Notes: generated by a model from the letters alone, not told the origin. A stretch of DNA of 64,000 nt from Acidimicrobiales bacterium (GCA_016845305.1 JAERSW010000042.1:17923-81922), one strand, 5' to 3'. Shown: positions 1 through 64,000, counted from the first letter of the stretch. Made by a program: numbers and translations.

Positions 1-726
1 GGAGAAGCCGAGGAGCGCCACCGTCGACACCGGGATGAGGGCGTTGCGGGCCGCCTGTCGCCGTACCCGGTCCTCGGCCAGGCCCTTGGCCCGGGCCATG
101 AAGACGTGGTCCTCGCCGAGCTCCGACACCATCGAGGACCGGGCCACCACGAAAACCGAGCCCAGGCCCACAAGCGTCAGCGTGGTGGCCGGCAGGGCGA
201 GTCGCTCAATGACGTCGACCACCCAGGCCAGGCCGGTCAGGGACTCCGGTGCCGTGGCCCCGTAGACGGGGAACCACCCCAACTGGACCGAGAAGACCAG
301 CATGAGCATGAGCCCCACGAAGAACGCCGGGAGAGCGTCGACGGCCAACACGCCGGCCAGCAGCCCGACGTCCCGTCGCGAGCCGCGTCGCCAACCGGCG
401 GCGAACCCGAGGGCCACGCCCAGCACGGTCGACACCAGGACCGCCGTGCCGACCAGCAGTAGCGACCACCACAGCCGGTCCACGACCACCTCGGACACCG
501 CCCGGCCGTCGCGGACCGAGACGCCGAGGTCACCGCGGGTCAGGTTGGCCAGGTAGCGCCCGAACTGGTCGAGGGACGACCCGTGGAGACCGAAGTCCTC
601 CAGCATCGCCTCGCGCTGTTCAGCATCGACGATCCCCGAGTCCGGCGGGACCAGGTAGTCGATCGGGTCGCCCGGGGCGAGCCGCGGCAGGGCGAAGTTG
701 ACCATCAGGGCGGCGAGGACCACCAC
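1..726 (-). CDS. ABC transporter permease (DppB/OppB type), partial; 3' end lies beyond the window edge
   Basis: Open minus-strand frame reaches position 1, so it has no stop in the window and is absent from the ORF track. My translation (...VVVLAALMVNFALPRLAPGDPIDYLVPPDSGI...) looks like the N-terminal half of a peptide/nickel ABC permease. It lies directly downstream of the SBP gene. Start is uncertain: GTG at 724-726 would truncate TM1, and there is no ATG/GTG/TTG between 727 and the SBP stop at 781-783. Confidence 0.7.
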   Translation of the reverse strand, partial: MVVLAALMVNFALPRLAPGDPIDYLVPPDSGIVDAEQREAMLEDFGLHGSSLDQFGRYLANLTRGDLGVSVRDGRAVSEVVVDRLWWSLLLVGTAVLVSTVLGVALGFAAGWRRGSRRDVGLLAGVLAVDALPAFFVGLMLMLVFSVQLGWFPVYGATAPESLTGLAWVVDVIERLALPATTLTLVGLGSVFVVARSSMVSELGEDHVFMARAKGLAEDRVRRQAARNALIPVSTVALLGFS

Positions 727-780
727 CCCGTACTGGACGGCCAGCCGCGCCCTCCGTGCGATCCCGGGTCGCTCCCCGAC

Positions 781-2541
781 TCAGTCCTCGACCGTGTCGG
801 CGTCCCCGCGGCGACGCCGGAGGCCGACCCCGGCACCGAGCACCACCAGGACGGCCACCACGATCGCGACGATGGCTCCGGTCCCGAGGCCGCCGTCGTC
901 GTCGGCAACGGCGGCCGTCGACGACCCCTTGGCGTAGGGGGCCAGGAACGAACGCTTGGTGAAGGCACCATGTCCCGGATCGTCGATCCATCCGTCATAG
1001 GCCGCCGGTCGGTAGGCCCACCGTCCGTTCGGGTAGTAGAGCGTCACCGCTGGTGCCTCGGCGGCGAAGATCTCCTGGGCCTGCTGGATCAGCGGCTGCT
1101 TGGTGGCCACCGGTTCGTCGAGCGCGTCCTCGAGGATGGCGTCGAAGGCCGGATTGGCGTACCCGCTGAACACTCCGCCCACGCCACGACCGGGCGTGTG
1201 GAAGAAGAAGAACATGTGCTCCGGGTCGACGTGGGCGTGCGACTCGAACACGGCGATGAACATCTCCACGGTCGGAGGACCGTCGGCGCTCTTCTTTCGG
1301 GCGGCAAAGATGGCCGGGGCGTCGAGAGGCTCGACGGTGACGTCGACGCCCAGCGGCGCCAACTGCTCGGCCACCAGCTCGCCGGCCCGAATCTGGGGCG
1401 GTGCCGCGGCGTTGACCAGCAGCGTGAACGCCAACCGCTTCCCGTCGGGGCTGGTCCGGACGCCGCCATCGCCCACCACATAGCCGGCGGCGTCCAGCAA
1501 GTCGCCAGCCGCGGCCGGGTCGTACTCGTGTCCGCCGGTCGGATGGGCCCACGGGGACTGGGGATGGGTCCAGGTGTCGTTGCCGGGCACGGCCAGCCCG
1601 CCTTCGACGATGTCGACGATGGACTGCAGGTCCAGAGACATGCTCATCGCCTTGCGGACCGTGGCGTCCTTCAGGATCGGCTTGCGGGCGTTGAACATCA
1701 GGTACAGCGACTGGAAGCGGCTGCCCTCGAAGACGGCAAGGTCCTCGTTGGCCTGCATCTTCGGCACGAGCGGCGCCGGGAGGTTCCGGGTCACGAAGTC
1801 CAACTCGCCGGTCTGAAGCCCGGCGAAGGCGGCCTGGGCATCAGTGACGACCGGCATGACCAGCGTGTCGACAAGCGGGGCGCCGAGGAAGTAGTCCTCA
1901 TTGGCCTCCAACCGGTAGGAGACGCCGGGGTCGTACTCGACCATCTCGAAGGGGCCGGTGCCCACGGGCAGCGAGGTGGCGTCCTTTCGCGGGTTCTCGA
2001 TGCCCTCCCAGATGTGCTGGGGAAGGATCGGGAGGTCGGCACCTGGCAGGAGCTCGAACGTGGCGACCGGGTCGGCGAAGGTGAGCTCGACGGTGGTGTC
2101 GTCGACCACGGTGGCCGACTCGAAGACCGGATGGTCGTACACGTGATGGCCGTAGCGGCCGGGCCCTCCGTCGGCGGAGAAGTACCGGAACGTGAAGGCC
2201 ACGTCGTGGGCGGTGAAGGCCTCGCCGTCATGCCAGGTCACGTCGTTGCGAAGGGAGACCGTCCAGGTCCGCAGGTCGGCGGACGCCTCGGCCGACTCGG
2301 CCAGCCAGGGCTCCGGGTCAAGGCGGCTCTGCGACCAGAACAGGGTGTCGTACACGAGCATCGTGAAGTCGTGCGTGATGGGGAGCGCCTTGGGCGGGAT
2401 GAACGGGTTGAGGTTCTTCTCCGCGGCGTGAAGCCCGATGCGTACCACCACCTCCTCGTCGTCCTGGGCGACGGCTGCCGGAGCGGACACGGCGGCGGCG
2501 ATCGAGAGGGCGAGGGCGATGCAGAGCAGTCGTATACGCAT
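781..2541 (-). CDS. ABC transporter substrate-binding protein, family 5 (peptide/nickel type), with an unusual C-terminal TM anchor
   Basis: Internal ATG (cat 2539-2541) of ORF 781..2928 gives MRIRLLCIALALSIAAAVSAPAAVAQDDEE, a Sec signal with an AVA-Q site. The body is typical of family-5 SBPs. C-terminus is ...GLGTGAIVAIVVAVLVVLGAGVGLRRRRGDADTVED (TM helix plus basic tail). The long plus-strand ORF 583..2556 is antisense noise. Confidence 0.9.
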   Translation of the reverse strand: MRIRLLCIALALSIAAAVSAPAAVAQDDEEVVVRIGLHAAEKNLNPFIPPKALPITHDFTMLVYDTLFWSQSRLDPEPWLAESAEASADLRTWTVSLRNDVTWHDGEAFTAHDVAFTFRYFSADGGPGRYGHHVYDHPVFESATVVDDTTVELTFADPVATFELLPGADLPILPQHIWEGIENPRKDATSLPVGTGPFEMVEYDPGVSYRLEANEDYFLGAPLVDTLVMPVVTDAQAAFAGLQTGELDFVTRNLPAPLVPKMQANEDLAVFEGSRFQSLYLMFNARKPILKDATVRKAMSMSLDLQSIVDIVEGGLAVPGNDTWTHPQSPWAHPTGGHEYDPAAAGDLLDAAGYVVGDGGVRTSPDGKRLAFTLLVNAAAPPQIRAGELVAEQLAPLGVDVTVEPLDAPAIFAARKKSADGPPTVEMFIAVFESHAHVDPEHMFFFFHTPGRGVGGVFSGYANPAFDAILEDALDEPVATKQPLIQQAQEIFAAEAPAVTLYYPNGRWAYRPAAYDGWIDDPGHGAFTKRSFLAPYAKGSSTAAVADDDGGLGTGAIVAIVVAVLVVLGAGVGLRRRRGDADTVED

Positions 2542-2674
2542 GGCGGGCGAGATTAGTGAACGACCATGACCGGATCGCGAACCAGCACGGCGGCTCCCCG
2601 GGGGGTCCCAGCCGATCCGGGGAAGCCATCGACCTCGGAACCGGCCCACCGTGGGACCGGGTGCACGGTGGTTC

Positions 2675-3403
2675 TCAGACCAGCAGGTCGGCGATCGACG
2701 CCAACGACGCCAGGGCCGGCGACCCGGGGTCATGGTCGAAGAGCGCGATGCCCCGGGCATCGGCCTCGACCACCGCATCGTCCTCGGGAACCACCACGAC
2801 CTCCACGTCGCCCAACCACTCGCGAACCCGCGCCAGGTCGGCGTCGACGTCGCGGACCTTGTTGGCCACCACCAGGGTCCGTCCCTGCTGCTTCTCCCGG
2901 GCGATGGACAGGGCACGCGCCCCCACATCGAGCGACCGCGGAGTCGGTTCGACCACGACGACGGTCAGGTCGACCTTCTCAGCCTCGAGGCGGGACAGCG
3001 TCCCGAGACCCGCCTCGAGGTCGGCTACCACCGTCGCCGTACCGAAATCACCGGAGCCGAGCAACTGCTCGGCCGACATCCCGCATCAGGGTCAACCGGG
3101 CTCCGGATTCTCGATCCGGGTGATCACGCCCAGGCGGACCCCGTCCGGAGCGTCGGTCCCGAACCTCTCCATGAGTTCGTCCCAACCCGGCGCATGCTCG
3201 ACCCCGCCCTCATCGAGGCGTTCGCGGAGGGTGAGGAGGCGCTCGGTCTCCTGGTCGCCGACGCCGAGGGAGATCCCGAGGTTCGGGTTGGTGTCGCAGT
3301 CGAGGGCGACCACGGCGAGTCCGCGGCGGGCCAACGTCCGGGCCAGCGCCGCTGAGGTGGTGGTCTTGCCCGATCCACCCTTGCCGGTCACGGCGATCTT
3401 CAC
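2675..3403 (-). CDS. CooC/MinD-family P-loop ATPase with two in-frame TGA codons at the C-x-C metal-binding motif (candidate selenoprotein; otherwise a pseudogene)
   Basis: The tail of ORF 3092..3742 (VKIAVTGKGGSGKTTTSAALARTL...RIENPEPG) and ORF 2675..3079 (MSAEQLLGSGDF...VVEPTPRSL...VVANKVRD...) are in the same frame. They are separated only by TGA(3092-3094) CCC TGA(3086-3088) TGC GGG. The GTG start at 3401-3403 overlaps the upstream stop (GTGA). The joined 242-codon product is colinear with CooC (Walker A, G-x-G-C-x-C, D.EAG). Confidence 0.6.
3056..3073 (-). promoter_or_regulatory. SECIS-like hairpin 11-12 nt downstream of the second in-frame TGA
   Basis: mRNA sequence GCCGAGC-AGUU-GCUCGGC: a perfect 7-bp stem plus a flanking G.U pair, with a 4-nt loop containing GU. 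The stem starts 12 nt after UGA 3086-3088 and 18 nt after UGA 3092-3094. Confidence 0.4.
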
Positions 3404-4215
3404 GAGACCTCCACGTCGCGATCGTAGGCCGGGACGAGCCGGTCGACGAGGCCGTCCACCTCGGCCACGAAGGAACCGTCCGGATCGACGTCGAGGGGTG
3501 CCCCCGCATGCCGGTCGCCCTCGACCACGGCGGAGCTCCACGGCACGCGGACCATGACGGCTCGATCCAGGCGGTCCTCGATCCGGACCACGTCCGCCTC
3601 GTCGCGCACCTTGTTGGCCACGACGCCGATGGTCGTCGGACCCCACTCGGCCCGGTCCAGGTGGAGGAGCCGCCGTGCGGTGTGCAGGGACTTGGCGGTC
3701 GGTTCGACCACCAGCAGCGCGCAGTCGGCGTACTTCGCCCAACCGAACATGGCCTGTCGGGTTCCGCCCGGGAGGTCGCCCACCAGGCTCCAGGTGGAGC
3801 GATCAAGACCGTGAACCGTCTCCGACCAGGCGAACTGGGCCCGCTGCACGGCCCAGATCTCGCCCGACGTGTTCCCGAACTGGAGGTAGCGCACGCCATC
3901 CGGACACTCCACGGCGTACCGCTCGATGACGTCGGCCGGTCCGATGCCCGGGGCCAGGACCCAACGGGGACCACCCTCGGGGCCCTCGACCACCGCGTCG
4001 TCGGGGATGGGTCGGTCGTCGACCTCGACGCCGAGCCCGTACGGCAGTCCGGGCAACGGATCGGAGTCCAGGGCCAGGACCGGCTCGCCGCGCCGTGCCA
4101 GGAGACGGGCGAACGTCCCGGCGATGGTGGACTTGCCGGAACCGCCCTTGCCCATGAAGGCCACCCGTACGCGCCCTCCTCCGGCTTTCCCCCCATCGTC
4201 CATGGTCGTCATCAT
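3400..4215 (-). CDS. ParA/MinD/CooC-like P-loop ATPase (no C-x-C motif)
   Basis: 271-aa ORF with RVRVAFMGKGGSGKSTIAGTFARLLARRG (deviant Walker A) and LLVVEPTAKSL...VVANKVRD. It is a paralog of the downstream ATPase, and its stop overlaps that gene's GTG start. Confidence 0.8.
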   Translation of the reverse strand: MMTTMDDGGKAGGGRVRVAFMGKGGSGKSTIAGTFARLLARRGEPVLALDSDPLPGLPYGLGVEVDDRPIPDDAVVEGPEGGPRWVLAPGIGPADVIERYAVECPDGVRYLQFGNTSGEIWAVQRAQFAWSETVHGLDRSTWSLVGDLPGGTRQAMFGWAKYADCALLVVEPTAKSLHTARRLLHLDRAEWGPTTIGVVANKVRDEADVVRIEDRLDRAVMVRVPWSSAVVEGDRHAGAPLDVDPDGSFVAEVDGLVDRLVPAYDRDVEVS

Positions 4216-4250
4216 GGCACCGCCGCATCTCCCGCTTCCTCGGCGGGCCG

Positions 4251-5252
4251 CTACTCGGACCCGACGGCGTTCCGATCGGCGAGGACGTAGAGGTAGACCA
4301 GCGGCGGGAGCACCAGAACCACCAGGACCGCCGAGGCGACGAGCATTCCGGTCAGGGTGGTGGTCGCCCCGGCACCGTCCGCGATGGTCAGCTCATCGAC
4401 GAGGAGCCACGGGTACTGGCCCAGGCCCCAGCCGGCTACCACCGAGCCGACGGCGACGGCTGCAGTGGCTCGGGCCGGCCGGAGCCGGGAACGGGCCAGG
4501 AGGACGAGCGTGGCCACGCCGGCCACCACCGAACCGACCACCAGCGGGAGGCCCCGTCCGGTCAGGCCGTCGAACAGCACCGGGGCGTCGGCACGGAGCG
4601 GGAGGAGGCCGACGGTCGCCACCCCGCCGGTCACCAGGCCGACGGCCAGCGAGCGGCGACGCAGCGCATCGGCCAGGTCGGGCTGGTCGAGCGCCTCGGC
4701 CTCGGCGGCCAGGAAGACCCCGGCCAGGAAGGCGCAGGCCAGGACGGCCAGGACGCCACCGAGGATGGAGGCCGGAGTCGCCCAGGCGCCGAGCTCTGCG
4801 GCCCGTCCGTCGACCGGGACCCGCCCCGAGGCCACGGCTCCGGCGATCGTCCCCATGAAGAACGGCGTGATGACCGACGAGGCGGCGAAGGCCACGCCGG
4901 CCACCCGGGCCCACCGGACGGTCGGGGCGAACTTCCGGTACGCGAATCCCGCCCCCCGCAGCACGATCCCCAGGCCGACCAGCCAGAACGGCACGGCCAG
5001 CACCCGCATGAGGGCGGCGAAGGCGGTCGGGAAGCCGGACCACAGGAAGACCAGGACGAAGACCAGCCACACGTGGTTGGCCTCCCACACCGGCCCGATG
5101 GAGTGGTCGATCAGGCGTCGGACCGGGGCGCCACGTTCGGCGTCGCCGGCGGTCAGGTCCCAGGCCCCGACGCCGAAGTCGGCCCCACCGAAGACCGCGT
5201 AGGCGACCACCGCGGCGAACATCACAACGGCGACGGCCTCGGCGGGACTCAC
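4251..5252 (-). CDS. cydB: cytochrome bd ubiquinol oxidase subunit II
   Basis: VSPAEAVAVVMFAAVVAYAVFGGADFGVGAWDL... is a typical CydB N-terminus. The GTG start 5250-5252 overlaps the cydA stop 5249-5251 (GTGA). Confidence 0.92.
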   Translation of the reverse strand: MSPAEAVAVVMFAAVVAYAVFGGADFGVGAWDLTAGDAERGAPVRRLIDHSIGPVWEANHVWLVFVLVFLWSGFPTAFAALMRVLAVPFWLVGLGIVLRGAGFAYRKFAPTVRWARVAGVAFAASSVITPFFMGTIAGAVASGRVPVDGRAAELGAWATPASILGGVLAVLACAFLAGVFLAAEAEALDQPDLADALRRRSLAVGLVTGGVATVGLLPLRADAPVLFDGLTGRGLPLVVGSVVAGVATLVLLARSRLRPARATAAVAVGSVVAGWGLGQYPWLLVDELTIADGAGATTTLTGMLVASAVLVVLVLPPLVYLYVLADRNAVGSE

Positions 5253-6613
5253 CGTCCTCCCTCCTCGCCGTATGCGGGCCCCAGGTCGCGGGCGCCGGTC
5301 GACCACCGGCGAGACATCGATCGGACCACCACCACCGCGCCGACGGTGAGCAGCGAGTAGACCACGACGAGCGCCCCGAAGGTGAACCAGATGTAGCCGG
5401 CGTCGGTGACCGCGTCAGCGGTCCGCAGGTACCCGTCGACGATCCATGGCTGCCGGCCGACCTCGGTGGTCACCCACCCGGCCTCCATGGCCACCACCGT
5501 CAACGGACCGGCGGCAGCCAGCGCCCACAGCAGGGGCCGGCTACCGACCAGGTCACGGGTTCGCCACCACCGGACGACCACCCACCCGGCGACGACGACC
5601 AGGGCGGAGCCGATGCCCGCCATCACCTGGAAGGCGAAGCGCACCACGTTGACGGGCGGCCGGTCGGCGGCGGGCACCGAGTCGAGCCCGACCACCTCGG
5701 CGTCGAAGTCGTTGTGGGCGAGGAAGGACAGCAGGCCCTCGACCGGCACATCGATGCCGCCACGGAGCTCGCCGTCGACGAACACCCCGCCGAGGGTCAG
5801 CGGGGCCCTGGACTCCGTGTGGGCCAGGCCCTCGATGGCCGCCAGCTTCACGGGCTGCTCATCGGCGATCCGCTGGCCGGCCATGTGCCCGACAATGGGC
5901 TGCAGGGGGGTGGCCACCGCGGCGAAGGCCAACGGCACCAGGAGGCCGAGCCGGTGGGCCCGGTCAGTTCGTCCCCGGAGGGCCCCGACCGCGTAGACGC
6001 CGGCGACCAGGAACCCGACGACCATGTAGGCGGCGAGGAACATGTGCACGAACTGGACGCCGACGGCCGGGTTCAGGATGGCCGCCACCGGATCGACGTC
6101 GACCACCTCGCCGTCGACGACCCGAAACCCGGTCGGTTCGTTCATCCACGAGTTGACCGACAGGACGAAGAACGACCCGACCACCCCGGAGGCGATGACC
6201 GGAAGGAGCATCAACGAGTGGAGACGGCCCGGGAGGCGACCCCACCCGTAGACGTAGATGCCGAGGAAGATCGCCTCGGTGAAGAAAGAGAGCCCCTCCA
6301 GGGTGAAGGCCAGGCCGACCACGTCGCCGTACCGCTCCATCAGGCCCGGCCACAGCAGGCCCATCTCGAAGGCGAGGATGGTGCCCGACACGGCACCGAT
6401 GGCGAAGAGGACGCCGGCCACCTTCGACCACCGCTTGGCCAGGTCGAGGGCCACCTCGTCGCCGCGGAGCCCCCGGCGGTGGAGGACCAGGATCATGGCC
6501 GGAAGGGCCATCCCAAAGCAGGCCAGCACGATGTGCCAGCCCAGCGAGAGCGCCATCTGGCTCCTCGCCGGCAACAGGGCTGAACCGGCGGCCAGGCACA
6601 GGATCTCAGCCAT
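5249..6613 (-). CDS. cydA: cytochrome bd ubiquinol oxidase subunit I
   Basis: MAEILCLAAGSALLPARSQMALSLGWHIVLACFGMALP... matches CydA. ATG at 6611-6613 is preceded by GGAGGGG. Confidence 0.93.
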   Translation of the reverse strand: MAEILCLAAGSALLPARSQMALSLGWHIVLACFGMALPAMILVLHRRGLRGDEVALDLAKRWSKVAGVLFAIGAVSGTILAFEMGLLWPGLMERYGDVVGLAFTLEGLSFFTEAIFLGIYVYGWGRLPGRLHSLMLLPVIASGVVGSFFVLSVNSWMNEPTGFRVVDGEVVDVDPVAAILNPAVGVQFVHMFLAAYMVVGFLVAGVYAVGALRGRTDRAHRLGLLVPLAFAAVATPLQPIVGHMAGQRIADEQPVKLAAIEGLAHTESRAPLTLGGVFVDGELRGGIDVPVEGLLSFLAHNDFDAEVVGLDSVPAADRPPVNVVRFAFQVMAGIGSALVVVAGWVVVRWWRTRDLVGSRPLLWALAAAGPLTVVAMEAGWVTTEVGRQPWIVDGYLRTADAVTDAGYIWFTFGALVVVYSLLTVGAVVVVRSMSRRWSTGARDLGPAYGEEGGR

Positions 6614-6769
6614 ATCCCCTCCGGGGCACATGGTAGATGTCACCAGCACCTAGTGGCCACCGGGTTCCGGCTGGCCGACGGACCACGGAGACCAGTGGAT
6701 CCCGGCCCGGTACGTTCCTGCCGACCGACCACTCGATGCCTTTCCGACATGTCCCCAGGGAGTCGCCCG

Positions 6770-7561
6770 ATGCAGGCCCACGTCGTCCTCGCCCACCCCG
6801 AGACCCGGTCGTTCAACGGGCTGCTCGCCGACACGACCCGGTCCACGCTGGCCGCAGCCGGCTGGGATGTCACCACCACCGACCTGCAGGCCAGCGACTT
6901 CGACCCCCGGGAGTCGGCCGACCACTATGCCGACCGGGCCGACCCCGACCGGTTCCACGCCCAGACCGAACAGCGCCACCACGCCGACCGGGGCACCACG
7001 CCGCCCGAAGTCGCCGCCGAGGTCGACCGGCTGCTGGCCGCCGACCTGCTCGTCGTCCACTTCCCACTGTGGTGGTTCGGAATGCCGGCCATCCTCAAGG
7101 GCTGGATGGACCGCGTCTTCGTCTACGGGCAGGTGTACACGAGCACGAAGCGGTACGACGCCGGCGTCTGCTCGGGCCGACGGATGCTGACATGCGTCAC
7201 CACCGGGGCGTCGGCCGACTCGTGCGCGCACGACGGCCGGGAGGGCGACACCCGGATGCTGCTGTGGCCGGTGCTGTTCCCGTTCCGGTACGTCGGCTTC
7301 GAGGTGCTCATGCCCGAGGTGCTGCACGGCATCGGCGGCGTCGACTTCCTGGAGGGTGACGTCGACGGGACCTCGGTCGTGGACCGGTACGCCGACCACT
7401 GGGCCGACCAACTGACGCGACTCGACGACCGGCCGACGGTGCCGTTCAACCGCGACGCCGACTTCGGCGACGACAAGCGGCTCGTCGCCGGTGCCCAGGT
7501 CCACTCGCCGTTCGTCGCCCACGAACCGCAGCTGCCCTGGGCGGCCGACGCCCATACCTGA
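6770..7561 (+). CDS. NAD(P)H dehydrogenase (quinone), flavodoxin-like fold (Flavodoxin_2) family
   Basis: Internal ATG 6770 gives MQAHVVLAHPETRSFNGLLAD..., followed by LLVVHFPLWWFGMPAILKGWMDRVF, the signature of the NQO/MdaB/KefF-like family. Divergent from cydAB. Confidence 0.85.
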   Translation: MQAHVVLAHPETRSFNGLLADTTRSTLAAAGWDVTTTDLQASDFDPRESADHYADRADPDRFHAQTEQRHHADRGTTPPEVAAEVDRLLAADLLVVHFPLWWFGMPAILKGWMDRVFVYGQVYTSTKRYDAGVCSGRRMLTCVTTGASADSCAHDGREGDTRMLLWPVLFPFRYVGFEVLMPEVLHGIGGVDFLEGDVDGTSVVDRYADHWADQLTRLDDRPTVPFNRDADFGDDKRLVAGAQVHSPFVAHEPQLPWAADAHT

Positions 7562-7611
7562 CCCGGCACCTGAGCCCCGGCCGGTCCGGACCCCACCGGT
7601 ACCCTGACGGC

Positions 7612-7687
7612 GGGTCGCTAGCTCATCGGGTAGAGCAGGGGACTTTTAATCCCAAGGTGCCGGGTTCGAGCCCCGGGCGACCCACCA
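7612..7687 (+). tRNA. tRNA-Lys (anticodon TTT)
   Basis: GGGTCGCTAGCTCATCGGGTAGAGCAGGGGACTTTTAATCCC...GGGTTCGAGCCCCGGGCGACCCACCA. Acceptor arms GGGTCGC/GCGACCC pair, the anticodon loop is CTTTTAA, the T-loop is TTCGAGC, and CCA is encoded. Confidence 0.95.
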
Positions 7688-7726
7688 CCAGACGCCGGGT
7701 CGCCGACCGTCTGGAAGACTGCCGAC

Positions 7727-10700
7727 ATGGCCCGGTCCTCCCGGACGCTCGTCTCGGTCGTCGCCGTCGCCCTGCTCGCCTCGTCGTGTGGGGGCGGTGG
7801 GCAGGCCGTCGCCCCGTCGTCGTCCTCGAGCACGTCGGCGACGGTCACCGTCGACCCGACCACGACGGCCGACGCCGAGGTCGCTGCAACGACCACGACG
7901 CTCGTCGTCGACACCACAGCGACGACGGAGGCCGCCACCCCGTCGACCCCCGCTCCCGAGGAGGACGCCTCCTCGACGACGGTCGACCCCGCATCGAGCA
8001 CGACGGCCGGAACCAGCGCCTCCACCACCTCCGCGGCGGCCACCACCGCGCCACCGACCACGCTGGCGGAGACGACGACCAGCACCACGACCGCCGGGGC
8101 ATCGACCACCACGGCCGCCGCCGAGCCGGAGCCGCCGACGTTCGACCTGCGCTCGGCCTTCCGGTGCGTGTCGGGGATCCTCGGCCACGACGCCTGGCAC
8201 ACGTGGCGCCGCCGCGCCCCCACCGCTGACGAGACGGCCCGCACGGCCGACTGCCCGGCGGCCACCCACGACCTCCGGTGCGTCGACCGCACGCTGGGCC
8301 TCCAGCGGTCCGACCAGGTGTGGCTCGGGAGCGACGAGCCCACGGCGGCCGAGTTGGAGGCCCTCGAGCCGTGCCGACTCGGAACCACCGACGACCCGAC
8401 CCAGGACACGGGATCGGCCGCGGGCACCACCACGACCGCCGCCCCCGCGACCACCACGACGGCCCCACCGGCCGAGCTGGTGGGCGTCCTCCGATCCGTC
8501 CGGACGCCGGAGGCCGCCCACCGGGCAGCCACGGAGACCGGCTGCTCCACCATGAGTGGTGACCGGTGCACCGAGCTCTCCTGGGAGCAGGTCGGACCAC
8601 TCCGCAACGGAGGCGTGGCCGCCCTGGCCGTCGCACCGACCGACCCGAACGTCGTCTACGCCGGATTCGACGCCAACGACATGAGCTTCTGGCGCTCGGA
8701 CGACGCCGGCGCCACCTGGCAGCAGGTCCACGCCTCGGCCCACACGTCGTCCATCGCCGTCGACCCGACCGACGCCTCGACGGTCCTCTACAGCGTGATC
8801 GAAGGCTGGGTCTACCGCTCGGACACCGGGGGCACGTCACCCGACCAGGTGATGGACCGCCGAAACACCGGCGACTACCGCTTCGGTGCGGTCGCCTACG
8901 CCCCGGGCGACCGAAACGTCGCCTACGCGGCGGCCACCGGCACCCGCGAGGGCGGCGAACAGCGCGGCCGATCGGCGGTGGTCCTGGCCAGCGGCGACGG
9001 CGGGCGGAACTGGCGGGAGGTCGGGTCGTGCGGTGGGTGCGGGATCGTCCACGCCATCGCCGTCGACCCCGCCGACGCCCGGTCCCTGGTCGCCGCCACC
9101 GAGATGGGCATCCGCACCAGCTCCGACGGGGGCGCCACGTGGTCCTCCGACCGCCTTCCCCGCCTCGGCTGGGGCGACAACGTGGTCCTCGACGTGCAGT
9201 TCCGTCCCCACTCGTCGACCCACCTGCTGGCCGCCACGTTCGACCACGGCGTCCTGCGCAGCACCGACGGTGGTACGTCGTGGACGCGATCCAACGACGG
9301 CCTGACCGACACCATGGCCCACGAGGTCCGGTTCGCCCCGAACGCCGGCGACGTCGCCTACGTCACCACCCACGACGGCGTGTTCCGCACCGACGACGGC
9401 GGCCGGACCTGGGAGCCGCGATCCGGTGGCCTCGACTACCGGTACGTCCACGCCATCGCCGTCGACCCCCGCGACCCCGACGTCGCCTACGTCGGGACGG
9501 CGTCGGAGTTGAACCAGCTCCACGCCCAGCACATGCAGGAGGGCCTGCACCGCGGCGAGGGCCTCTTCAAGACCACCGACGGCGGGCGCACCTGGACGCT
9601 CAGCGACTCGGGCATCGAGGAGTCGCGCATGGTGATGGTGACCCCGCACCCCGTCCGGCCGTACGAGGTGTGGACCGGTGCCTCGGCAGGACGGTCCGGC
9701 TACCTGTCCATCGACGCCGGGAGCTCCTGGGCGGTCTCGTCGACACGTGCCTCGCACTACCCGATGGTGTCGGCGTGGTCGTCGACCTTCCCGAGCGTCC
9801 AGTACCTGTCCAGCCTGTCCAGTCGCGTCGAGTTGATCCGCAGCGCCGACGAGGGCCACACGTGGACCTCGTTGTCGGACGCGCTCGGTCGGGGCGTCAG
9901 CGCCCGCAGCCGCGCCAACGGCCAGTACGACGAGTCGCGGCACTTCCACGCCCACACCCACGGCCTGGCCGTCGCTCCGTCGGATCCCGACGTGGTCTAC
10001 GCCGGGACGATCTCCCACCCCAGCCAGTTCGAGCAGTACACCCTGGACGGCGCCCACATCTTCCGGTCGACCGACGGCGGCGACACCTTCACCGAGGTCG
10101 ACGAGGGCTTTCCCACCGCCACCGACACGTCGATCAACGCCATCGTGATCCACCCCACGAACGCCGACATCGTCTACGTGATGACCTCCTCCTACGAGTC
10201 CATCGAGGGCATCGGCATCTACCGGTCGACCGACGGCGGGGACTCGTGGCAGGCCATCAACGACGGCCTCGACCTCGAGACCAACGACCTCCAGATCGAT
10301 CCCGTCGACCCCCGGATCCTCTATGCGGCCACGGCCAGCGGCGTCTACCGGACCACCGACGGCGGCGACAGCTGGCACCTCCGCTCCAACGGCATCTTCG
10401 ACGGGTTCTCGGGGTTCCCGACCCGACGGGAACGCGAGGTGGTCGACCTGGCCATCGACCCGGTCAACCCCAACGTCCTGTACGCCACCGGCTTCAAGGG
10501 CGTCTACCGGACGAAGGACGGCGGCGAGAACTGGTACGTGGCCAACGGCGACCTCCCCGTCGAGTCGTGGCGGGGACACGGCGCCTTCGGGCACGACCGC
10601 AACATCGAGGTCGACGCCACCGGGCAGGTGGTCTACGTCCTCCTCGGCACCCGGAAGCCCGACAACTACGACCCGGTCCGCATGTACCGGGCCGTGCTCG

Positions 10701-10993
10701 GCACCCCGGAGGCCCGCACCTGGACGTTCGCCGCCGGTGGCCGGACCATCACCGTCGAGACGACCTCCCACCTCTCCGGCCTGGTCGTCGACCTCGAACG
10801 GGATCGGGTCCGGTTCGTGGCCGCCGGACCCGGTGGGACCGAGGCCCGGACCACCGTCACCATCCCGTCCGAGTTCGTGGACGGCCCCGCCGGCGTGACC
10901 GTCGACGGGATCTCCGTCCCGGCCACGATCGACGGACAGACGATCACCTTCGCCTACCCCCACGACGGCGAGGGCACCGTCGTGGTCCGCTGA
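7727..10993 (+). CDS. large secreted lipoprotein with about 12 BNR/Asp-box repeats (double beta-propeller, GH74/sortilin/Ycf48-like)
   Basis: MARSSRTLVSVVAVALLASSCGGG carries a lipobox. A roughly 260-aa Thr/Ala/Ser/Pro low-complexity linker follows. Repeated S/T-x-D-G-G-x-T/S-W motifs include SDDAGATW, SGDGGRNW, SSDGGATW, STDGGTSW, TDDGGRTW, TTDGGRTW, STDGGDSW, TTDGGDSW and TKDGGENW. Confidence 0.88.
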   Translation: MARSSRTLVSVVAVALLASSCGGGGQAVAPSSSSSTSATVTVDPTTTADAEVAATTTTLVVDTTATTEAATPSTPAPEEDASSTTVDPASSTTAGTSASTTSAAATTAPPTTLAETTTSTTTAGASTTTAAAEPEPPTFDLRSAFRCVSGILGHDAWHTWRRRAPTADETARTADCPAATHDLRCVDRTLGLQRSDQVWLGSDEPTAAELEALEPCRLGTTDDPTQDTGSAAGTTTTAAPATTTTAPPAELVGVLRSVRTPEAAHRAATETGCSTMSGDRCTELSWEQVGPLRNGGVAALAVAPTDPNVVYAGFDANDMSFWRSDDAGATWQQVHASAHTSSIAVDPTDASTVLYSVIEGWVYRSDTGGTSPDQVMDRRNTGDYRFGAVAYAPGDRNVAYAAATGTREGGEQRGRSAVVLASGDGGRNWREVGSCGGCGIVHAIAVDPADARSLVAATEMGIRTSSDGGATWSSDRLPRLGWGDNVVLDVQFRPHSSTHLLAATFDHGVLRSTDGGTSWTRSNDGLTDTMAHEVRFAPNAGDVAYVTTHDGVFRTDDGGRTWEPRSGGLDYRYVHAIAVDPRDPDVAYVGTASELNQLHAQHMQEGLHRGEGLFKTTDGGRTWTLSDSGIEESRMVMVTPHPVRPYEVWTGASAGRSGYLSIDAGSSWAVSSTRASHYPMVSAWSSTFPSVQYLSSLSSRVELIRSADEGHTWTSLSDALGRGVSARSRANGQYDESRHFHAHTHGLAVAPSDPDVVYAGTISHPSQFEQYTLDGAHIFRSTDGGDTFTEVDEGFPTATDTSINAIVIHPTNADIVYVMTSSYESIEGIGIYRSTDGGDSWQAINDGLDLETNDLQIDPVDPRILYAATASGVYRTTDGGDSWHLRSNGIFDGFSGFPTRREREVVDLAIDPVNPNVLYATGFKGVYRTKDGGENWYVANGDLPVESWRGHGAFGHDRNIEVDATGQVVYVLLGTRKPDNYDPVRMYRAVLGTPEARTWTFAAGGRTITVETTSHLSGLVVDLERDRVRFVAAGPGGTEARTTVTIPSEFVDGPAGVTVDGISVPATIDGQTITFAYPHDGEGTVVVR

Positions 10994-11010
10994 GTCCGCC
11001 CGGAGGACGG

Positions 11011-12270
11011 TCAGCCGGTCGCTGACGACCCGGCGCCGACCAGCGAGCACGGGTCGACGCCGCGCAGCGCCAGGACCCGCTCGACGGCCTCGTCCAGCCA
11101 GGCACCGTCCAGGGTCCGGTCGTCGAGGGCGGCCACCAGGCCCCAGGCGGCGGGCACCACGTTGGCCAGTCCGCCGACCATCAGGAGGTCGGCACCGGCG
11201 ATCAGGGCCAGGCGGGCCGCCGTCGGCACGTCGACCAACTGGGCGACGGCCCCCATCGACAGGTCGTCGGTGACCACCACCCCGTCGAAGCCCAGCTCGC
11301 CGCGCAGCAGGCCGGTGACGGCAGCCGCCGACAGCGACGCCGGCACCCCCTCGGTCAGGCCCGGCACGGCCAGGTGTCCGACCATGACCGCCGTCCCGTC
11401 CGGCACCAGGGAGAACGGCAGCAGGTCCACCTCGCGCAGGTCGTCGACCGGTGGCGTGGTGGCCAGTTCGTCGTGACTGTCGGCGTTGGCCCGGCCGTGC
11501 CCCGGGAAGTGCTTGGCCACCGGGACCAGGCCACCGGCCAGCACGCCCTCGGCAAAGGCCGCTCCGAGACCGGCCACCAGCACCGGGTCGTCGGAGAAGG
11601 ACCGGGCTCCGATGCCCGGCGCGGGTCCGACGTCCAGGACCGGCGCCAGGTTGACGGTGACGCCGTGCCCGGCCAGGGCCGACGCCCGCTCGGAGGCCAC
11701 CCGTCGGACCTCGTCGGCCGGCCAGGCGGCCATCTCGGCGGCCGACGGGAGGTCGCCGAGCAACGAGGCGAACCGCTGCACGGTCCCGCCCTCCTCGTCG
11801 ACGGCGATGACGACCGGACCGGTGGCCGAGGCCTCCTGGACGGCGGCCACCGCCGGAGCGAAGCCGTCGCCGGCCGGCCCGACGACCACGGCGCCGGCCA
11901 CGAGGCCACGGGCCGCGAGGTCGGCGACCACGGGAAGCTCGGCCTGGGCGACCACCGGCAGGAGGACCTGGCCGACACGCAGCCCGACGGGGAGGTCGGC
12001 CACGCACTCCAGCGCGGTCGGCCCCAGCACCACCGTGGTGGTGGTCGTCGTGGCGGGAACGGCCGTGGTGACCGGCGCGACCGTGGTCGCGGGCGCCGTC
12101 GAGGTGGTGCGGACGACCGTCGTGGCGGGAACGATCGTGGTGGTCGGCACCGCGGTGATCGACACGGTGACGGGTGGCCGCACGTCCTCCTCGCCACGGC
12201 CGCACCCGCCGGCCACCAACGCCCAGGCCAGGGAGGTGACCAGCGCCGCGACGATCACCCGGACCCGCAT
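11011..12270 (-). CDS. glycoside hydrolase family 3 N-terminal domain lipoprotein (beta-N-acetylhexosaminidase, NagZ-like)
   Basis: Internal ATG (cat 12268-12270) gives MRVRVIVAALVTSLAWALVAGGCGRG (lipobox), then a Thr-rich linker and the KHFPGHG motif. Confidence 0.88.
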   Translation of the reverse strand: MRVRVIVAALVTSLAWALVAGGCGRGEEDVRPPVTVSITAVPTTTIVPATTVVRTTSTAPATTVAPVTTAVPATTTTTTVVLGPTALECVADLPVGLRVGQVLLPVVAQAELPVVADLAARGLVAGAVVVGPAGDGFAPAVAAVQEASATGPVVIAVDEEGGTVQRFASLLGDLPSAAEMAAWPADEVRRVASERASALAGHGVTVNLAPVLDVGPAPGIGARSFSDDPVLVAGLGAAFAEGVLAGGLVPVAKHFPGHGRANADSHDELATTPPVDDLREVDLLPFSLVPDGTAVMVGHLAVPGLTEGVPASLSAAAVTGLLRGELGFDGVVVTDDLSMGAVAQLVDVPTAARLALIAGADLLMVGGLANVVPAAWGLVAALDDRTLDGAWLDEAVERVLALRGVDPCSLVGAGSSATG

Positions 12271-12371
12271 GGGGAGAGTGCACCACACCCACCGCGGCCT
12301 CGCCGGTCGCCCACCCGACCACCCCGTCCGGGCACCCGAACGGGAACGTCCGCCCCGCCTAGCCTGCGCCC

Positions 12372-13163
12372 ATGCGCACCCTCCTCGTGCTGGCCGTCGC
12401 CGCGGCCACGGTGGTCGCCGTCCTGTTCTTCGGCCTCGGAGGCATCGGAGGGGATGCCGAGGTGGCCACCCCACCGACCATCGCCCCGTCGGGGGCCGCG
12501 TCGGGGACAACGTCCGGCGACCCCGGCGGCGACGGTGCCGTCGTCGCCACCACGTGGGCCGTGGCCACCACCACGACGAGGGACCCGGACGCCGAACCGA
12601 CTCTGGTGGCCGTGACCACCACGGCCGCGCCGGCCGGCGTGGCCACCACCACCGTCGCCACCCAATCACTCGGCACCCTCGCCCCCATCGAAGGCCTCGG
12701 CCACCCCACCCTCGACGCCGGCTCGTCGGTCAGCACGGTGGGCATCGACCGGATCATGTTCGGCATGACCGTCCACGACGCCCAGGTGGCCGCCGGCAGC
12801 CGCTTCACGCCGGTGACCCCGGTCGGCCACTGCTTCCTCGTCGTCCCCGAGGCAGGCCAGGCGGGCCTCACCTTCTGGGTGGTGGCCGGCACCGTGGAAC
12901 GGGTCGACGTCGACACCCGGACCGTCACCACCCGGTCGGGGGCCGGGATCGGCAACACCGAGGACCGCATCCGGGAGATGTTCGGGGAGCGCATCCACAC
13001 CACGCCCCTGCCCGACGGCTCCGGCAACCTGCTGGCCTACGTCCCCAAGGACGTCCAGGACGCCACCTACCGGGTCATGTTCCTCAGCAACGGGATCCAG
13101 ATCACCCGCATGTGGGCCGGACGCCTCCCCTGGGTGGAGGAACTGGGCGGCTGCCCGGCATGA
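12372..13163 (+). CDS. hypothetical membrane-anchored or secreted protein with a Thr-rich linker
   Basis: MRTLLVLAVAAATVVAVLFFGLGG is an N-terminal TM or signal segment, followed by a T/A/G/P-rich linker and a roughly 150-aa C-terminal domain. I do not recognise a family. Confidence 0.6.
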   Translation: MRTLLVLAVAAATVVAVLFFGLGGIGGDAEVATPPTIAPSGAASGTTSGDPGGDGAVVATTWAVATTTTRDPDAEPTLVAVTTTAAPAGVATTTVATQSLGTLAPIEGLGHPTLDAGSSVSTVGIDRIMFGMTVHDAQVAAGSRFTPVTPVGHCFLVVPEAGQAGLTFWVVAGTVERVDVDTRTVTTRSGAGIGNTEDRIREMFGERIHTTPLPDGSGNLLAYVPKDVQDATYRVMFLSNGIQITRMWAGRLPWVEELGGCPA

Positions 13164-13199
13164 GACCGGCCGGGACGTGATCCGGCGACCCTCGGAGGA

Positions 13200-13697
13200 T
13201 CAGTACCCCTCGGGCAGGTCGTGGACGTACTCGGCGCAGCTCACGAACACGGCGCCGTAGCCGATCCGCTCGCCGACGCCGGACTCCAGGTCGAGGCCCC
13301 GGACCCACTCGATGGCGCCGGCGCTGATCGTGCCATCGTGGGCGAAGACCTCCAGCGGGCCGTCCAACGACGCCTCGTAGCGCACCGACCCGCCGATGGT
13401 CAGGCCCACGTAGGGCTGGCCGAGGAACCCCTGGACGATCGCCTCCACGTGCTGGCCGCTCTCGGGATGCTCTCCCACGCCGATGGCCGCCACGTCGCCG
13501 GCCCCCGGCGAGTAGCAGGTGAAGGCCAGGTCGAACGACCGGTCCCCGACCTGGACCCAGCCGTTGGTCGGCACCCCGGGTTCCGGTTCGACGGTCGTCG
13601 TCGTGGGCGCCACGGTGGATGTCGGCACCGGCGCGGCGCCGCCGTCGCCGCAGGCCGACGCCAGGAGGACCAGCAGGCCGATGGCGACGACCCTCAC
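13200..13697 (-). CDS. hypothetical lipoprotein
   Basis: The GTG start 13695-13697 overlaps the upstream stop (GTGA). VRVVAIGLLVLLASACGDGG carries a lipobox and is followed by a TTTT linker. It is the C-terminal part of ORF 13200..14462. Confidence 0.6.
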   Translation of the reverse strand: MRVVAIGLLVLLASACGDGGAAPVPTSTVAPTTTTVEPEPGVPTNGWVQVGDRSFDLAFTCYSPGAGDVAAIGVGEHPESGQHVEAIVQGFLGQPYVGLTIGGSVRYEASLDGPLEVFAHDGTISAGAIEWVRGLDLESGVGERIGYGAVFVSCAEYVHDLPEGY

Positions 13698-14248
13698 GCG
13701 ACGACCACCGGCGTCCGGAGCAGCAGTTCCATCCGGCGGTCGGCCAGGCACCAGGCCTCCACCCCGTCGGCCGGCCGGCCCGCGGCGACCAGCCCGGCAT
13801 CGGCCTCGACCACCAGCACCGCCTCGTCGACCGTCCCGAAGGGTCGCTCGTAGGCCACCACCTCGGCCGTCCCCCAGTCGGCGTCCACCCCCGCCAGGGC
13901 GACGGCCAACGCCGCGGGAACCGCCGACCCCGGCTCGGGTCGGTCGCCGTTCGCCCCGCCCCGCCACACCTCGACCCACCGCCCCGGGCGATCGGCCGGT
14001 CCCAGTCGGAGCCCCGCGGCCCGGAGGCGTCGCACGAGGTCCCGACCCCGGACCGCCTCGGCGCCGAGGGCCAACGCCCTCTCGCGGGCGTCGGCCGGGA
14101 CGTCGTAGTGGTCGCCCTGGAAGGCCATGCGCCGCAGGCCGAGCCGCTGGGCGAACGCGTGGAGCTCGCCGACGCTCTCGTCGCTCACCAGGTGCGCCCA
14201 GCGGGCGCCCCTCCACGGCCACACGGCCTCGTCGACCAGCACGGCCAC
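13694..14248 (-). CDS. DUF4031 domain-containing protein
   Basis: VAVLVDEAVWPWRGARWAHLVSDESVGELHAFAQRLGLRRMAFQGDHYDVP... matches the DUF4031 pattern. GTG at 14246-14248 (alternative start 14242). Confidence 0.7.
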   Translation of the reverse strand: MAVLVDEAVWPWRGARWAHLVSDESVGELHAFAQRLGLRRMAFQGDHYDVPADARERALALGAEAVRGRDLVRRLRAAGLRLGPADRPGRWVEVWRGGANGDRPEPGSAVPAALAVALAGVDADWGTAEVVAYERPFGTVDEAVLVVEADAGLVAAGRPADGVEAWCLADRRMELLLRTPVVVA

Positions 14249-14351
14249 GGCGACGATGTTGCCCGACCGGCGGCCCCGACCGCCACCGGGGCCGGGAGGC
14301 GGCGAACGGACCGACCCGGCGGCGCATGTCCGGGAATGGGAGACTCCGCTC

Positions 14352-14636
14352 GTGGCGACGAACTCCGGAGTGGCGGACGAGGTGGTGACCCTCCGGCTGC
14401 CCGCCACGCTCCCCATCGACGACCTCCCCCGGGTGGCCCTCGCCGCGCTGCTCCGCATCCACCGCATCGACCCCGCCGACGTGGGCGACCTCGCCGCATC
14501 GGTCCAGGACATGGCGAACGAGATGAACGCCTCGGGCTCCGACGTCACCGTCGACTACCGGATCGACGGGTCCGAGGTGGCGGTCGACCTCAGCGGCGAC
14601 GGCCGCACGCTGCGCATCACCGCCCCCCGACGCTGA
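14352..14636 (+). CDS. small hypothetical protein (94 aa)
   Basis: Tail of ORF 14127..14636. GTG 14352 is preceded by GGGAGA at 14338-14343. Product: VATNSGVADEVVTLRLPATLPIDDLPRVALAALLRIHRIDPADVGDL...TVDYRIDGSEVAVDLSGDGRTLRITAPRR. Confidence 0.45.
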   Translation: MATNSGVADEVVTLRLPATLPIDDLPRVALAALLRIHRIDPADVGDLAASVQDMANEMNASGSDVTVDYRIDGSEVAVDLSGDGRTLRITAPRR

Positions 14637-14660
14637 GGCCGGCCGCCGGCGCCCCGGGCC

Positions 14661-15323
14661 TCAGGCCCGACGGACCACCGCCCACGTGGCCTCGCCCACC
14701 GTCGAGTCCACGGCATCCCAGCCCACGCCGGTGGCCGACTCCAGGGCATCCACGACGGCCCCGGTCGACAGGTGGATGGGCGTCTCCGGCCCCCGGCTGT
14801 TCACCCACACCAGCGCCCCGTCGGCGGCCAGGCACCGGTCGACCTCGGCGGCGAACAGGAACATGTTCTGCAGGATCAGCACGTCGAGCACGCCGTCGAC
14901 CAGCGGCAACGACGAGCCGTCGGCACACACCAGCGGCGGTGCCCCATCCACGGCGTTCGACAGCATCCCCCACGAGAGGTCGGCGGCCACGAACGTGTCG
15001 AACCGTCCGGCCAGGTCCCGGGCCGAGATGCAGGTCCCGGCCCCCAGCTCCAGCACCGTGCGCCCGTCGACCCCTCCACGGGACACACCGCCCCGCTCCA
15101 GGGCGTCGAGCACCGGCAGGTTGCGCCTCGGATGGTCGCGGGTGGCCGTCCAGTCCGGGGCCAACGAGTCGAACAGGTCGCGGACCTCCCCGACCAGCCC
15201 CTCGTTCCACGTCCCGTCGGCGGCCACCAGCTCGGTGACCTGCCGCATCCGGTGGTTCACGACCGTGCCGCGGGTCCCCTCGTCGGCACCGTCGATCCCC
15301 GAGAGGTGCGTGATCGTTCCCAC
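14661..15323 (-). CDS. class I SAM-dependent methyltransferase
   Basis: VLELGAGTCISARDLAG is the SAM-binding motif I, followed by DVLILQNMFLF. Start is GTG 15321-15323 or ATG 15248. Confidence 0.75.
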   Translation of the reverse strand: MGTITHLSGIDGADEGTRGTVVNHRMRQVTELVAADGTWNEGLVGEVRDLFDSLAPDWTATRDHPRRNLPVLDALERGGVSRGGVDGRTVLELGAGTCISARDLAGRFDTFVAADLSWGMLSNAVDGAPPLVCADGSSLPLVDGVLDVLILQNMFLFAAEVDRCLAADGALVWVNSRGPETPIHLSTGAVVDALESATGVGWDAVDSTVGEATWAVVRRA

Positions 15324-15346
15324 GGACGGCCCCGGTCGCCCGGAGG

Positions 15347-15784
15347 TCAACGCCCGGTCGAGCCGAAGCCGCCCTCGCCGCGCTCCGACGGGGGCAGCTC
15401 GTCGACCAGGGCGAAGCGGCACTCCTCGACACGCTGGATGACCAGCTGGGCGATCCGCTCGCCGCGCACCACCTCGAACGGCTCGGACGGGTCGGTGTTG
15501 ACCAGCAGCACCTTCAGCTCGCCCCGGTAGCCGGAGTCGATGAGGCCCGGCGTGTTCAGGCAGGTCACGCCGTGCTTCAGGGCCAGGCCGCTGCGCGGCT
15601 GGACGAACCCGGCGTAGCCGGCCGGAATGGCGATGGCCGCCCCGGTCGGCACCAGGGCCCGACCACCCCCCGGGGCCAGCGTGAGGTCCTCGGCGGCCAC
15701 CAGGTCGGCCCCCGCGTCGCCCTCGCGGGCGTACGCCGGCAGCGGCAGGTCGTCGACGAGGCGGACCAGGGGGATCTCCAGCAC
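15347..15784 (-). CDS. dut: dUTP diphosphatase
   Basis: [30 protein letters not shown]...[34 protein letters not shown]...GFGSTGR. All dUTPase motifs are present. GTG start 15782-15784. Confidence 0.93.
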
Positions 15785-15860
15785 GGCGGCGACCCTAGCC
15801 CTCGGCCCGCGCCACGACGGGCGCCCGAGGACGCGGTGGGCACGCCGTAGGCTCGGCGCC

Positions 15861-16406
15861 GTGCTGGCATGGATGGACCTCGAGATGACCGGGCTGGACC
15901 CCGACGTCGACGTCATCGTCGAGATCGCCACCCTGGTCACCGACGACGACCTGGAGATCGTCGCCGAGGGTCCCGACCTGGTCGTCCACCAGCCTCCCGA
16001 GGTGCTGAACCGGATGGACGACTTCGTCCGCACCATGCACACCCGCAGCGGCCTGCTCGACGCCATCGCCGCGTCGACCACGACGCTGGCCGAGGCCGGC
16101 GAGGCGACGCTCGACTTCCTGAAGGCCCACATCGGCGAGGCGGCCACCGTACCGCTGTGCGGCAACTCGATCGGGACCGATCGGCGCTTCCTGGCCCGGT
16201 ACCTCCCCGACGTCGAGGGGTTCCTCCACTACCGGTCGGTGGACGTGTCGACCATCAAGGAACTGGCCCGCCGGTGGCACCCCGAGGTGGTGAAGTCGGC
16301 CCCCGAGAAGGCCGGCGGCCACCGGGCCATGGACGACATCCGGGAGTCGGTGGCCGAGCTCCGCCACTACCGGACCGCCCTCTTCAGCGGCGACCGCGCC
16401 CACTGA
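15861..16406 (+). CDS. orn: oligoribonuclease
   Basis: [31 protein letters not shown]...[12 protein letters not shown]...[13 protein letters not shown]...[17 protein letters not shown], a DEDDh exonuclease. GTG start at 15861. Confidence 0.92.
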
Positions 16407-16468
16407 CCCCACCCCGCTGACGACATCCCGCTGACAGGCCCGTCGACGGGCCCTCCTAGGGTCGACCC

Positions 16469-17569
16469 ATGACCTCCACGGCCGACGGGCACGCCTCCGA
16501 CGCGCCCCGGCCGGTCCGCCAGGAGCAGGAGGAGGCGTCGACCGAGGTGGCCGAGATGGCCCCCGGCCTCTACCGGTTCCAGCTCCCCATCTCGATGCCG
16601 GGCCTCGGCCACGTCAACTGCTACGCCCTCGAGGACGCCGACGGCTTCACCCTCGTCGACCCGGGCCTGCCCAGCATCGAGTCGTGGGAGGCCCTCGGCC
16701 ACCGGCTCGCCCAGGTCGGCGCCGACCACTCCCGGGTCCACACCGCGGTGGTCACCCACAGCCACCCCGACCACTTCGGCGGCGTCCACCGCCTCCGCGA
16801 CGACCACGGCACCCGGGTCCTGACCCACGAGGACTTCCGCTCGGTGTGGATGGACTCGGCGCTGGACGACGGGATGGACGGCGTGGAGCTGGACCTGGCC
16901 GACGACGAGGACCTCGAGCGGGTCCGGACGCTGATGGCCCGACCCACCCCGTGGGGGGCGACCCGCCAGGCCCCGCCGGCCACCGAGCTCCGGAAGTGGT
17001 CGGAGATGGACGTGACCGGCGGGTCGCGGTCGTGGCGGGTACCCGTTCCGTCGACCACGGTCGTCGACGGCGAGGAGCTGGTCCTCGGCGGCCGCACCTG
17101 GCTGTCGTTGCACACGCCCGGCCACACCCACGACCACCTGTGCCTCTACGACCCGGTCGACGGGATCCTGCTGTCCGGCGACCACGTCCTGCCCACCATC
17201 ACCCCGCACATCGGCGGCATCGGTCCCATGGACGACCCGCTGGCCACCTTCTTCCGGTCGCTGGAGCGCATGAAGGAGCTGCCCGGGCTCCGCCAGGTGC
17301 TGCCCGCCCACGGGCACCCGTTCGACGACGTGGCCGACCGGGTCGACCACATCGTCGACCACCACGGCGAGCGCCTGGAGACCATCCGCGAGGCCGGCGA
17401 CGAGCTGGGCAGCGCCACGGTCGAGGCCTACATGCAGCGGCTGTTCAAGGAGCGCTCGTGGGGCGACATGGCGGCCAGCGAGACCTACGCCCACCTCGAG
17501 CACCTCCGGATCATGGGCCGGGCCACGAGGGACGAAGTCGCAGGTCAGGCCCTGTATTCGACGTCCTGA
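16469..17569 (+). CDS. MBL-fold metallo-hydrolase
   Basis: 366-aa ORF with LVDPG...VVTHSHPDHFGG (H-x-H-x-D-H motif). Confidence 0.88.
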   Translation: MTSTADGHASDAPRPVRQEQEEASTEVAEMAPGLYRFQLPISMPGLGHVNCYALEDADGFTLVDPGLPSIESWEALGHRLAQVGADHSRVHTAVVTHSHPDHFGGVHRLRDDHGTRVLTHEDFRSVWMDSALDDGMDGVELDLADDEDLERVRTLMARPTPWGATRQAPPATELRKWSEMDVTGGSRSWRVPVPSTTVVDGEELVLGGRTWLSLHTPGHTHDHLCLYDPVDGILLSGDHVLPTITPHIGGIGPMDDPLATFFRSLERMKELPGLRQVLPAHGHPFDDVADRVDHIVDHHGERLETIREAGDELGSATVEAYMQRLFKERSWGDMAASETYAHLEHLRIMGRATRDEVAGQALYSTS

Positions 17570-17610
17570 TTTATTCAGTTGACCCGGGGTGACCGGATCG
17601 ACTCGGATGA
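17567..17610 (+). promoter_or_regulatory. candidate WhiB7-type promoter: AT-rich tract abutting a -35-like TTGACC
   Basis: TGATTTATTCAG (17567-17578) is the only AT-rich patch in the area. It sits directly upstream of TTGACC (17579-17584). No convincing -10 hexamer was found. Confidence 0.35.
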
Positions 17611-17952
17611 AGTCCGGTTCGACCCCCCTATCGTGGACGTCGGACCGGTCGGGACCCACCGTCCCGACCACCACCGAACGGAACCGGAAGCACACCACAT
17701 GCACGAGCACCGCGGACACCGCAACGGCCATTCGGCCGGCATGCACGCCGCCTCGTCGCGCGTGCGTCCGACCGCCCTGCATTCGGCCGGGCGGTGCCAC
17801 GCGTCGGTGGTGCATTCGTCCGTGAAGCCGAACGGTTCGTGGCTCGCGTCGACGACGTTTGCCACCGCCTATCGGACCACCGGTTTCACCAAGACCGGCC
17901 AGCGGCCCCGGGGAGCGACCAGCTGAACAGCTGAACGCAGATCCACCCCCCG

Positions 17953-17990
17953 AGGCCGCCGGAGAAATCCGGCGGCCTTCTCCGTTTTTC
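17953..17990 (+). terminator. intrinsic terminator/attenuator inside the whiB7-like leader
   Basis: AGGCCGCCGGA-GAAA-TCCGGCGGCCT is a perfect 11-bp stem, followed by TCTCCGTTTTTC. It lies about 90 nt upstream of the whiB start codon. Confidence 0.8.
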
Positions 17991-18030
17991 GGACCGGATC
18001 CACGCCTCGCCACCACCAACGACCAGAACC

Positions 18031-18069
18031 CCGACCCAGCAATCCGACCCAGCAACCCGACCCAGAAAC
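18031..18069 (+). repeat. three tandem 13-nt C/A-rich repeats between the attenuator and the whiB RBS
   Basis: CCGACCCAGCAAT / CCGACCCAGCAAC / CCGACCCAGAAAC, immediately followed by C-AGGAA-CCGAC-ATG. Confidence 0.9.
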
Positions 18070-18080
18070 CAGGAACCGAC

Positions 18081-18422
18081 ATGAGCATGCAGGTGCTGAC
18101 CTACGAACGAGAGACCTGGCGGCGACAGGCCGCCTGCGAACGCCTCGGCGTCCCCACCCGGGTCTTCTTCTCCGAGGACCTCGGGGAGATCGCCCTGGCC
18201 AAGAACACGTGCGCCGAGTGTCCGGTGATGGAGGACTGCCTCGAGGGCGCCATCCGTCGCCGCGAGCCGTGGGGCGTGTGGGGCGGCCAGCTGTTCCGCA
18301 ACGGCCACATCCTGGCCACCAAGCGCCGTCGCGGCCGCCCGTCCAAGGTGCCGCGCCCCGAGGACCAGCTGCCCGTGGTGCCCATCCCGGTGCGCATCCA
18401 GCAGGAGCTGCTGTCGGCCTGA
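18081..18422 (+). CDS. whiB7: WhiB-family transcription factor, WhiB7-like (EPW motif plus C-terminal AT-hook)
   Basis: MSMQVLTYERETWRRQAACERLG...AKNTCAECPVMEDCLEGAIRRREPWGVWGGQLF...KRRRGRPSK. It has the four-Cys Fe-S pattern, GVWGG and an RGRP AT-hook. ATG 18081 is preceded by AGGAA. Confidence 0.85.
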   Translation: MSMQVLTYERETWRRQAACERLGVPTRVFFSEDLGEIALAKNTCAECPVMEDCLEGAIRRREPWGVWGGQLFRNGHILATKRRRGRPSKVPRPEDQLPVVPIPVRIQQELLSA

Positions 18423-18440
18423 CCGGGATCACCAGGCCAC

Positions 18441-18479
18441 GGCGGCACCCACCCGTCCCCCTCCCGGGTGGGTGCCGCC
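18441..18479 (+). terminator. strong hairpin downstream of whiB (terminator without a U-tract)
   Basis: GGCGGCACCCACCCG-(9 nt)-CGGGTGGGTGCCGCC, a 15-bp perfect stem that starts 19 nt after the stop. Confidence 0.6.
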
Positions 18480-18528
18480 CGAGGACGCCGACCACGGACC
18501 GGGGTGACGCTCCGGCGAGCCCCGGTCC

Positions 18529-19095
18529 GTGCGGCTCCCACCGTGCCGGTACCGTCGCGGGATCGTGCTCCGATCCCGCGGCGGTCCCGGTGCCGCCCTC
18601 CTCACCGTCTGCCTCGCCCTCGCCGCGGCCCTACCGGTGGCCGGATGCGGTTCCGACGACGCGTCGATGGTCCACGACGACGTGGCCACCCTCCCGTTCG
18701 AACGATGGGACGGCACCTCGACCACGCTGGCCGACCTGGTGGCCACCGACGGCCGCCCGCTGGTCGTGAACCTGTGGGCCACGTGGTGCACCCCCTGCCT
18801 CGAGGAGATGCCCCACCTCCAGGCCGCCCACGAGGCCCGCGGCCACGAGGTGCGCTTCGTGGGCCTGAACGTCAGCGACTCCCCGACCCGGGCCGCGGCG
18901 CGGGCCGACGAGATGGGCATCACCTACCTTCTGGGTCGTGACCCCGACGGCGACTTCAGCGAGGCCCTCGGCGCGGTGGGGCTCCCGGTGACCGCCTTCG
19001 TGGACCGCTCGGGCGACGTCGTCCACGTCCACCACGGTCCGTTGGACGCCGAGTCCCTGTCCACCACCATCGCCGACCGCCTGACCCTGCCATGA
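18529..19095 (+). CDS. TlpA/ResA-like thiol-disulfide oxidoreductase lipoprotein
   Basis: LLTVCLALAAALPVAGCGSDD carries a lipobox. VVNLWATWCTPCLEEMP contains the thioredoxin CxxC motif. The alternative start GTG 18565 gives a more typical signal peptide. Confidence 0.88.
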   Translation: MRLPPCRYRRGIVLRSRGGPGAALLTVCLALAAALPVAGCGSDDASMVHDDVATLPFERWDGTSTTLADLVATDGRPLVVNLWATWCTPCLEEMPHLQAAHEARGHEVRFVGLNVSDSPTRAAARADEMGITYLLGRDPDGDFSEALGAVGLPVTAFVDRSGDVVHVHHGPLDAESLSTTIADRLTLP

Positions 19096-19108
19096 CCCGG
19101 GACGCCTC

Positions 19109-20209
19109 GTGATCGACGTCAGCCTGGCCCTGCCGTTCACCCTGGGCATCGTCACCGCGGTCAACCCGTGCGGCTTCGCCATGCTCCCCACCTGGCTGGG
19201 CTACTTCGTCGGACGCGACACCGCGGACGGCGAGGCCCGCCCCGAGCAGGCCCTGCGCGGCCTCTCGGTCAGCCTCACCCTGACCACCGCCTTCGTGCTG
19301 GTGTTCGGGCTCCTCGGCCTGGCCGTCAACACGGTGGTCAGCGAGGAGGCCGTGGCCTCGCGCACCCCGTGGGTGACCGTCGCCCTCGGGATCGCCTTCG
19401 TGCCGTGGGGGCTGGCCCTGCTGGCCGGCCGCCAGGTCCGCGTCCCGTTCCTCAAGCCGGGGAGGGGACCCCGGACCCGGGAGTTCTGGTCGGTCCTGGG
19501 CTTCGGGGCCTCCTACGCCGTGGTGTCGATCGGCTGCGCGGCACCGATCTTCCTGCTGCACGTGGCCGGCAGCTTCCGACGGGACGGGATCGTCGACGGC
19601 ATCGCCGTGTACCTGGCCTTCGCCGCCGGCATGGCCGCCGTGGTCACCTCGCTGACCCTGTCGCTGGCCATGGCCCGGGGTGGCCTGGCCCGGCACCTAC
19701 GACGCCTCCTGCCCCACTTCGACCGGATCGGCGCCGTGTTCCTCATGCTGGGCGGCGCCTACCTGATCGTCTACGGCGTCTACGAGATCCGGGTCCTGCG
19801 CAACCCGGGGGTCGGGTCGAACCCGATCGTCGACGCCGTCACCGACCTCCAGTCGCACCTCACCAACTGGACCATGCAGGTCGGCGGCCTGCGCCTCGGC
19901 CTGGCCCTGTGGCTGGTGGTCGGCACCCTCGTCGTCTGGGGCATCGGACCGGCCCTGGTGGGGCGGTTCCGACGGTGGGCCTGGGGTTCCGTGGCCGTGG
20001 CCTGGGTGGTGGCCGAGGGCATCGTCCACCGCGGCGACCTGGTTGTCGTCCCGGTGGGCCGCCTCGCCCTTGACTGGCCGGCCCGGATCGGCAACTGGTT
20101 CGACGACCCCTGGCGGTGGGCCACCCCGTTGGAGGCGCTGCTGACCGTCGCCGTGGTCCTGACCGCCTACGGGGCGGCGCGGGGGGCGATGGCCGGCCGG
20201 CGACGATGA
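19109..20209 (+). CDS. ccdA: cytochrome c biogenesis protein CcdA/DsbD-family membrane protein with a C-terminal TM extension
   Basis: VIDVSLALPFTLGIVTAVNPCGFAMLPTWLGYFVG... is the CcdA N-terminal motif. A second Cys sits in SYAVVSIGCAAPIF. 366 aa. Confidence 0.85.
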   Translation: MIDVSLALPFTLGIVTAVNPCGFAMLPTWLGYFVGRDTADGEARPEQALRGLSVSLTLTTAFVLVFGLLGLAVNTVVSEEAVASRTPWVTVALGIAFVPWGLALLAGRQVRVPFLKPGRGPRTREFWSVLGFGASYAVVSIGCAAPIFLLHVAGSFRRDGIVDGIAVYLAFAAGMAAVVTSLTLSLAMARGGLARHLRRLLPHFDRIGAVFLMLGGAYLIVYGVYEIRVLRNPGVGSNPIVDAVTDLQSHLTNWTMQVGGLRLGLALWLVVGTLVVWGIGPALVGRFRRWAWGSVAVAWVVAEGIVHRGDLVVVPVGRLALDWPARIGNWFDDPWRWATPLEALLTVAVVLTAYGAARGAMAGRRR

Positions 20210-20898
20210 GCCGACGCTCCTCCACCGCCGTCGACGACCGCACCCCCGGCCGGGTCGAGCCCATCGGGTCGCTGGCCGACCTGCTGGCCCTGCCCGGCGT
20301 GGTGGAGGAACTGGAGTTGCGCTCGACGGTCGGGGTGTGCGCCCTGCACGGCGGTGGCCTGGAACGGGCCACCGAGGTCGTGGCCCGCGAGGTGGCCGAA
20401 CGCACCGGGGCCTCGTCCTACGCCGTGGTCCAACCCGACGGCTGCCGACGCCACCTTCCGTCCACCCGGTTCACCGCCGGGACGTCGGACCGCCTCGACG
20501 CCTTCCTGGACCGCGTCGACACGGTGCTGTCCATCCACGGCTACGGCCGCCATGACGACTTCTGGGCCGTGCTGGTCGGCGGGGCCGACCGGGCCGCCGC
20601 CCACCACGTGGCCGGGCACCTCCGGGGCGTGCTCCCCGACGAGTACCGGGTGGTCGACGACGTGGAGGCCATGCCCCGCAGCCTGCGGGGCCTGAATCCC
20701 GACAACCCGGTGAACCGGACCGGTGGTGGCGTCCAGGTGGAGCTCCCACCCAGCATCCGGTGGAACCGCGACCACCGCGACTGGTCGGACCGCGACGGCA
20801 CGCCGCGCGCCGAGCACCTGCAACTGCTGATCGACGGCCTGGTGGCCGCCCTCGACGACCCCGAGCGGCCCGTCCCCGGCGGTGGCCCGGGAGGGTGA
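20206..20898 (+). CDS. poly-gamma-glutamate hydrolase-like (DUF867/UPF0714) family protein
   Basis: ATG 20206 overlaps the ccdA stop (ATGA). ...VCALHGGGLERATEVVAREVAERTGASSYAV...VLSIHGY... resembles the phage-related YjqB family. Confidence 0.65.
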   Translation: MSRRSSTAVDDRTPGRVEPIGSLADLLALPGVVEELELRSTVGVCALHGGGLERATEVVAREVAERTGASSYAVVQPDGCRRHLPSTRFTAGTSDRLDAFLDRVDTVLSIHGYGRHDDFWAVLVGGADRAAAHHVAGHLRGVLPDEYRVVDDVEAMPRSLRGLNPDNPVNRTGGGVQVELPPSIRWNRDHRDWSDRDGTPRAEHLQLLIDGLVAALDDPERPVPGGGPGG

Positions 20899-20902
20899 CC
20901 GG

Positions 20903-21592
20903 CTAGGGGGCCCGGCGCTCCACGATCCAGCCGTCTCCGGCCCCATCACCGCCGTGGCGGTACCGGAGCCGGTCGTGGAGCCGGTCGGGGCGCCCCTGCC
21001 AGAACTCGACCATCGAGGGCCGGACCCGGTAGCCGCCCCAGTGCCCGGGCCGCTCCACGTCCCGGCCGGCCCAGCGGTCCTCCGCCTCGGCGTAGGCGGC
21101 CTCCAGGGTGGCCCGGTCGGGCACCACGACGCTCTGGTCCGATGCCCAGGCCCCCAGCTGGCTGCCCCTCGGTCTGGTCGTCCAGTAGGCGTCAGACTCG
21201 GCGTCGTCGAGACGCTCGGCCGTGCCGGTCACCCGGACCTGACGTCGCAGCTCGGTCCAACTGAAGGTGAGCGCTGCCCGACCCGAGGCGTCCATCTCGA
21301 CGGCCTTGTCGCTGGTGTAGTTGGTGAACAGGACGAACCCGTCGGCGTCGACCTTCTTCAGGAGCACGTTGCGGGCCGACGGCCACCCGTCGACGGTGAC
21401 GGTGCTCAGGACCATGGCGTTGGGCTCCCAGTAGCCGGCCGCCTCGACCTCGCCGAACCACCGCTGGAACTGGGCGAACGGGTCGTCGGCCAGGTCGGCC
21501 TCGTCGAAGCCCCCGGTCTCGTACGCCTCGCGCACCCCGCTCAGGTCCATGCCTCCGACCGACCCGTCTCCAGAAGACATGCCGCCAGTCAA
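20903..21592 (-). CDS. pdxH: pyridoxamine 5'-phosphate oxidase
   Basis: ...DPFAQFQRWFGEVEAAG..EPNAMVLSTV...SARNVLLKKVD..GFVLFTNYTSDK...EFWQGRPDRLHDRLRY. Alternative starts lie a few codons in. Confidence 0.92.
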   Translation of the reverse strand: MTGGMSSGDGSVGGMDLSGVREAYETGGFDEADLADDPFAQFQRWFGEVEAAGYWEPNAMVLSTVTVDGWPSARNVLLKKVDADGFVLFTNYTSDKAVEMDASGRAALTFSWTELRRQVRVTGTAERLDDAESDAYWTTRPRGSQLGAWASDQSVVVPDRATLEAAYAEAEDRWAGRDVERPGHWGGYRVRPSMVEFWQGRPDRLHDRLRYRHGGDGAGDGWIVERRAP

Positions 21593-21633
21593 CCACGGCG
21601 CCCCCGGCGTCGGCCGACCGGACCTAGGGTCGG

Positions 21634-22035
21634 GTGATGCCCGGCACCGGCCCTCCCACGGCCCGCGAGGTCGCCCTGGTGGCGGTGGGCGGAGCGGTGG
21701 GCGCGGCCGCCCGATGGGCCCTCATCGAGGCCACGGCCGGACCCGAAGGCGGCGTCGCCGGTCCGGTCCTGCTGGCCAACCTGATCGGTTGTGCGGTCCT
21801 CGGGGTGCTGGTCGGCCGCGGCATCTCGGGGGCGACCCACCTGCTCCTCGGCGCCGGGTTCTGCGGTGGGCTGACCACCTTCTCGACGTTCGCCGTCGAG
21901 GTGGCCACCGCCCTGCGGTCCGACGACGTCACCGGGGCGATCGGCTACGCGCTGGTGTCGGTGGTCGGTGGCCTGTGGGGGTTCGCGCTCGGCCGTCGGG
22001 TCGGCCAGGCCGTCACCGGAGGTCCGGCGTGCTGA
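21634..22035 (+). CDS. crcB: fluoride channel CrcB/FluC, subunit 1
   Basis: ALVAVGGAVGAAARWAL...LANLIGCAVLGVL...GFCGGLTTFSTFAVE. Confidence 0.9.
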   Translation: MMPGTGPPTAREVALVAVGGAVGAAARWALIEATAGPEGGVAGPVLLANLIGCAVLGVLVGRGISGATHLLLGAGFCGGLTTFSTFAVEVATALRSDDVTGAIGYALVSVVGGLWGFALGRRVGQAVTGGPAC

Positions 22036-22394
22036 CCGGTCCGATCCCGACCGCCGTCGCCTTCGTGCTGCTGGCCGGTGCCGGAGCAGCGGTCCGGTTC
22101 CTGGCCAGCCACCCCTCCGGCAGGTGGCCGGGCGGGCACCTCGGCACCATGGCCGTCAACGTCGTGGGCTCGTTCGCCCTCGGCCTGCTGGCCGGGACCG
22201 GCGACGCCACGCTCACCATCGTCGGCACCGGGGGCCTCGGGGCGCTGACCACCTTCTCCACGTTCGCCGCCGACGCCATGGGCATGGCCGACACCCGCGT
22301 GGGTCGACGCAGCGGCCGGACCATCGGACACGTGGCCAACACGCTCGTGCTCGGCGTGGGCGCGGCCGCCCTGGGCCTGTACCTGACGGCCTGA
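22029..22394 (+). CDS. crcB: fluoride channel CrcB/FluC, subunit 2
   Basis: GTG 22029 overlaps the upstream stop. ...GTMAVNVVGSFALGLLAG...GGLGALTTFSTFAAD. Tail of ORF 21549..22394. Confidence 0.88.
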   Translation: MLTGPIPTAVAFVLLAGAGAAVRFLASHPSGRWPGGHLGTMAVNVVGSFALGLLAGTGDATLTIVGTGGLGALTTFSTFAADAMGMADTRVGRRSGRTIGHVANTLVLGVGAAALGLYLTA

Positions 22395-22404
22395 GCCGGC
22401 TCGG

Positions 22405-23685
22405 TCAGGAGATGCTGGTGGCCCCGCGCATGTAGGGCTGGAGCACCTCGGGGATGGCGACGGTGCCGTCGGGCTGCCGGTGGGTCTCGACCACGGCGGC
22501 CCACACCCGGGGAACGGCCAGGCCGGACCCGTTCAGGGTGTCCACGATCCGCGTGCCCTTCTCGCCGGTCGGCCGGTAGCGGACGTTGGCCCGACGGGCC
22601 TGGTAGTCGCTGAACCACGACACCGACGACACCTCCAGCCACTGGTCGGCGCCCGGGGCGTACACCTCGAGGTCGAACGTCCGGGCCGACGAGCCACCCA
22701 GGTCGCCGGCGCACAGGTCCAGCACCCGGTACGACAGGCCCAGGTCGGTGATGGCCGCCTCGGCACGGGCGAGGATGTCGGCGTGCACCTCGGGCGACTG
22801 CTCCCGGGTGGCGTAGGCCAGCAGCTCGACCTTGTCGAACTCGTGGACCCGCAGCAGGCCCCGGGTGTCCCGTCCCGCCGAGCCGGCCTCGCGCCGGAAG
22901 CACGAGGTGTGGGCCATCAACTTCATGGGCAGGTCGGCCTCGTCGACCACCTCGTCGCGGTGGAACGACGTGAGGGGCACCTCGGCGGTGGGGATGGCCC
23001 ACAGGTCGTCACGTTCGAGGTGGTAGGCGTCCTCCTCGAACTTGGGCAGATGGCCCGTCGACACCATCGTGGCCGTCTTGACCAGGGTCGGGGGCCGCAT
23101 CTCCCGGTAGGCGTCGGCATTGCGGTCCAGGCCGTACTGGACGAGCGCCCGACACAGGGTGGCGCCCATGCCCGAGTACATGACGAACATCGAGCCCGAC
23201 AGCTTGGTGCCACGCTCCACGTCGAGGATGCCGAGCTCCTCGCCGATCTCCCAGTGCGGCACCCGCTGGTGCTCGCCGTAGGCGTCCGGATCCCAGTGCT
23301 CGTGGCGCACCACGACGTTCTCGTGCTCGGACAGACCGTCCGGGGCGTCCTCCGACGGCGTGTTGGGGATCCGCAGCAGGATGTCGCGGACCTCGGCCGC
23401 CAGGGCGTCGACCTCGGCGGCCAGCTCGTCCTCGCGGGCGCCGAGCTCCCGACTGCGGGCCTGCAACTCGGCGGCCTCGTCGGCCTTCCCGTCGCGATGG
23501 AGGCCGCCGACCTGCTTGGAGATGGTATTGACCTCGTTGCGGACCTGGTCGCGCTCCTCGGCCAGGGAACGCTGCCGGGCGTCCAACTCGACCACCCGGT
23601 CGAGGGGCGACGTGTCCTCGCCACGACGGGCGAGGGAGGCCTTGACGGCCTCGGGGTCGGAGCGCAGCAGGCGGATGTCGATCAC
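22405..23685 (-). CDS. serS: serine--tRNA ligase
   Basis: 426-aa ORF: MIDIRLLRSDPEAVKASLARRGED... (coiled-coil arm), with class II motifs (FRREAGSAGRDTRGLLRVHEF; GSGLAVPRV). Confidence 0.95.
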   Translation of the reverse strand: MIDIRLLRSDPEAVKASLARRGEDTSPLDRVVELDARQRSLAEERDQVRNEVNTISKQVGGLHRDGKADEAAELQARSRELGAREDELAAEVDALAAEVRDILLRIPNTPSEDAPDGLSEHENVVVRHEHWDPDAYGEHQRVPHWEIGEELGILDVERGTKLSGSMFVMYSGMGATLCRALVQYGLDRNADAYREMRPPTLVKTATMVSTGHLPKFEEDAYHLERDDLWAIPTAEVPLTSFHRDEVVDEADLPMKLMAHTSCFRREAGSAGRDTRGLLRVHEFDKVELLAYATREQSPEVHADILARAEAAITDLGLSYRVLDLCAGDLGGSSARTFDLEVYAPGADQWLEVSSVSWFSDYQARRANVRYRPTGEKGTRIVDTLNGSGLAVPRVWAAVVETHRQPDGTVAIPEVLQPYMRGATSIS

Positions 23686-23711
23686 GGTTCGAACCTAGCG
23701 GGGAGCCCCCG

Positions 23712-24599
23712 TCACGACCCCTTCGAATCGGCGGCCGCGTCGGCGTCCCGGCGCAGTCGCAGGTGTCGACCCTCGGCCGGACGCAGCTGCTGGTTCTCCC
23801 GATGGTGGACCCGCGAGTAGCCGATGAACTTCACGATGATGATCCCCCACAGGTAGAAGCCGCCCAGCAGCTTCATGATGAGGCCGGCGGCCTGCTGGTC
23901 GGACCGCACCGTCACGCCGAAGGCCTGATAGCCGTCGTCGTAGTGCTTGTAGACGGTGCCCTCGGCGAAGGTCAGCCACGCGGCGGGGATGGTCGGGATG
24001 ACCGACATCAGGAACAGGTAGATCATCTGGCCGGGCACCGAGATCCGCAGCTCGGGCAGCGGCGCGGCGACCGGCACCCACATGAGCAGGGCACTCAGGA
24101 ACAGGGCGAGGTGCACGCCGTAGTGGAACGCCCCCGAGTCGAACGACCACTGGACCACGCCGCTCCAGTGGGTCAGGGCCGTGAGGCCATTGAAGAGCAC
24201 GCCGGCCACCACCGGATGCGCCATGCGCCGCAGGATCCGCGACCCCCGACCCCCGTCGAGCACCAGCAGCCTTGCCAGCCACGCCGGCATGGCCAGCAGG
24301 AACAGCGGCGGCACGATGAACGTGATCACCAGGTGCTGGACCATGTGCACCGCGTAGAGGTGCTCCTCGGCGATGTCGTGCACCGGCCAGTCGGCCGACA
24401 CCAGAAGCAGCAGCGTGGCGACCACGAAGGCCCGTCGTTGGAACGGGGTCGTGACCGGTTCCCCGGCCGGGACGACCCTCGGGCCGATGACCCGGGTGGC
24501 CCACCAGCCGAGGGCCACGACGGCGAGGACGAGGAACCAGACCTCGGGGTGGGCCTGCCATCGCCACGGGTCGGGCGAGGCGGCGAGGAGGACGGTCAT
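23712..24599 (-). CDS. ctaG: cytochrome c oxidase assembly factor CtaG (Caa3_CtaG family membrane protein)
   Basis: MTVLLAASPDPWRWQAHPEVWFLVLAVV...HLYAVHMVQHLVITFIVPPLFLLAMP... Confidence 0.85.
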   Translation of the reverse strand: MTVLLAASPDPWRWQAHPEVWFLVLAVVALGWWATRVIGPRVVPAGEPVTTPFQRRAFVVATLLLLVSADWPVHDIAEEHLYAVHMVQHLVITFIVPPLFLLAMPAWLARLLVLDGGRGSRILRRMAHPVVAGVLFNGLTALTHWSGVVQWSFDSGAFHYGVHLALFLSALLMWVPVAAPLPELRISVPGQMIYLFLMSVIPTIPAAWLTFAEGTVYKHYDDGYQAFGVTVRSDQQAAGLIMKLLGGFYLWGIIIVKFIGYSRVHHRENQQLRPAEGRHLRLRRDADAAADSKGS

Positions 24600-24671
24600 C
24601 GGATCACGGACCGGTCACCGGGTGGCCGGGCCCCTGGTGGGACGCCGGACGCCTGCGCCCGGCTCCGCCGT

Positions 24672-25001
24672 CTAGCCCTTGTGCCAGAACTCGAAGACGG
24701 TGAGCATGATCCCGTACACGATGGTGGCCAGGATCAACCCCGCCACGAAGAACTTCGTGAACATGGGGCTGTCGAACTTCAGGTGCATGAACCAGGCGGC
24801 CACGTAGAAGAACTTGTAGACCATCATCAGCATCAGGACCGGGATGAGGATCTCGCCCGGCACGCTCTCCATCCAGTACGTCGCCACCTCGAGGGCGGTG
24901 ACGATGGCCAGGATGATGGCGACCTGGACGTACTTCCTGTCCGACGGGTGGTCGTGGGCCTCGTCGTGCGAGTCCACGTGCTCTGCGGTGTCGGTGCTCA
25001 T
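24672..25001 (-). CDS. cytochrome c oxidase subunit IV (caa3/Bacillus CtaF-CoxD type, 3 TM)
   Basis: 109 aa: ...RKYVQVAIILAIVTALEVATYW...MLMMVYKFFYVAAWFMHLKFD.... The N-terminus is His/Asp-rich (EHVDSHDEAHDHPSD). Confidence 0.85.
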   Translation of the reverse strand: MSTDTAEHVDSHDEAHDHPSDRKYVQVAIILAIVTALEVATYWMESVPGEILIPVLMLMMVYKFFYVAAWFMHLKFDSPMFTKFFVAGLILATIVYGIMLTVFEFWHKG

Positions 25002-25032
25002 GACGGTGTCTCCCGGTTCCAGGTGTCCCGGC

Positions 25033-25638
25033 TCAGCTGGTGGGCGAGGGGACCAGGTAGATGACGGTGAAGATGAAGATCCACACCACGTCGACGAAGT
25101 GCCAGTACAGGCCCACGATCTCGACCGTCTCCGACCGCTCCTTGGTGAGCGTCCCCCGGAACGACGAGATGAGCAGCGACATCAGCATGACGATGCCGAG
25201 GCTGACGTGCACGCCGTGGAAGCCGGTCAGGGTGAAGAACGCCGACGAGAACGGGCTGGTGGTGTAGCCCAGGCCCTCCCGCAGGAAGGTCGTGAACTCG
25301 TACACCTGGCCGCCGATGAACAGCGAGCCCAGCAGGGCGGTGGTCAGCAGCCAGATCCGGTTGTTGCGGATGTCGCCGCGCTGCAGCGCCGACAGCGCCA
25401 GCACCATGGTCAGCGAACTCATCAGCAGCACGAACGAGCTGACCGACGTGAACGGGATGTCGAAGATGTCGCCGGGCGCCGGCCCGTCACCGAACCGACC
25501 CCGGTAGATCAGGTAGGTCGAGATCAGGCCACCGAACAGCAGGCATTCCGAACCCAGGAACGTCCACATCAGGAGCTTGTTGTTGGACAGGCCGGTGCCC
25601 GTCCCGTGGCCGTGCGACACGGCGGCGGCGTCAGCCAA
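25033..25638 (-). CDS. ctaE: cytochrome c oxidase subunit III
   Basis: TTG start 25636-25638 is preceded by GAGGAGG (6-nt spacer) and overlaps the ctaD stop. ...LLMWTFLGSECLLFGGLISTY...FFTLTGFHGVHVSLG...LYWHFVDVVWIFIF. Confidence 0.9.
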   Translation of the reverse strand: MADAAAVSHGHGTGTGLSNNKLLMWTFLGSECLLFGGLISTYLIYRGRFGDGPAPGDIFDIPFTSVSSFVLLMSSLTMVLALSALQRGDIRNNRIWLLTTALLGSLFIGGQVYEFTTFLREGLGYTTSPFSSAFFTLTGFHGVHVSLGIVMLMSLLISSFRGTLTKERSETVEIVGLYWHFVDVVWIFIFTVIYLVPSPTS

Positions 25639-27610
25639 CGGGGGCCTCCTCAGCGGTCTCGGCGGCAGCCTCTCCGGCGTCACCGTGGTCGTCGGGACCC
25701 TGGTCGTCATGACCGTGGTCGTCATGACCGTGGCCGTGCGGACCGTCCGGGTCGTCGGTCGGCTCGAACACCCAGCCGTAGATGGCCATCAGCACCAGGG
25801 CACCGCCCGGCACGCAGAACCACAGCGAGTACATGAGGCCGAACCCGATGAACGGCAGGCCGGCGGCCAGGACGATCGGCCAGTAGGACGGCGACGGCAG
25901 GTGGGTGTCGGTCGCCGAGCCGTCCTGGCAGACCTCTTCGGCCGTCGCCACCCGGACCACCCGGCCGTCCTCGTCCTGGCCGTACTTGCGGTGCCAGAAC
26001 TCGTCGAGGGCCTCGACCTGGATGTCGTCGTCGAAGTTGTGCACCGGCGTCGGGTTCGGGGTGAACCACTCGAGGCTGCGGGCGTCCCACGGGTCGAGGC
26101 CGACCGGCGGAGCGTGCTTGGCGGCCCTCGCGGAGACCCAGACGTTGAGCAGGAACGCCAGCACGCCGAGGCCGATGATGAAGGCCCCGATGGTGGCGAA
26201 CATGTTCCAGAACTCGAAGCCGAAGCCGGGGCTGTAGGTGTCGATCCGCCGCGACATGCCCTGGAGCCCGAGGATGTGCATCGGGCCGAAGGTCATGTTG
26301 AAGCCGACGATCATCAGCCAGAAGTTCCACTTGCCCAGCTTCTCGTTCAGCAGGTGGCCGAACGCCTTGGGCCACCAGAAGTAGAAGCCGGCGAAGATGC
26401 CGAGCAGGGCGCCACCGAAGATCACGTAGTGGAAGTGGGCGACGATGTAGTAGGTGTCGGTCTGCTGGGTGTCGGCCGGGGCCAGCGAGTGGGTCACGCC
26501 GGACAGGCCGCCGATGGTGAACATCGACACCACGCCGGAGGCGAACAGCATCGGCGTGTTGAACCGGATCTTCCCGCCCCACATGGTGGCCAGCCAGTTC
26601 AGGATCTTCACGCCGGTCGGCACGGCGATGAACATCGTCGACACCGAGAAGGCGGCGACGGAGATCGGGCCGATGCCGGACACGAACATGTGGTGGGCCC
26701 ACACGCCCCAGCCCATGAAGCCGATGGCGATGCCCGAGAACACCATGAACGGGTAGCCGAAGATGGGCTTCCGGGAGAAGGTCGGGATGACCTCGCTGAT
26801 GATGCCGAAGCTGGGCAGGATCAGGATGTACACCTCGGGGTGTCCGAAGATCCAGAACAGGTGCTGCCACAGCAGCGGATCGGCGCCCATCTCCGGGTTG
26901 AAGAAGTTGGCGCCGAAGTTCCGGTCGAACATGAGCAGGAACAGGGCGACGGTGATGACCGGCACGGCGAACAGCAGCAGGAACTGCACCACCAGGATCA
27001 TCCACGTGAACACCGGCATCTTGAACAACGTCATGCCCGGAGCCCGCATGTTGAGCACGGTCACGATCAGGTTCATCGCCGAGACCAACGACGCGATGCC
27101 CATGATCTGCAGGCCGAGGGCGTAGAAGTCCATGCCCTTGCCCGGCGAGAAGATCGTCCCGGTGTTCGGGGCGTAGGCGAACCAGCCACCGTCGGGGGCG
27201 TCGCCGAAGACCCAGGCCATGTTCAGGAACAGGCCGCCGAACAGGAACACCCAGTACGACAGGGCGTTCAGGCGGGGGAAGGCCACGTCGCGGGCACCGA
27301 TCTGCAACGGCAGCAGGTAGTTCGCGAACGCGGCGGCCAGCGGCATGATCACCATGAAGACCATGGTCACGCCGTGCATCGTGTACACCCGGTTGTAGGT
27401 GTCGGCGCCCAGCACCGTCCCGTCCGGCGTGGCCAGCTGGAGTCGGATCAGCAGCGCCTCGAGGCCACCGATCAGGAAGAAGAGCATGGCGGTGGCGCCG
27501 TAGAGGATGCCGATCTTCTTGTGGTCGACGGTGGTGATCCAGTCGCGCCACCCGGTGTTGCCCTTGGGTCGGGTGTAGACCCCGATCGGGCTGGCCGTCG
27601 TCTCGCTCAT
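25631..27610 (-). CDS. ctaD: cytochrome c oxidase subunit I with a C-terminal CtaF-like 2-TM extension and a His/Asp-rich tail
   Basis: All six canonical metal-ligand His are present (TMHGV; GHPEVY; WAHHMF; AHFHYV). There is about 120 aa extra after ...PVHNFDDD, including LPSPSYWPIVLAAGLPFIGFG...LMAIYGWVFEP and HGHGHDDHGHDDQGPDDHGD. Confidence 0.95.
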   Translation of the reverse strand: MSETTASPIGVYTRPKGNTGWRDWITTVDHKKIGILYGATAMLFFLIGGLEALLIRLQLATPDGTVLGADTYNRVYTMHGVTMVFMVIMPLAAAFANYLLPLQIGARDVAFPRLNALSYWVFLFGGLFLNMAWVFGDAPDGGWFAYAPNTGTIFSPGKGMDFYALGLQIMGIASLVSAMNLIVTVLNMRAPGMTLFKMPVFTWMILVVQFLLLFAVPVITVALFLLMFDRNFGANFFNPEMGADPLLWQHLFWIFGHPEVYILILPSFGIISEVIPTFSRKPIFGYPFMVFSGIAIGFMGWGVWAHHMFVSGIGPISVAAFSVSTMFIAVPTGVKILNWLATMWGGKIRFNTPMLFASGVVSMFTIGGLSGVTHSLAPADTQQTDTYYIVAHFHYVIFGGALLGIFAGFYFWWPKAFGHLLNEKLGKWNFWLMIVGFNMTFGPMHILGLQGMSRRIDTYSPGFGFEFWNMFATIGAFIIGLGVLAFLLNVWVSARAAKHAPPVGLDPWDARSLEWFTPNPTPVHNFDDDIQVEALDEFWHRKYGQDEDGRVVRVATAEEVCQDGSATDTHLPSPSYWPIVLAAGLPFIGFGLMYSLWFCVPGGALVLMAIYGWVFEPTDDPDGPHGHGHDDHGHDDQGPDDHGDAGEAAAETAEEAPVG

Positions 27611-28803
27611 CGGTCGACCTCCGTCGCCGCGATGACCTCCATCGTCGGGCTGCTCCCCAGCGTCGACAGGTAGGCCACCACGTCATCGATCTGGCTCTCG
27701 CTGAGGCCCATGGCCGGCATGCCCCGGCGACCCTCGGCGTAGGCGGGCTTCTCCTCGGGGGCGTTCCGCAACCAGGCCTCCAGCTGCGGGCGGCTCAGCG
27801 AGCCGTCCGGCTGGTACAGGTCGAAGATGCCACCGGCGTAGGTGGTCCGGCTCATGAAGTGTGTGAGGTTCGGCGCGGCGTTGGCGACCAGGTCGGCCCC
27901 ACCACCGTCGTTGATGCCGTTCACCACGTGGCAGCGGGTGCACTGGCCCTCGAAGACGGCCCGGCCCCGCTGTGCCGCGGCGTCGGTCGGCTCGGCTGCC
28001 GGCTGGACCTGCTCGTCGATCCAGGCCTGGAAGTCGGCCGGATCCATGGCCACGGTCTGCATCCGCATCCGCGAGTGGCTGAGGCCGCAGAACTCGGTGC
28101 ACTGGCCGAAGTAGACGCCCGGGGTGACCGCCTCGATCTTCCACGGCGAGATGCGGTACGGCACGGCGTCGCGCTTGCCGTTGAGCGCCGGGATCCAGAA
28201 GCTGTGGATCACGTCACGGCTGGTGAGCTTCAGGCCGATCTCCGAACCGGTCGGGATGACCAGCTGGTTGGCGGTGACGATGTCGGCGGGCGGCAGGTGC
28301 CGGGGGTCGGACAGGTCGACGCCGTCCAGCCCGTCGAAGTAGTAGCGGAACTCCCACCACCACTGCTGGCCGACGACCACCACCTCGGGGTCCCAGGAGG
28401 TGCGCTCGCCGTCGACGCTGACCACGATGTCCGTGCGGTCCTCACCGTTGATGTCGAAGTGGGTGAGCAGCGTGAACACGGCGATCAGGGCCATGAGCAC
28501 GGCGGGACCGATGGTCCAACCGAGCTCGGCCCGAAGGTGGCCGTGGACCTGCTCCGGGAACTCGTCGGTGCTGTGGTCGTCGCGGAACTTCCACCAGATG
28601 AGGGCCGTGGCGCCGAAGATGATGACGAAGACGATGCCGGCGATCAGGAAGACCGGATCAGAAAGCTCGTCGATGGTCTCGGCGATCGGGCCCTGAGGCT
28701 CCAGGGTGTCCAGGGGCGCGTCGGAGGCACAGCCCGTCAGGACGGCCAGGCCGCCGAGGAGGAGGGCGGCGAGCCGCCCGGAACGCAGGGACTTGGGGAT
28801 CAA
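27607..28803 (-). CDS. ctaC: cytochrome c oxidase subunit II with a fused C-terminal cytochrome c domain (caa3 type), lipoprotein
   Basis: TTG 28801-28803 overlaps the upstream stop. LAALLLGGLAVLTGCASD carries a lipobox. CuA motif: HSFWIPALNGK...CTEFCGLSHSRM. Heme c motif: CTRCH. Confidence 0.92.
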   Translation of the reverse strand: MIPKSLRSGRLAALLLGGLAVLTGCASDAPLDTLEPQGPIAETIDELSDPVFLIAGIVFVIIFGATALIWWKFRDDHSTDEFPEQVHGHLRAELGWTIGPAVLMALIAVFTLLTHFDINGEDRTDIVVSVDGERTSWDPEVVVVGQQWWWEFRYYFDGLDGVDLSDPRHLPPADIVTANQLVIPTGSEIGLKLTSRDVIHSFWIPALNGKRDAVPYRISPWKIEAVTPGVYFGQCTEFCGLSHSRMRMQTVAMDPADFQAWIDEQVQPAAEPTDAAAQRGRAVFEGQCTRCHVVNGINDGGGADLVANAAPNLTHFMSRTTYAGGIFDLYQPDGSLSRPQLEAWLRNAPEEKPAYAEGRRGMPAMGLSESQIDDVVAYLSTLGSSPTMEVIAATEVDR

Positions 28804-29591
28804 TGGTCCGCCTCCGCGTGGGCGTCGTCTTGGTGGGCGCCGCCGCCCTTGTGGTGGAACTCCCGCTCGCCGCTGACCGCCGTCACGATGCCGAGGACCA
28901 GCACGGCGACGCAGCCCACGAAGAGGATGCCGCGAACCGCCACCCGGGGCAGGTCCGGACGCTGGCTGACCAGCACGGCGAGGCCGAAGATGACGATGCC
29001 GACCACGGTGGCCACCCAGACGGCGCCGGTGACCGACGAGGCCAGCAGGATCCGGGACACGGCGAGGACGAGGACGCCCACGCCGATGGTGCCGAGGATC
29101 GGGATCTCGATGGGCCGCATCAGGTTCTCGCGGGCCTCGGCGTTGGCGGCCGGGTCTCCGGAGACCTTCTCGGACCAGTTGGTCATCGTCCACTCGACGG
29201 CGACGGCGGCCACGATGCAGAGGCCGATCACGAAGACGGCGGGGTGCACGACCAGTCCGACACCGAGGGTGCCGACGCCGAGGGCGCCGAAGACCGGCCA
29301 CAGCGAGCTGCCGACCTCGTGCTGGGCGGCGGGCGCCTCGTCGAGGCCCAGGACCTCGGCCTGTGCCTCGGCATCGGCGTCGCGGAAGGCCACGGCGACG
29401 AGGCCGAACAGGGCCAGCACGCCGGCGGCGAAGACGAGGATGGTGTACGAGACGTGGTTGCCGACGCCGCCCTTCCAGCCCAGCGAGAGGGGGCCGGTCT
29501 CGGTGGCGCCCGACGTGTAGCCGGCGAACACCGCGGCGAAGACGACGGCGACGAAGAATCCGAACCAGAGCTTGAACCCGGTGGTGAGCAT
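28800..29591 (-). CDS. 8-TM membrane protein: N-terminal half resembles actinobacterial oxidase subunit CtaF (Cyt_c_ox_IV), C-terminal half is unknown
   Basis: 263 aa. MLTTGFKLWFGFFVAVVFAAVFAGY... then an acidic loop ...HEVGSSLWPVFGALGVGTLGVGL...AAVAVEW, four further TM helices, and a C-terminal HHKGGGAHQDDAHAEADH. Confidence 0.65.
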   Translation of the reverse strand: MLTTGFKLWFGFFVAVVFAAVFAGYTSGATETGPLSLGWKGGVGNHVSYTILVFAAGVLALFGLVAVAFRDADAEAQAEVLGLDEAPAAQHEVGSSLWPVFGALGVGTLGVGLVVHPAVFVIGLCIVAAVAVEWTMTNWSEKVSGDPAANAEARENLMRPIEIPILGTIGVGVLVLAVSRILLASSVTGAVWVATVVGIVIFGLAVLVSQRPDLPRVAVRGILFVGCVAVLVLGIVTAVSGEREFHHKGGGAHQDDAHAEADH

Positions 29592-29606
29592 GTCGATCCC
29601 CTGCGC

Positions 29607-30185
29607 CTACTTGGCGATGTAGATGCCGATCCAGATGACCGAGTACACGGCCACCGAGGCGTACCAGTAGAGGGCGGCCGCCGAGACGAGGTCGCGGTGC
29701 CGGCTGGTGTCCTGGCCGCCAAGGGCCCGCAGCAGCAGGAGCCCCAGCCAGAGCACGCCGATCGCCACCATCACCATGTGCGAGCCGACGATGGTGAACA
29801 GCAGCGTCGCCGCCTCGCTGGCGTCGATGGGCAGGCCGATGTCCTTGAAGTAGAAGACCGTCTGGTTGACCATGGCGATGCCCAGCACCGCGGTCAGGGC
29901 CATGGCGATCATGGCGTGGATCCGGTCGTCGTTCAGGACGGCGTGGACGGCCCAGCCCATGGTGATGGCCGACATGGCCATGGTCGACATGTTCATGCCG
30001 CCGGGCACCAACTGGATGGCCCCCTCCGGGTACCACTGGGCACCCCACGCCATGGCGTCGTGGCGGATGGAGAAGTAGAGGGCGAACAGGCAGCCGAAGT
30101 ACATGACGACGCTGCCCGTGCCGAAGGCCGAGGCGACCACCAGGGTCCGGGGCCGGGTCGGCGCGGCGGGGACGGTGGAGGCCAT
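29607..30185 (-). CDS. heme-copper oxidase subunit III-like paralog (5 TM)
   Basis: 192 aa, colinear with ctaE in this window: ...LLFTIVGSHMVMVAIGVLWL...AAALYWYASVAVYSVIWIGIYIAK versus FFTLTGFHGVHVSLG...LYWHFVDVVWIFIF. The ATG shares one base with the upstream stop (TGATG). Confidence 0.75.
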   Translation of the reverse strand: MASTVPAAPTRPRTLVVASAFGTGSVVMYFGCLFALYFSIRHDAMAWGAQWYPEGAIQLVPGGMNMSTMAMSAITMGWAVHAVLNDDRIHAMIAMALTAVLGIAMVNQTVFYFKDIGLPIDASEAATLLFTIVGSHMVMVAIGVLWLGLLLLRALGGQDTSRHRDLVSAAALYWYASVAVYSVIWIGIYIAK

Positions 30186-31672
30186 CAGGCGGCGCCCTTC
30201 CGGTTGGCGGCGGTGTGCAGGCTCCCGGTCAGCATCCAGATGGCCAGGCCACCCAGCAGCGCCAGCGAGCCGACCAGCGACACGAGGTTCAGGCCGTCGA
30301 CGCCCGAGTCGGGGTTGCCGGCGGTGGCCAGGTCGACGCCGGTGAAGTCGGCCTGGTCCAGCAGGCCGCTGACCAGGTCGGCCACGCCGACGAGCACCGT
30401 GCCCCCGGCCACGGCGAGGCCACCGAGCAGGAAGAGGCCCGGTCGGCGACCCTTGGGACCAACCAGCTCCTCACCCCAGTGGTGGAAGCCGGCGCCGACG
30501 CCGAGGACGACGGCGCCCAACACGAGGGCGAAGTGGGCGCCGGTGACCGAGGTGTCGAGCAACTCCAGCGGGGCGATGACCCGCACCGCGCCCACCGCCG
30601 TGGCGGCCAGCACCAGCACGGCGGCCAGCACCGAGCAGACGGCCTCGGCCGGCGGCTTCGAACCCAGGTTGCCGGCGCCACGGCGCAGCGTGTCGGCCAG
30701 GCCGCCCACGATGGCCAGGGCGACCGGGACGATGGCGAAGGCGGCGACCACCGAGATGGCCTCCTCGGCGACCGGGGTGCCGGGCGTGTCGAAGAAGGTC
30801 TGGGCGAAGGCGCCGAACGACAGGAAGCCGAACGCCGCGGTGGCCACCAGGAGCACGTCGCGGTTGGCCTGCTCGGTCCGGGTGGCAGACGACACGAGGT
30901 CCAGGGCGATGCCCAGCACGGGAAGGGCCAGCACGTAGATGGCCGGGTGGGTGAACATCCAGGAGAGCTGCTCCCAGATGGCGTCCTCGGCACCGAAGCG
31001 CACGGCCGGGCGACCCCGCAGGTCGACGTAGGCGAGCACGGCGTTGGCGGCCAGGACGCCCAGCATCCCCGTCCACACCGTGGCGCCGACCAGCGTGGTC
31101 CAGGCGGTGTAGGGCAGGTCCCGCAGGCCGGTGCCGGCGGCCCGACCGGAGACGATGGTGGTCATCACGCAGACCGAGGCCAGCAGCAGGCCGCCGATGG
31201 CGAGCAGGAGGCCCATCATGGTCAACGCCGTGGCCTCGCGCTGGCCACCGCCACCGGGGGTGCCGAGGCCGCCGTCCACGAGGAAGCCGGCGACGGTCAT
31301 GCCAGCGCCGACCAGCCAGGTCCAGCAGGCCATCGCCGCGGCCCGGGGGAAGACCAGGGAGCCGCCGCACTGGCGGGGCACCACGGTGGTGGCGAGGGCC
31401 ATGAGAGCGGGCAGGACGCCGAGCAGCACGAAGGCCACGCGGTGGGCCGACCAGAACTGGAAGACCTCGTCCGCGCTGCCGAACACGTCGGCCGAGGCGA
31501 GGTCCAGACGCTCCAGGCCCACCAGGAGGCCGGCCACGGCCCCCAGGAGGATGGACGTCATGCCACCGAATCCCCACACCCGCGCCAGCGCCACGGGATC
31601 CGTGGTGGTGACGGCCTGCTCCAGGGCGGTCGGCGCGGAATCGGAGGCGGCGGCGTTGTCAGTCGTCGTCAT
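30185..31672 (-). CDS. degenerate heme-copper oxidase subunit I-like protein (lacks the helix VII CuB His pair and the second helix X His)
   Basis: 495 aa, colinear with the in-window CtaD: FWSAHRVAFVLLGVLP (helix II His kept); WMFTHPAIYVLALP (helix VI His and Tyr kept); FGAFAQTFF in place of WGVWAHHMF; GAHFALVLG in place of AHFHYVIFG. Confidence 0.75.
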   Translation of the reverse strand: MTTTDNAAASDSAPTALEQAVTTTDPVALARVWGFGGMTSILLGAVAGLLVGLERLDLASADVFGSADEVFQFWSAHRVAFVLLGVLPALMALATTVVPRQCGGSLVFPRAAAMACWTWLVGAGMTVAGFLVDGGLGTPGGGGQREATALTMMGLLLAIGGLLLASVCVMTTIVSGRAAGTGLRDLPYTAWTTLVGATVWTGMLGVLAANAVLAYVDLRGRPAVRFGAEDAIWEQLSWMFTHPAIYVLALPVLGIALDLVSSATRTEQANRDVLLVATAAFGFLSFGAFAQTFFDTPGTPVAEEAISVVAAFAIVPVALAIVGGLADTLRRGAGNLGSKPPAEAVCSVLAAVLVLAATAVGAVRVIAPLELLDTSVTGAHFALVLGAVVLGVGAGFHHWGEELVGPKGRRPGLFLLGGLAVAGGTVLVGVADLVSGLLDQADFTGVDLATAGNPDSGVDGLNLVSLVGSLALLGGLAIWMLTGSLHTAANRKGAA

Positions 31673-31871
31673 CGAAGCTTCTCAGGTCAGCGGGCGGGTG
31701 GAGTGCCCTCGTCCGGCGATCCGAGCGCGCTCGGACCAGACGAGGCTAGGCGGATCGACGGTGGTTCCGGCGCTCGCACGTCCGGCGCAATCTAGTCGGC
31801 GCGCGCCCGGTCGGCTGACCTGAACGAGGAAAAGCACGGCCTGTCGCGGCGCCCGGGCGGGGTCCAACGGG

Positions 31872-32792
31872 TCAGACGAGGACGTCCACGACCATGGCCG
31901 CGAAGAGGAGCGTCACGTAGGTGATGGACCAGGAGAAGAGGCGCATGGCGGTGCGCTCGCCGGGGTCCCGGCGGACCGCCTCCACCAGCACGCCGAAGGC
32001 GAGCCCCAGGACCAGCGCCGAGCCCAGGTACACCCAGCCCATCCCCGCCACCGGGGAGAAGACGAGGGTCAGGCCGACCAGGACCACCGTGTACAGGGCC
32101 ATCTTCCGGACCGTCTCGCCGATGCTGACCACCGACGGGAGCATCGGCACCTCGGCCGCCGAGTAATCGTCCCGATACTTGATGGCCAACGCCCAGAAGT
32201 GCGGCGGCGTCCAGAAGAAGATGACGAGGAACAGGACGACGGGCGCCCAGTCCAGCGTCCCGGTCACCGCCGACCAGCCAACCAGGACGGGAACGGCGCC
32301 GGCAGCGCCACCGATGACGATGTTCTGCGTCGACGTCCGCTTCAGCCACAGCGTGTACACGAACACGTAGAAGAAGGTGGCCGACACGGCCAGCACCGCG
32401 CTGAGCAGGTTGACGGTGGCGAACAACCAGGCGAAGGCCACCACCTCGAGGACCACGGCGAACGTCAGCGCCGCCCTCGGCGACATCACCCCCCGGACCA
32501 GGGGACGGTGCATCGTCCGCTCCATCAGGGCGTCGATGTCCCGGTCCACGACCATGTTCACGGCGTTCGCGCCACCGGCGGCCAGCGTTCCGCCCACCAC
32601 GGTGGCCACCATCAGCCACACCGACGGCACCCCGCCCTCGGCCACGAACATCGTCGGCACCGTCGTCACCAGGAGGAGCTCGATGATCCGCGGCTTGGTG
32701 AGCGCCACGTAGCCCGCCACCTTCTCGCGACGGGAGAAGGTGGCGCCGTCGACCGCTGGCGGTCCGGCGGCTCGGGGGGAGTCGGCGCGCAT
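31872..32792 (-). CDS. ctaB: protoheme IX farnesyltransferase (heme O synthase)
   Basis: ...VALTKPRIIELLLVTTVPTMF...GGANAVNMVVDRDIDALMERT..RPLV... Confidence 0.93.
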   Translation of the reverse strand: MRADSPRAAGPPAVDGATFSRREKVAGYVALTKPRIIELLLVTTVPTMFVAEGGVPSVWLMVATVVGGTLAAGGANAVNMVVDRDIDALMERTMHRPLVRGVMSPRAALTFAVVLEVVAFAWLFATVNLLSAVLAVSATFFYVFVYTLWLKRTSTQNIVIGGAAGAVPVLVGWSAVTGTLDWAPVVLFLVIFFWTPPHFWALAIKYRDDYSAAEVPMLPSVVSIGETVRKMALYTVVLVGLTLVFSPVAGMGWVYLGSALVLGLAFGVLVEAVRRDPGERTAMRLFSWSITYVTLLFAAMVVDVLV

Positions 32793-32798
32793 CGTCGG

Positions 32799-33641
32799 TC
32801 AGGCTAGGAGCCAGTCGGCCGGGGTCGGTCCGTCCGGATAGAGGCGTTGCTGGAACCGACGCATCCCGGCCAGCCAGCGGTCGACGTCGTCGCCCTTGCG
32901 GCGGACGTACTCGGCCACGTCCGGATGGGGCAGGACGTGGAAGCGCCCGTCGGCCAGGGCCTCGACCACCGTGTCGGCCAGCTCGGCCGCCGTCAGCACC
33001 CCGTCGACCGCGGCGGCCCCGGACGGCCCGTCGCCGGGCATCAGGTCGGCCGTCGGGCTGTTGGTCGTGATGTTGGTGGCCACCGCCTGCGGGCACAGCA
33101 CCGACACCCCGATGCCCCGGTCGCCGTAGGTGACGCTGATCCACTCGGCCAACGACACCGCCGCGTTCTTGGTCACCGAGTAGTGGAGCGAACCGATCTG
33201 GGTCAGCAGGCCGGCGGCCGACGAGGTGTTCAGCAGGTGCCCGCCACCGGCCGCCACCATGTGGGGGATGGCGTACCGGGCCGCGTACAGGTGGGCCATC
33301 ACGTGGACGTCGAACATGCGGTGCAGCTCGTCGTCCGGCGCCTCGAGGCCACCGACGGTGACGTAGCCGGCGTTCGACGCCATCAGGTCGATCCGTCCGT
33401 GGCGCTCCACCGTGCCGTCGACGAGGGCCCGGACCGCGGCCTCGTCGGACACGTCGCAGCCCGTGGCCTCCACCGCCGTCGCCCCGCCGGCGAGCCTCCC
33501 GGCCAGGGCCTCCACGCCGGCGACGTCCCGGTCGGCGGCCACCACCGCGGCCGCCCCCTCGGCGGCGAACCGCTCCACCATCGCCTCGCCGATCCCGCTG
33601 GCCGCACCGGTCACGACCACCACGCTGTCCCTGAGTTCCAT
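32799..33641 (-). CDS. SDR-family oxidoreductase
   Basis: Internal ATG (cat 33639-33641): [21 protein letters not shown]...NTSSAAG...[13 protein letters not shown] (TGxxxGxG motif and YxxxK). Confidence 0.88.
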
Positions 33642-33686
33642 GGTCGGCGAGCCTACGGAGCCGGGTCGGTCCGTACCCTGACGGGC

Positions 33687-34619
33687 GTGAGCGAGGACGC
33701 GCCCCGACGACGTGGCCCCCTGACCCCCGACGGGTACCGCCGGATCTGCGGCGTGGCCCTCGGGCTGCTGGCCGGGATCGTGGTGTCGGGCGCCGCGGTG
33801 CGCCTGACCGGCTCGGGCCTCGGCTGCTCGGACTGGCCGACCTGCGAACAGGACCAGTTCGTCCCCGAGGCGAACCTCCACGGCTGGATCGAGTTCGGGA
33901 ACCGGCTGGTGACCGGGCTGGTGTCCCTTGCCGTGGTCGCCGCGGTGCTCGGATCGATGGCCCGGTGGCCGCGCCGGCGCGACCTGCTGCGCTGGTCGTG
34001 GGGCCTGGTCGGAGGCGTCGTCGGCCAGGTGGTCCTCGGTGGCCTGGTGGTGCTCAGCCACCTGAACCCGTGGCTGGTCCTCGGACACTTCGCCCTGTCG
34101 ATGGTGCTGGTGTGGAACGCGGTGGTGCTCCACCACCTGGCCGGGGACCACGCCCGTCCCCCCGTGGTCGTCCCCGACGTGGTCCGACGCCTCACCGGCG
34201 TGCTGTGGGGCCTGGCGGTCCTCGTCCTGGCCAGCGGCACCCTGGTGACCGGATCGGGACCGCACGCCGGCAGCCACGACGACCCCATCCCCCGCCTGCC
34301 GTTCACCGTCCTGGAGGCGGCCCGCGTCCACGGCACGAGCGTGGTCGTCCTGCTCGGCGTGGTCGCCGCCCTGGTGCTGGCCGTCCGGCGCCACGGGGCC
34401 GAAGCGTCGGTGCGTCGGGCCGTGGCGTGGCTGGTCGGGGTGGTCGCCGCGCAGGCCGCCATCGGATGGACCCAGTACTTCACCGGCGTGCCCGTCGTGC
34501 TCGTCGGCCTGCACGTGGCCGGCGCCACCGCGCTGTGGATGGTCGTCGTCCGGCTCCGGCTGGTGGCCGTCGACCGCCGGGGCCCCGCCGAGGCGCTGGT
34601 GGGAGGGCCTCCCTCGTGA
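33687..34619 (+). CDS. ctaA: heme A synthase (COX15/CtaA)
   Basis: GTG 33687: [53 protein letters not shown]...LGHFALSM... Confidence 0.9.
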
Positions 34620-34951
34620 GCCACCCGCCGACCCTCACGGACGCGCCCACCACCGACGCGCCCACCACCAACAGGCCCGACGTCGACCTCGGCACCGACG
34701 AGGACGTGGCGACCGACCGGCCGTGGATCGTGCTGGTGTGGAACGACCCCATCAACCTGATGTCGTACGTCTCGTTCGTCTTCCAGAAGCTCTTCGGCTA
34801 CTCGAAGGCCAAGGCCGACCGGTTGATGCTGGACGTCCACCACAAGGGCCGGGCCGTGGTGTCCGGCGGGACCCGGGAGAAGGCCGAGATGGACGTCTTC
34901 CGCCTCCACGAGCACGGCCTGTGGGCCACGCTGCAGCGGGAGGACCGGTGA
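34616..34951 (+). CDS. clpS: ATP-dependent Clp protease adaptor ClpS
   Basis: ...[76 protein letters not shown] 34616 overlaps the ctaA stop (GTGA). A later in-frame GTG start is possible. Confidence 0.88.
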
Positions 34952-35418
34952 TCCTGCGACGGCGGAAGGCCCTGGCCTTCCAGCGGGACGGCGAGCGGAC
35001 CGTCGTCCTCCTCGGCCCCGACGAACGCGACCTGATGGCCGACCTGGCCCGGCAGTTCCACGCCGTGGTGGCCGACGACGACGACCCCGCCCTGGCCCGC
35101 CTCTACCCGACCGCCTACGTGGACGACCGGGAGCGCCAGGACGACTACGCCTCGCTGGTCCACGACGACCTCGTTCGGACCCGCCTGGACGCCGCCGACG
35201 TGGTGCTGGCCACGGCTCACTCGGAGTCGCTGGATGATGACGAGCTGGCCTCGTGGATGCAGGTCCTGAACGGACTGCGCCTGCTCCTGGGCACCCGTCT
35301 GGACGTGTCCGAGGAGGACGGCTTCGACCCCGAGGCCCCGGACGCCCCTCAGCGGGCCCTCCTCGCCTGGCTGGGATTCCTCCTCGAGGAGACGGTCGGC
35401 GCGGCGTCCGACGGGTGA
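34948..35418 (+). CDS. DUF2017 domain-containing protein (usual clpS neighbour in actinobacteria)
   Basis: GTG 34948 overlaps the clpS stop: [37 protein letters not shown]...[13 protein letters not shown]... Confidence 0.75.
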
Positions 35419-35468
35419 CGCGACCCCGGGGGCCGCTGGTATCGTGACCCCGCTCTCAGCGAGGTCCG

Positions 35469-35541
35469 GCCCCCATCGTCCAGCGGCCTAGGACGCCTGC
35501 CTTTCACGCAGGTAACACGGGTTCGAATCCCGTTGGGGGTG
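35469..35541 (+). tRNA. tRNA-Glu (anticodon TTC)
   Basis: GCCCCCATCGTCCAGCGGCCTAGGACGCCTGCCTTTCACGCAGGTAACACGGGTTCGAATCCCGTTGGGGGTG. The anticodon loop is CTTTCAC. Confidence 0.92.
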
Positions 35542-35573
35542 CGAAGGACGTCCGGTTCCGATCGGACGACCGG

Positions 35574-35651
35574 GGTCCTGTGGTGCAGTTTGGAGTGCAC
35601 GCCGGCCTGTCAAGCCGGAGGTCGCGGGTTCAAATCCCGTCAGGACCGCCA
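35574..35651 (+). tRNA. tRNA-Asp (anticodon GTC)
   Basis: GGTCCTGTGGTGCAGTTTGGAGTGCACGCCGGCCTGTCAAGCCGGAGGTCGCGGGTTCAAATCCCGTCAGGACCGCCA. Acceptor arms GGTCCTG/CAGGACC pair. Confidence 0.93.
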
Positions 35652-35655
35652 CCGT

Positions 35656-35677
35656 CGCCCGCCCTCCGGGGCGGGCG
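35656..35677 (+). other. GC hairpin between tRNA-Asp and tRNA-Phe (processing or terminator-like)
   Basis: CGCCCGCCC-TCCG-GGGCGGGCG, a perfect 9-bp stem. Confidence 0.6.
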
Positions 35678-35683
35678 GTGCAC

Positions 35684-35759
35684 GGTCGGGTAGCTCAGTT
35701 GGCAGAGCGTCCGCCTGAAAAGCGGAAGGTCACCGGATCGACGCCGGTCCCGACCACCA
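35684..35759 (+). tRNA. tRNA-Phe (anticodon GAA)
   Basis: GGTCGGGTAGCTCAGTTGGCAGAGCGTCCGCCTGAAAAGCGGAAGGTCACCGGATCGACGCCGGTCCCGACCACCA. Confidence 0.94.
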
Positions 35760-35763
35760 CCGG

Positions 35764-35797
35764 AGGCCCGCCCATCAGGGCGGGCCTTTCCCGTTCC
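35764..35797 (+). terminator. terminator after the tRNA cluster (convergent with the minus-strand glycosylation operon)
   Basis: AGGCCCGCCC-ATCA-GGGCGGGCCT, a 10-bp stem followed by TTCCCGTTCC. Confidence 0.65.
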
Positions 35798-35803
35798 CGG
35801 CCC

Positions 35804-37063
35804 TCAGCCGAGGTCGTCGCACCCGAGGGTCACCGACCAACCCTCGGGGAGGATCGGCACCGCGGTCCGGGCGTTCACGTCGAGGTGGCACGCCTCTCGA
35901 GCCCGCTCCAACCCGTCACTCCAGGTCGGGCCCGTCCGACGTAGGTCGCTGGGAACCCAGTGCGTGAGGACCGCGGCCATGACGACGACCAGGACCACCA
36001 GCCGACCGACCCGCCGGCCCTCGGTCAGCATGAGCAGTGTCCACACGAGGCAGAAGGCGGGGAAGACCGCGTACCTGGGTTCCGACCCGACCATCCAGGA
36101 CGCGGCCAGGAAGAAGCCGACCCCGGTGACCGGCACCGCGAGGAGGACCAGCGCCCTGCGGTCGAGCCCCGCCCGATGCCAACGTGACCAGGTGGCCAGG
36201 AGTCCGAGACCGACCACGGCCACCACCATCAACGACACGAGTGCACGGACGACCAGTTCGCCCGTGACCGAGGACGCGTCAGCGCCGGAGATCCGAGGCC
36301 AGAACGGCAGGACGTTGTAGGCGACGACGCGCTCGAGGAACAGGAACCCGATCTTCGTCACCGACCGGTCGGGATCCATCTGGCGAGCGTCGTCCACCAG
36401 GGTGGCCATCATCACGAACTGCACGACGAGGCCGACGGCCCAGCCACAGATCACCGGCGCGGGCCGACCTCCCTCCCGTCGGTCGGACCACCAACGGGCG
36501 ACGGCCAGGGGCGCGAGGCCGAGGGCGATCGGTGACGTCAGCCCTGCCATCGCGGCGAGCAACGCGTCGTTGACCTGACGTGCGGTTCCGTCCTGCACGC
36601 CGACCAGCACGACGGCGGTCGCACAGAGCATGAGGAAGTGGAGGTTGGCGATGTTGCCGATGGATTCGAACCCGGTGATCGCGAGGAGGACGGGCGATAC
36701 CGCGAGCCCGGCGAGGAACCATCCGCTTCCGATCGAGCGGTCCGCCAACCAGATCGTCCCCGCGAACCAGCCCACGACCGACGCGCCACCCACGAACACG
36801 ATCGCCGGCGCCCACTCGATGGGCACCAGCGTCCCCAGGGTGCCCAGGAGGCGCGGCAGGAGGTGAAAGTAGCCGGCGACCGACTCGCCGAGGGGTGCGA
36901 ACCAACCGTCCTCGAGGGCATGGGCGAAGAACCGAGCCCCGTCCTCGGCCCAGAAGTTCCGCGGCCCGAACGGTGCGCGGGCCCAGACCACCAGGCCGGC
37001 CAGGAGTCCGATCAGGACCGCTCCCCGGGACGTCCTCGGGGAGCCGACCGAATCGGTGGACAT
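35804..37063 (-). CDS. polytopic membrane protein, putative GT-C-type glycosyltransferase
   Basis: ATG (cat 37061-37063) shares a base with the upstream stop. 419 aa with more than 10 predicted TM helices: MSTDSVGSPRTSRGAVLIGLLAGLVVWARAPFGPRNFWAEDGARFF.... Last gene of a sugar-activation operon. The function is inferred from context only. Confidence 0.5.
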   Translation of the reverse strand: MSTDSVGSPRTSRGAVLIGLLAGLVVWARAPFGPRNFWAEDGARFFAHALEDGWFAPLGESVAGYFHLLPRLLGTLGTLVPIEWAPAIVFVGGASVVGWFAGTIWLADRSIGSGWFLAGLAVSPVLLAITGFESIGNIANLHFLMLCATAVVLVGVQDGTARQVNDALLAAMAGLTSPIALGLAPLAVARWWSDRREGGRPAPVICGWAVGLVVQFVMMATLVDDARQMDPDRSVTKIGFLFLERVVAYNVLPFWPRISGADASSVTGELVVRALVSLMVVAVVGLGLLATWSRWHRAGLDRRALVLLAVPVTGVGFFLAASWMVGSEPRYAVFPAFCLVWTLLMLTEGRRVGRLVVLVVVMAAVLTHWVPSDLRRTGPTWSDGLERAREACHLDVNARTAVPILPEGWSVTLGCDDLG

Positions 37064-38112
37064 CACACGAGGCCGTCGTCGATGGCCTGCGCGATCCAGG
37101 GGACCAGCTCGTCGAGGACGCCCTCGATCGGCGTGTCGGCGGTGAAGCCGAGGACGTCGTTCGCCTTGGAGACGTCCGGCACACGCTGCTGGACGTCGTG
37201 GGGGAAGGGCTCGTCGTGCACGAACTCCAGCGGCCGATCGGGACCGTGGACGTGCCGCCAGATGATCTCGGCCAGCTCCCTGACCGTGGTCGACCGTGCC
37301 GTCGAGAGGTTGAAGTCCTCGTTGCGGGCGGCCGGGGCCTCGAGGGAGTCGACGATCCCCCTGGCCAGGTCGCCGCCATAGGTGTAGCACCGCACCTGGT
37401 CGCCCGAACCGAGGATGTGCAGGGGGTCCTGGCCCTTGAGGACCTTCTGGATCAGATCGGGGACCACGTGGCTCATGGCCAACGACACCGACCCGGACCG
37501 GACGTCGACGTCACCGAGGGCCCGGCGCTCGCCGACGCCCACGCAGTTGAAGGGCCGGAGGATCGTGTAGGGAACCCCGTACTGGTCCCATGCGGCCCGG
37601 GCGAAGTACTCGACGGCCAGCTTCTGGAAGCCGTATGACGAGATCGGTGGTGGGACGGCCAGCTCGTCGCCCTCGGCACTCGGCCACCGGTCGGTCGACT
37701 CGAAGACCATCGACGACGACAGGTAGGTCACCTTCTCGAGTCGCCCAGCGGCATGCGCGGCGATGGCGGCGTCGCAGGTACTGGCGATGATCCGCTCATT
37801 GGTGGCCAACAGGTCGTAGGCGTAGGTGTGGAAGTAGGTGATCCCACCGATCATCGCCGCGCCGGCGATCACGTGGTCGGCGTCCGAGAAGAGGTCCCGC
37901 AGCAGGTCGACGTCGCGGCAGTCGCCCTCGACCAGCCGGTAGTCGGGGTGGTCGTCGTACTCGTGCTCGACCGGCCCGTACTTGGAGAAGTCGTCGATGC
38001 CGGTCACCCGGTAACCGCGGCCCAGGAGTTCCTGGACGACGTAGCCGCCGATGAACCCCGCGGCTCCGGTCAGGACCACGTGTCGCTGGTCGGTCGTTCG
38101 ATCGTCGGTCAC
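37063..38112 (-). CDS. NAD-dependent epimerase/dehydratase (extended SDR)
   Basis: GTG 38110-38112 overlaps the upstream stop. VVLTGAAGFIGGYVVQELL...SSYGFQKLAVE (GxxGxxG and YxxxK). Confidence 0.88.
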   Translation of the reverse strand: MTDDRTTDQRHVVLTGAAGFIGGYVVQELLGRGYRVTGIDDFSKYGPVEHEYDDHPDYRLVEGDCRDVDLLRDLFSDADHVIAGAAMIGGITYFHTYAYDLLATNERIIASTCDAAIAAHAAGRLEKVTYLSSSMVFESTDRWPSAEGDELAVPPPISSYGFQKLAVEYFARAAWDQYGVPYTILRPFNCVGVGERRALGDVDVRSGSVSLAMSHVVPDLIQKVLKGQDPLHILGSGDQVRCYTYGGDLARGIVDSLEAPAARNEDFNLSTARSTTVRELAEIIWRHVHGPDRPLEFVHDEPFPHDVQQRVPDVSKANDVLGFTADTPIEGVLDELVPWIAQAIDDGLV

Positions 38113-38864
38113 TCGTCGCCTCCGTCGTGTCGGGGGGGCTCGGGCTTCGGCCGCCGCAGGAGCCCGAAGGCCACCAGGTACCAGCGCAGGTACCGCATGA
38201 GCCACCGGCGGACCTGGAAGTTGGACGAACCGAAGGACCGTTCGATCCAGATCGTCGGGATCTCGGCCACCGGGAGCCGGGCCCGTCTGGCCTTGGCGAC
38301 CAGCTCGATCCCCATCTCGAAGCCGTGTTCCGAGTCGATGCCGACCTCGTCGAGGAACTGCCGGTCGTACGCCTTGAAGCTGTTGGTGGCGTCGTGCGTG
38401 CCGACCCGGGCGAACCAGCAGAGCGTCAATCCGGCCACGCGCGACAGGAGGGACTTCAGGAAGGGAGCGCCGACCTGCTGACCGCCGGCCATGTACCGCG
38501 ACGCCGAGGCGATGACCACCCCACGGTCGATGAGCCGGACCAGGTCGTCGATGGCGCGCGGGTCGTCGCTGCCGTCGGCCATGGTGACGACCACGACGGG
38601 GGCCGCCGATGCCGACACCCCGTACCGGATGGCATTCGCCGGCCCGGGTCCGAGGTCGTTGACGACGATGCGGAATCGGGGATCGGTGGCATGGAGGCCG
38701 GCGACCACGGGATGGGTGGGGTCCGACTCGTCGTCGACGACCACGACGCACTCGAACGAGAGGGTCACCGCATCGGCGATGCGTTCCAGGACGCTCGTGA
38801 TCGCGCCGGCCTCGTCGCGGGCCGGGATGACGATGGAACAGGCGGGACCCGCGGCCTGGCTCAA
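38109..38864 (-). CDS. GT2-family glycosyltransferase (polyprenol-phosphate sugar synthase, Ppm/ArnC/GtrB-like)
   Basis: TTG 38862-38864 overlaps the upstream stop and GGAGG lies upstream. CSIVIPARDEAGAI...VVVVDDESDP...MADGSDDP.... Confidence 0.8.
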   Translation of the reverse strand: MSQAAGPACSIVIPARDEAGAITSVLERIADAVTLSFECVVVVDDESDPTHPVVAGLHATDPRFRIVVNDLGPGPANAIRYGVSASAAPVVVVTMADGSDDPRAIDDLVRLIDRGVVIASASRYMAGGQQVGAPFLKSLLSRVAGLTLCWFARVGTHDATNSFKAYDRQFLDEVGIDSEHGFEMGIELVAKARRARLPVAEIPTIWIERSFGSSNFQVRRWLMRYLRWYLVAFGLLRRPKPEPPRHDGGDE

Positions 38865-40039
38865 ATCAGGACGCCTCCGCCGGTCAGGTTCCACAGGTCG
38901 ACCACCGGCTGCCGGAATTCCAGGCCCCGGTAGGCGGTGTGCGGGGTGGCGATGACCACCAGGTCTGACTCGTCGAGGACCTTCTCCAGGGGGACGAGGC
39001 GTTCGTCGACCACGTGGGGATCGGTGCAGAGGACCTCCCGGGCACGGAAGAGGAGCAGCTTCCGGAGCTTGTAGCTGAGGCTGCTCCGACTGTCGTCGAT
39101 GTCGCCCTTGAACGCCATGCCGAGGATGCCCACCGTCATGCCCGAGAGGTCGTGGGACGCCTCGATCCGCTTGATGAGGTAGAGGGGGAGGCCCTCGTTG
39201 ACCATCATCGCCGCGTGGCCGAGCGCGAACGAGTTGTCGCTGAAGGCGGCCAGCTGCATGGTGTCCTTGAAGAGGCACGGCCCAGCGGCGAAGCCGGCAC
39301 CCGGCATGTCGGCCGCCCGGGGGTAGTCGGTGGTGATGGCCGACCGGACCCGCTCGAAGTCGACCCCGAACTCGTTGGCCATCATCCAGAACTGGTTGGC
39401 CGCCGCGAACTTCACGTACCGCCAGGTGTTCGTGAACAGCTTGGCCAGTTCCGCCTCCTCGGGAAGCACCCGGATCGACTCGACGCCGAACGTGTCGAAG
39501 AAGGCGACCACCCGGTCCGACACCTCGGCGGTCCTGGCCCCGACCAACTGGGGAAGCGAGACGATCTCGGTCAGGGCGAAGCCCTCGGCGATGCGCTCGG
39601 GACAGAAGGCCACGTCGACGCCCGGGTGGTTGTCGGCGAACCAGGCCTCCACCCTTCTGGTCACCCCGGGAAAGACGGTGGAGCGGAGGATGACCAGCTG
39701 GCCGGCACGGAACCGGTCGGAGATCTCCGCGAGGGCGACCAGCACGGCGCTGGGGTCGGGGTTGAGGTGCTCGTCCACCGGGGTCCCGATGACCACCACC
39801 ACGACCTCCGCGTCGGAGACCACCGCCGGGTCGGACGAGGCGCTGAACGCCCCCGAGAGGAGAACCTCGGCCAGGAGATCCGGGGCGCCATCCTCCAGGA
39901 ACGGCATCGACCCGCCGAGGACACGCTCGACGGCACCGGCGTCCGTGTCATAGGCGACCACCCGGTGGCCATGGTCGGCGAGGACCAGCCCGAGGGGAAG
40001 CCCGACGTGTCCCGCTCCACCGATGACCACCACGTCCAT
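38861..40039 (-). CDS. nucleotide-sugar dehydrogenase (UDP-glucose/GDP-mannose dehydrogenase family)
   Basis: MDVVVIGGAGHVGLPLGLVLADHGHRVVAYD...FCPERIAEG...GFAAGPCLFKD...GMAFKGDIDDSR. Confidence 0.88.
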   Translation of the reverse strand: MDVVVIGGAGHVGLPLGLVLADHGHRVVAYDTDAGAVERVLGGSMPFLEDGAPDLLAEVLLSGAFSASSDPAVVSDAEVVVVVIGTPVDEHLNPDPSAVLVALAEISDRFRAGQLVILRSTVFPGVTRRVEAWFADNHPGVDVAFCPERIAEGFALTEIVSLPQLVGARTAEVSDRVVAFFDTFGVESIRVLPEEAELAKLFTNTWRYVKFAAANQFWMMANEFGVDFERVRSAITTDYPRAADMPGAGFAAGPCLFKDTMQLAAFSDNSFALGHAAMMVNEGLPLYLIKRIEASHDLSGMTVGILGMAFKGDIDDSRSSLSYKLRKLLLFRAREVLCTDPHVVDERLVPLEKVLDESDLVVIATPHTAYRGLEFRQPVVDLWNLTGGGVLI

Positions 40040-40145
40040 GCGGCGACAGGCTAACGGCGGCGGCTCGGGCCGATCCGGGTTCCGGAGCGGCGATGGGAAA
40101 CGCCTACCGTCCGGTGGTGCCCCTCCCTCGGTCAGCCAGCGCGCC

Positions 40146-40955
40146 ATGAGCGACGATCCCCGGGTGCGGGTGGCGGCGGCCAACCTGCGCGACCTCGGCG
40201 GGCCGACCACCGTCGACGGGCGACGGGTCCGGACCGGTCGGCTGTTCCGTTCCGGGCACCTCGCCGAGTTGGCGCCCGACGAACGGGCGACGGTCGACGG
40301 CCTCGGGCTGCGGACCGTCGTCGACCTCCGTCGACCCACCGAGGCCGAGGCCCGACCGACCCCGGTGCTCGACGAGGTGGAGGTGATCGGCCTGTCGGTG
40401 TCGACCGACGACAACGAGTTCGCCGTGGCCGCCAACACGATGCTGGACCCCGACGCCGAACCCCACGGGATCGACCACATCGCCGCCTACTTCCGGCGAC
40501 TCGCCCACGACCGCGTCGACCGGTACCGCCCTGTGCTGGAGACCGTCACGGACCCCGACCGGCACCCCGTCCTCTTCCACTGCACGGCCGGCAAGGACCG
40601 CACCGGCGTGGTGGCCGCCGTCCTGCTGCGACTGCTCGGCGTACCCGACGATCAGATCGCAGCCGACTACCTGCTGTCCAACGAGGTCCGGCGACCGTGG
40701 ATCGAGGCCACCGAGGTCGACCACCGACGGCGGATCGCCGACCACCTCGGGGTCGCCGTCGACGAGGTACCGGCCGATCGGATGGGCACGTCTCGGGCCC
40801 TGCTGTGGTGCCACGCCACCTACCTCGAAGCCGTGTTCGCCGGGATCGACGAGCGGTGGGGCTCGTTCGACGCGTTCGTCCGCGACGGCCTCGGCCTGGA
40901 CGACCACCGGCTGGCCGCCTTCCGCGACGCACTCCTCACTCTCCGGGTCGCCTGA
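40146..40955 (+). CDS. protein-tyrosine phosphatase (Y_phosphatase3 family)
   Basis: Internal ATG 40146: MSDDPRVRVAAANLRDLGG...LFRSGHL...VVDLRR...LFHCTAGKDRTG (CX5R motif). Confidence 0.85.
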   Translation: MSDDPRVRVAAANLRDLGGPTTVDGRRVRTGRLFRSGHLAELAPDERATVDGLGLRTVVDLRRPTEAEARPTPVLDEVEVIGLSVSTDDNEFAVAANTMLDPDAEPHGIDHIAAYFRRLAHDRVDRYRPVLETVTDPDRHPVLFHCTAGKDRTGVVAAVLLRLLGVPDDQIAADYLLSNEVRRPWIEATEVDHRRRIADHLGVAVDEVPADRMGTSRALLWCHATYLEAVFAGIDERWGSFDAFVRDGLGLDDHRLAAFRDALLTLRVA

Positions 40956-41012
40956 GGGCGACGCCCCGGGCCTGTGGCAGGGTGGCCCTTCGACCGTCGA
41001 GGAGGCGAAGCG

Positions 41013-42725
41013 ATGTCCGACCCGTGGTTCATGGACGACGAACCATCCACGTCATTCCCCATCTACACGCGCGGCAACGTCGGCGAGGTCTTCCCCGACC
41101 CGGTCTCGCCGCTGACCGCGGACCACACCTGGCACGGCGCCGGCAACGAGGGCCTGCTCGGCTTCATGACCCGGTTCACCATCGACGCCGACGAGTACGA
41201 CCCCGGCCAGCGCACCATGTTCGAGGTCTTCGGCGGCTACATGTTCCTGAACCTCAGCGTGGCCCGCCTCATGGGCGCCCGCTCGTCGGCCATGACCCCC
41301 GAGCTCGTCGACCTCGGCTTCTTCGGCACCGGGACCACGCTGCCGCCCCACGTCCCCCGACCCAAGGACGACGACCCGGCGATCACGCAGCGGGTGGACG
41401 GGCTGATGTTCTCGTGGATGACGACCACCGAGGTCCCCGAGGTCGACGCCCAGGCCACCGAGGTCGACACCCTCGTCGCCGGCCGTCCCGACCTGTCCTC
41501 CGTCGACGAGGCCGCGCTCGTGGCACGCATGCGCGAGATGCCTCCCGTCTTCAGCCGCCTGTTCGCCACCCACTCGGAGGCCAGCGCCGCGGCCAGCGTG
41601 GTCATGGGTGCGCTGACCGTCGCCGCGCTCGGGGTGGGCCGCCCGGGCCTCGACCTCCGGATCGCCGGCGGCCTCGGCGGGGTGGCGTCGGCCGCGCCCA
41701 GCCACGACCTGTGGTCCCTCGGTCGCCTCGTGGCCGCCTCGCCGGAGCTGACCGCCGCCTTCGACGCCGGGATCGACGGGCTCGTCGACCGGCTGGCCGA
41801 CCTCGGCCCGGTCGCCGACGAGTTCCTGGCCGGCTTCGCCGCCTTCACCGCCACCCACGGCAGCCGAGGACCCAACGAGTGGGAGCTCCGGTCGAGGACA
41901 TGGGAGACCCACCCCGAGCTCCCGCTGTCGCTCGTCGACCGGATGCGACTGTCCCCCGACGGGGACGACCCCGTGGCCGCCCACGACGACGCCGTCGCCC
42001 GGTCCACCGAGGCCCTGGAACTCCTCGGCACGATGGTGGCCGGCAACGCCGAGGCCGAGGGGACGCTGGCCATCGCCGTGCCCGCCGCCCGGGCCTGGAT
42101 CCCGGCCCGGGAACAGTGCAAGACGACGATCGTGCGGGTCATCCACGAGGTGCGGCTCGCCGCCCTCGAGCTGGGCCGACGCCTCGCCGGTGACGGCCGC
42201 CTGGCCGACGCCGGCCACGTGTTCATGCTGCGCGACGCCGAGCTGGAGTCGGCGATGGCCGGTGGGATGGCCGACGAGGCCGCCGGACGCGAGGCCACCT
42301 ACCTCGGGCTGTTCGACCTGCAGCCGCCGTACTGGTTCGCCGGCGAGGTGCCCGCCTTCGGACGTCGTGCCGACGCCCCGCCGGCGGACGGACCGTCCAA
42401 GACGATGATCCAGGGCATGGGGGGCAGCGCCGGCACCGTCGAGGGCCGGGCCCGGGTGATCCTCGACCCGGCCGACGCCCTCGACCTGGAGCCCGGCGAG
42501 ATCCTCGTGGCGCCGATCACCGACCCGTCGTGGACGCCGCTGTTCGTCCCCGCGGCCGGCGTGGTCGTCGACGTGGGTGCGGTGATGAGCCACGCGGTCA
42601 TCGTCAGCCGGGAACTCGGCATCCCCTGTGTGGTGGCGGCCACCGGGGCCACCACCCGGATCCCCGACGGAGCACTCGTCCGGGTCAACGGCGACACCGG
42701 GACGGTCACCCTCCTCGACGCCTGA
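41013..42725 (+). CDS. PEP-utilising enzyme mobile-domain protein (PEP synthase/rifampicin phosphotransferase-like)
   Basis: ATG 41013 is preceded by GGAGG. The C-terminus GSAGTVEGRARVI...GEILVAPITDPSWTPLF...GAVMSHAVIVSRELGIPCVV is a swivelling phospho-His domain. Confidence 0.78.
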   Translation: MSDPWFMDDEPSTSFPIYTRGNVGEVFPDPVSPLTADHTWHGAGNEGLLGFMTRFTIDADEYDPGQRTMFEVFGGYMFLNLSVARLMGARSSAMTPELVDLGFFGTGTTLPPHVPRPKDDDPAITQRVDGLMFSWMTTTEVPEVDAQATEVDTLVAGRPDLSSVDEAALVARMREMPPVFSRLFATHSEASAAASVVMGALTVAALGVGRPGLDLRIAGGLGGVASAAPSHDLWSLGRLVAASPELTAAFDAGIDGLVDRLADLGPVADEFLAGFAAFTATHGSRGPNEWELRSRTWETHPELPLSLVDRMRLSPDGDDPVAAHDDAVARSTEALELLGTMVAGNAEAEGTLAIAVPAARAWIPAREQCKTTIVRVIHEVRLAALELGRRLAGDGRLADAGHVFMLRDAELESAMAGGMADEAAGREATYLGLFDLQPPYWFAGEVPAFGRRADAPPADGPSKTMIQGMGGSAGTVEGRARVILDPADALDLEPGEILVAPITDPSWTPLFVPAAGVVVDVGAVMSHAVIVSRELGIPCVVAATGATTRIPDGALVRVNGDTGTVTLLDA

Positions 42726-42777
42726 GCCGCCCGGCCTCGGGCGTCAGCGGGTGCCAGCCGGCGTCAGCGGGGTTCGG

Positions 42778-43752
42778 TCACGCGCAGTTCGGCGCCCACT
42801 CCGGGTCGAGCATCCCGCCGGCCACCAGCCACCGGACGGTGTCGGCCAGCGTCTCGGACACCGGCCGCCACGACCCGAGGCCGCTGTCGGCCAGCAGGGC
42901 GGCGTCGTCGCCGGGCACGATCCCCAGCATGATCTCGACGGCCTCGTCGTCGACCATGCCGGCGAGCGCGGAGGCCGGCGTCGGGAACAGCGCCCGGTCG
43001 CGACCGGTCACCTCGGTCACCCGGGCGTGGAATTCGTCCCAGGTCATGTAGGTCCCGCCGGCCACGTAGCGATTCGGACCCCGACCGGGGACCATCAGGC
43101 CGGCGATGGCCGCCCCGAGGTCGCGGACGTCGACGAGCAGCCAGCCCCCGGAGGCGAGGCTCATCATGATCTCGGTCGACAGGGTGGGGATGAGGTTGGC
43201 GGCCAGCACGTTGAGGCCCAGGTCGTCCGGTCCCACCACGCCGGCCGGGTAGACGATCGACACCGGAGCGCCGGCGGCCTGCATGGCCCGGGCGTGCTCC
43301 TCGGCGACGGCCTTCGAGGCGTTGTAGGGGTTGCCCCCGCCCTGCACCGGGTCGTCGCCGGACAGCACGTCGCCGGTGGGCGGGAAGATGACCGACATCG
43401 TCGACAGGTGCACGATCGGGTCGCAGCCGGCGGCGGCCGCCGCGTCCAACACGTTGACGGCGCCGGGGGCGTTGACGTCAAGCGCCCGGTGCATCTGCTC
43501 CGGGTCGAGGCTGGTGAACGCCGCGGTGTGCACGCAGGCGTCACAGCCCTCCAGTGCCGAGGCCACGGCCGCGGCGTCGGTCATGTCGCCGACGACGGCC
43601 TCGACCGGTCCGTCGATCCCGTGCAGGTCCCGGACCCGATCCAACTTGTCGGCGTCGCGCACCAGCGCCCGCACCTCGTGACCGGCGTCGAGCAGCGCCT
43701 TCAACGCATGTCCCCCGATGAACCCCGTCGCTCCGGTCAGCATCACCTTCAC
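42778..43752 (-). CDS. NAD-dependent epimerase/dehydratase family oxidoreductase
   Basis: VKVMLTGATGFIGGHALKALLDAGHEVRALVRD...NPYNASKAVAEE (YxxxK). Confidence 0.85.
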   Translation of the reverse strand: MKVMLTGATGFIGGHALKALLDAGHEVRALVRDADKLDRVRDLHGIDGPVEAVVGDMTDAAAVASALEGCDACVHTAAFTSLDPEQMHRALDVNAPGAVNVLDAAAAAGCDPIVHLSTMSVIFPPTGDVLSGDDPVQGGGNPYNASKAVAEEHARAMQAAGAPVSIVYPAGVVGPDDLGLNVLAANLIPTLSTEIMMSLASGGWLLVDVRDLGAAIAGLMVPGRGPNRYVAGGTYMTWDEFHARVTEVTGRDRALFPTPASALAGMVDDEAVEIMLGIVPGDDAALLADSGLGSWRPVSETLADTVRWLVAGGMLDPEWAPNCA

Positions 43753-43816
43753 GTCGATCCCCCGATCGGCTCGCCTGACGGACCCGGTGGACCGTAGCCC
43801 CGGTCGGCGGGGTTGG

Positions 43817-44584
43817 TCAGCGGCCGAAGCCGGCGAGGCGCTCGGCGGTGTCACCGATCGGGTAGCCCATCGAGGCCTCGTAGGCGAGGCCCTCGCCGAG
43901 AGGGCGTTCCATGGCCTCGCGGTAGAGGTCCTTGTAGGCGGCCAGCGACCCGGCGCTGTTGGCCAGCAGGGCGTCGACCAGTTCGGCCATGGCGTCGTCC
44001 AGGTCGTCGGCCGGGACGGAGCGGGTGACCAGGCCCATGGCCGCCGCCTCGGCGCCGCTGAACGTCCGCGCCGTGTAGGACAGCTCGCGGGCCGCGGCCA
44101 TGCCGACGAGTCGCGGCAGGCGCTGGCTCATCCCCCACGTGGGACGGAGGCCGAACCTGGCGTGGGTGTCGCCCAACTTGGCGGCCTCCACGACGACGGC
44201 CAGGTCGCAGGCCAGGGCCAGCTCGAGGGCGCCGGTGAAGCAGTGGCCGTTGAGCCTGGCCACCGTCGGCTTGGGCATGGTCGACAGCAGGCCGGTGACC
44301 CGTCGGGCCGGCGCGTCCAGCGGCTCGCCCACGACGCCGTCCACCGGCTCCTCCCCGGACATCCGGCCACCGAGGGCCTTGAGGTCCACGCCGGCGCAGA
44401 ACGCCCGGCCGGCGCCGGTGAGCACCACCACCCGCACGTCGTCGTCGGCCGCGGCATCGTCGAGCGCGTCGCCGAGGGCCACCAGCATCGACGGCGTGAT
44501 GGCGTTGAGCGCCTCGGGACGGTTCAGGGTGACGGTGGTGACCGGTCCGTTCCGGTCCACGAGTACCTCGGCGTCAGACGGCAC
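43817..44584 (-). CDS. enoyl-CoA hydratase/isomerase (crotonase) family
   Basis: VTLNRPEALNAI...VVVLTGAGRAFCAGVDLK...NGHCFTGALELALACD. Confidence 0.9.
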   Translation of the reverse strand: MPSDAEVLVDRNGPVTTVTLNRPEALNAITPSMLVALGDALDDAAADDDVRVVVLTGAGRAFCAGVDLKALGGRMSGEEPVDGVVGEPLDAPARRVTGLLSTMPKPTVARLNGHCFTGALELALACDLAVVVEAAKLGDTHARFGLRPTWGMSQRLPRLVGMAAARELSYTARTFSGAEAAAMGLVTRSVPADDLDDAMAELVDALLANSAGSLAAYKDLYREAMERPLGEGLAYEASMGYPIGDTAERLAGFGR

Positions 44585-46109
44585 GTTCGCGTCCCTCCCA
44601 GTAGGCGTCGCGCAGGTAGCGCTTCTTCAACTTGCCGGTGGCCTCCCGGGGCAGGGCCTCGTGGACGTCGACCGACTTCGGACACTTGTACCCGGCGAGG
44701 CGACCGCGGCACCAGTCGAGCAGCTCGGCCTCGGTGGCCGTCGCGCCAGTCTCGAACTGGACGGCGGCCTTGACCTGCTCGCCCCACTCGTCGTCGGGAA
44801 TGCCGAACACCGCGCAGTCGGCGACGGCCGGGTGGGCGACGAGGGCGGCCTCGACCTCGGCCGGGTACACGTTGGCCCCACCGGTGATGACCATGTCGAT
44901 CTTGCGGTCCGACAGGTACACGTAGCCCTCCTCGACGTGGCCGACGTCGCCGACCGTGAACCAGCCACCGGGGAGGCGGTTGGCCTCGGTCTTGTCGGGA
45001 TCGCCCACGTACTCCGGCTGGCCGTCGCCGCGCAGGAAGTAGAGGACGCCGGTCTGGCCGTCGGGCAGGCGTTCACCGTCGTCGTCGAAGGCGGCCACGG
45101 TGAGGAAGGCCGCCGGCTCGCCGATGGTGCCGGGACGCTCCCGCCACGCCTGCGGCGAGACCCGCAGCGGACCGGTGCCCTCCGACGAGCCGAACAGCTC
45201 GTTGACCACCGGGCCCCACCAGTCCAGGACCACCTCCTTGGCCCAGCGGGGACACGGCGCCCCGCCATGGACCACCGAGACCAGCGACGACAGGTCGTGG
45301 CGACCGGCCAGCTCGTCGACCCGCTTGGCGAGGCGGACGATGTGGGTGGGGACGATGCAGGCGCTGGTGACGGCCCGGTCCTCGATGGTGGCCAGAAAGC
45401 GTTCGGCGTCGAAGCGGTCCTCGAACACGATCGACTGGCCGAGGCCGAGCGCCGCGTTGTGGAAGGCGCTCGGCATGGCGTGGTACATCGGGCTGACCAC
45501 CAGGTGCGGGCCGTGGTCGGGGAGGTCGTAGAAGCGCCCCCAGTTGGCCGACATGCCGGTGAGCAGGTCGCGGGCCGAGCCGCTCTGGTCGGAGCGCTGG
45601 ACGCCCTTGGGTCGACCGGTCGTGCCCGAGGTGTAGTTGCGGACCGAGCCAGCGGGATCGTCCGGAGGCTCGACGTCGGGGTGGGCGGCCAACCAGTCCT
45701 CGAACGCGCCCGTCCCCGGCACCTCGTCGAGCACCACGATCCGGTCGAGGCCGACCATGGCCGCCGCCTCGCGTCCGACCTCGGCGTCGACGGCGTCGAC
45801 CACCAGCAGGCGGCTCTGGGAGTCCTCCAGCAGGTAGGCCACCTCGTCGGCGGTGAGGTGCCAGTTGAGGGGCACGTACCGGGTCCCGGCCCGCATGCTG
45901 CCCAGCACCATGGGCGCCCACTCGATGCGATTGTGGGCCATCAAGGCCCAGCGGTCGCCGACGCCGAGCCCCTCGGCGGCCAGTGCGGCGGCGAATCGGC
46001 GGGCCCGCTCCTCGAGCCCCGCCCAGGAGTAGGTGGCGCCGCCGGACACGGCGGAGACGGCGATGCCGTCGGGATCGGCGTCGGTCCGGGGGAGCAGGTT
46101 GCTGGGCAT
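44574..46109 (-). CDS. AMP-dependent acyl-CoA synthetase/ligase
   Basis: 511 aa: ...VRNYTSGTTGRPKGV...GEP...WFTVGDVG...DRKIDMVITGGANVYPAEVE...GKLKKRYL. Confidence 0.92.
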   Translation of the reverse strand: MPSNLLPRTDADPDGIAVSAVSGGATYSWAGLEERARRFAAALAAEGLGVGDRWALMAHNRIEWAPMVLGSMRAGTRYVPLNWHLTADEVAYLLEDSQSRLLVVDAVDAEVGREAAAMVGLDRIVVLDEVPGTGAFEDWLAAHPDVEPPDDPAGSVRNYTSGTTGRPKGVQRSDQSGSARDLLTGMSANWGRFYDLPDHGPHLVVSPMYHAMPSAFHNAALGLGQSIVFEDRFDAERFLATIEDRAVTSACIVPTHIVRLAKRVDELAGRHDLSSLVSVVHGGAPCPRWAKEVVLDWWGPVVNELFGSSEGTGPLRVSPQAWRERPGTIGEPAAFLTVAAFDDDGERLPDGQTGVLYFLRGDGQPEYVGDPDKTEANRLPGGWFTVGDVGHVEEGYVYLSDRKIDMVITGGANVYPAEVEAALVAHPAVADCAVFGIPDDEWGEQVKAAVQFETGATATEAELLDWCRGRLAGYKCPKSVDVHEALPREATGKLKKRYLRDAYWEGRERAV

Positions 46110-46202
46110 GGGACCTCCGTGGACGTCGGGCCGACGCGGATGGGAACGGGTCGATAACGCCGGTTATCGCCGGACGCCGGAACGCGCTACTCTGGTCGGC
46201 GA

Positions 46203-46222
46203 GGTTAGCCAAACGGCTAACA
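46203..46222. promoter_or_regulatory. 20-bp palindromic operator, copy a (GGTTAGCCAAACGGCTAACA)
   Basis: Lies in the divergent region between the acyl-CoA synthetase (start 46109) and ferredoxin-P450 (start 46263). Same motif as at 57319, 57341, 57416, 60741 and 63795. Confidence 0.7.
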
Positions 46223-46262
46223 ACCCCGGGCATCCGGGTCGTCCGAGGGAGGGACGCCGCCG

Positions 46263-46460
46263 ATGAAGATCGTGATCGACGCCGAGAAGTGCGAGGGCCA
46301 CAGCCGCTGCTACTCGCTGGCCCCCGACCTGGTCGACGTGGACGACCTCGGCAACGCGCTGGTGCTCGGCGACGGCACCGTGCCCGAGGGCCTCGAGGAC
46401 AAGGCCCGGCTCATCGTCGACAACTGCCCCGAGTACGCCATCACCATCGAGGAGGACTGA
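46263..46460 (+). CDS. ferredoxin (single-cluster, P450 redox partner type)
   Basis: MKIVIDAEKCEGHSRCYSLAPDL...DNCPEYAITIEED. 65 aa, located 4 nt upstream of the P450. Confidence 0.88.
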   Translation: MKIVIDAEKCEGHSRCYSLAPDLVDVDDLGNALVLGDGTVPEGLEDKARLIVDNCPEYAITIEED

Positions 46461-46464
46461 ACCG

Positions 46465-47718
46465 ATGACCGACACGGCGGACGCCCACACCGACGAGGCC
46501 CCCGCTCCCGGCGGCCCTTGCCCGGTCACCGACCTGGCCACCGACTACGACATGTTCGACCCGGACTACCTCCGGGATCCCTTCTCGGCCTGGGCCGAGT
46601 TGCGGACCGAGGGCTGCCCCATCGCCCACACCGAGCGCTACGGCGGCTCGTGGCTGCCGACCCGCTACGACGACCTGCAGGCCCTGGCCAAGATGGTGCC
46701 CGAGCTGTCGTCGAAGTCGCCGATCGTGATCGACATGCCCGACGCGCTCGTCAAGGACGACGCCACCGGGTACAACGCGGCCGCCCCCATCAGCGCCGAT
46801 CCGCCCGAGCAGAGCTGGACGCGCCGGGCGCTGCTCCCCCACTTCACCCCCAAGGGCGTGATGAAGGATCGGGAGTACACCGAGCGGCTCTGCCACGAGC
46901 TCATCGACGGCTTCATCGACGACGGCCGGTGCGACGCCGCGGTCGACTACGCCCAGCAGATCCCGCCGCGCGTCATCGCCCGCAAGCTGGGCGTCGACGA
47001 GGGCATGGTGGACGACTTCATCGAGTGGGTCCGCGGCGTGCTCGAGCTCGGCCTCCAGCAGCCCGAGCTCCGGGCCAAGTACCGCGACGTCATCCGGGAG
47101 TTCTTCGCCGCCGAGGTGGCCGACCGCCGGGCCAACCCGAAGGACGACCTCATCACGGCGCTGTGCCAGACCGAGCACGAGGGCGAGCTGCTGCCCGACG
47201 AGGTGGTCATCGGCATGTGCAACCTGCAGCTGGTGGCCGGCATCGACACCACCTGGTCGTCGATCGGCTCCGCGCTGTGGCACTTCGCCGGCAACGAGGA
47301 CGACCGTCGCCGCATGGTGGCCGAGCCCGAGCTGTGGGACACCGCCGTCGAGGAGCTGCTGCGCTTCTACGCCCCGGTCACCATGGCCCGCAACGCCGCC
47401 GAGGACGTCGAGTACGGCGGGATCACGTTCAAGAAGGGCGACAAGATCCTCATGAACTTCCCGGGCGCCAACCACGACCCGGACCACTTCGAGGATCCCC
47501 ACGAGGTACAGCTGGACCGCCAGCGCAACCGGCACGTGGCCTTCGGCATCGGCATCCACCGCTGTGCCGGGTCGAACCTGGCCCGCATGGAGATGGAGGT
47601 GGCGCTCAAGACGTGGTTCGAGCGCATCCCCGAGTTCACGCTGTCCGACCCGGACGCCGTGACGTGGGCCGGCGGCCAGGTCCGCGGGCCGCGCATCATC
47701 CCCGTCACCTTCGGCTAG
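46465..47718 (+). CDS. cytochrome P450
   Basis: 417 aa with AGIDTT (I-helix), ELLR (ExxR) and FGIGIHRCAGSNLA (heme-thiolate loop). Confidence 0.93.
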   Translation: MTDTADAHTDEAPAPGGPCPVTDLATDYDMFDPDYLRDPFSAWAELRTEGCPIAHTERYGGSWLPTRYDDLQALAKMVPELSSKSPIVIDMPDALVKDDATGYNAAAPISADPPEQSWTRRALLPHFTPKGVMKDREYTERLCHELIDGFIDDGRCDAAVDYAQQIPPRVIARKLGVDEGMVDDFIEWVRGVLELGLQQPELRAKYRDVIREFFAAEVADRRANPKDDLITALCQTEHEGELLPDEVVIGMCNLQLVAGIDTTWSSIGSALWHFAGNEDDRRRMVAEPELWDTAVEELLRFYAPVTMARNAAEDVEYGGITFKKGDKILMNFPGANHDPDHFEDPHEVQLDRQRNRHVAFGIGIHRCAGSNLARMEMEVALKTWFERIPEFTLSDPDAVTWAGGQVRGPRIIPVTFG

Positions 47719-47728
47719 GGGTCACGCC

Positions 47729-47789
47729 CGTTCCGGAGCGCTCGCCGCTCCGGGGCCGGGGACTCGTTCCGGAGCGCTCGCCGCTCCGG
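47729..47789. repeat. two identical 25-bp hairpin-forming repeats between convergent genes (bidirectional terminator or REP-like unit)
   Basis: CGTTCCGGAGCGCTCGCCGCTCCGG occurs at 47729-47753 and again at 47765-47789. Each contains CCGGAGCG-CTCGC-CGCTCCGG (8-bp stem). Confidence 0.85.
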
Positions 47790-47798
47790 AACCGGGAA

Positions 47799-50129
47799 CT
47801 ATTGCGCCACGGACTCGGCGTGCAGCATCCCGGCGGCCACGGCCGCACGGGTGGCCTCGTCGACGCCGGTCAGCACCTCCACGGTGACGCCGTGGATGGT
47901 CGCCGTGCACGCGAAGCCGTGGGGGTACGGCCCCACCGGTGACGCGGTGTCGACGCCGACGTCGAACGTCTCGCCACCCATCGAGTAGACGACGGGCACC
48001 GTCCGGTCCAGGCGGGCCTGGCCCACGACGCGTCCGTCGACGGCCAACGTCGCCGTCCCGCCGGCGGCGAACCCGCCGTCGGAGTCGAACAGCACCGCCA
48101 CCTCGTGGGGCCCCGGTCCCAGCGGGACGTCCGCGGCCACCGTGGTGCGCTCGTGGCCGTAGAGGTTGTAGTGCCAGGTGGGCCGGCCCTCGTCGAGGTA
48201 GATCGTCCAGCCGTTGAAGCTGCCGCCGTGGCTCACGACGACACCCTCGGGTATCCCCCCGCCGGCCGGGACCTCGAGGTCGCAGGTGATGCGGTACGAA
48301 CGGTTCTTGGTGTTGAGCACGGTGCGCTCCGGCATGCGGACGTGCGCCGTGGTGTAGGTCATGCGGGTCACGCCCGCCGGCACCGACGGGGCCCGGGCCG
48401 CCGGATCCAGGTTCGGCGTGGCGTCGCGCAACGGGTAGACGCCGTTGCGGCGGCACTCGGCGTCGAACAGCTCCTGCATCTCGGCGAGGCGCTCGGGCTG
48501 CTCGTCGGCCAGGTCGCGACCCTGCGAGAAGTCGTCGCGCAGGTCGTAGAGCTCCCACCGCTCCTGGGGGCCGTCGAACGGCGCCGACCCGAACCGCTCC
48601 CACGGGACCCGACCGTGGAAGCACGAGGCCATGAAGCCGTCGTGGTACAGGCCGCGGTTGCCCATCATCTCGAAGTACTGGGTGCGCCGCCCCTCGACGC
48701 CCGGGTCGTCGAAGGCGTCCAGCATCGACATGCCCTCCACGGGCATCTGCTCGATCCCGTTCACGTGCGTCGGCGCCTCGACGCCCGCCGCGGCGAGGAT
48801 GGTCGGGGCCAGGTCGACCACGTGGTGGAACTGGTCGCGCAGGCCGCCGGCGTCGGTGATGCGCCGCGGCCACGACACCGCCAGGCCGTTGCGGGTCCCC
48901 CCGAAGTGCGACGCCACCTGCTTCATCCACTGGAACGGGGCGTCCAGCGCCCACGCCCAGCCCACGTTGTAGTGGCACTCGCTGCGGACCGTGCCCATGT
49001 CGTCGAGGTGCTCGAGCAGGAACTCCGGGTCCTCCTCCACCCCGTTCTGCAGGGCGGGCAGCGACCACGTCCCGTGGATGCGGCCCTCGGCCGACGCCCC
49101 GTTGTCGCCGGTGACGTAGACGAAGAGGGTGTCCTCCCACTCGCCCAGGTCGTCGATGGCGTCGATGAGGCGGGCCACCTGGGCGTCGGTGTGGGCGAGG
49201 AACGCGGCGTACACCTCCATGAGCCGTCGGGCCACCGGCTTGTACCGGTCCGGGTACTCGTCCCACGACGGGATGACGTCCGGCCGGGCGGTGTTCGCGG
49301 TGGCCGGCGGGATCACGCCCATGGCCAGCTGGCGTTCGAAGATGGACTGGCGCAGGTCGTCCCACCCGTCGTCGAAGGCGCCGCGGTAGGCGTCCAGCCA
49401 GGCGTCGGGCACGTGCAACGGCGTGTGGACGGCGCCCGGCGCGAAGTAGCAGAACCACGGCTTGTCGGGGCGGTGGGCCCGGACCCGTTGGATCCACTCG
49501 ATGGCCTTGTCGGCCATGTCCTCGGTGAGGTGGTAGTCGTCGCGGCCCTCGTAGGGGGCGATCGGGGTGGTCTGGTCGTAGAGGTCGGGTTCGAACTGCG
49601 ACGTCTCGGCGCCGGGGAAGCCGTAGAAGCGGTCGAAGCCGAGGCCGGTGGGCCACCGGTCGAACGGTCCGGCCGGGCCCATCTCCCAGATCGGGGTGAG
49701 GTGGCCCTTGCCGAACATGCCGGTCGTGTAGCCGTTCTGGCGCAGCACCTCGGCCACGGTGGCCGCCTCGCGGGGGATGACGGAGTCGTAGGCCGGGAAC
49801 GAGTTGGCCGCCTCGGTGATGCGGCCCATGTGGACGGTGTGGTGGTTGCGGCCCGTCAGCAGCGTGGCCCGGGTGGGGGCGCAGATGGCGGTGGTGTGGA
49901 ACCGGTTGAACCGCAGGCCGTCGGCGGCCACCCGTTCGAGGCCGGGCGCGGCGACCGGACCGCCGAAGCTGGAGAACGCCCCGAAGCCGACGTCGTCGAG
50001 CAGGACCACGACCACGTTGGGCGCCCCGTCGGGGGCATGGTCGAGGTCGAGCGGCACCGGGTCGCAGTCCTCGGTGAGCCGGCCGATGGTGCCGCCGTAG
50101 GCCGTGGTGGGTCGGGGGATGGCGGTCAT
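47799..50129 (-). CDS. arylsulfatase (type I sulfatase, formylglycine-dependent)
   Basis: Internal ATG (cat 50127-50129): MTAIPRPTTAYGG...NVVVVLLDDVGFGAFSSFGG...FHTTAICAPTRATLLTGRNHH (C-x-P-x-R). 776 aa. Confidence 0.9.
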   Translation of the reverse strand: MTAIPRPTTAYGGTIGRLTEDCDPVPLDLDHAPDGAPNVVVVLLDDVGFGAFSSFGGPVAAPGLERVAADGLRFNRFHTTAICAPTRATLLTGRNHHTVHMGRITEAANSFPAYDSVIPREAATVAEVLRQNGYTTGMFGKGHLTPIWEMGPAGPFDRWPTGLGFDRFYGFPGAETSQFEPDLYDQTTPIAPYEGRDDYHLTEDMADKAIEWIQRVRAHRPDKPWFCYFAPGAVHTPLHVPDAWLDAYRGAFDDGWDDLRQSIFERQLAMGVIPPATANTARPDVIPSWDEYPDRYKPVARRLMEVYAAFLAHTDAQVARLIDAIDDLGEWEDTLFVYVTGDNGASAEGRIHGTWSLPALQNGVEEDPEFLLEHLDDMGTVRSECHYNVGWAWALDAPFQWMKQVASHFGGTRNGLAVSWPRRITDAGGLRDQFHHVVDLAPTILAAAGVEAPTHVNGIEQMPVEGMSMLDAFDDPGVEGRRTQYFEMMGNRGLYHDGFMASCFHGRVPWERFGSAPFDGPQERWELYDLRDDFSQGRDLADEQPERLAEMQELFDAECRRNGVYPLRDATPNLDPAARAPSVPAGVTRMTYTTAHVRMPERTVLNTKNRSYRITCDLEVPAGGGIPEGVVVSHGGSFNGWTIYLDEGRPTWHYNLYGHERTTVAADVPLGPGPHEVAVLFDSDGGFAAGGTATLAVDGRVVGQARLDRTVPVVYSMGGETFDVGVDTASPVGPYPHGFACTATIHGVTVEVLTGVDEATRAAVAAGMLHAESVAQ

Positions 50130-50185
50130 CGGCGGGCCGGTTCCTCGCTGGAGTGGAGTCGGGTGGGAAGAAGTCGGGTGGTGGG

Positions 50186-51484
50186 TCAGACGCTGCCGAC
50201 CGGACCGAAGGTACCTGCCGACCGCAGCTCGATGATCCGTCCGGCGGAGAGGCCGATCTCGGCCAGCACCGCATCGGTGTGCTCGCCCAACCCCGGCGAC
50301 GGTCCGGCCAGGCCGGTGGGTGCGGCGCCCAGGGCCACCGGCATGCCAGCCGTCGTGTAGCGACCGAAGGTCGGATGGTCCAGCTCGACGACGAACCCGT
50401 TGGCCCGGACCTGGGGGTCGTCGAGCGCCTCGTCGGGCAGGTTGTAGCGACCGCACGGGTAGCCCGCGGCGCGCAGGTCGGCCAACCACTGTTCGGTGGT
50501 CCGTTCGGCGAAGCATCGCTCGGCGGCATCCACGACGGCCAGGAACTCCGGCGACCCGGCCGACGCGTCCCTCGGCGGCCGCTCCACCCCGGTGACCTCG
50601 TGGAACCTGGCGTGGAGGCCCGGGGAGAGTCCGGCGACCGACACCAGGCCGTCGGACGTGGCGTACGTCCGGAAGTACAGCCGGAACGCCGTCTGGCCCT
50701 GGAGGGCCGACCCCTCGTAGAGGTCGCGCTGTTCGTCGAACCCGCCGCCATCGGCCCGTAGGTCGGCCAGGGCCGAACGGTCCGCCTCGTCCTGGTCGGC
50801 CAGGGCCTCGAACCGGTGGAGCACCGCGGTGCCCAACCCGAGGGCGGTCGACAGCAGGGAGGTGTCGACCCGCTGGCCCTCGCCGGTCCGGTCGCGGTGT
50901 CGGAGGGCGGCCAGGACGCCCAGGGCCGAGACCATGCCCGTCCCGAAGTCGTTGACGGCCGGACGGGTGGGCAGGGGCACGCCGTCCGACGACCGGTTCA
51001 TGAGGAAGCCGGCGCCGCTCAGCCCCTGCACCAGGACGTCGTAACCACCCTCGTCGGCCGCCGGCCCTTCGGGCCCGAACGGGGTGTGGGTCAGGTGGAC
51101 CAGCGTGGGGTCGACGGTCCGGGCATGGTCCCAGCCGATCCCGTAGCGGTCGAGGTCCGATCCCTTGACCCCCACGATGGCCACGTCGGCCCAGCGGAAC
51201 AGGCCGTCGCGTACCTCGGGGGCACCGTCGGCCCGGAGGTCCAGGACCATGCTCCGCTTGCCCGGGTTGATCGTGGCGTAGGCCCGGGCCTCGCCCGGTC
51301 CGAGGTCGGCCAGGCGACGCATGGCGTCCCCCTCCGGTGGTTCGACCTTGACGACGTCGGCCCCCATGCCGGCCAGCAGGCGGCCGCAGTACGGGACCGC
51401 CGCGTTCTGGGCGAACTCCACCACCCGGATCCCGTCCAGGACGCCCGGCGTGGATCCACCACCGTCCGGACGGGGGTCAGGCAC
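50186..51484 (-). CDS. family III CoA-transferase (CaiB/BaiF)
   Basis: GTG 51482-51484 overlaps the upstream stop region. GVLDGIRVVEFAQNAAVPYCGRLLAGMGADVVKVEPPEGD... Confidence 0.88.
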   Translation of the reverse strand: MPDPRPDGGGSTPGVLDGIRVVEFAQNAAVPYCGRLLAGMGADVVKVEPPEGDAMRRLADLGPGEARAYATINPGKRSMVLDLRADGAPEVRDGLFRWADVAIVGVKGSDLDRYGIGWDHARTVDPTLVHLTHTPFGPEGPAADEGGYDVLVQGLSGAGFLMNRSSDGVPLPTRPAVNDFGTGMVSALGVLAALRHRDRTGEGQRVDTSLLSTALGLGTAVLHRFEALADQDEADRSALADLRADGGGFDEQRDLYEGSALQGQTAFRLYFRTYATSDGLVSVAGLSPGLHARFHEVTGVERPPRDASAGSPEFLAVVDAAERCFAERTTEQWLADLRAAGYPCGRYNLPDEALDDPQVRANGFVVELDHPTFGRYTTAGMPVALGAAPTGLAGPSPGLGEHTDAVLAEIGLSAGRIIELRSAGTFGPVGSV

Positions 51485-52532
51485 CGACGGATCCCAGGGT
51501 GCCGACCGGCGCACCGCCCAGCATCGGACCACTGGTGTGGAGGTGGCAGGCCACCTCGCCGCCGGCCAGGGTCGGGGTGAACTCGGGGAACGACTCCCGA
51601 CAGACGTCCATCACGTGCGGGCAGCGGTCGGCGAAGGGACAGCCGTCCTCCGGCGCGTTGCCGACCGACCCGGCCGTGCCGATGGTCAGCGCCCGGCGAC
51701 GGGCCGACCGCCCGGTCTGGACCTCCGGATCGGGATCGGGGATCGAGGCCAGGAGGAGTTCGGTGTAGGGATGGGCCGGGGCGTCACAGATCCCGTCGGA
51801 CGGCCCCGTCTCCACGATCCGGCTGTGGTACATCACGGCGATCCGGTTGCACACGTGGCGCACCACGGCGAGGTCGTGGGCGATGAACAGGTAGGCCGCC
51901 GACGTCTCCCGCTGGAGTCGCTCCAGCAGGTTGATGACCTGGCTCTGGGTCGACACGTCGAGCGCCGAGACGGGTTCATCGAGCACCAGGAGGTCCGGGT
52001 CGGTGGCCAGGGCACGGGCCACGGCGATCCGCTGGCGCTGCCCTCCCGAGAACTCGTGGGGGTACCGGTTCAGGTGGTGGCGCTGGAGGCCGACCTGCTC
52101 GAGCAGGTCGCCGGCCCGGTCCTGGCGGGCCGCTCCGGACAGGCCGGCATGGATCCGCAGCGGCTCGCCCACGATGTCGCCCACCACCATCGACGGGTTC
52201 AGCGAACCCACCGGGTCCTGGAACACCACCTGGACGGCTCGACGGAACGACCGGGGGACCGATCCCTCGAACCCCGTGACGTCGAAGTCGCCCACCCGGA
52301 TCCGGCCGGACCGGGGCCGGATGAACCGGAGCACGGCCCGTCCGATGGTGGTCTTGCCCGAACCCGACTCACCGACCAGCCCCAGCGTGTCGCCCCGGGC
52401 GATGCTCAGGCTGACGTGCTGGACGGCCCGCACGTCGGGCAGTCGCTGCCAGGGCAGGAACCCCCGTCCACCCGGGAAGGTGATGCTGAGATCGTCGATC
52501 TCCAGGACGAGATCGTCGGCCGGACCGGTCAC
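51477..52532 (-). CDS. ABC transporter ATP-binding protein (DppF/OppF type)
   Basis: [27 protein letters not shown] and LVLDEPVSALD, plus the C-terminal oligopeptide-type extension with Cys residues. Confidence 0.92.
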   Translation of the reverse strand: MTGPADDLVLEIDDLSITFPGGRGFLPWQRLPDVRAVQHVSLSIARGDTLGLVGESGSGKTTIGRAVLRFIRPRSGRIRVGDFDVTGFEGSVPRSFRRAVQVVFQDPVGSLNPSMVVGDIVGEPLRIHAGLSGAARQDRAGDLLEQVGLQRHHLNRYPHEFSGGQRQRIAVARALATDPDLLVLDEPVSALDVSTQSQVINLLERLQRETSAAYLFIAHDLAVVRHVCNRIAVMYHSRIVETGPSDGICDAPAHPYTELLLASIPDPDPEVQTGRSARRRALTIGTAGSVGNAPEDGCPFADRCPHVMDVCRESFPEFTPTLAGGEVACHLHTSGPMLGGAPVGTLGSVGA

Positions 52533-54454
52533 GATGCCGCCCCTCCGTGGGCCCGGACGCCGCGCAGCACGACCTCACCGGCCCGGATGCACCGGACCGA
52601 CGAGGCCCCGACCGTCTGCAGGGGCACCGGGCCGACCCGACAGGCGTCTCCGGCATGGGCGCACCGATCGGCGAAATGACAGTGGTCGGGCCACTCCCAG
52701 GGCGGCGGGACGACCCCCGGGATGGTCGGGAGCTCGCCCGACCGGGCCTCGTTGCGGGGAATGGCCCGGATGAGTCCCTCGGTGTAGGGGTGCTGCGGGT
52801 CGGCGAACACCTCGGTCAGCCGACCGGTCTCCACGATCTCTCCGGCGTACATGACGGCCACCCGGTCGGCCAGGTCGGCGACCACCCCGAGGTCGTGGGT
52901 GATGAGCAGGACCGAGACCCCGAGGTCCCGGCTGAGGTCGCCCACCAGGTCCAGGATCTGGCCCTGGACGGTCACGTCCAGGGCGGTGGTCGGCTCGTCG
53001 GCGATCAGGAGCTTCGGTTCACAGGCCAGGGCCATGGCGATGACCACCCGCTGGGCCATCCCGCCGGAGAACTGGTGGGGATAGGCGTCGATCCGGCGAC
53101 CCGGATCGGGGATCCCGACCAACTCCATCAACTCCACGACCCGGGCCCGGGCCTGGCGGCGACCCATGCCCAGGTGCACCTCGAGGGGCTCGGCCACCTG
53201 GCGGCCCACCGTGTAGGCCGGGTTCAGCGCGGCGGACGGCTCCTGGAAGATCACCCCGATCTCGTGCCCCCGGATCCGGCGGAGCTCGTCGAAGTCCAGC
53301 CCCACCAGCTCGCGCCCGTCGAGGCCGATCGACGCCGCCGAGGCCAGCCCCGGATCGGGCACCAGCCCCATGATCGACATGGCGGTGATGGACTTCCCGG
53401 ATCCCGACTCGCCGACGAGGGCCATCACCTCTCCCCGACCGATGTCCAGGTCCACGCCGGAGACCACCGAGACGTCCTCGGTCTCGCCGGGCCGCGGGAA
53501 CCGGACGGACAGGTTCCGGATGGTGAGCAGTGCATCGTCCGACGGGGGGACCGGGTCCGACCCGGGATCCACGGCCTCGACGTCGCCGACCCCGACCCGA
53601 CCGCCACGGGCCTCCCGGGCGAAGGCGTCCCGCAGCCCGTCGCCGAACACGTTGAAGGCGATGACGGTCAGGAACACGGCGATCCCCGGGGGGACGGCCG
53701 GCCAGAAGCTCTGGTCGATCGAGTCCTGGGCGTCGCGCAACATCCGCCCCCAACTGGCCTGGTGCGCGCTGGCCCCGATGCCCAGGAAGCTGAGGGCCGC
53801 CTCGGCCAGCACCGCCTGGGCGAACAGGAGCGTGGTCTGGACGATGAGGGGCGGCGCGATGTTCGGGAGGATGTGCTTCCACATGATCCGGCGATCGGTG
53901 GCGCCGGCGGCCCGGGCGCCATCGACGTAGAGCTCCTCGCGGGCCGCGAACACCTCGGCCCGGGTGAGGCGGGTGATGATCATCGAGTACACGACGCCGA
54001 TGGCGAACATGGCCGTGGTCAGGCCGGTCCCGACCGCGGCGATGATGGCCATGGCCATGACCACGGCGGGCACGGCCACCACGGTCTCCACGAAGCGCAT
54101 GACGATGCGGTCCACCCACCCGCGGAAGTAGCCGATGACCAGGCCGAGGGGGACCCCGACGACCAGGGCGATGAGCACCGCCTCGGCGCCGGCGAACAGG
54201 GCGTACCGGGCGCCGTAGAGCAGTCGGGTGAAGATGTCCCGACCGACCAGGTCCGTCCCGAGGAGGTACTCCCCGAACGGAGGGAAGAGGAAGTCCTGGA
54301 AGCGGGTGGCCACGTTGGGATCGTGCGGGGTGAGGAAGCGAGCGCCCGCCGCCACCAGGACCAGCACGACCAGGTACCCGCCCCCGACCAGCGAGACCCG
54401 GTTCCTGAGGAACCGCGACCAGAAGCGGCTCCGCGCCGACTGGTGGGCGCTCAT
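52529..54454 (-). CDS. fused ABC permease (DppC type) and ATP-binding protein (DppD type)
   Basis: ATG 54452-54454 overlaps the upstream stop (ATGA). The N-terminal roughly 300 aa is a permease (...[23 protein letters not shown]...). The C-terminal half has [26 protein letters not shown] and [11 protein letters not shown]. Confidence 0.88.
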
Positions 54455-55380
54455 CCGGGCCGCACCTTCGGATTGAGCCACGCATAGGCCAGGTCGAGGA
54501 CGATGTTCACCATGACGACCACGAACGTGGTGACCATCACGAAGGCCAGGATGATCGGCGTGTTCTTCCGCAACACGGCATCCACGCCGAGGCTGCCCAG
54601 GCCGGGCACGTTGAACACCGATTCGACGAAGATGGCGCCACCGATGAGGGCCGAGGTCTGGAAGCCGGCCAGCGAGACAATGGGAATCGCCGCGTTGCGC
54701 AGGGCGTGGCGCCGGATGACCCGCCGGACGGGGAGTCCCTTGGCCAGGGCGGTCCGGATGTAGTCCTTCTGGAGGACGGCGATCATCGACGACCGGGACT
54801 GCCGGGCGATGGCCGCGGCGGCCGACAGGCCGAGGGCGATGCACGGGAGTACCAGCGAGTGGAGCCACCCGCCGATCGTCTCGGTCCGGGTGTTGGACCA
54901 GATGGCGGGGAACCACCGGACCTGGACGGACAGGAAGTAGGCCAGCAGGATGGCCGCCCAGAAGTTGGGGATGGCCATGCCGAACGAGGACACCACGGTC
55001 ACGATCCGGTCCGGAAGCCGTCCGGCCTTCAGGGCAGCCAGGATTCCCAGACCGACCCCGGAGACCAGGGCGATGGCCAGGGCACCGAAGACCAGGGTCA
55101 GCGTCACCGGGGCCCGGTCGCCGAACATGGTCAGGACCGACTCACCGGTGAACCAGTCGGTCCCCAGGTCGAAGCGCACCACGTCGGTGAGCCAGTCGCC
55201 GTACTGCACGAGCAGCGACCGATCCAGGCCCAGTTCAGCGCGCTTCTCGGCGATCGACGCCAGGGAGGCATCCTCTCCCAGCAGGGCCGCTGCCGGATCC
55301 ACCGGGTTGAACTGGATGAGGAAGAACACCAGCGTTCCGGTGAGGAACATGAGCGGAATGGCGGCGAGCAGTCGGCTCAC
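54451..55380 (-). CDS. ABC transporter permease (DppB type)
   Basis: 309 aa: ...DYIRTALAKGLPVRRVIRRHALRNAAIP... (EAA loop). Confidence 0.92.
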   Translation of the reverse strand: MSRLLAAIPLMFLTGTLVFFLIQFNPVDPAAALLGEDASLASIAEKRAELGLDRSLLVQYGDWLTDVVRFDLGTDWFTGESVLTMFGDRAPVTLTLVFGALAIALVSGVGLGILAALKAGRLPDRIVTVVSSFGMAIPNFWAAILLAYFLSVQVRWFPAIWSNTRTETIGGWLHSLVLPCIALGLSAAAAIARQSRSSMIAVLQKDYIRTALAKGLPVRRVIRRHALRNAAIPIVSLAGFQTSALIGGAIFVESVFNVPGLGSLGVDAVLRKNTPIILAFVMVTTFVVVMVNIVLDLAYAWLNPKVRPG

Positions 55381-55498
55381 CAGGAGGCGTAGCAGGACAC
55401 CTTCTCCTTCAGGCTCCGTCGGGCCGGGGTGATCGGGCGAGCGATGGGCGGGGACGCAGCAGCGTCCCCGCCCATCATCTCACCGGAGGGGTCCGGTC

Positions 55499-57250
55499 TC
55501 AGCCGAAGCGCACGCCGTACGGCATGGCGGCCTGCATGTTCAGGCCCAGCACCACGCCGGTCAGGTTGGGCGTGTGCACGTTGTTCTGTGCACCGTGGGC
55601 CAGCGGGATGATGACCCCCCGCTCGACCAGCTGGGCGGCGATCTCGGCATAGATGGCCGAGGACTTCGCCGAGTCGGTCTCGTTGGCCGCCTCGGTCATC
55701 ATCACGTCCAGGTCGGCCAGGTCGTCCAGGCCGAACGGGTTGAACGCCCCGGTCGGGCTGATGAACTTGCCGAAGTCACGGGCCGGGTGGACCAGCAGGT
55801 CGCGCATCCAGGTCATGCCCCAGTCGCCCTTGCGGGTCCGTGGGCCGAGCTCACCGTTGTTGATCTGGATCTGCTCGACCGTGATGCCACTGGCCGCCAG
55901 CATCTGGTTGACCATCTCGACGTGCGGGTTGATGACCGGCATGATCGGCGCACTGATGGTGATGCCGTCCGGGTACCCCGCCTCGGCCAGCAGTTCCCTG
56001 GCCTTGTCCGGGTCGTAGGGATAGGCGTCGTCCAGGGCCGCAACGTGGAACTGGCTGAACGCCCGGGGGTAGATGCCGCCGAACGAGTCGCCCTTCCCGG
56101 CGTGGATGGCCGCGTTGTAGGCCTCCCGGTCGATCGAGTACAGGATGGCCTGGCGGACCCGTACGTCGGCCAACGGCTCGTCGAACGCTCCGTCCCGCCC
56201 GGTGATCATCAGGTACGGGAAGTAGTTCGGCACCTTGACGTGAACATTGCCCGGTTCGAGCGCCCCGTCCAGCTGCGCATCGCGCACGGTCGACATGATG
56301 TCGGCCTCGCCGGTGAGCAGGGCGTTGAGGCGGGCCACGTTGTCCTTGGCGGCGGTGACGGTGACCGTCTCCACGCCCTGGTCGGCCGGGTTCCAGTAGC
56401 TCGGGTTGAGGTGGAACACCTCGGTGACGCCGGCCTGGGAGTCCGCATCGGACCAGATCCACGGACCGGAGCCCTGCGGGTCACGGGAGATGTCGGTGCC
56501 GTCGAGCGCGTTGGGGCTGATCATCATGCCCATGACCATCGACATCTCGAGCGGGAACTGCGGTGCCGGGACCGAGAAGTGGACCTGGAAGGTGTCGTCG
56601 TCCACGAGGGTCACGTCGGTCACCGCCGCCCAGGTTCCCTTGTTCGGGTTCCCCTCGAAGCCCTTGTGGTACAGCAGGCTGTCCACGGCCGCCTGGGCGT
56701 CGAAGGTCGCACCGTCGTGGAACACCACGTCGTCGCGGACGTCGAACTCCCAGATCGTCGCCTCGGGCTGGCTCCACGAGGTGGCCAGCGACGGAGCGAG
56801 CGTCAGGTCGGCACGCTGCCGGGTCAGGGTGTCGTACACCGGGTAGAGGTAGGCGCTCTGGGCAGACTGGGCACCGGCCGGGTTGAAGGTGGTCACCGCC
56901 GAGAACTCGACGAATCGGAGCGTTCCCGCCGGAGCCGGGATCGCCTCGGTGGTCGTGGTGGCCGGGGCCTCCTCCTCGGCGGCCTCTTCCTCGGCGGCCT
57001 CTTCCTCAGCTGGGGCCTCCTCGGCCTCCTCCTCGGCAGGAGCCTCCTCCTCCTCGGGAGCCACCGTGTGCTCCGGGATGGTCACCGCGGCGGTCGTGGC
57101 CGGTGCCGCCGTGGTGGCCGGAGCGGCGGTGGTCGCCGTGGCCTCCTCGGCAGGTGCCGCCGCACCACCGTCGTCATCCGAGCCGCAGGCCGCGGCCAGC
57201 AGGCTGAGTGTCAGGAGGGCGGCCAACAACCGCCCGCTCCGTCGGAACAT
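55499..57250 (-). CDS. ABC transporter substrate-binding lipoprotein, family 5
   Basis: ATG (cat 57248-57250): MFRRSGRLLAALLTLSLLAAACGSDDDG (lipobox), a Glu/Ala-rich linker (EEEAPAEEEAEEAPAEEEAAEEE), then a family-5 SBP body. Confidence 0.9.
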   Translation of the reverse strand: MFRRSGRLLAALLTLSLLAAACGSDDDGGAAAPAEEATATTAAPATTAAPATTAAVTIPEHTVAPEEEEAPAEEEAEEAPAEEEAAEEEAAEEEAPATTTTEAIPAPAGTLRFVEFSAVTTFNPAGAQSAQSAYLYPVYDTLTRQRADLTLAPSLATSWSQPEATIWEFDVRDDVVFHDGATFDAQAAVDSLLYHKGFEGNPNKGTWAAVTDVTLVDDDTFQVHFSVPAPQFPLEMSMVMGMMISPNALDGTDISRDPQGSGPWIWSDADSQAGVTEVFHLNPSYWNPADQGVETVTVTAAKDNVARLNALLTGEADIMSTVRDAQLDGALEPGNVHVKVPNYFPYLMITGRDGAFDEPLADVRVRQAILYSIDREAYNAAIHAGKGDSFGGIYPRAFSQFHVAALDDAYPYDPDKARELLAEAGYPDGITISAPIMPVINPHVEMVNQMLAASGITVEQIQINNGELGPRTRKGDWGMTWMRDLLVHPARDFGKFISPTGAFNPFGLDDLADLDVMMTEAANETDSAKSSAIYAEIAAQLVERGVIIPLAHGAQNNVHTPNLTGVVLGLNMQAAMPYGVRFG

Positions 57251-57318
57251 CTTTTCCCCTCTCACGACCCGTCGCCAGGCCACTCGGTGGTCGACCGCGG
57301 GGATCGACCTCGTCGGCA

Positions 57319-57360
57319 GGTTAGCCAACTGGCCAAGAAGTATTAGCCACTTGGCCCATC
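57319..57360. promoter_or_regulatory. two adjacent degenerate copies of the palindromic operator (b1 GGTTAGCCAACTGGCCAAGA; b2 TATTAGCCACTTGGCCCATC)
   Basis: Lies in the divergent region between the SBP/ABC operon (start 57250) and the acyl-CoA dehydrogenase (start 57444). Confidence 0.55.
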
Positions 57361-57415
57361 CTGTCAACTCCCGGGCACGGATTCCCGGGAGCCCGACGGA
57401 CGATGGGTTGGCAGG

Positions 57416-57435
57416 GGTTGGCCAATCGGCTAATA
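57416..57435. promoter_or_regulatory. palindromic operator, copy c (GGTTGGCCAATCGGCTAATA)
   Basis: Ends 8 nt before the acyl-CoA dehydrogenase ATG (57444). The TAATAC inside it could serve as the -10 of a leaderless transcript. Confidence 0.65.
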
Positions 57436-57443
57436 CTGGCCCC

Positions 57444-58673
57444 ATGGTTCCTGACCCCATGGTCGAGCCCACCGCCCACGGGGACGTCCCGTCGATCGAG
57501 GCGTTCCGCGCCGAGGTCCGTGCCTTCCTCCGGGAGTACGACGCCCGCCCGGCCACCCCGGGGCGCTCCCGCCGGGACCGGACCAGGGCCTTCCTGGCCG
57601 CCCGCTACGACGCCGGCCTCGGGGCACTCGACTACCCGGTGGCCGACGGTGGCCGGGGCCTGGACCGGCACCACGTCGACGTCTATCGCACCGAGGCCGC
57701 CCACCGGACCGCCGACGACGGCGGCTCGGGCTTCGGCATCGGGCTGGACATGTGCCTGCCGACCATCCGGGACCACGGGAGCCCCGACCTCCGTCGACGC
57801 TTCCTGGCCCCCGGGCTACGTGGCGACGAGCACTGGTGCCAGCTCTACAGCGAGCCCGGCGCCGGCTCGGACCTGGCCGGACTGACCACCCGGGCGGTCC
57901 TCGACGGCGACGAGTGGGTGGTCACCGGGCAGAAGGTCTGGACCTCGGGTGCCGAACACGCCGACTTCGGCATCCTGCTGGCCCGCACCGACTGGGACGT
58001 CCCCAAGCACGCCGGCGTGTCCATGCTGGTGCTCCCCATGGACCAGCCGGGCGTCGAAGTCCGGGCCCTCCGCCAGATGACCGACGTAGCCCACTTCAAC
58101 GAGGTCTTCATCGACGAGGCCCGGGTCCCCGCGGACTGGGTCGTCGGCGAACCGGGCGACGGCTGGCGTATGGCCGTGGCCCTCCTGGCCCACGAGCGGT
58201 CCTCGATCGGCAAGGGCGGTGGCCGCCAACCGGTCCCCGTCGATCGGCTCGTGGACCTGGCCCGTGCCACCGGACGGGCCGACGACCCGGTGGTCCGCCA
58301 GGACCTGGCCCGACTGGCCACCGGGGCGAGGATCATCGAGTGGCTGAACCTCCGGTCGGGCATCCACCCGTCGGTCACCAAGCTCTGGCGGACCCGGCAG
58401 GGACGCGACGCCGCCGACGTGACCGCCCGCCTGGCCTACCCGGGCGGTGTCGCCTGGGAGGGGCCCCGAATGGGCACCACCGAACCGGGCCACTACGCCG
58501 ATCCCGACGGCTCCCACTGGGCCTACGGGATCTGCGACGCACGTGCCCTCTCGCTGGGTGGCGGGACCGACGAGGTCCAACGCAACACCCTCGGCGAGCG
58601 GGTCCTGGGCCTACCCCGGGAGCCGGCCTCCGACCGGGACGTCCCGTTCAGCCAGGTTCCGAGGAACGCCTGA
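57444..58673 (+). CDS. acyl-CoA dehydrogenase family protein
   Basis: MVPDPMVEPTAHGDVPSIEAFRAEVRAFL...WCQLYSEPGAGSDLAGLTTRA...GQKVWTSGA...GGGTDEVQRNTLGERVLGLP. Confidence 0.9.
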   Translation: MVPDPMVEPTAHGDVPSIEAFRAEVRAFLREYDARPATPGRSRRDRTRAFLAARYDAGLGALDYPVADGGRGLDRHHVDVYRTEAAHRTADDGGSGFGIGLDMCLPTIRDHGSPDLRRRFLAPGLRGDEHWCQLYSEPGAGSDLAGLTTRAVLDGDEWVVTGQKVWTSGAEHADFGILLARTDWDVPKHAGVSMLVLPMDQPGVEVRALRQMTDVAHFNEVFIDEARVPADWVVGEPGDGWRMAVALLAHERSSIGKGGGRQPVPVDRLVDLARATGRADDPVVRQDLARLATGARIIEWLNLRSGIHPSVTKLWRTRQGRDAADVTARLAYPGGVAWEGPRMGTTEPGHYADPDGSHWAYGICDARALSLGGGTDEVQRNTLGERVLGLPREPASDRDVPFSQVPRNA

Positions 58674-59280
58674 ACGACTCCCGTTCGCCCCGGGCCGCCC
58701 TCCCGGGGTCCAGGCCCAGGGACAGGGCCCGCAGGATCAGCACCAGCCGCTCCTCGACCCGCTCGCCCATGTCCGGGACCCCACCGTCGCGCTCCACCCA
58801 GGGGTCCACCGTGGAGGCGAACAGGCAACGGGCCAGGTGGAACACCGTGGCGATGCCCACGTCGACCCGGACCTCGGTCTCGTCGTCGTCGATCCGCGCC
58901 TCGAGGGCATGGCCGACGGCCACGTCCAGCGTGGGATGGGCGACGTGGGTCCGGTCGGCCTCGCCGGACAACGACGCGTAGGCCAGGGCCCGCACGAAGT
59001 CGGGCCACCGCCGCAGGGAGAAGGGGGCCACCCGGGGGGAGTCGTCCAGCCCCTCGCCTGCTGCGTACTCGGCGGTGAGCCGGGCGAACCCCTCGCGCAG
59101 GACGGCGTCCTTGCCCCCGAAGTAGTGGTGGACCAGCCCGTAGTTCACCCCGGCCTCCTCGGCCAGGCGTCGACCGGAGATCCGTTCGGGTGGGGCACCG
59201 CCGAGGAGCCGGGCTGCCGCGGCCACCAGCGCCTCGCGGACCGCCTCGGCACCCCGGGGCCGGACCGACCCCCCGGTCAC
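58648..59280 (-). CDS. TetR-family transcriptional regulator (paralog 1)
   Basis: GTG 59278-59280 overlaps the upstream stop. ...ISGRRLAEEAGVNYGLVHHYFGGKDAVL... (HTH). Confidence 0.85.
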   Translation of the reverse strand: MTGGSVRPRGAEAVREALVAAAARLLGGAPPERISGRRLAEEAGVNYGLVHHYFGGKDAVLREGFARLTAEYAAGEGLDDSPRVAPFSLRRWPDFVRALAYASLSGEADRTHVAHPTLDVAVGHALEARIDDDETEVRVDVGIATVFHLARCLFASTVDPWVERDGGVPDMGERVEERLVLILRALSLGLDPGRAARGERESFRRSSEPG

Positions 59281-59906
59281 CGGTCGACCTCGAGTCCGAC
59301 CGACCGGTACAGGGACCGGAGGACGGCGAGGAACCGCTGCTGGATCATCGCCCCGTCGACCTCCGGATCGAGGCCCAGCCCCCGGGCGTTGTGCTCGACG
59401 AACACCGGCCATCCCAGCTGGAGCAGCACGATGGCTGCCACGGTCGCCCGGTGGTGGACGGGGTCGCCGTCGGAGTGGGCCTCGTCGGCCAACCGGAGCA
59501 TGGCATCGAGCACCGGGCGGGAGGCGTCCTCGTCGTCGTAGCCACCCTCGAGGGCCACGTGGGCGGCGAAGCCGAAGATCTCCCGGTCCGAGATGGCCTG
59601 CTCGACCGGGATGGGTCGGGTCCCTCCGGCCATCGCCTCGTCGACCAGCCGGCTCCCGTGCCGGCCGCGGGCCTCGGTCAGGAGGTCGCGGGAGGTCTCG
59701 AAGTAGTAGTGGACGAGCCCGTAGTTGACCCCGGCCTCCTCGGCCACCTCCCGACCGGTGACCGTCGACGGCGGCCGCTCGGCCATCAGCCGGATGGCGG
59801 CGTCCAGCAGGGCGGTGCGCGAGGAGACCTCCAACCCCTCTGGCGACCCCCCTGGGGCCCCGTCGTGGGACCCGCCGCGGGACCCGGCGCCCGGTCGGGC
59901 CATCAA
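59277..59906 (-). CDS. TetR-family transcriptional regulator (paralog 2)
   Basis: ...VTGREVAEEAGVNYGLVHYYFETSRDLL... (HTH). Overlaps the upstream enoyl-CoA hydratase stop. Confidence 0.85.
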   Translation of the reverse strand: MMARPGAGSRGGSHDGAPGGSPEGLEVSSRTALLDAAIRLMAERPPSTVTGREVAEEAGVNYGLVHYYFETSRDLLTEARGRHGSRLVDEAMAGGTRPIPVEQAISDREIFGFAAHVALEGGYDDEDASRPVLDAMLRLADEAHSDGDPVHHRATVAAIVLLQLGWPVFVEHNARGLGLDPEVDGAMIQQRFLAVLRSLYRSVGLEVDR

Positions 59907-60697
59907 GCCCTCCCTGGTCGGAGGCGACCACCGGCCGCAAGCAGCGCGGCACCCCGGCCGATCCGGTCGACGCCGCCCACCTCCGGGGCGACCATCGCCG
60001 CGGCGTGGGCCTTCATGGTGCGACCGGCTCCGGTGGGGAAGCCGGCCAGCTCGCGGGCCAGGTTCCGGGCCGATGCCAGGACCTCGTCGTCGGGCACCAC
60101 GTCGAGGGCGATCCCCAGGCGCTGGAGTTCCGGGCCGGTGAACCGACGACCGGTGAGGGTCAGCTGGTGGGCCACCAAGAGGGGGTGGCGTTCCAGCAAC
60201 CAGGCCAGGTTCATGGCCGCCGGCATGCCCTGGCGCACCTCGCCGACCTGGAGGAACGCCTCGCGGCCCACCACCAGCAGGTCACAGGCCAGGGCGAAGG
60301 CCGCCCCGCCGTTGATGGCGAACCGCTCGAGCGCGCCGACCACCGGGACCGGACAGTCGGCGATGGCCCGGTGGGCCGAGACGAGGGAGGCCGAGGCGGT
60401 GGGCAGCCAGTCCGGTGGCGGTTCGGCTCCGTACTCCTTGAGGTCCAACCCAGAGCAGAACCCACCCCCCGCACCGTGCAGGAGGACCACCCCGACGTCG
60501 TCGAGGTCGGCGACCGTGGTGAAGGCGGCGGCCAGGGCGTCCGACAGGGGACCGATCAGGGCGTTCTTCCGCTCCGGGCGGTTCAGGACGATGGTGGCCA
60601 GGCCGTCGACCACCTCGAGGAGGACCAACTCGCTGGGGGTCTGGATGCTGGAAGACGGGTCGCCATCGGTCTGGTCGGGGGCCTCGGGATGGGTCAT
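59903..60697 (-). CDS. enoyl-CoA hydratase/isomerase family
   Basis: IVLNRPERKNAL...VVLLHGAGGGFCSGLDLK...INGGAAFALACD. Confidence 0.88.
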   Translation of the reverse strand: MTHPEAPDQTDGDPSSSIQTPSELVLLEVVDGLATIVLNRPERKNALIGPLSDALAAAFTTVADLDDVGVVLLHGAGGGFCSGLDLKEYGAEPPPDWLPTASASLVSAHRAIADCPVPVVGALERFAINGGAAFALACDLLVVGREAFLQVGEVRQGMPAAMNLAWLLERHPLLVAHQLTLTGRRFTGPELQRLGIALDVVPDDEVLASARNLARELAGFPTGAGRTMKAHAAAMVAPEVGGVDRIGRGAALLAAGGRLRPGRA

Positions 60698-60740
60698 GAT
60701 GTCCCCGATCGGTCGGACGGAGGTGGCGGGTGCCGTGGGA

Positions 60741-60760
60741 GGTTAGCCAAATGGCTAACC
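60741..60760. promoter_or_regulatory. palindromic operator, copy d (GGTTAGCCAAATGGCTAACC, perfect 9+2+9 palindrome)
   Basis: Lies between the echA-tetR-tetR operon (start 60697) and the acyl-CoA dehydrogenase (start 60792). Confidence 0.75.
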
Positions 60761-60791
60761 TCGGGCAAGCGACCTCCCGGAGCACCCCGCC

Positions 60792-61955
60792 TTGACCTCT
60801 CCCGACATCCTCGACCTGGACTTCGACGCCCACCTCGACGTGGTCCGGCGCCTCACCGACGAGGAGTTGATCCCCGGCGAAGCCGAGATGACCGATCTGG
60901 GCGAGGTCCCGCCCCGACTGGTCGAACGCCTCGTCGCATGCGGGCTGTTCGGCATCACCCTCCCCCGGTCATGGGGCGGCCTCGGGTGGACCATGGAACA
61001 GCAGGTCCGCCTGACCTTCGAGTTCACCCGGGCGTCGCCCGTCTACCGCTCGCGGTTCTCGACCACCATCGGCCTGTGCTCCCAGATCCTCCTCGACCAC
61101 GGCACCGACGAGCAGCGGGACCGGTACCTACCGGACATGGCCACCGGCCGGTGCGTGACGTCGTTCGCCCTGACCGAGCCCGGTGCGGGGTCCGATGCCA
61201 CCGCGGTGGCCACCACGGCGGTCCGGGACGGCGAGCAGTACGTCATCGACGGCCACAAGCGCTTCATCACCAACGGCGCCTGGGCCGACCTGCTCATCGT
61301 GTTCGCCCGGACCGGGGAGGGCTTCTCGGCCATCCTCGTCCCAGCCGACACCGAGGGCGTGACGGCCACGCTCCCCACCCGGATGAACGGCCACGAGGCG
61401 GGCCCGGTGGCCGAGCTCTCCTTCACCGACGCCCGCGTCCCGACGGCCAACCTCATCGGCGACGAGGGTGCGGGCCTGACCCTGGCCCTCCGGGGGATCA
61501 ACCACGCCCGCACGCACGTGGCGGCCACCGCGGTGGGCTCTGCCACCCGCCTGCTCGGCGAGGCCGCCGAGCACGCCCGGACCCGCCACCAGTTCGGCCG
61601 ACCCATCGCCGAGTTCGGCGTCATCGAGGCCATGCTCGGTCGGAGCCGAGCCGAGCTCGAGGCAGCCCGAGCCCTCGTCCTGGACTGCGCCAGGGCCTGG
61701 GACGCCGGGAGCATCCCGTGGACGAGGATCGCCGCGGCCAAGCTGGTGGCCACCGAGACGGCCAACCGGATCGCCGACCGGGCCGTCCAGGTCCTGGGCG
61801 GTGACGGCATCGTCGGCGACCACCCGGTGGGGCGCCTGTGGCGCGACGTCCGGGCGCTCTCGATCTACGAGGGCACCACCCAGATCCACGAACGGAACCT
61901 GGCCCGCCACCTCCTCAAGACGGTGGGAGACGGACACCCGGTCTTCGACGACTGA
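60792..61955 (+). CDS. acyl-CoA dehydrogenase
   Basis: TTG start. ...FALTEPGAGSDA...GHKRFITNG...IYEGTTQIHERNLARHLL. Confidence 0.92.
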   Translation: MTSPDILDLDFDAHLDVVRRLTDEELIPGEAEMTDLGEVPPRLVERLVACGLFGITLPRSWGGLGWTMEQQVRLTFEFTRASPVYRSRFSTTIGLCSQILLDHGTDEQRDRYLPDMATGRCVTSFALTEPGAGSDATAVATTAVRDGEQYVIDGHKRFITNGAWADLLIVFARTGEGFSAILVPADTEGVTATLPTRMNGHEAGPVAELSFTDARVPTANLIGDEGAGLTLALRGINHARTHVAATAVGSATRLLGEAAEHARTRHQFGRPIAEFGVIEAMLGRSRAELEAARALVLDCARAWDAGSIPWTRIAAAKLVATETANRIADRAVQVLGGDGIVGDHPVGRLWRDVRALSIYEGTTQIHERNLARHLLKTVGDGHPVFDD

Positions 61956-61970
61956 CCGACCGGGATCCGA

Positions 61971-63050
61971 TCAGTCGGAGACCCGGCCCAGCACCTGCTC
62001 AGCCTCGGCCACCAGCCGGTCGATGATGGTGGCCACCGGCTCCTGGTCGGTGAGGTGGACCACGCCCTGCCCGGCACCCTCGTGCACCAGGGGTGCGACC
62101 TCGTGGCGCATCACCTGGCCCAGGAGGTCGCCGATGAGGATGTCCTGGTGGGGCATCTTCAGCGGCTCCGGCGCACCCTCGGCCGACCACTCGTCACTCC
62201 ACGACGACCGCAGCATCCGGAAGGTCTTGCCGCTCACCGACCGGCTGATGACGGTGTCGGTCACGCCGGCGGCCAGCAGCTTGTCGAGCAGCACCGGCGA
62301 CGGGGCCGCCTCCTCGGACGCCAGCAGCGCCGTGCCGATCCAGACGCCGTCGGCGCCGAGGGCCATCGCCGCGGCCAGGTGGCGGCCCGTGGCCACCCCA
62401 CCGGCGGCCAGCACCGGGCGACCGCCGGCCGCCTCGACCACCAGCGGGACCAGGGTGAAGGTCCCGATGGGCCCGGTGTGCCCGCCCGAGTCGGTGCCCT
62501 GGGCGACGAGGATGTCGGCGCCGGCCCGGATGGCCGTCTCGGCGTGCGCCGGGCGACCCACGAGGCTCACGATCATCGAGCCCTGCTCGTGGGCCTGCTC
62601 GACGGCCCACGTCGGCGAGCCCACGCCGAGGGCCAGCAGGGGGATCCGGTGGTCCATGACCACCGCCAGCTGGTCGCGGGCCGTCTCCTCGCTGCGGACG
62701 AAGCGGGACCGCATGCCCGGAAGGCCGTCGTCGGGCACCTCGTAGCGGTGGCGCATCCGCTCCACGAAGGCCACGTGGGCCTCCGGCAGCGTCGACTCGA
62801 TGGCCGACCGGTCGTCGGTCTCGGGCATGCCGGCGGGGATCACCAGGTCGACGCCCCACGGCAGGTCGCCGAGGGCAGCCTTCATCCGGCTGATCCCCTC
62901 CTCGATCTCCTCGGGCGTGCGCCGGGTACAGCCCCAGATGCCCACGCCCCCGGCCCGCGAGGCGGCGATGGCCACCTCGGGGTCCATGCCGAAGCCGAAG
63001 ATCGGCCGCTCGGCGCCCAGGAGGTCGCGGATGCGGGCTCCCATCGCCAT
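61971..63050 (-). CDS. nitronate monooxygenase (NMO/2-nitropropane dioxygenase-like FMN enzyme)
   Basis: ATG (cat 63048-63050): MAMGARIRDLLGAERPIFGFGM...ILVAQGTDSGGHTG...PVLAAGGVATGRHLAAAMALGADGVWIGT. Confidence 0.88.
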   Translation of the reverse strand: MAMGARIRDLLGAERPIFGFGMDPEVAIAASRAGGVGIWGCTRRTPEEIEEGISRMKAALGDLPWGVDLVIPAGMPETDDRSAIESTLPEAHVAFVERMRHRYEVPDDGLPGMRSRFVRSEETARDQLAVVMDHRIPLLALGVGSPTWAVEQAHEQGSMIVSLVGRPAHAETAIRAGADILVAQGTDSGGHTGPIGTFTLVPLVVEAAGGRPVLAAGGVATGRHLAAAMALGADGVWIGTALLASEEAAPSPVLLDKLLAAGVTDTVISRSVSGKTFRMLRSSWSDEWSAEGAPEPLKMPHQDILIGDLLGQVMRHEVAPLVHEGAGQGVVHLTDQEPVATIIDRLVAEAEQVLGRVSD

Positions 63051-63766
63051 CAGGCCACCGCCCCGACCACGGTGGCCAGGCCGCCCAGGCCGCAGAGGCC
63101 CAGGAGCATCGGCCGGAACAACGCCTTGTCGACCCAGCGGCGGAACGGGGGCGCCAGCACCAGCCCCACGACCGCCGACCCCATGACCAGGGCGCTGAGC
63201 TCGAGGTCGCGCGACGACAACGACCCGGTCACCACCAGGCGGAGCACCACCACCGCCGTCATGACGAGCACGAACGAGGCGAGGTTCGGACGCAGGACGT
63301 GGGGCGGATCGTCGTGGTGGACGATGGCGTACGGCGGACCGGGCAGGGCGGCCACCCGGAGCCCGAAGGCCACCAGCGACCCGGACAGCACCGACGCCCA
63401 CCGGCTGGCCACCGGACGCCACCCCGACGCCATGGCCGCCACCGAGACGACCACCAGGGCGCCCACGACGATCCGCAGCCCGCGTTCGGACAGCGCGGCG
63501 AGGGCCAGCTCGCCGGCCACCAGTCCCACCGGGGCGCCGAGCAGGCAGCGTCGCCACCGCACGGCGTCGAAGCCGGCGAACTCCCGGGTGACGTTGCGGA
63601 GGCCGACCACGACGCCCCCGACCATGAGGGGCAGCGGGACGAAGTCGGGATCGACGGCGAGCAGGAACGGCGCCGCCACCAGGGTGATGCCGATGCCGGC
63701 CGTGGCCTGCACGAGGGCACCGGCGGCGACGGCGACCACCACCACGACGATCTCGACCGGGGACAC
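63050..63766 (-). CDS. TauE/SafE-family sulfite/anion exporter membrane protein
   Basis: 238 aa with about 8 TM helices: MSPVEIVVVVVAVAAGALVQATAGIGITLVAAPFLL... Confidence 0.75.
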   Translation of the reverse strand: MSPVEIVVVVVAVAAGALVQATAGIGITLVAAPFLLAVDPDFVPLPLMVGGVVVGLRNVTREFAGFDAVRWRRCLLGAPVGLVAGELALAALSERGLRIVVGALVVVSVAAMASGWRPVASRWASVLSGSLVAFGLRVAALPGPPYAIVHHDDPPHVLRPNLASFVLVMTAVVVLRLVVTGSLSSRDLELSALVMGSAVVGLVLAPPFRRWVDKALFRPMLLGLCGLGGLATVVGAVA

Positions 63767-63794
63767 GCTGGGACCATAGCCCCGGAGGACACGG

Positions 63795-63814
63795 TGTTGG
63801 CCAAACGGCTAACA
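63795..63814. promoter_or_regulatory. palindromic operator, copy e (TGTTGGCCAAACGGCTAACA)
   Basis: Lies between the TauE-NMO operon (start 63766) and the alcohol dehydrogenase (start 63866). Confidence 0.65.
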
Positions 63815-63865
63815 TCGCCCCGACCCGGCGGCGGTGCCGCCTCCGACCCCACCGATGGAGCCCCC

Positions 63866-64000
63866 ATGCGCGCAGCCGTCCTCCACGAAGCCCCCGGCGA
63901 CCTGGTCGTCGAGGACCTGGCCATCGCCCAGCCGATCGGCCGCGAGGTCCTCATCCGGACGAAGGCCTCCGGACTGTGCCACAGCGACCTGCACGTCATC
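63866..64000 (+). CDS. zinc-type alcohol dehydrogenase (MDR family), partial; continues beyond the window
   Basis: GGAG then ATG 63866: MRAAVLHEAPGDLVVEDLAIAQPIGREVLIRTKASGLCHSDLHVI (GxCHSD zinc ligand motif). Confidence 0.85.
   Translation, partial: MRAAVLHEAPGDLVVEDLAIAQPIGREVLIRTKASGLCHSDLHVI

Follow-up and report, generated by a model that had tools for sequence, protein, structure and literature searches.

Two adjacent TetR proteins as predicted regulators of six palindromic operators in a sulfatase/P450 gene cluster of marine Acidimicrobiia

Introduction

A 64-kb stretch of a marine Acidimicrobiia genome, called the window throughout this paper, carries a 21-kb cluster of sulfatase, P450 and fatty-acid-type breakdown genes. 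The promoters of this cluster are marked by six copies of a 16-bp palindrome. Which regulator reads these palindromes, and what does it control? We propose that they are the operators of two adjacent TetR proteins encoded inside the cluster (58648-59906), which would act on the promoters overlapped by the sites, and we give this reading a probability of roughly 80%. By its sequence features the system is a KstR2-like local TetR regulon.

Results and Discussion

Genes of the cluster

The gene calls of the initial annotation were borne out by Pfam, and the ABC operon was found to extend further into genes for a family-III CoA-transferase and a sulfatase.

42778-46109, minus strand: acyl-CoA synthetase operon, with acyl-CoA synthetase (44574-46109) and enoyl-CoA hydratase (43817-44584)
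42778-43854, minus strand: NAD-dependent epimerase/3-beta-HSD-like protein, acyl-CoA synthetase operon
46263-47718, plus strand: ferredoxin (46263-46460) and cytochrome P450 (46465-47718)
47799-57250, minus strand: ABC/CoA-transferase/sulfatase operon, six genes in one operon
47799-about 50150, minus strand: formylglycine-type sulfatase, ABC operon
50186-51532, minus strand: family-III CoA-transferase, ABC operon
51477-52532, minus strand: ATPase, ABC operon
52529-54460, minus strand: permease-ATPase fusion, ABC operon
54451-55380, minus strand: permease, ABC operon
55499-57250, minus strand: SBP_bac_5 binding protein (Pfam), ABC operon
57444-58673, plus strand: acyl-CoA dehydrogenase ACAD1; top family match a pimC-like large subunit, under the curated cut-off
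58648-59280, minus strand: TetR-1, downstream regulator gene, 210 aa, recognition helix GVNYGLVHHYF
59277-59906, minus strand: TetR-2, upstream regulator gene, 208 aa, Pfam TetR_N, recognition helix GVNYGLVHYYF
59903-60697, minus strand: enoyl-CoA hydratase (ECH), opening the regulator operon
60792-61955, plus strand: acyl-CoA dehydrogenase ACAD2
61971-63766, minus strand: TauE-family anion exporter (63050-63766) and NMO/FabK-like flavoenzyme (61971-63056)
63866-64000, plus strand: zinc alcohol dehydrogenase (ADH), 5' part, cut by the window end; full gene in locus L001 (ADH_N, ADH_zinc_N)

The predicted regulon comprises the ABC importer, CoA-transferase, sulfatase, ferredoxin-P450, acyl-CoA synthetase, dehydrogenases, hydratases, TauE and the regulators themselves. 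Every NCBIfam match fell under its family cut-off.

Six predicted operators in four divergent intergenic regions

The operator consensus was TTAGCC(A/G)-WW-(T/C)GGCTAA with the core TTAGCC-N4-GGCTAA. This 16-bp palindrome, kept in 50 non-redundant sites, falls into the size range of short inverted-repeat operators (14-20 bp). All six sites proposed in the initial annotation were recovered with the same positions and sequences. As described there, each of them is intergenic, and together they are spread over four divergent intergenic regions.

Operators (palindromes, no strand assigned), with matrix scores:
a, 46205-46220: TTAGCCAAACGGCTAA, 31.6 bits, between the acyl-CoA synthetase operon (minus) and ferredoxin-P450 (plus)
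b1, 57321-57336: TTAGCCAACTGGCCAA, 26.8 bits, spanning the start site predicted for the ABC/CoA-transferase/sulfatase operon on the minus strand
b2, 57343-57358: TTAGCCACTTGGCCCA, 21.4 bits, weaker site, filling the -35/-10 spacer and overlapping the -10 of the minus-strand promoter
c, 57418-57433: TTGGCCAATCGGCTAA, 27.7 bits, within the spacer and overlapping the -10 of the plus-strand ACAD1 promoter
d, 60743-60758: TTAGCCAAATGGCTAA, 33.0 bits, consensus site, between ECH-TetR-TetR (minus) and ACAD2 (plus)
e, 63797-63812: TTGGCCAAACGGCTAA, 29.0 bits, between TauE-NMO (minus) and alcohol dehydrogenase (plus)

The scores were obtained with a 20-bp weight matrix built from sites of other genomes alone, the window's own sites being left out. 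Using the same matrix, the seventh-best position in the window reached 5.6 bits and the top of 50 shuffles 14.4 bits, which sets the six operators clearly apart from the next best. The matrix scan revealed no further palindrome copies in the 64 kb, in line with the initial annotation, which had seen none in the intergenic regions it had read within the first 43 kb. No matches with up to 3 mismatches were found in the shuffled window. Genes of the related loci (about 1 Mb) contained no copy, and neither did the coding regions of the related pair loci. The half-site TTAGCC occurred 4 times on the plus strand versus about 8 expected from composition, always within operators. Its counterpart GGCTAA was found 5 times, 4 times within operators and once at 40049, the lone half-site already noticed before.

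Palindromes overlap predicted promoters

The sites overlap predicted -10 boxes or start sites of 8 transcription units (19 genes). As operators cover a -10 hexamer, a spacer or a start site, a bound repressor would block RNA polymerase. Matches to a full -35/-10 arrangement were confined to the 57.3-kb region:

57339-57367, minus strand: ABC-sulfatase promoter-like site, -35 TTGACA (57367-57362), 17-nt spacer, -10 AATACT (57344-57339)
57408-57437, plus strand: ACAD1 promoter-like site, -35 TTGGCA, 18-nt spacer, -10 AATACT (57432-57437)

The ABC-sulfatase promoter-like site showed 10 of 12 matches, with 0 expected in shuffles, and its TTGACAG and -10 were invariant in an alignment of orthologous promoters. 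The b1 sequence and the 22-bp offset between b1 and b2 were kept in four further loci (L005, L006, L019, L020). Three sites are indeed present here, but the triple site assumed before is really an arrangement of two plus one, with b2 and b1 on the ABC-sulfatase promoter and c on the ACAD1 promoter of the opposite strand. Site c, taken at its 20-bp length, ends 8 nt before the ACAD1 ATG at 57444, as annotated. This ATG lies 6-7 nt past the end of the predicted -10, which suggests a leaderless ACAD1 mRNA. The proximity of -10 and ATG underlying this earlier idea held, while the -10 itself was refined to AATACT, paired with a TTGGCA -35, instead of TAATAC. A second in-frame ATG at 57459 is the start picked in the public gene call.

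Around operators a, d and e, putative -10 boxes were assigned from TANNNT hexamers. An outward TAACCT -10-like hexamer was found at 46207-46202 (a), outward-facing TAACCT -10-like hexamers on both strands at d, and a TAACAT hexamer at 63810-63815 (e). Operator d is the perfect 9+2+9 palindrome that had been described.

Conservation in related genomes

In about 20 related Acidimicrobiia genomes the same palindrome heads the same operons beside the same co-directional TetR pair, with regulators 45-77% identical to those of the window. The initial annotation had named absence of the sites from orthologous promoters as an argument against an operator function; instead, they were found kept at orthologous operon heads in these genomes. 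Within loci L002-L028 all sites with up to 2 mismatches were located at operon heads, namely ADH/TauE, ACAD2/ECH-TetR-TetR, ACAD1/CoA-transferase-sulfatase and Fdx-P450/ACS, and the flanking intergenic DNA had diverged around the kept sites. Orthologous loci are without the ABC genes, yet the same promoter heads CoA-transferase-sulfatase. Operator d was kept upstream of ECH in at least 14 genomes. Orthologs of operator a were present at the Fdx-P450 head (L002, L014-L017, L025-L027), those of operator e between ADH and TauE (L002, L005, L016, L017, L019, L025, L027, L028). Among more distant taxa, Saccharopolyspora shandongensis and Rhodococcus sp. SC4 also carry the TetR pair and have a site upstream of Fdx-P450, and the pair is retained across two actinobacterial classes.

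The TetR pair and its recognition helix

Both junctions of the regulator operon are 4-nt overlaps, of the TetR-2 start with the ECH stop and of the TetR-1 start (GTG) with the TetR-2 stop (GTGA), and the two TetR ORFs are in different frames. An N-terminal TetR-type HTH (PF00440, TetR_N) was detected in both proteins (E = 7e-11 and 3e-9). The paralogs are about 30% identical overall (33% for the window pair) and in all taxa aligned share the invariant stretch GR.LA.EAGVNYGL(V/I)H.YF. Identical heads and perfect palindromes fit homodimers equally well as a heterodimer. Neither a solved structure nor a described operator for this TetR subfamily was found by PDB profile search and in the literature, and no description of the motif TAGCC-N4-GGCTA was found in the literature.

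Operator d heads ECH-TetR-TetR and the other five head neighbouring operons, so that autoregulation through d, as claimed before, is plausible. The tandem TetRs had also been named as the repressors at these sites, and as candidates for this role they are supported by the conservation described above and by an association of motif and recognition helix. A species-wide scan for the helix GVNYGL(V/I)H yielded 74 loci with single, paired or fused TetRs from several phyla. Outside the pair group, 22 of 59 loci (single-gene and fused) carried TAGCC-N4-GGCTA within 400 bp upstream of the helix codons. The motif density in these 59 loci was 1.24 per kb in the upstream 400 bp versus 0.06 per kb elsewhere, with most other matches at fixed offsets. 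A total of 16 fused proteins with the heads GVNYAQIH and GVNYGLIH were accompanied by the asymmetric operator TTAGCC-N4-GGCTGC; being close relatives, these 16 loci count as one or few evolutionary events.

Heterodimer or two homodimers

Among the 25 best matches in 1.84 billion representative proteins, 18 were fused two-module proteins with the same helix in both halves. In locus L029 (7350-8519) one polypeptide contains two TetR_N stretches. The model of the fused relative P0121 (pTM 0.88) gave Mce3R as sole significant PDB match, over its full length. The window pair looks like an unfused form of the rare double-TetR repressors of the Mce3R type. TetR-2 corresponds to the N-half and TetR-1 to the C-half of fused forms clearly in L008, L010 and L012; in L013 the correspondence was seen for TetR-2 alone, and in the window's own clade it is ambiguous.

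TetR-2 and TetR-1 probably form a heterodimer, since the stop and start of the two genes share 4 nt, as they do at 15 of the 16 pair loci, and since the closest relatives outside the pair group are fusion proteins with a predicted Mce3R-like fold. We lean slightly toward the stricter view that this heterodimer is obligate, i.e., a natural unfused double-TetR repressor with identical heads on two different ligand-domain halves, which jointly form one asymmetric pocket. A possible but clearly less probable arrangement consists of two separate homodimers which compete for the same operators, each with its own ligand; either full induction would then require two signals or one of the proteins would prevail. 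A precedent is known from Streptomyces avermitilis, where the adjacent TetRs SAV576 and SAV577 repress the neighbouring P450 gene and each other via the motif CCRTACRVYGTATGS, protect the same sites and act as competing homodimers without mutual pull-down (PMC4051647). The window pair resembles this system in two adjacent, similar TetRs beside a P450 gene and in shared palindromic sites. Moreover, the window operators are symmetric, both heads are identical, and single-gene TetRs with the same helix and the same operator exist, so that homodimers of that fold presumably can bind. However, SAV576 and SAV577 are divergent genes, 59% identical, limited to one species and form no heterodimer (PMC4051647), whereas the window pair is co-directional with its widely kept overlap, shows an identity of only about 30% beyond the head, and is maintained across two classes. 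Its nearest non-pair relatives being fusions of two such modules also argues for the heterodimer. Natural TetR paralogs reported as heterodimers on shared sites are AvaR1/AvaR2 and ScbR/ScbR2 (PMC5744401). In contrast to the proposed obligate pair, these are facultative heterodimers beside homodimers, show no translational coupling and are butyrolactone-type receptors, not catabolic regulators.

Other regulators and RNA structures

It is very improbable that the palindromes are bound by another regulator from elsewhere in the genome, with the neighbouring TetRs using a different operator. The analysis covered 64 kb of the genome, and we infer the binding of the TetRs to the operators, which leaves some room for this view. 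Nevertheless, the motif accompanies the GVNYGL(V/I)H helix in single, paired and fused TetRs of Actinomycetota, Myxococcota and Proteobacteria, usually in their own promoter, the half-site alters where one head alters, and an alignment of the pair's own promoter contained no second conserved motif.

Even less credible is that the palindromes act as hairpins in RNA, attenuating or stabilising it, or belong to a REP/MITE-like repeat: each site can fold into a 7-10 bp hairpin (z between -1.4 and -4.2 at the four single sites, -6.3 at the b1-b2 region), but such folding is expected of any palindrome, the arms are invariant over phylum-level distances without compensatory changes while variation is confined to the spacer, the sites are placed within predicted promoters or upstream of them, with divergent genes on either side, and not at 3' ends, copies are absent from the rest of the 64 kb and from genes of the related loci, and an Rfam search of the sites gave no match. 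A dispersed repeat of the REP/MITE type was rejected, as the 64 kb contain only 6 copies and each is at a divergent promoter.

Comparison with known TetR systems

The KstR operator is TnnAACnnGTTnnA. KstR2, the TetR repressor of late cholesterol-degradation genes in mycobacteria and Rhodococcus, is autoregulated and recognizes AnCAAGnnCTTGnT; its regulon, some 15 genes of CoA-dependent catabolism, has 3 sites in divergent intergenic regions beside the regulator (PMC3068626). The window shares this logic and scale, with a short palindrome and a local TetR regulon predicted to be autoregulated. Differences are the single gene and homodimer of KstR2, its motif as compared with TTAGCC-N4-GGCTAA, and the gene content, the window having sulfatase, P450 and ABC-importer genes and none for ring degradation. 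The window motif matches neither TnnAACnnGTTnnA nor AnCAAGnnCTTGnT, and a KstR/KstR2 regulon was rejected; the initial annotation had judged the motif unlike both boxes, and the KstR2 box was verified in PMC3068626. Orthology of the window TetRs to KstR or KstR2 was also rejected, as the PDB profile match to KstR2 (E = 1.2e-4) covered the HTH region only.

In Mce3R (Rv1963c) the modules M1 and M2 pair intramolecularly into a pseudo-dimer that has a single ligand cavity (PMC11667970). The fused relatives of the window pair combine two TetR modules in one polypeptide, as does this double-TFR. Mce3R controls lipid-metabolism genes and its own gene, as predicted for the window system. It differs by its two unlike HTHs and a non-palindromic site of 25 bp, compared to identical helices and a perfect palindrome in the window. 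Fusion was observed in P0121, L029 and others, the window pair consisting of two ORFs; non-identical HTHs with a non-palindromic operator were observed in the sponge-symbiont fused relatives and not in the window pair. Sequence similarity between the window TetRs and Mce3R is confined to the HTH (E = 1.3e-5), which points to a different lineage.

The BkaR/Fad35R (Rv2506) operator GTTAnT-N4-AnTAAC (16 bp) is found twice in a divergent acyl-CoA-metabolism promoter (PMC3920632). Its outer bases GTTA...TAAC are common to the window operator GTTAGCC-N4-GGCTAAC (18 bp), while inner bases and half-site spacing differ. Identity of the two operators was rejected on account of these inner bases and the 2 bp longer window site.

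Proposed mechanism and significance

In the proposed mechanism each operator would be read by two copies of one recognition helix, GVNYGL(V/I)H; the most likely reader is a heterodimer to which TetR-2 and TetR-1 contribute one copy each. The bound repressor would block RNA polymerase at 8 promoters including that of its own operon, ECH-TetR-2-TetR-1. At the ABC/CoA-transferase/sulfatase promoter the two weaker sites, 22 bp or two helical turns apart, would be filled cooperatively. Induction would occur upon binding of a ligand, most likely an acyl-CoA or another pathway intermediate, to the divergent C-terminal domains. The regulated pathway appears to start with import and desulfation of a sulfated hydrophobic compound. 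P450/ferredoxin and alcohol dehydrogenase would then oxidize the product, which would be converted to a CoA ester and shortened in a beta-oxidation-type manner.

TAGCC-N4-GGCTA and the helix GVNYGL(V/I)H define a TetR subfamily for which no characterised member was found. Its regulons become predictable in uncultured Acidimicrobiia and some cultured actinomycetes. The predicted co-regulation joins sulfatase, P450 and beta-oxidation genes in one unit and suggests that abundant marine and sponge-associated bacteria degrade sulfated lipids or alkyl sulfates. If the obligate heterodimer holds true, a regulator family dedicated to sulfate-ester/P450/acyl-CoA clusters would exist in marine and sponge-associated Acidimicrobiia. 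With the helix-operator pair occurring in single, split and fused forms, and an asymmetric operator where one head changes, the family would record the origin of Mce3R-type repressors from ordinary homodimers. Given a heterodimer, these forms with their matching operators would offer a convenient system for studying the evolution of asymmetric double-TetR repressors, of which Mce3R of M. tuberculosis is an example. Cultured carriers are Saccharopolyspora shandongensis, Rhodococcus sp. SC4 and Mycolicibacterium komossense, which makes these ideas testable.

Six Palindromic Sites and the Genes They Head

All six palindromes that the initial annotation had proposed as operators were found in the window, in position as well as in sequence, and site d was indeed a perfect 9+2+9 palindrome. 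A core of 16 bp, TTRGCCA-NN-YGGCYAA, was common to the six. Gene calls of the same annotation were confirmed by Pfam, which added a family-III CoA-transferase and a formylglycine-type sulfatase. With these two genes included in the ABC operon, four divergent intergenic regions head eight transcription units with 19 genes:

Site a (46203): heads acyl-CoA synthetase (ACS)-enoyl-CoA hydratase (ECH)-epimerase and ferredoxin (Fdx)-P450
Sites b1 (57319) and b2 (57341): head the ABC-CoA-transferase-sulfatase operon
Site c (57416): heads acyl-CoA dehydrogenase ACAD1
Site d (60741): region heads ECH-TetR-2-TetR-1 and ACAD2
Site e (63795): region heads TauE-NMO (flavoenzyme) and alcohol dehydrogenase (ADH)
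57250 (start), minus strand: ABC-CoA-transferase-sulfatase operon, six genes by Pfam (binding protein, two permease genes, one of them ATPase-fused, ATPase, family-III CoA-transferase, sulfatase)
47799 to about 50150, minus strand: formylglycine-type sulfatase, last gene of the ABC operon (Pfam)
58648-59280 and 59277-59906, minus strand: TetR-1 and TetR-2

The G+C content of the window is 72%. In window shuffles no match to the motif was obtained at up to 3 mismatches. Using a 20-bp weight matrix built from 44 sites of other genomes, with the window's own sites excluded, the six sites scored 33.0, 31.6, 29.0, 27.7, 26.8, and 21.4 bits, compared to 5.6 bits for the next-ranked position in the 64 kb and 14.4 bits for the top of 50 shuffles. 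All 4 copies of TTAGCC on the plus strand were located inside sites, as were 4 of the 5 copies of GGCTAA; the fifth, at 40049, is the lone half-site that had already been noticed, as the hexamer count confirmed. RNA-hairpin and repeat-element readings of the palindromes were considered and rejected. The main result is clean but of a familiar sort: the cluster is very probably a TetR-operator regulon, a known kind of system, with a motif and a regulator subfamily that were found nowhere described.

Conservation in Related Genomes

Close homologues of the window TetR were annotated as Acidimicrobiales MAGs, several from marine surveys. The same cluster, in varied gene order, was present on contigs with TetR-2 homologues of 45-77% identity and in 15 loci of a scan of one genome per species. 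When relatives were mapped against the window proteins, every site with at most 2 mismatches was found at an operon head, namely ADH/TauE(-NMO), (ACAD2)/ECH-TetR-2-TetR-1, ACAD1/(CoA-transferase-)sulfatase, and Fdx-P450/ACS. More distant Acidimicrobiia, without sulfatase and TauE, kept NMO-ECH-TetR-TetR and ACAD-P450-Fdx, with one site heading each. The TetR pair also occurred in two cultured actinomycetes, Saccharopolyspora shandongensis and Rhodococcus sp. SC4, both with a site directly upstream of Fdx-P450 (TTAGCCATTTGGCTAG and TTAGCCGTACGGCTAG, respectively). Comparing the 57.3-kb region with four orthologous regions, the conserved islands were exactly the three operators, the TTGACAG -35 and the -10s, and the DNA between them had diverged. 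By this alignment and the operon-head mapping, the sites were kept in orthologous promoters and none lay in coding sequence; the initial annotation had named the reverse of both as arguments against its reading.

In closer relatives CoA-transferase-sulfatase stands directly behind the conserved b2/b1 promoter, and the window ABC importer appears, from gene order, to be an insertion downstream of this existing regulated promoter. The four ABC-transporter genes (51477-57250) are missing from the closest orthologous clusters, for example at L005:12438-13968.

Promoter Geometry

A promoter scan of the 57.3-kb region gave two promoter-like sites, with none expected. On the minus strand (TTGACA, 17 nt, AATACT), b2 takes up the spacer and extends into the -10, and b1 begins 3 bp past the -10, over the predicted start site. 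On the plus strand (TTGGCA, 18 nt, AATACT at 57432-57437), c is placed within the spacer and reaches into the -10. The leaderless mRNA suggested for site c may hold in refined form: the ATG at 57444 is located 7 nt past the -10, as expected, but the -10 reads AATACT rather than TAATAC, and a second in-frame ATG follows at 57459, where the public gene call starts ACAD1. Both -10s consist of the outer half of the operator together with its flank (GGCTAATACT). For a, d, and e, the bases next to the operator yield outward TAACCT or TAACAT hexamers, fitting the actinobacterial TANNNT pattern, and T at that flank position was three-fold enriched among 50 sites. We infer that these hexamers may serve as -10s, so that one bound dimer could close both divergent promoters. 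Several relatives have the regulated gene's ATG at the operator centre, CC(A/G)(T/C)ATGG.

The Recognition Helix and the Motif

TetR-2 and TetR-1 are 33% identical. The stretch GR.LA.EAGVNYGL(V/I)H.YF, recognition helix included, was invariant and common to both in every genome. A peptide scan for this stretch, in which each of 185,579 species was represented by one genome, identified 74 loci, the majority from Acidimicrobiia (Ilumatobacteraceae, Microthrix, and the sponge symbionts Ca. Poriferisodalis and Aldehydirespiratoraceae), with others from Embleya, Mycolicibacterium komossense, Jongsikchunia, and MAGs of Myxococcota, Spirochaetaceae, and Proteobacteria. For the 59 loci outside the group with two co-directional TetR genes, TAGCC-N4-GGCTA was found at 1.24 per kb within 400 bp upstream of the helix codons versus 0.06 elsewhere (20x), and most remaining matches fell at fixed offsets, where either a longer fused gene begins or the next promoter lies. 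This density in varied taxa indicates that helix and motif travel together across phyla. Their co-occurrence, the strongest evidence available short of experiment, argues that the TetR head would read the motif, and it supports the two tandem TetRs, as proposed in the initial annotation, as candidate repressors at the sites.

Single-gene TetRs were observed as well. In Mycolicibacterium komossense DSM 44078 (L078:7874-8016) three perfect TAGCC-N4-GGCTA sites precede a TetR gene with the head GVNYGLVF, and the third includes the ATG of that gene (TAGCCGCATGGCTA); as a cultured organism, M. komossense would allow the helix-operator pair to be tested. In six loci of Ilumatobacteraceae and other Acidimicrobiales MAGs (L058, L060, L061, L062, L065, L072) a same-helix TetR is divergent from a P450 operon whose last gene is a sulfatase. 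An acyl-CoA synthetase lies in between in L058, L060, and L065, and a ferredoxin in L062 and L072; one TTAGCC-N4-GGCTAA site separates the TetR from the operon. The same gene theme is therefore found under single, split, and fused regulators.

Neither a solved structure nor a described operator for this subfamily was found in the literature and the PDB. PDB sequence searches with both TetRs and the family profile turned up neither a close solved relative nor any chain bearing a GVNYGL helix, and the only relevant literature match for TTAGCCA/TGGCTAA with TetR was the BkaR paper, where the operator is different. One M. smegmatis site treated there, in the MSMEG_3414/3415 intergenic region, a weak BkaR candidate, was shown to be unbound by BkaR (PMC3920632, Table 1), and the authors proposed an unidentified regulator for it (PMC3920632). 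It begins GGTTAGCCAAAAC and carries GGTTAGCCA, matching one half-site of the present motif, a half match only. In layout the system resembles the KstR2 regulon (PMC3068626): both are local TetR systems with a small number of palindromes at divergent promoters, they cover about 15-20 catabolic genes, and the autoregulation of KstR2 is plausible here as well. Motifs and sequences differ, as had been anticipated for the KstR and KstR2 boxes, which rules out membership in the KstR, KstR2, or BkaR families.

Fused, Split, and Single Regulators

A profile search of 1.84 billion representative proteins gave two-stretch proteins of 360-450 aa as 18 of the 25 best matches, originating from Acidimicrobiia and carrying the same helix in both halves. 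The DNA context of fused members was examined on P0122 and P0274. In 16 sponge-symbiont-type loci the heads of the fused protein were GVNYAQIH (N) and GVNYGLIH (C), and both operators were asymmetric, TTAGCC-N4-GGCTGC, one over the protein's own ATG and one heading an ABC operon. Such asymmetry would be expected if one operator were read by one N-head and one C-head; the 16 loci are close relatives and so represent one or a few events. In Ca. Poriferisodalis sp. (L029:7343-8519, NZ_OZ242363.1), for example, a fused double-TetR of 389 aa has its own ATG at the operator centre, and the second operator lies ~2.3 kb upstream at the head of the SBP/ABC operon; L030, L032, L034, L037, L043-L048, L050-L052, and L056 share this arrangement.

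The model of the fused P0121 (pLDDT 88, pTM 0.88) had a single significant PDB match, Mce3R, over the full length (E = 5e-7, TM 0.47-0.49). Mce3R is the one solved double-TetR protein, with modules pairing within the chain, a single ligand cavity and a non-palindromic site (PMC11667970). With its two genes, its identical heads and its palindromic operator, the window pair is not itself such a double-TetR regulator, although relatives of it are. There is a reasonable chance that the pair is a split form of this architecture. Of 16 loci with the split form, 15 have the TetR-2 stop and the TetR-1 start sharing 4 nt (NTGA), both cultured actinomycetes included. With HMMs of the N- and C-half ligand domains, L008, L010, and L012 showed TetR-2 as the N-half and TetR-1 as the C-half, and in L013 TetR-2 again matched the N-half; the window clade was ambiguous, with TetR-2 not clearly N-half.

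We lean slightly toward TetR-2 and TetR-1 acting as a heterodimer. Facultative TetR heterodimers are known (AvaR1/AvaR2, ScbR/ScbR2; PMC5744401), but the adjacent TetRs SAV576/SAV577, which regulate a P450 gene as competing homodimers without interaction (PMC4051647), count against it. What a specialist would want tested is the series of single, split, and fused forms, in which the operator changes to match.

Pathway and Substrate

The regulator family recurs with P450 and ferredoxin, with acyl-CoA synthetase, dehydrogenases, and hydratases, and often with a sulfatase; sponge-symbiont clusters add a TauD-family dioxygenase, a metallo-beta-lactamase-type alkyl sulfatase, and the same type of ABC importer. 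All cluster enzymes stayed below the curated NCBIfam cut-offs. The window P450 was about equally distant from P450cin, PksS, CYP125-like, and EryF, and the sulfatase was nearest to P. aeruginosa AtsA. Literature on Acidimicrobiia with sulfatase, P450, and sterol gave nothing useful. From gene content we infer that the cluster may import and degrade a hydrophobic compound that carries sulfate; alkyl sulfates, sulfated lipids, and sterol sulfates are examples. CoA-ester intermediates induce via KstR, KstR2, FadR, and Fad35R, and by analogy the inducer is likely a CoA-ester intermediate.

Around the fused TetR of L029 (5199-14000) two P450s, a TauD-family dioxygenase (6440-7285), and an Opp-type ABC importer were found together with two sulfatases, one an alkyl sulfatase of the metallo-beta-lactamase type (about 9801-11726) and one of the formylglycine type, a combination pointing to alkyl-sulfate or sulfated-lipid use.

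The First 42 kb of the Window

The weight-matrix scan found no site in the first 42 kb, which hold housekeeping genes (cytochrome bd and aa3 oxidases, seryl-tRNA synthetase, tRNAs). Two ORFs (12363-13163 and 14109-14636) have coding-like third-position G+C and no Pfam match. Three terminal-oxidase loci lie within 30 kb (4251-6649, 25631-27682, 30185-31681). One encodes subunits I and II of cytochrome bd, another a COX1 with a subunit-IV-like tail fused to it, and the third is a second, weaker COX1-like gene. tRNA-Glu, tRNA-Asp, and tRNA-Phe are clustered at 35469-35759. A 1119-aa BNR/sortilin-repeat protein has a stop-to-stop frame (7634-10993) that begins inside tRNA-Lys (7612-7687), so the true start of this gene must be further downstream.
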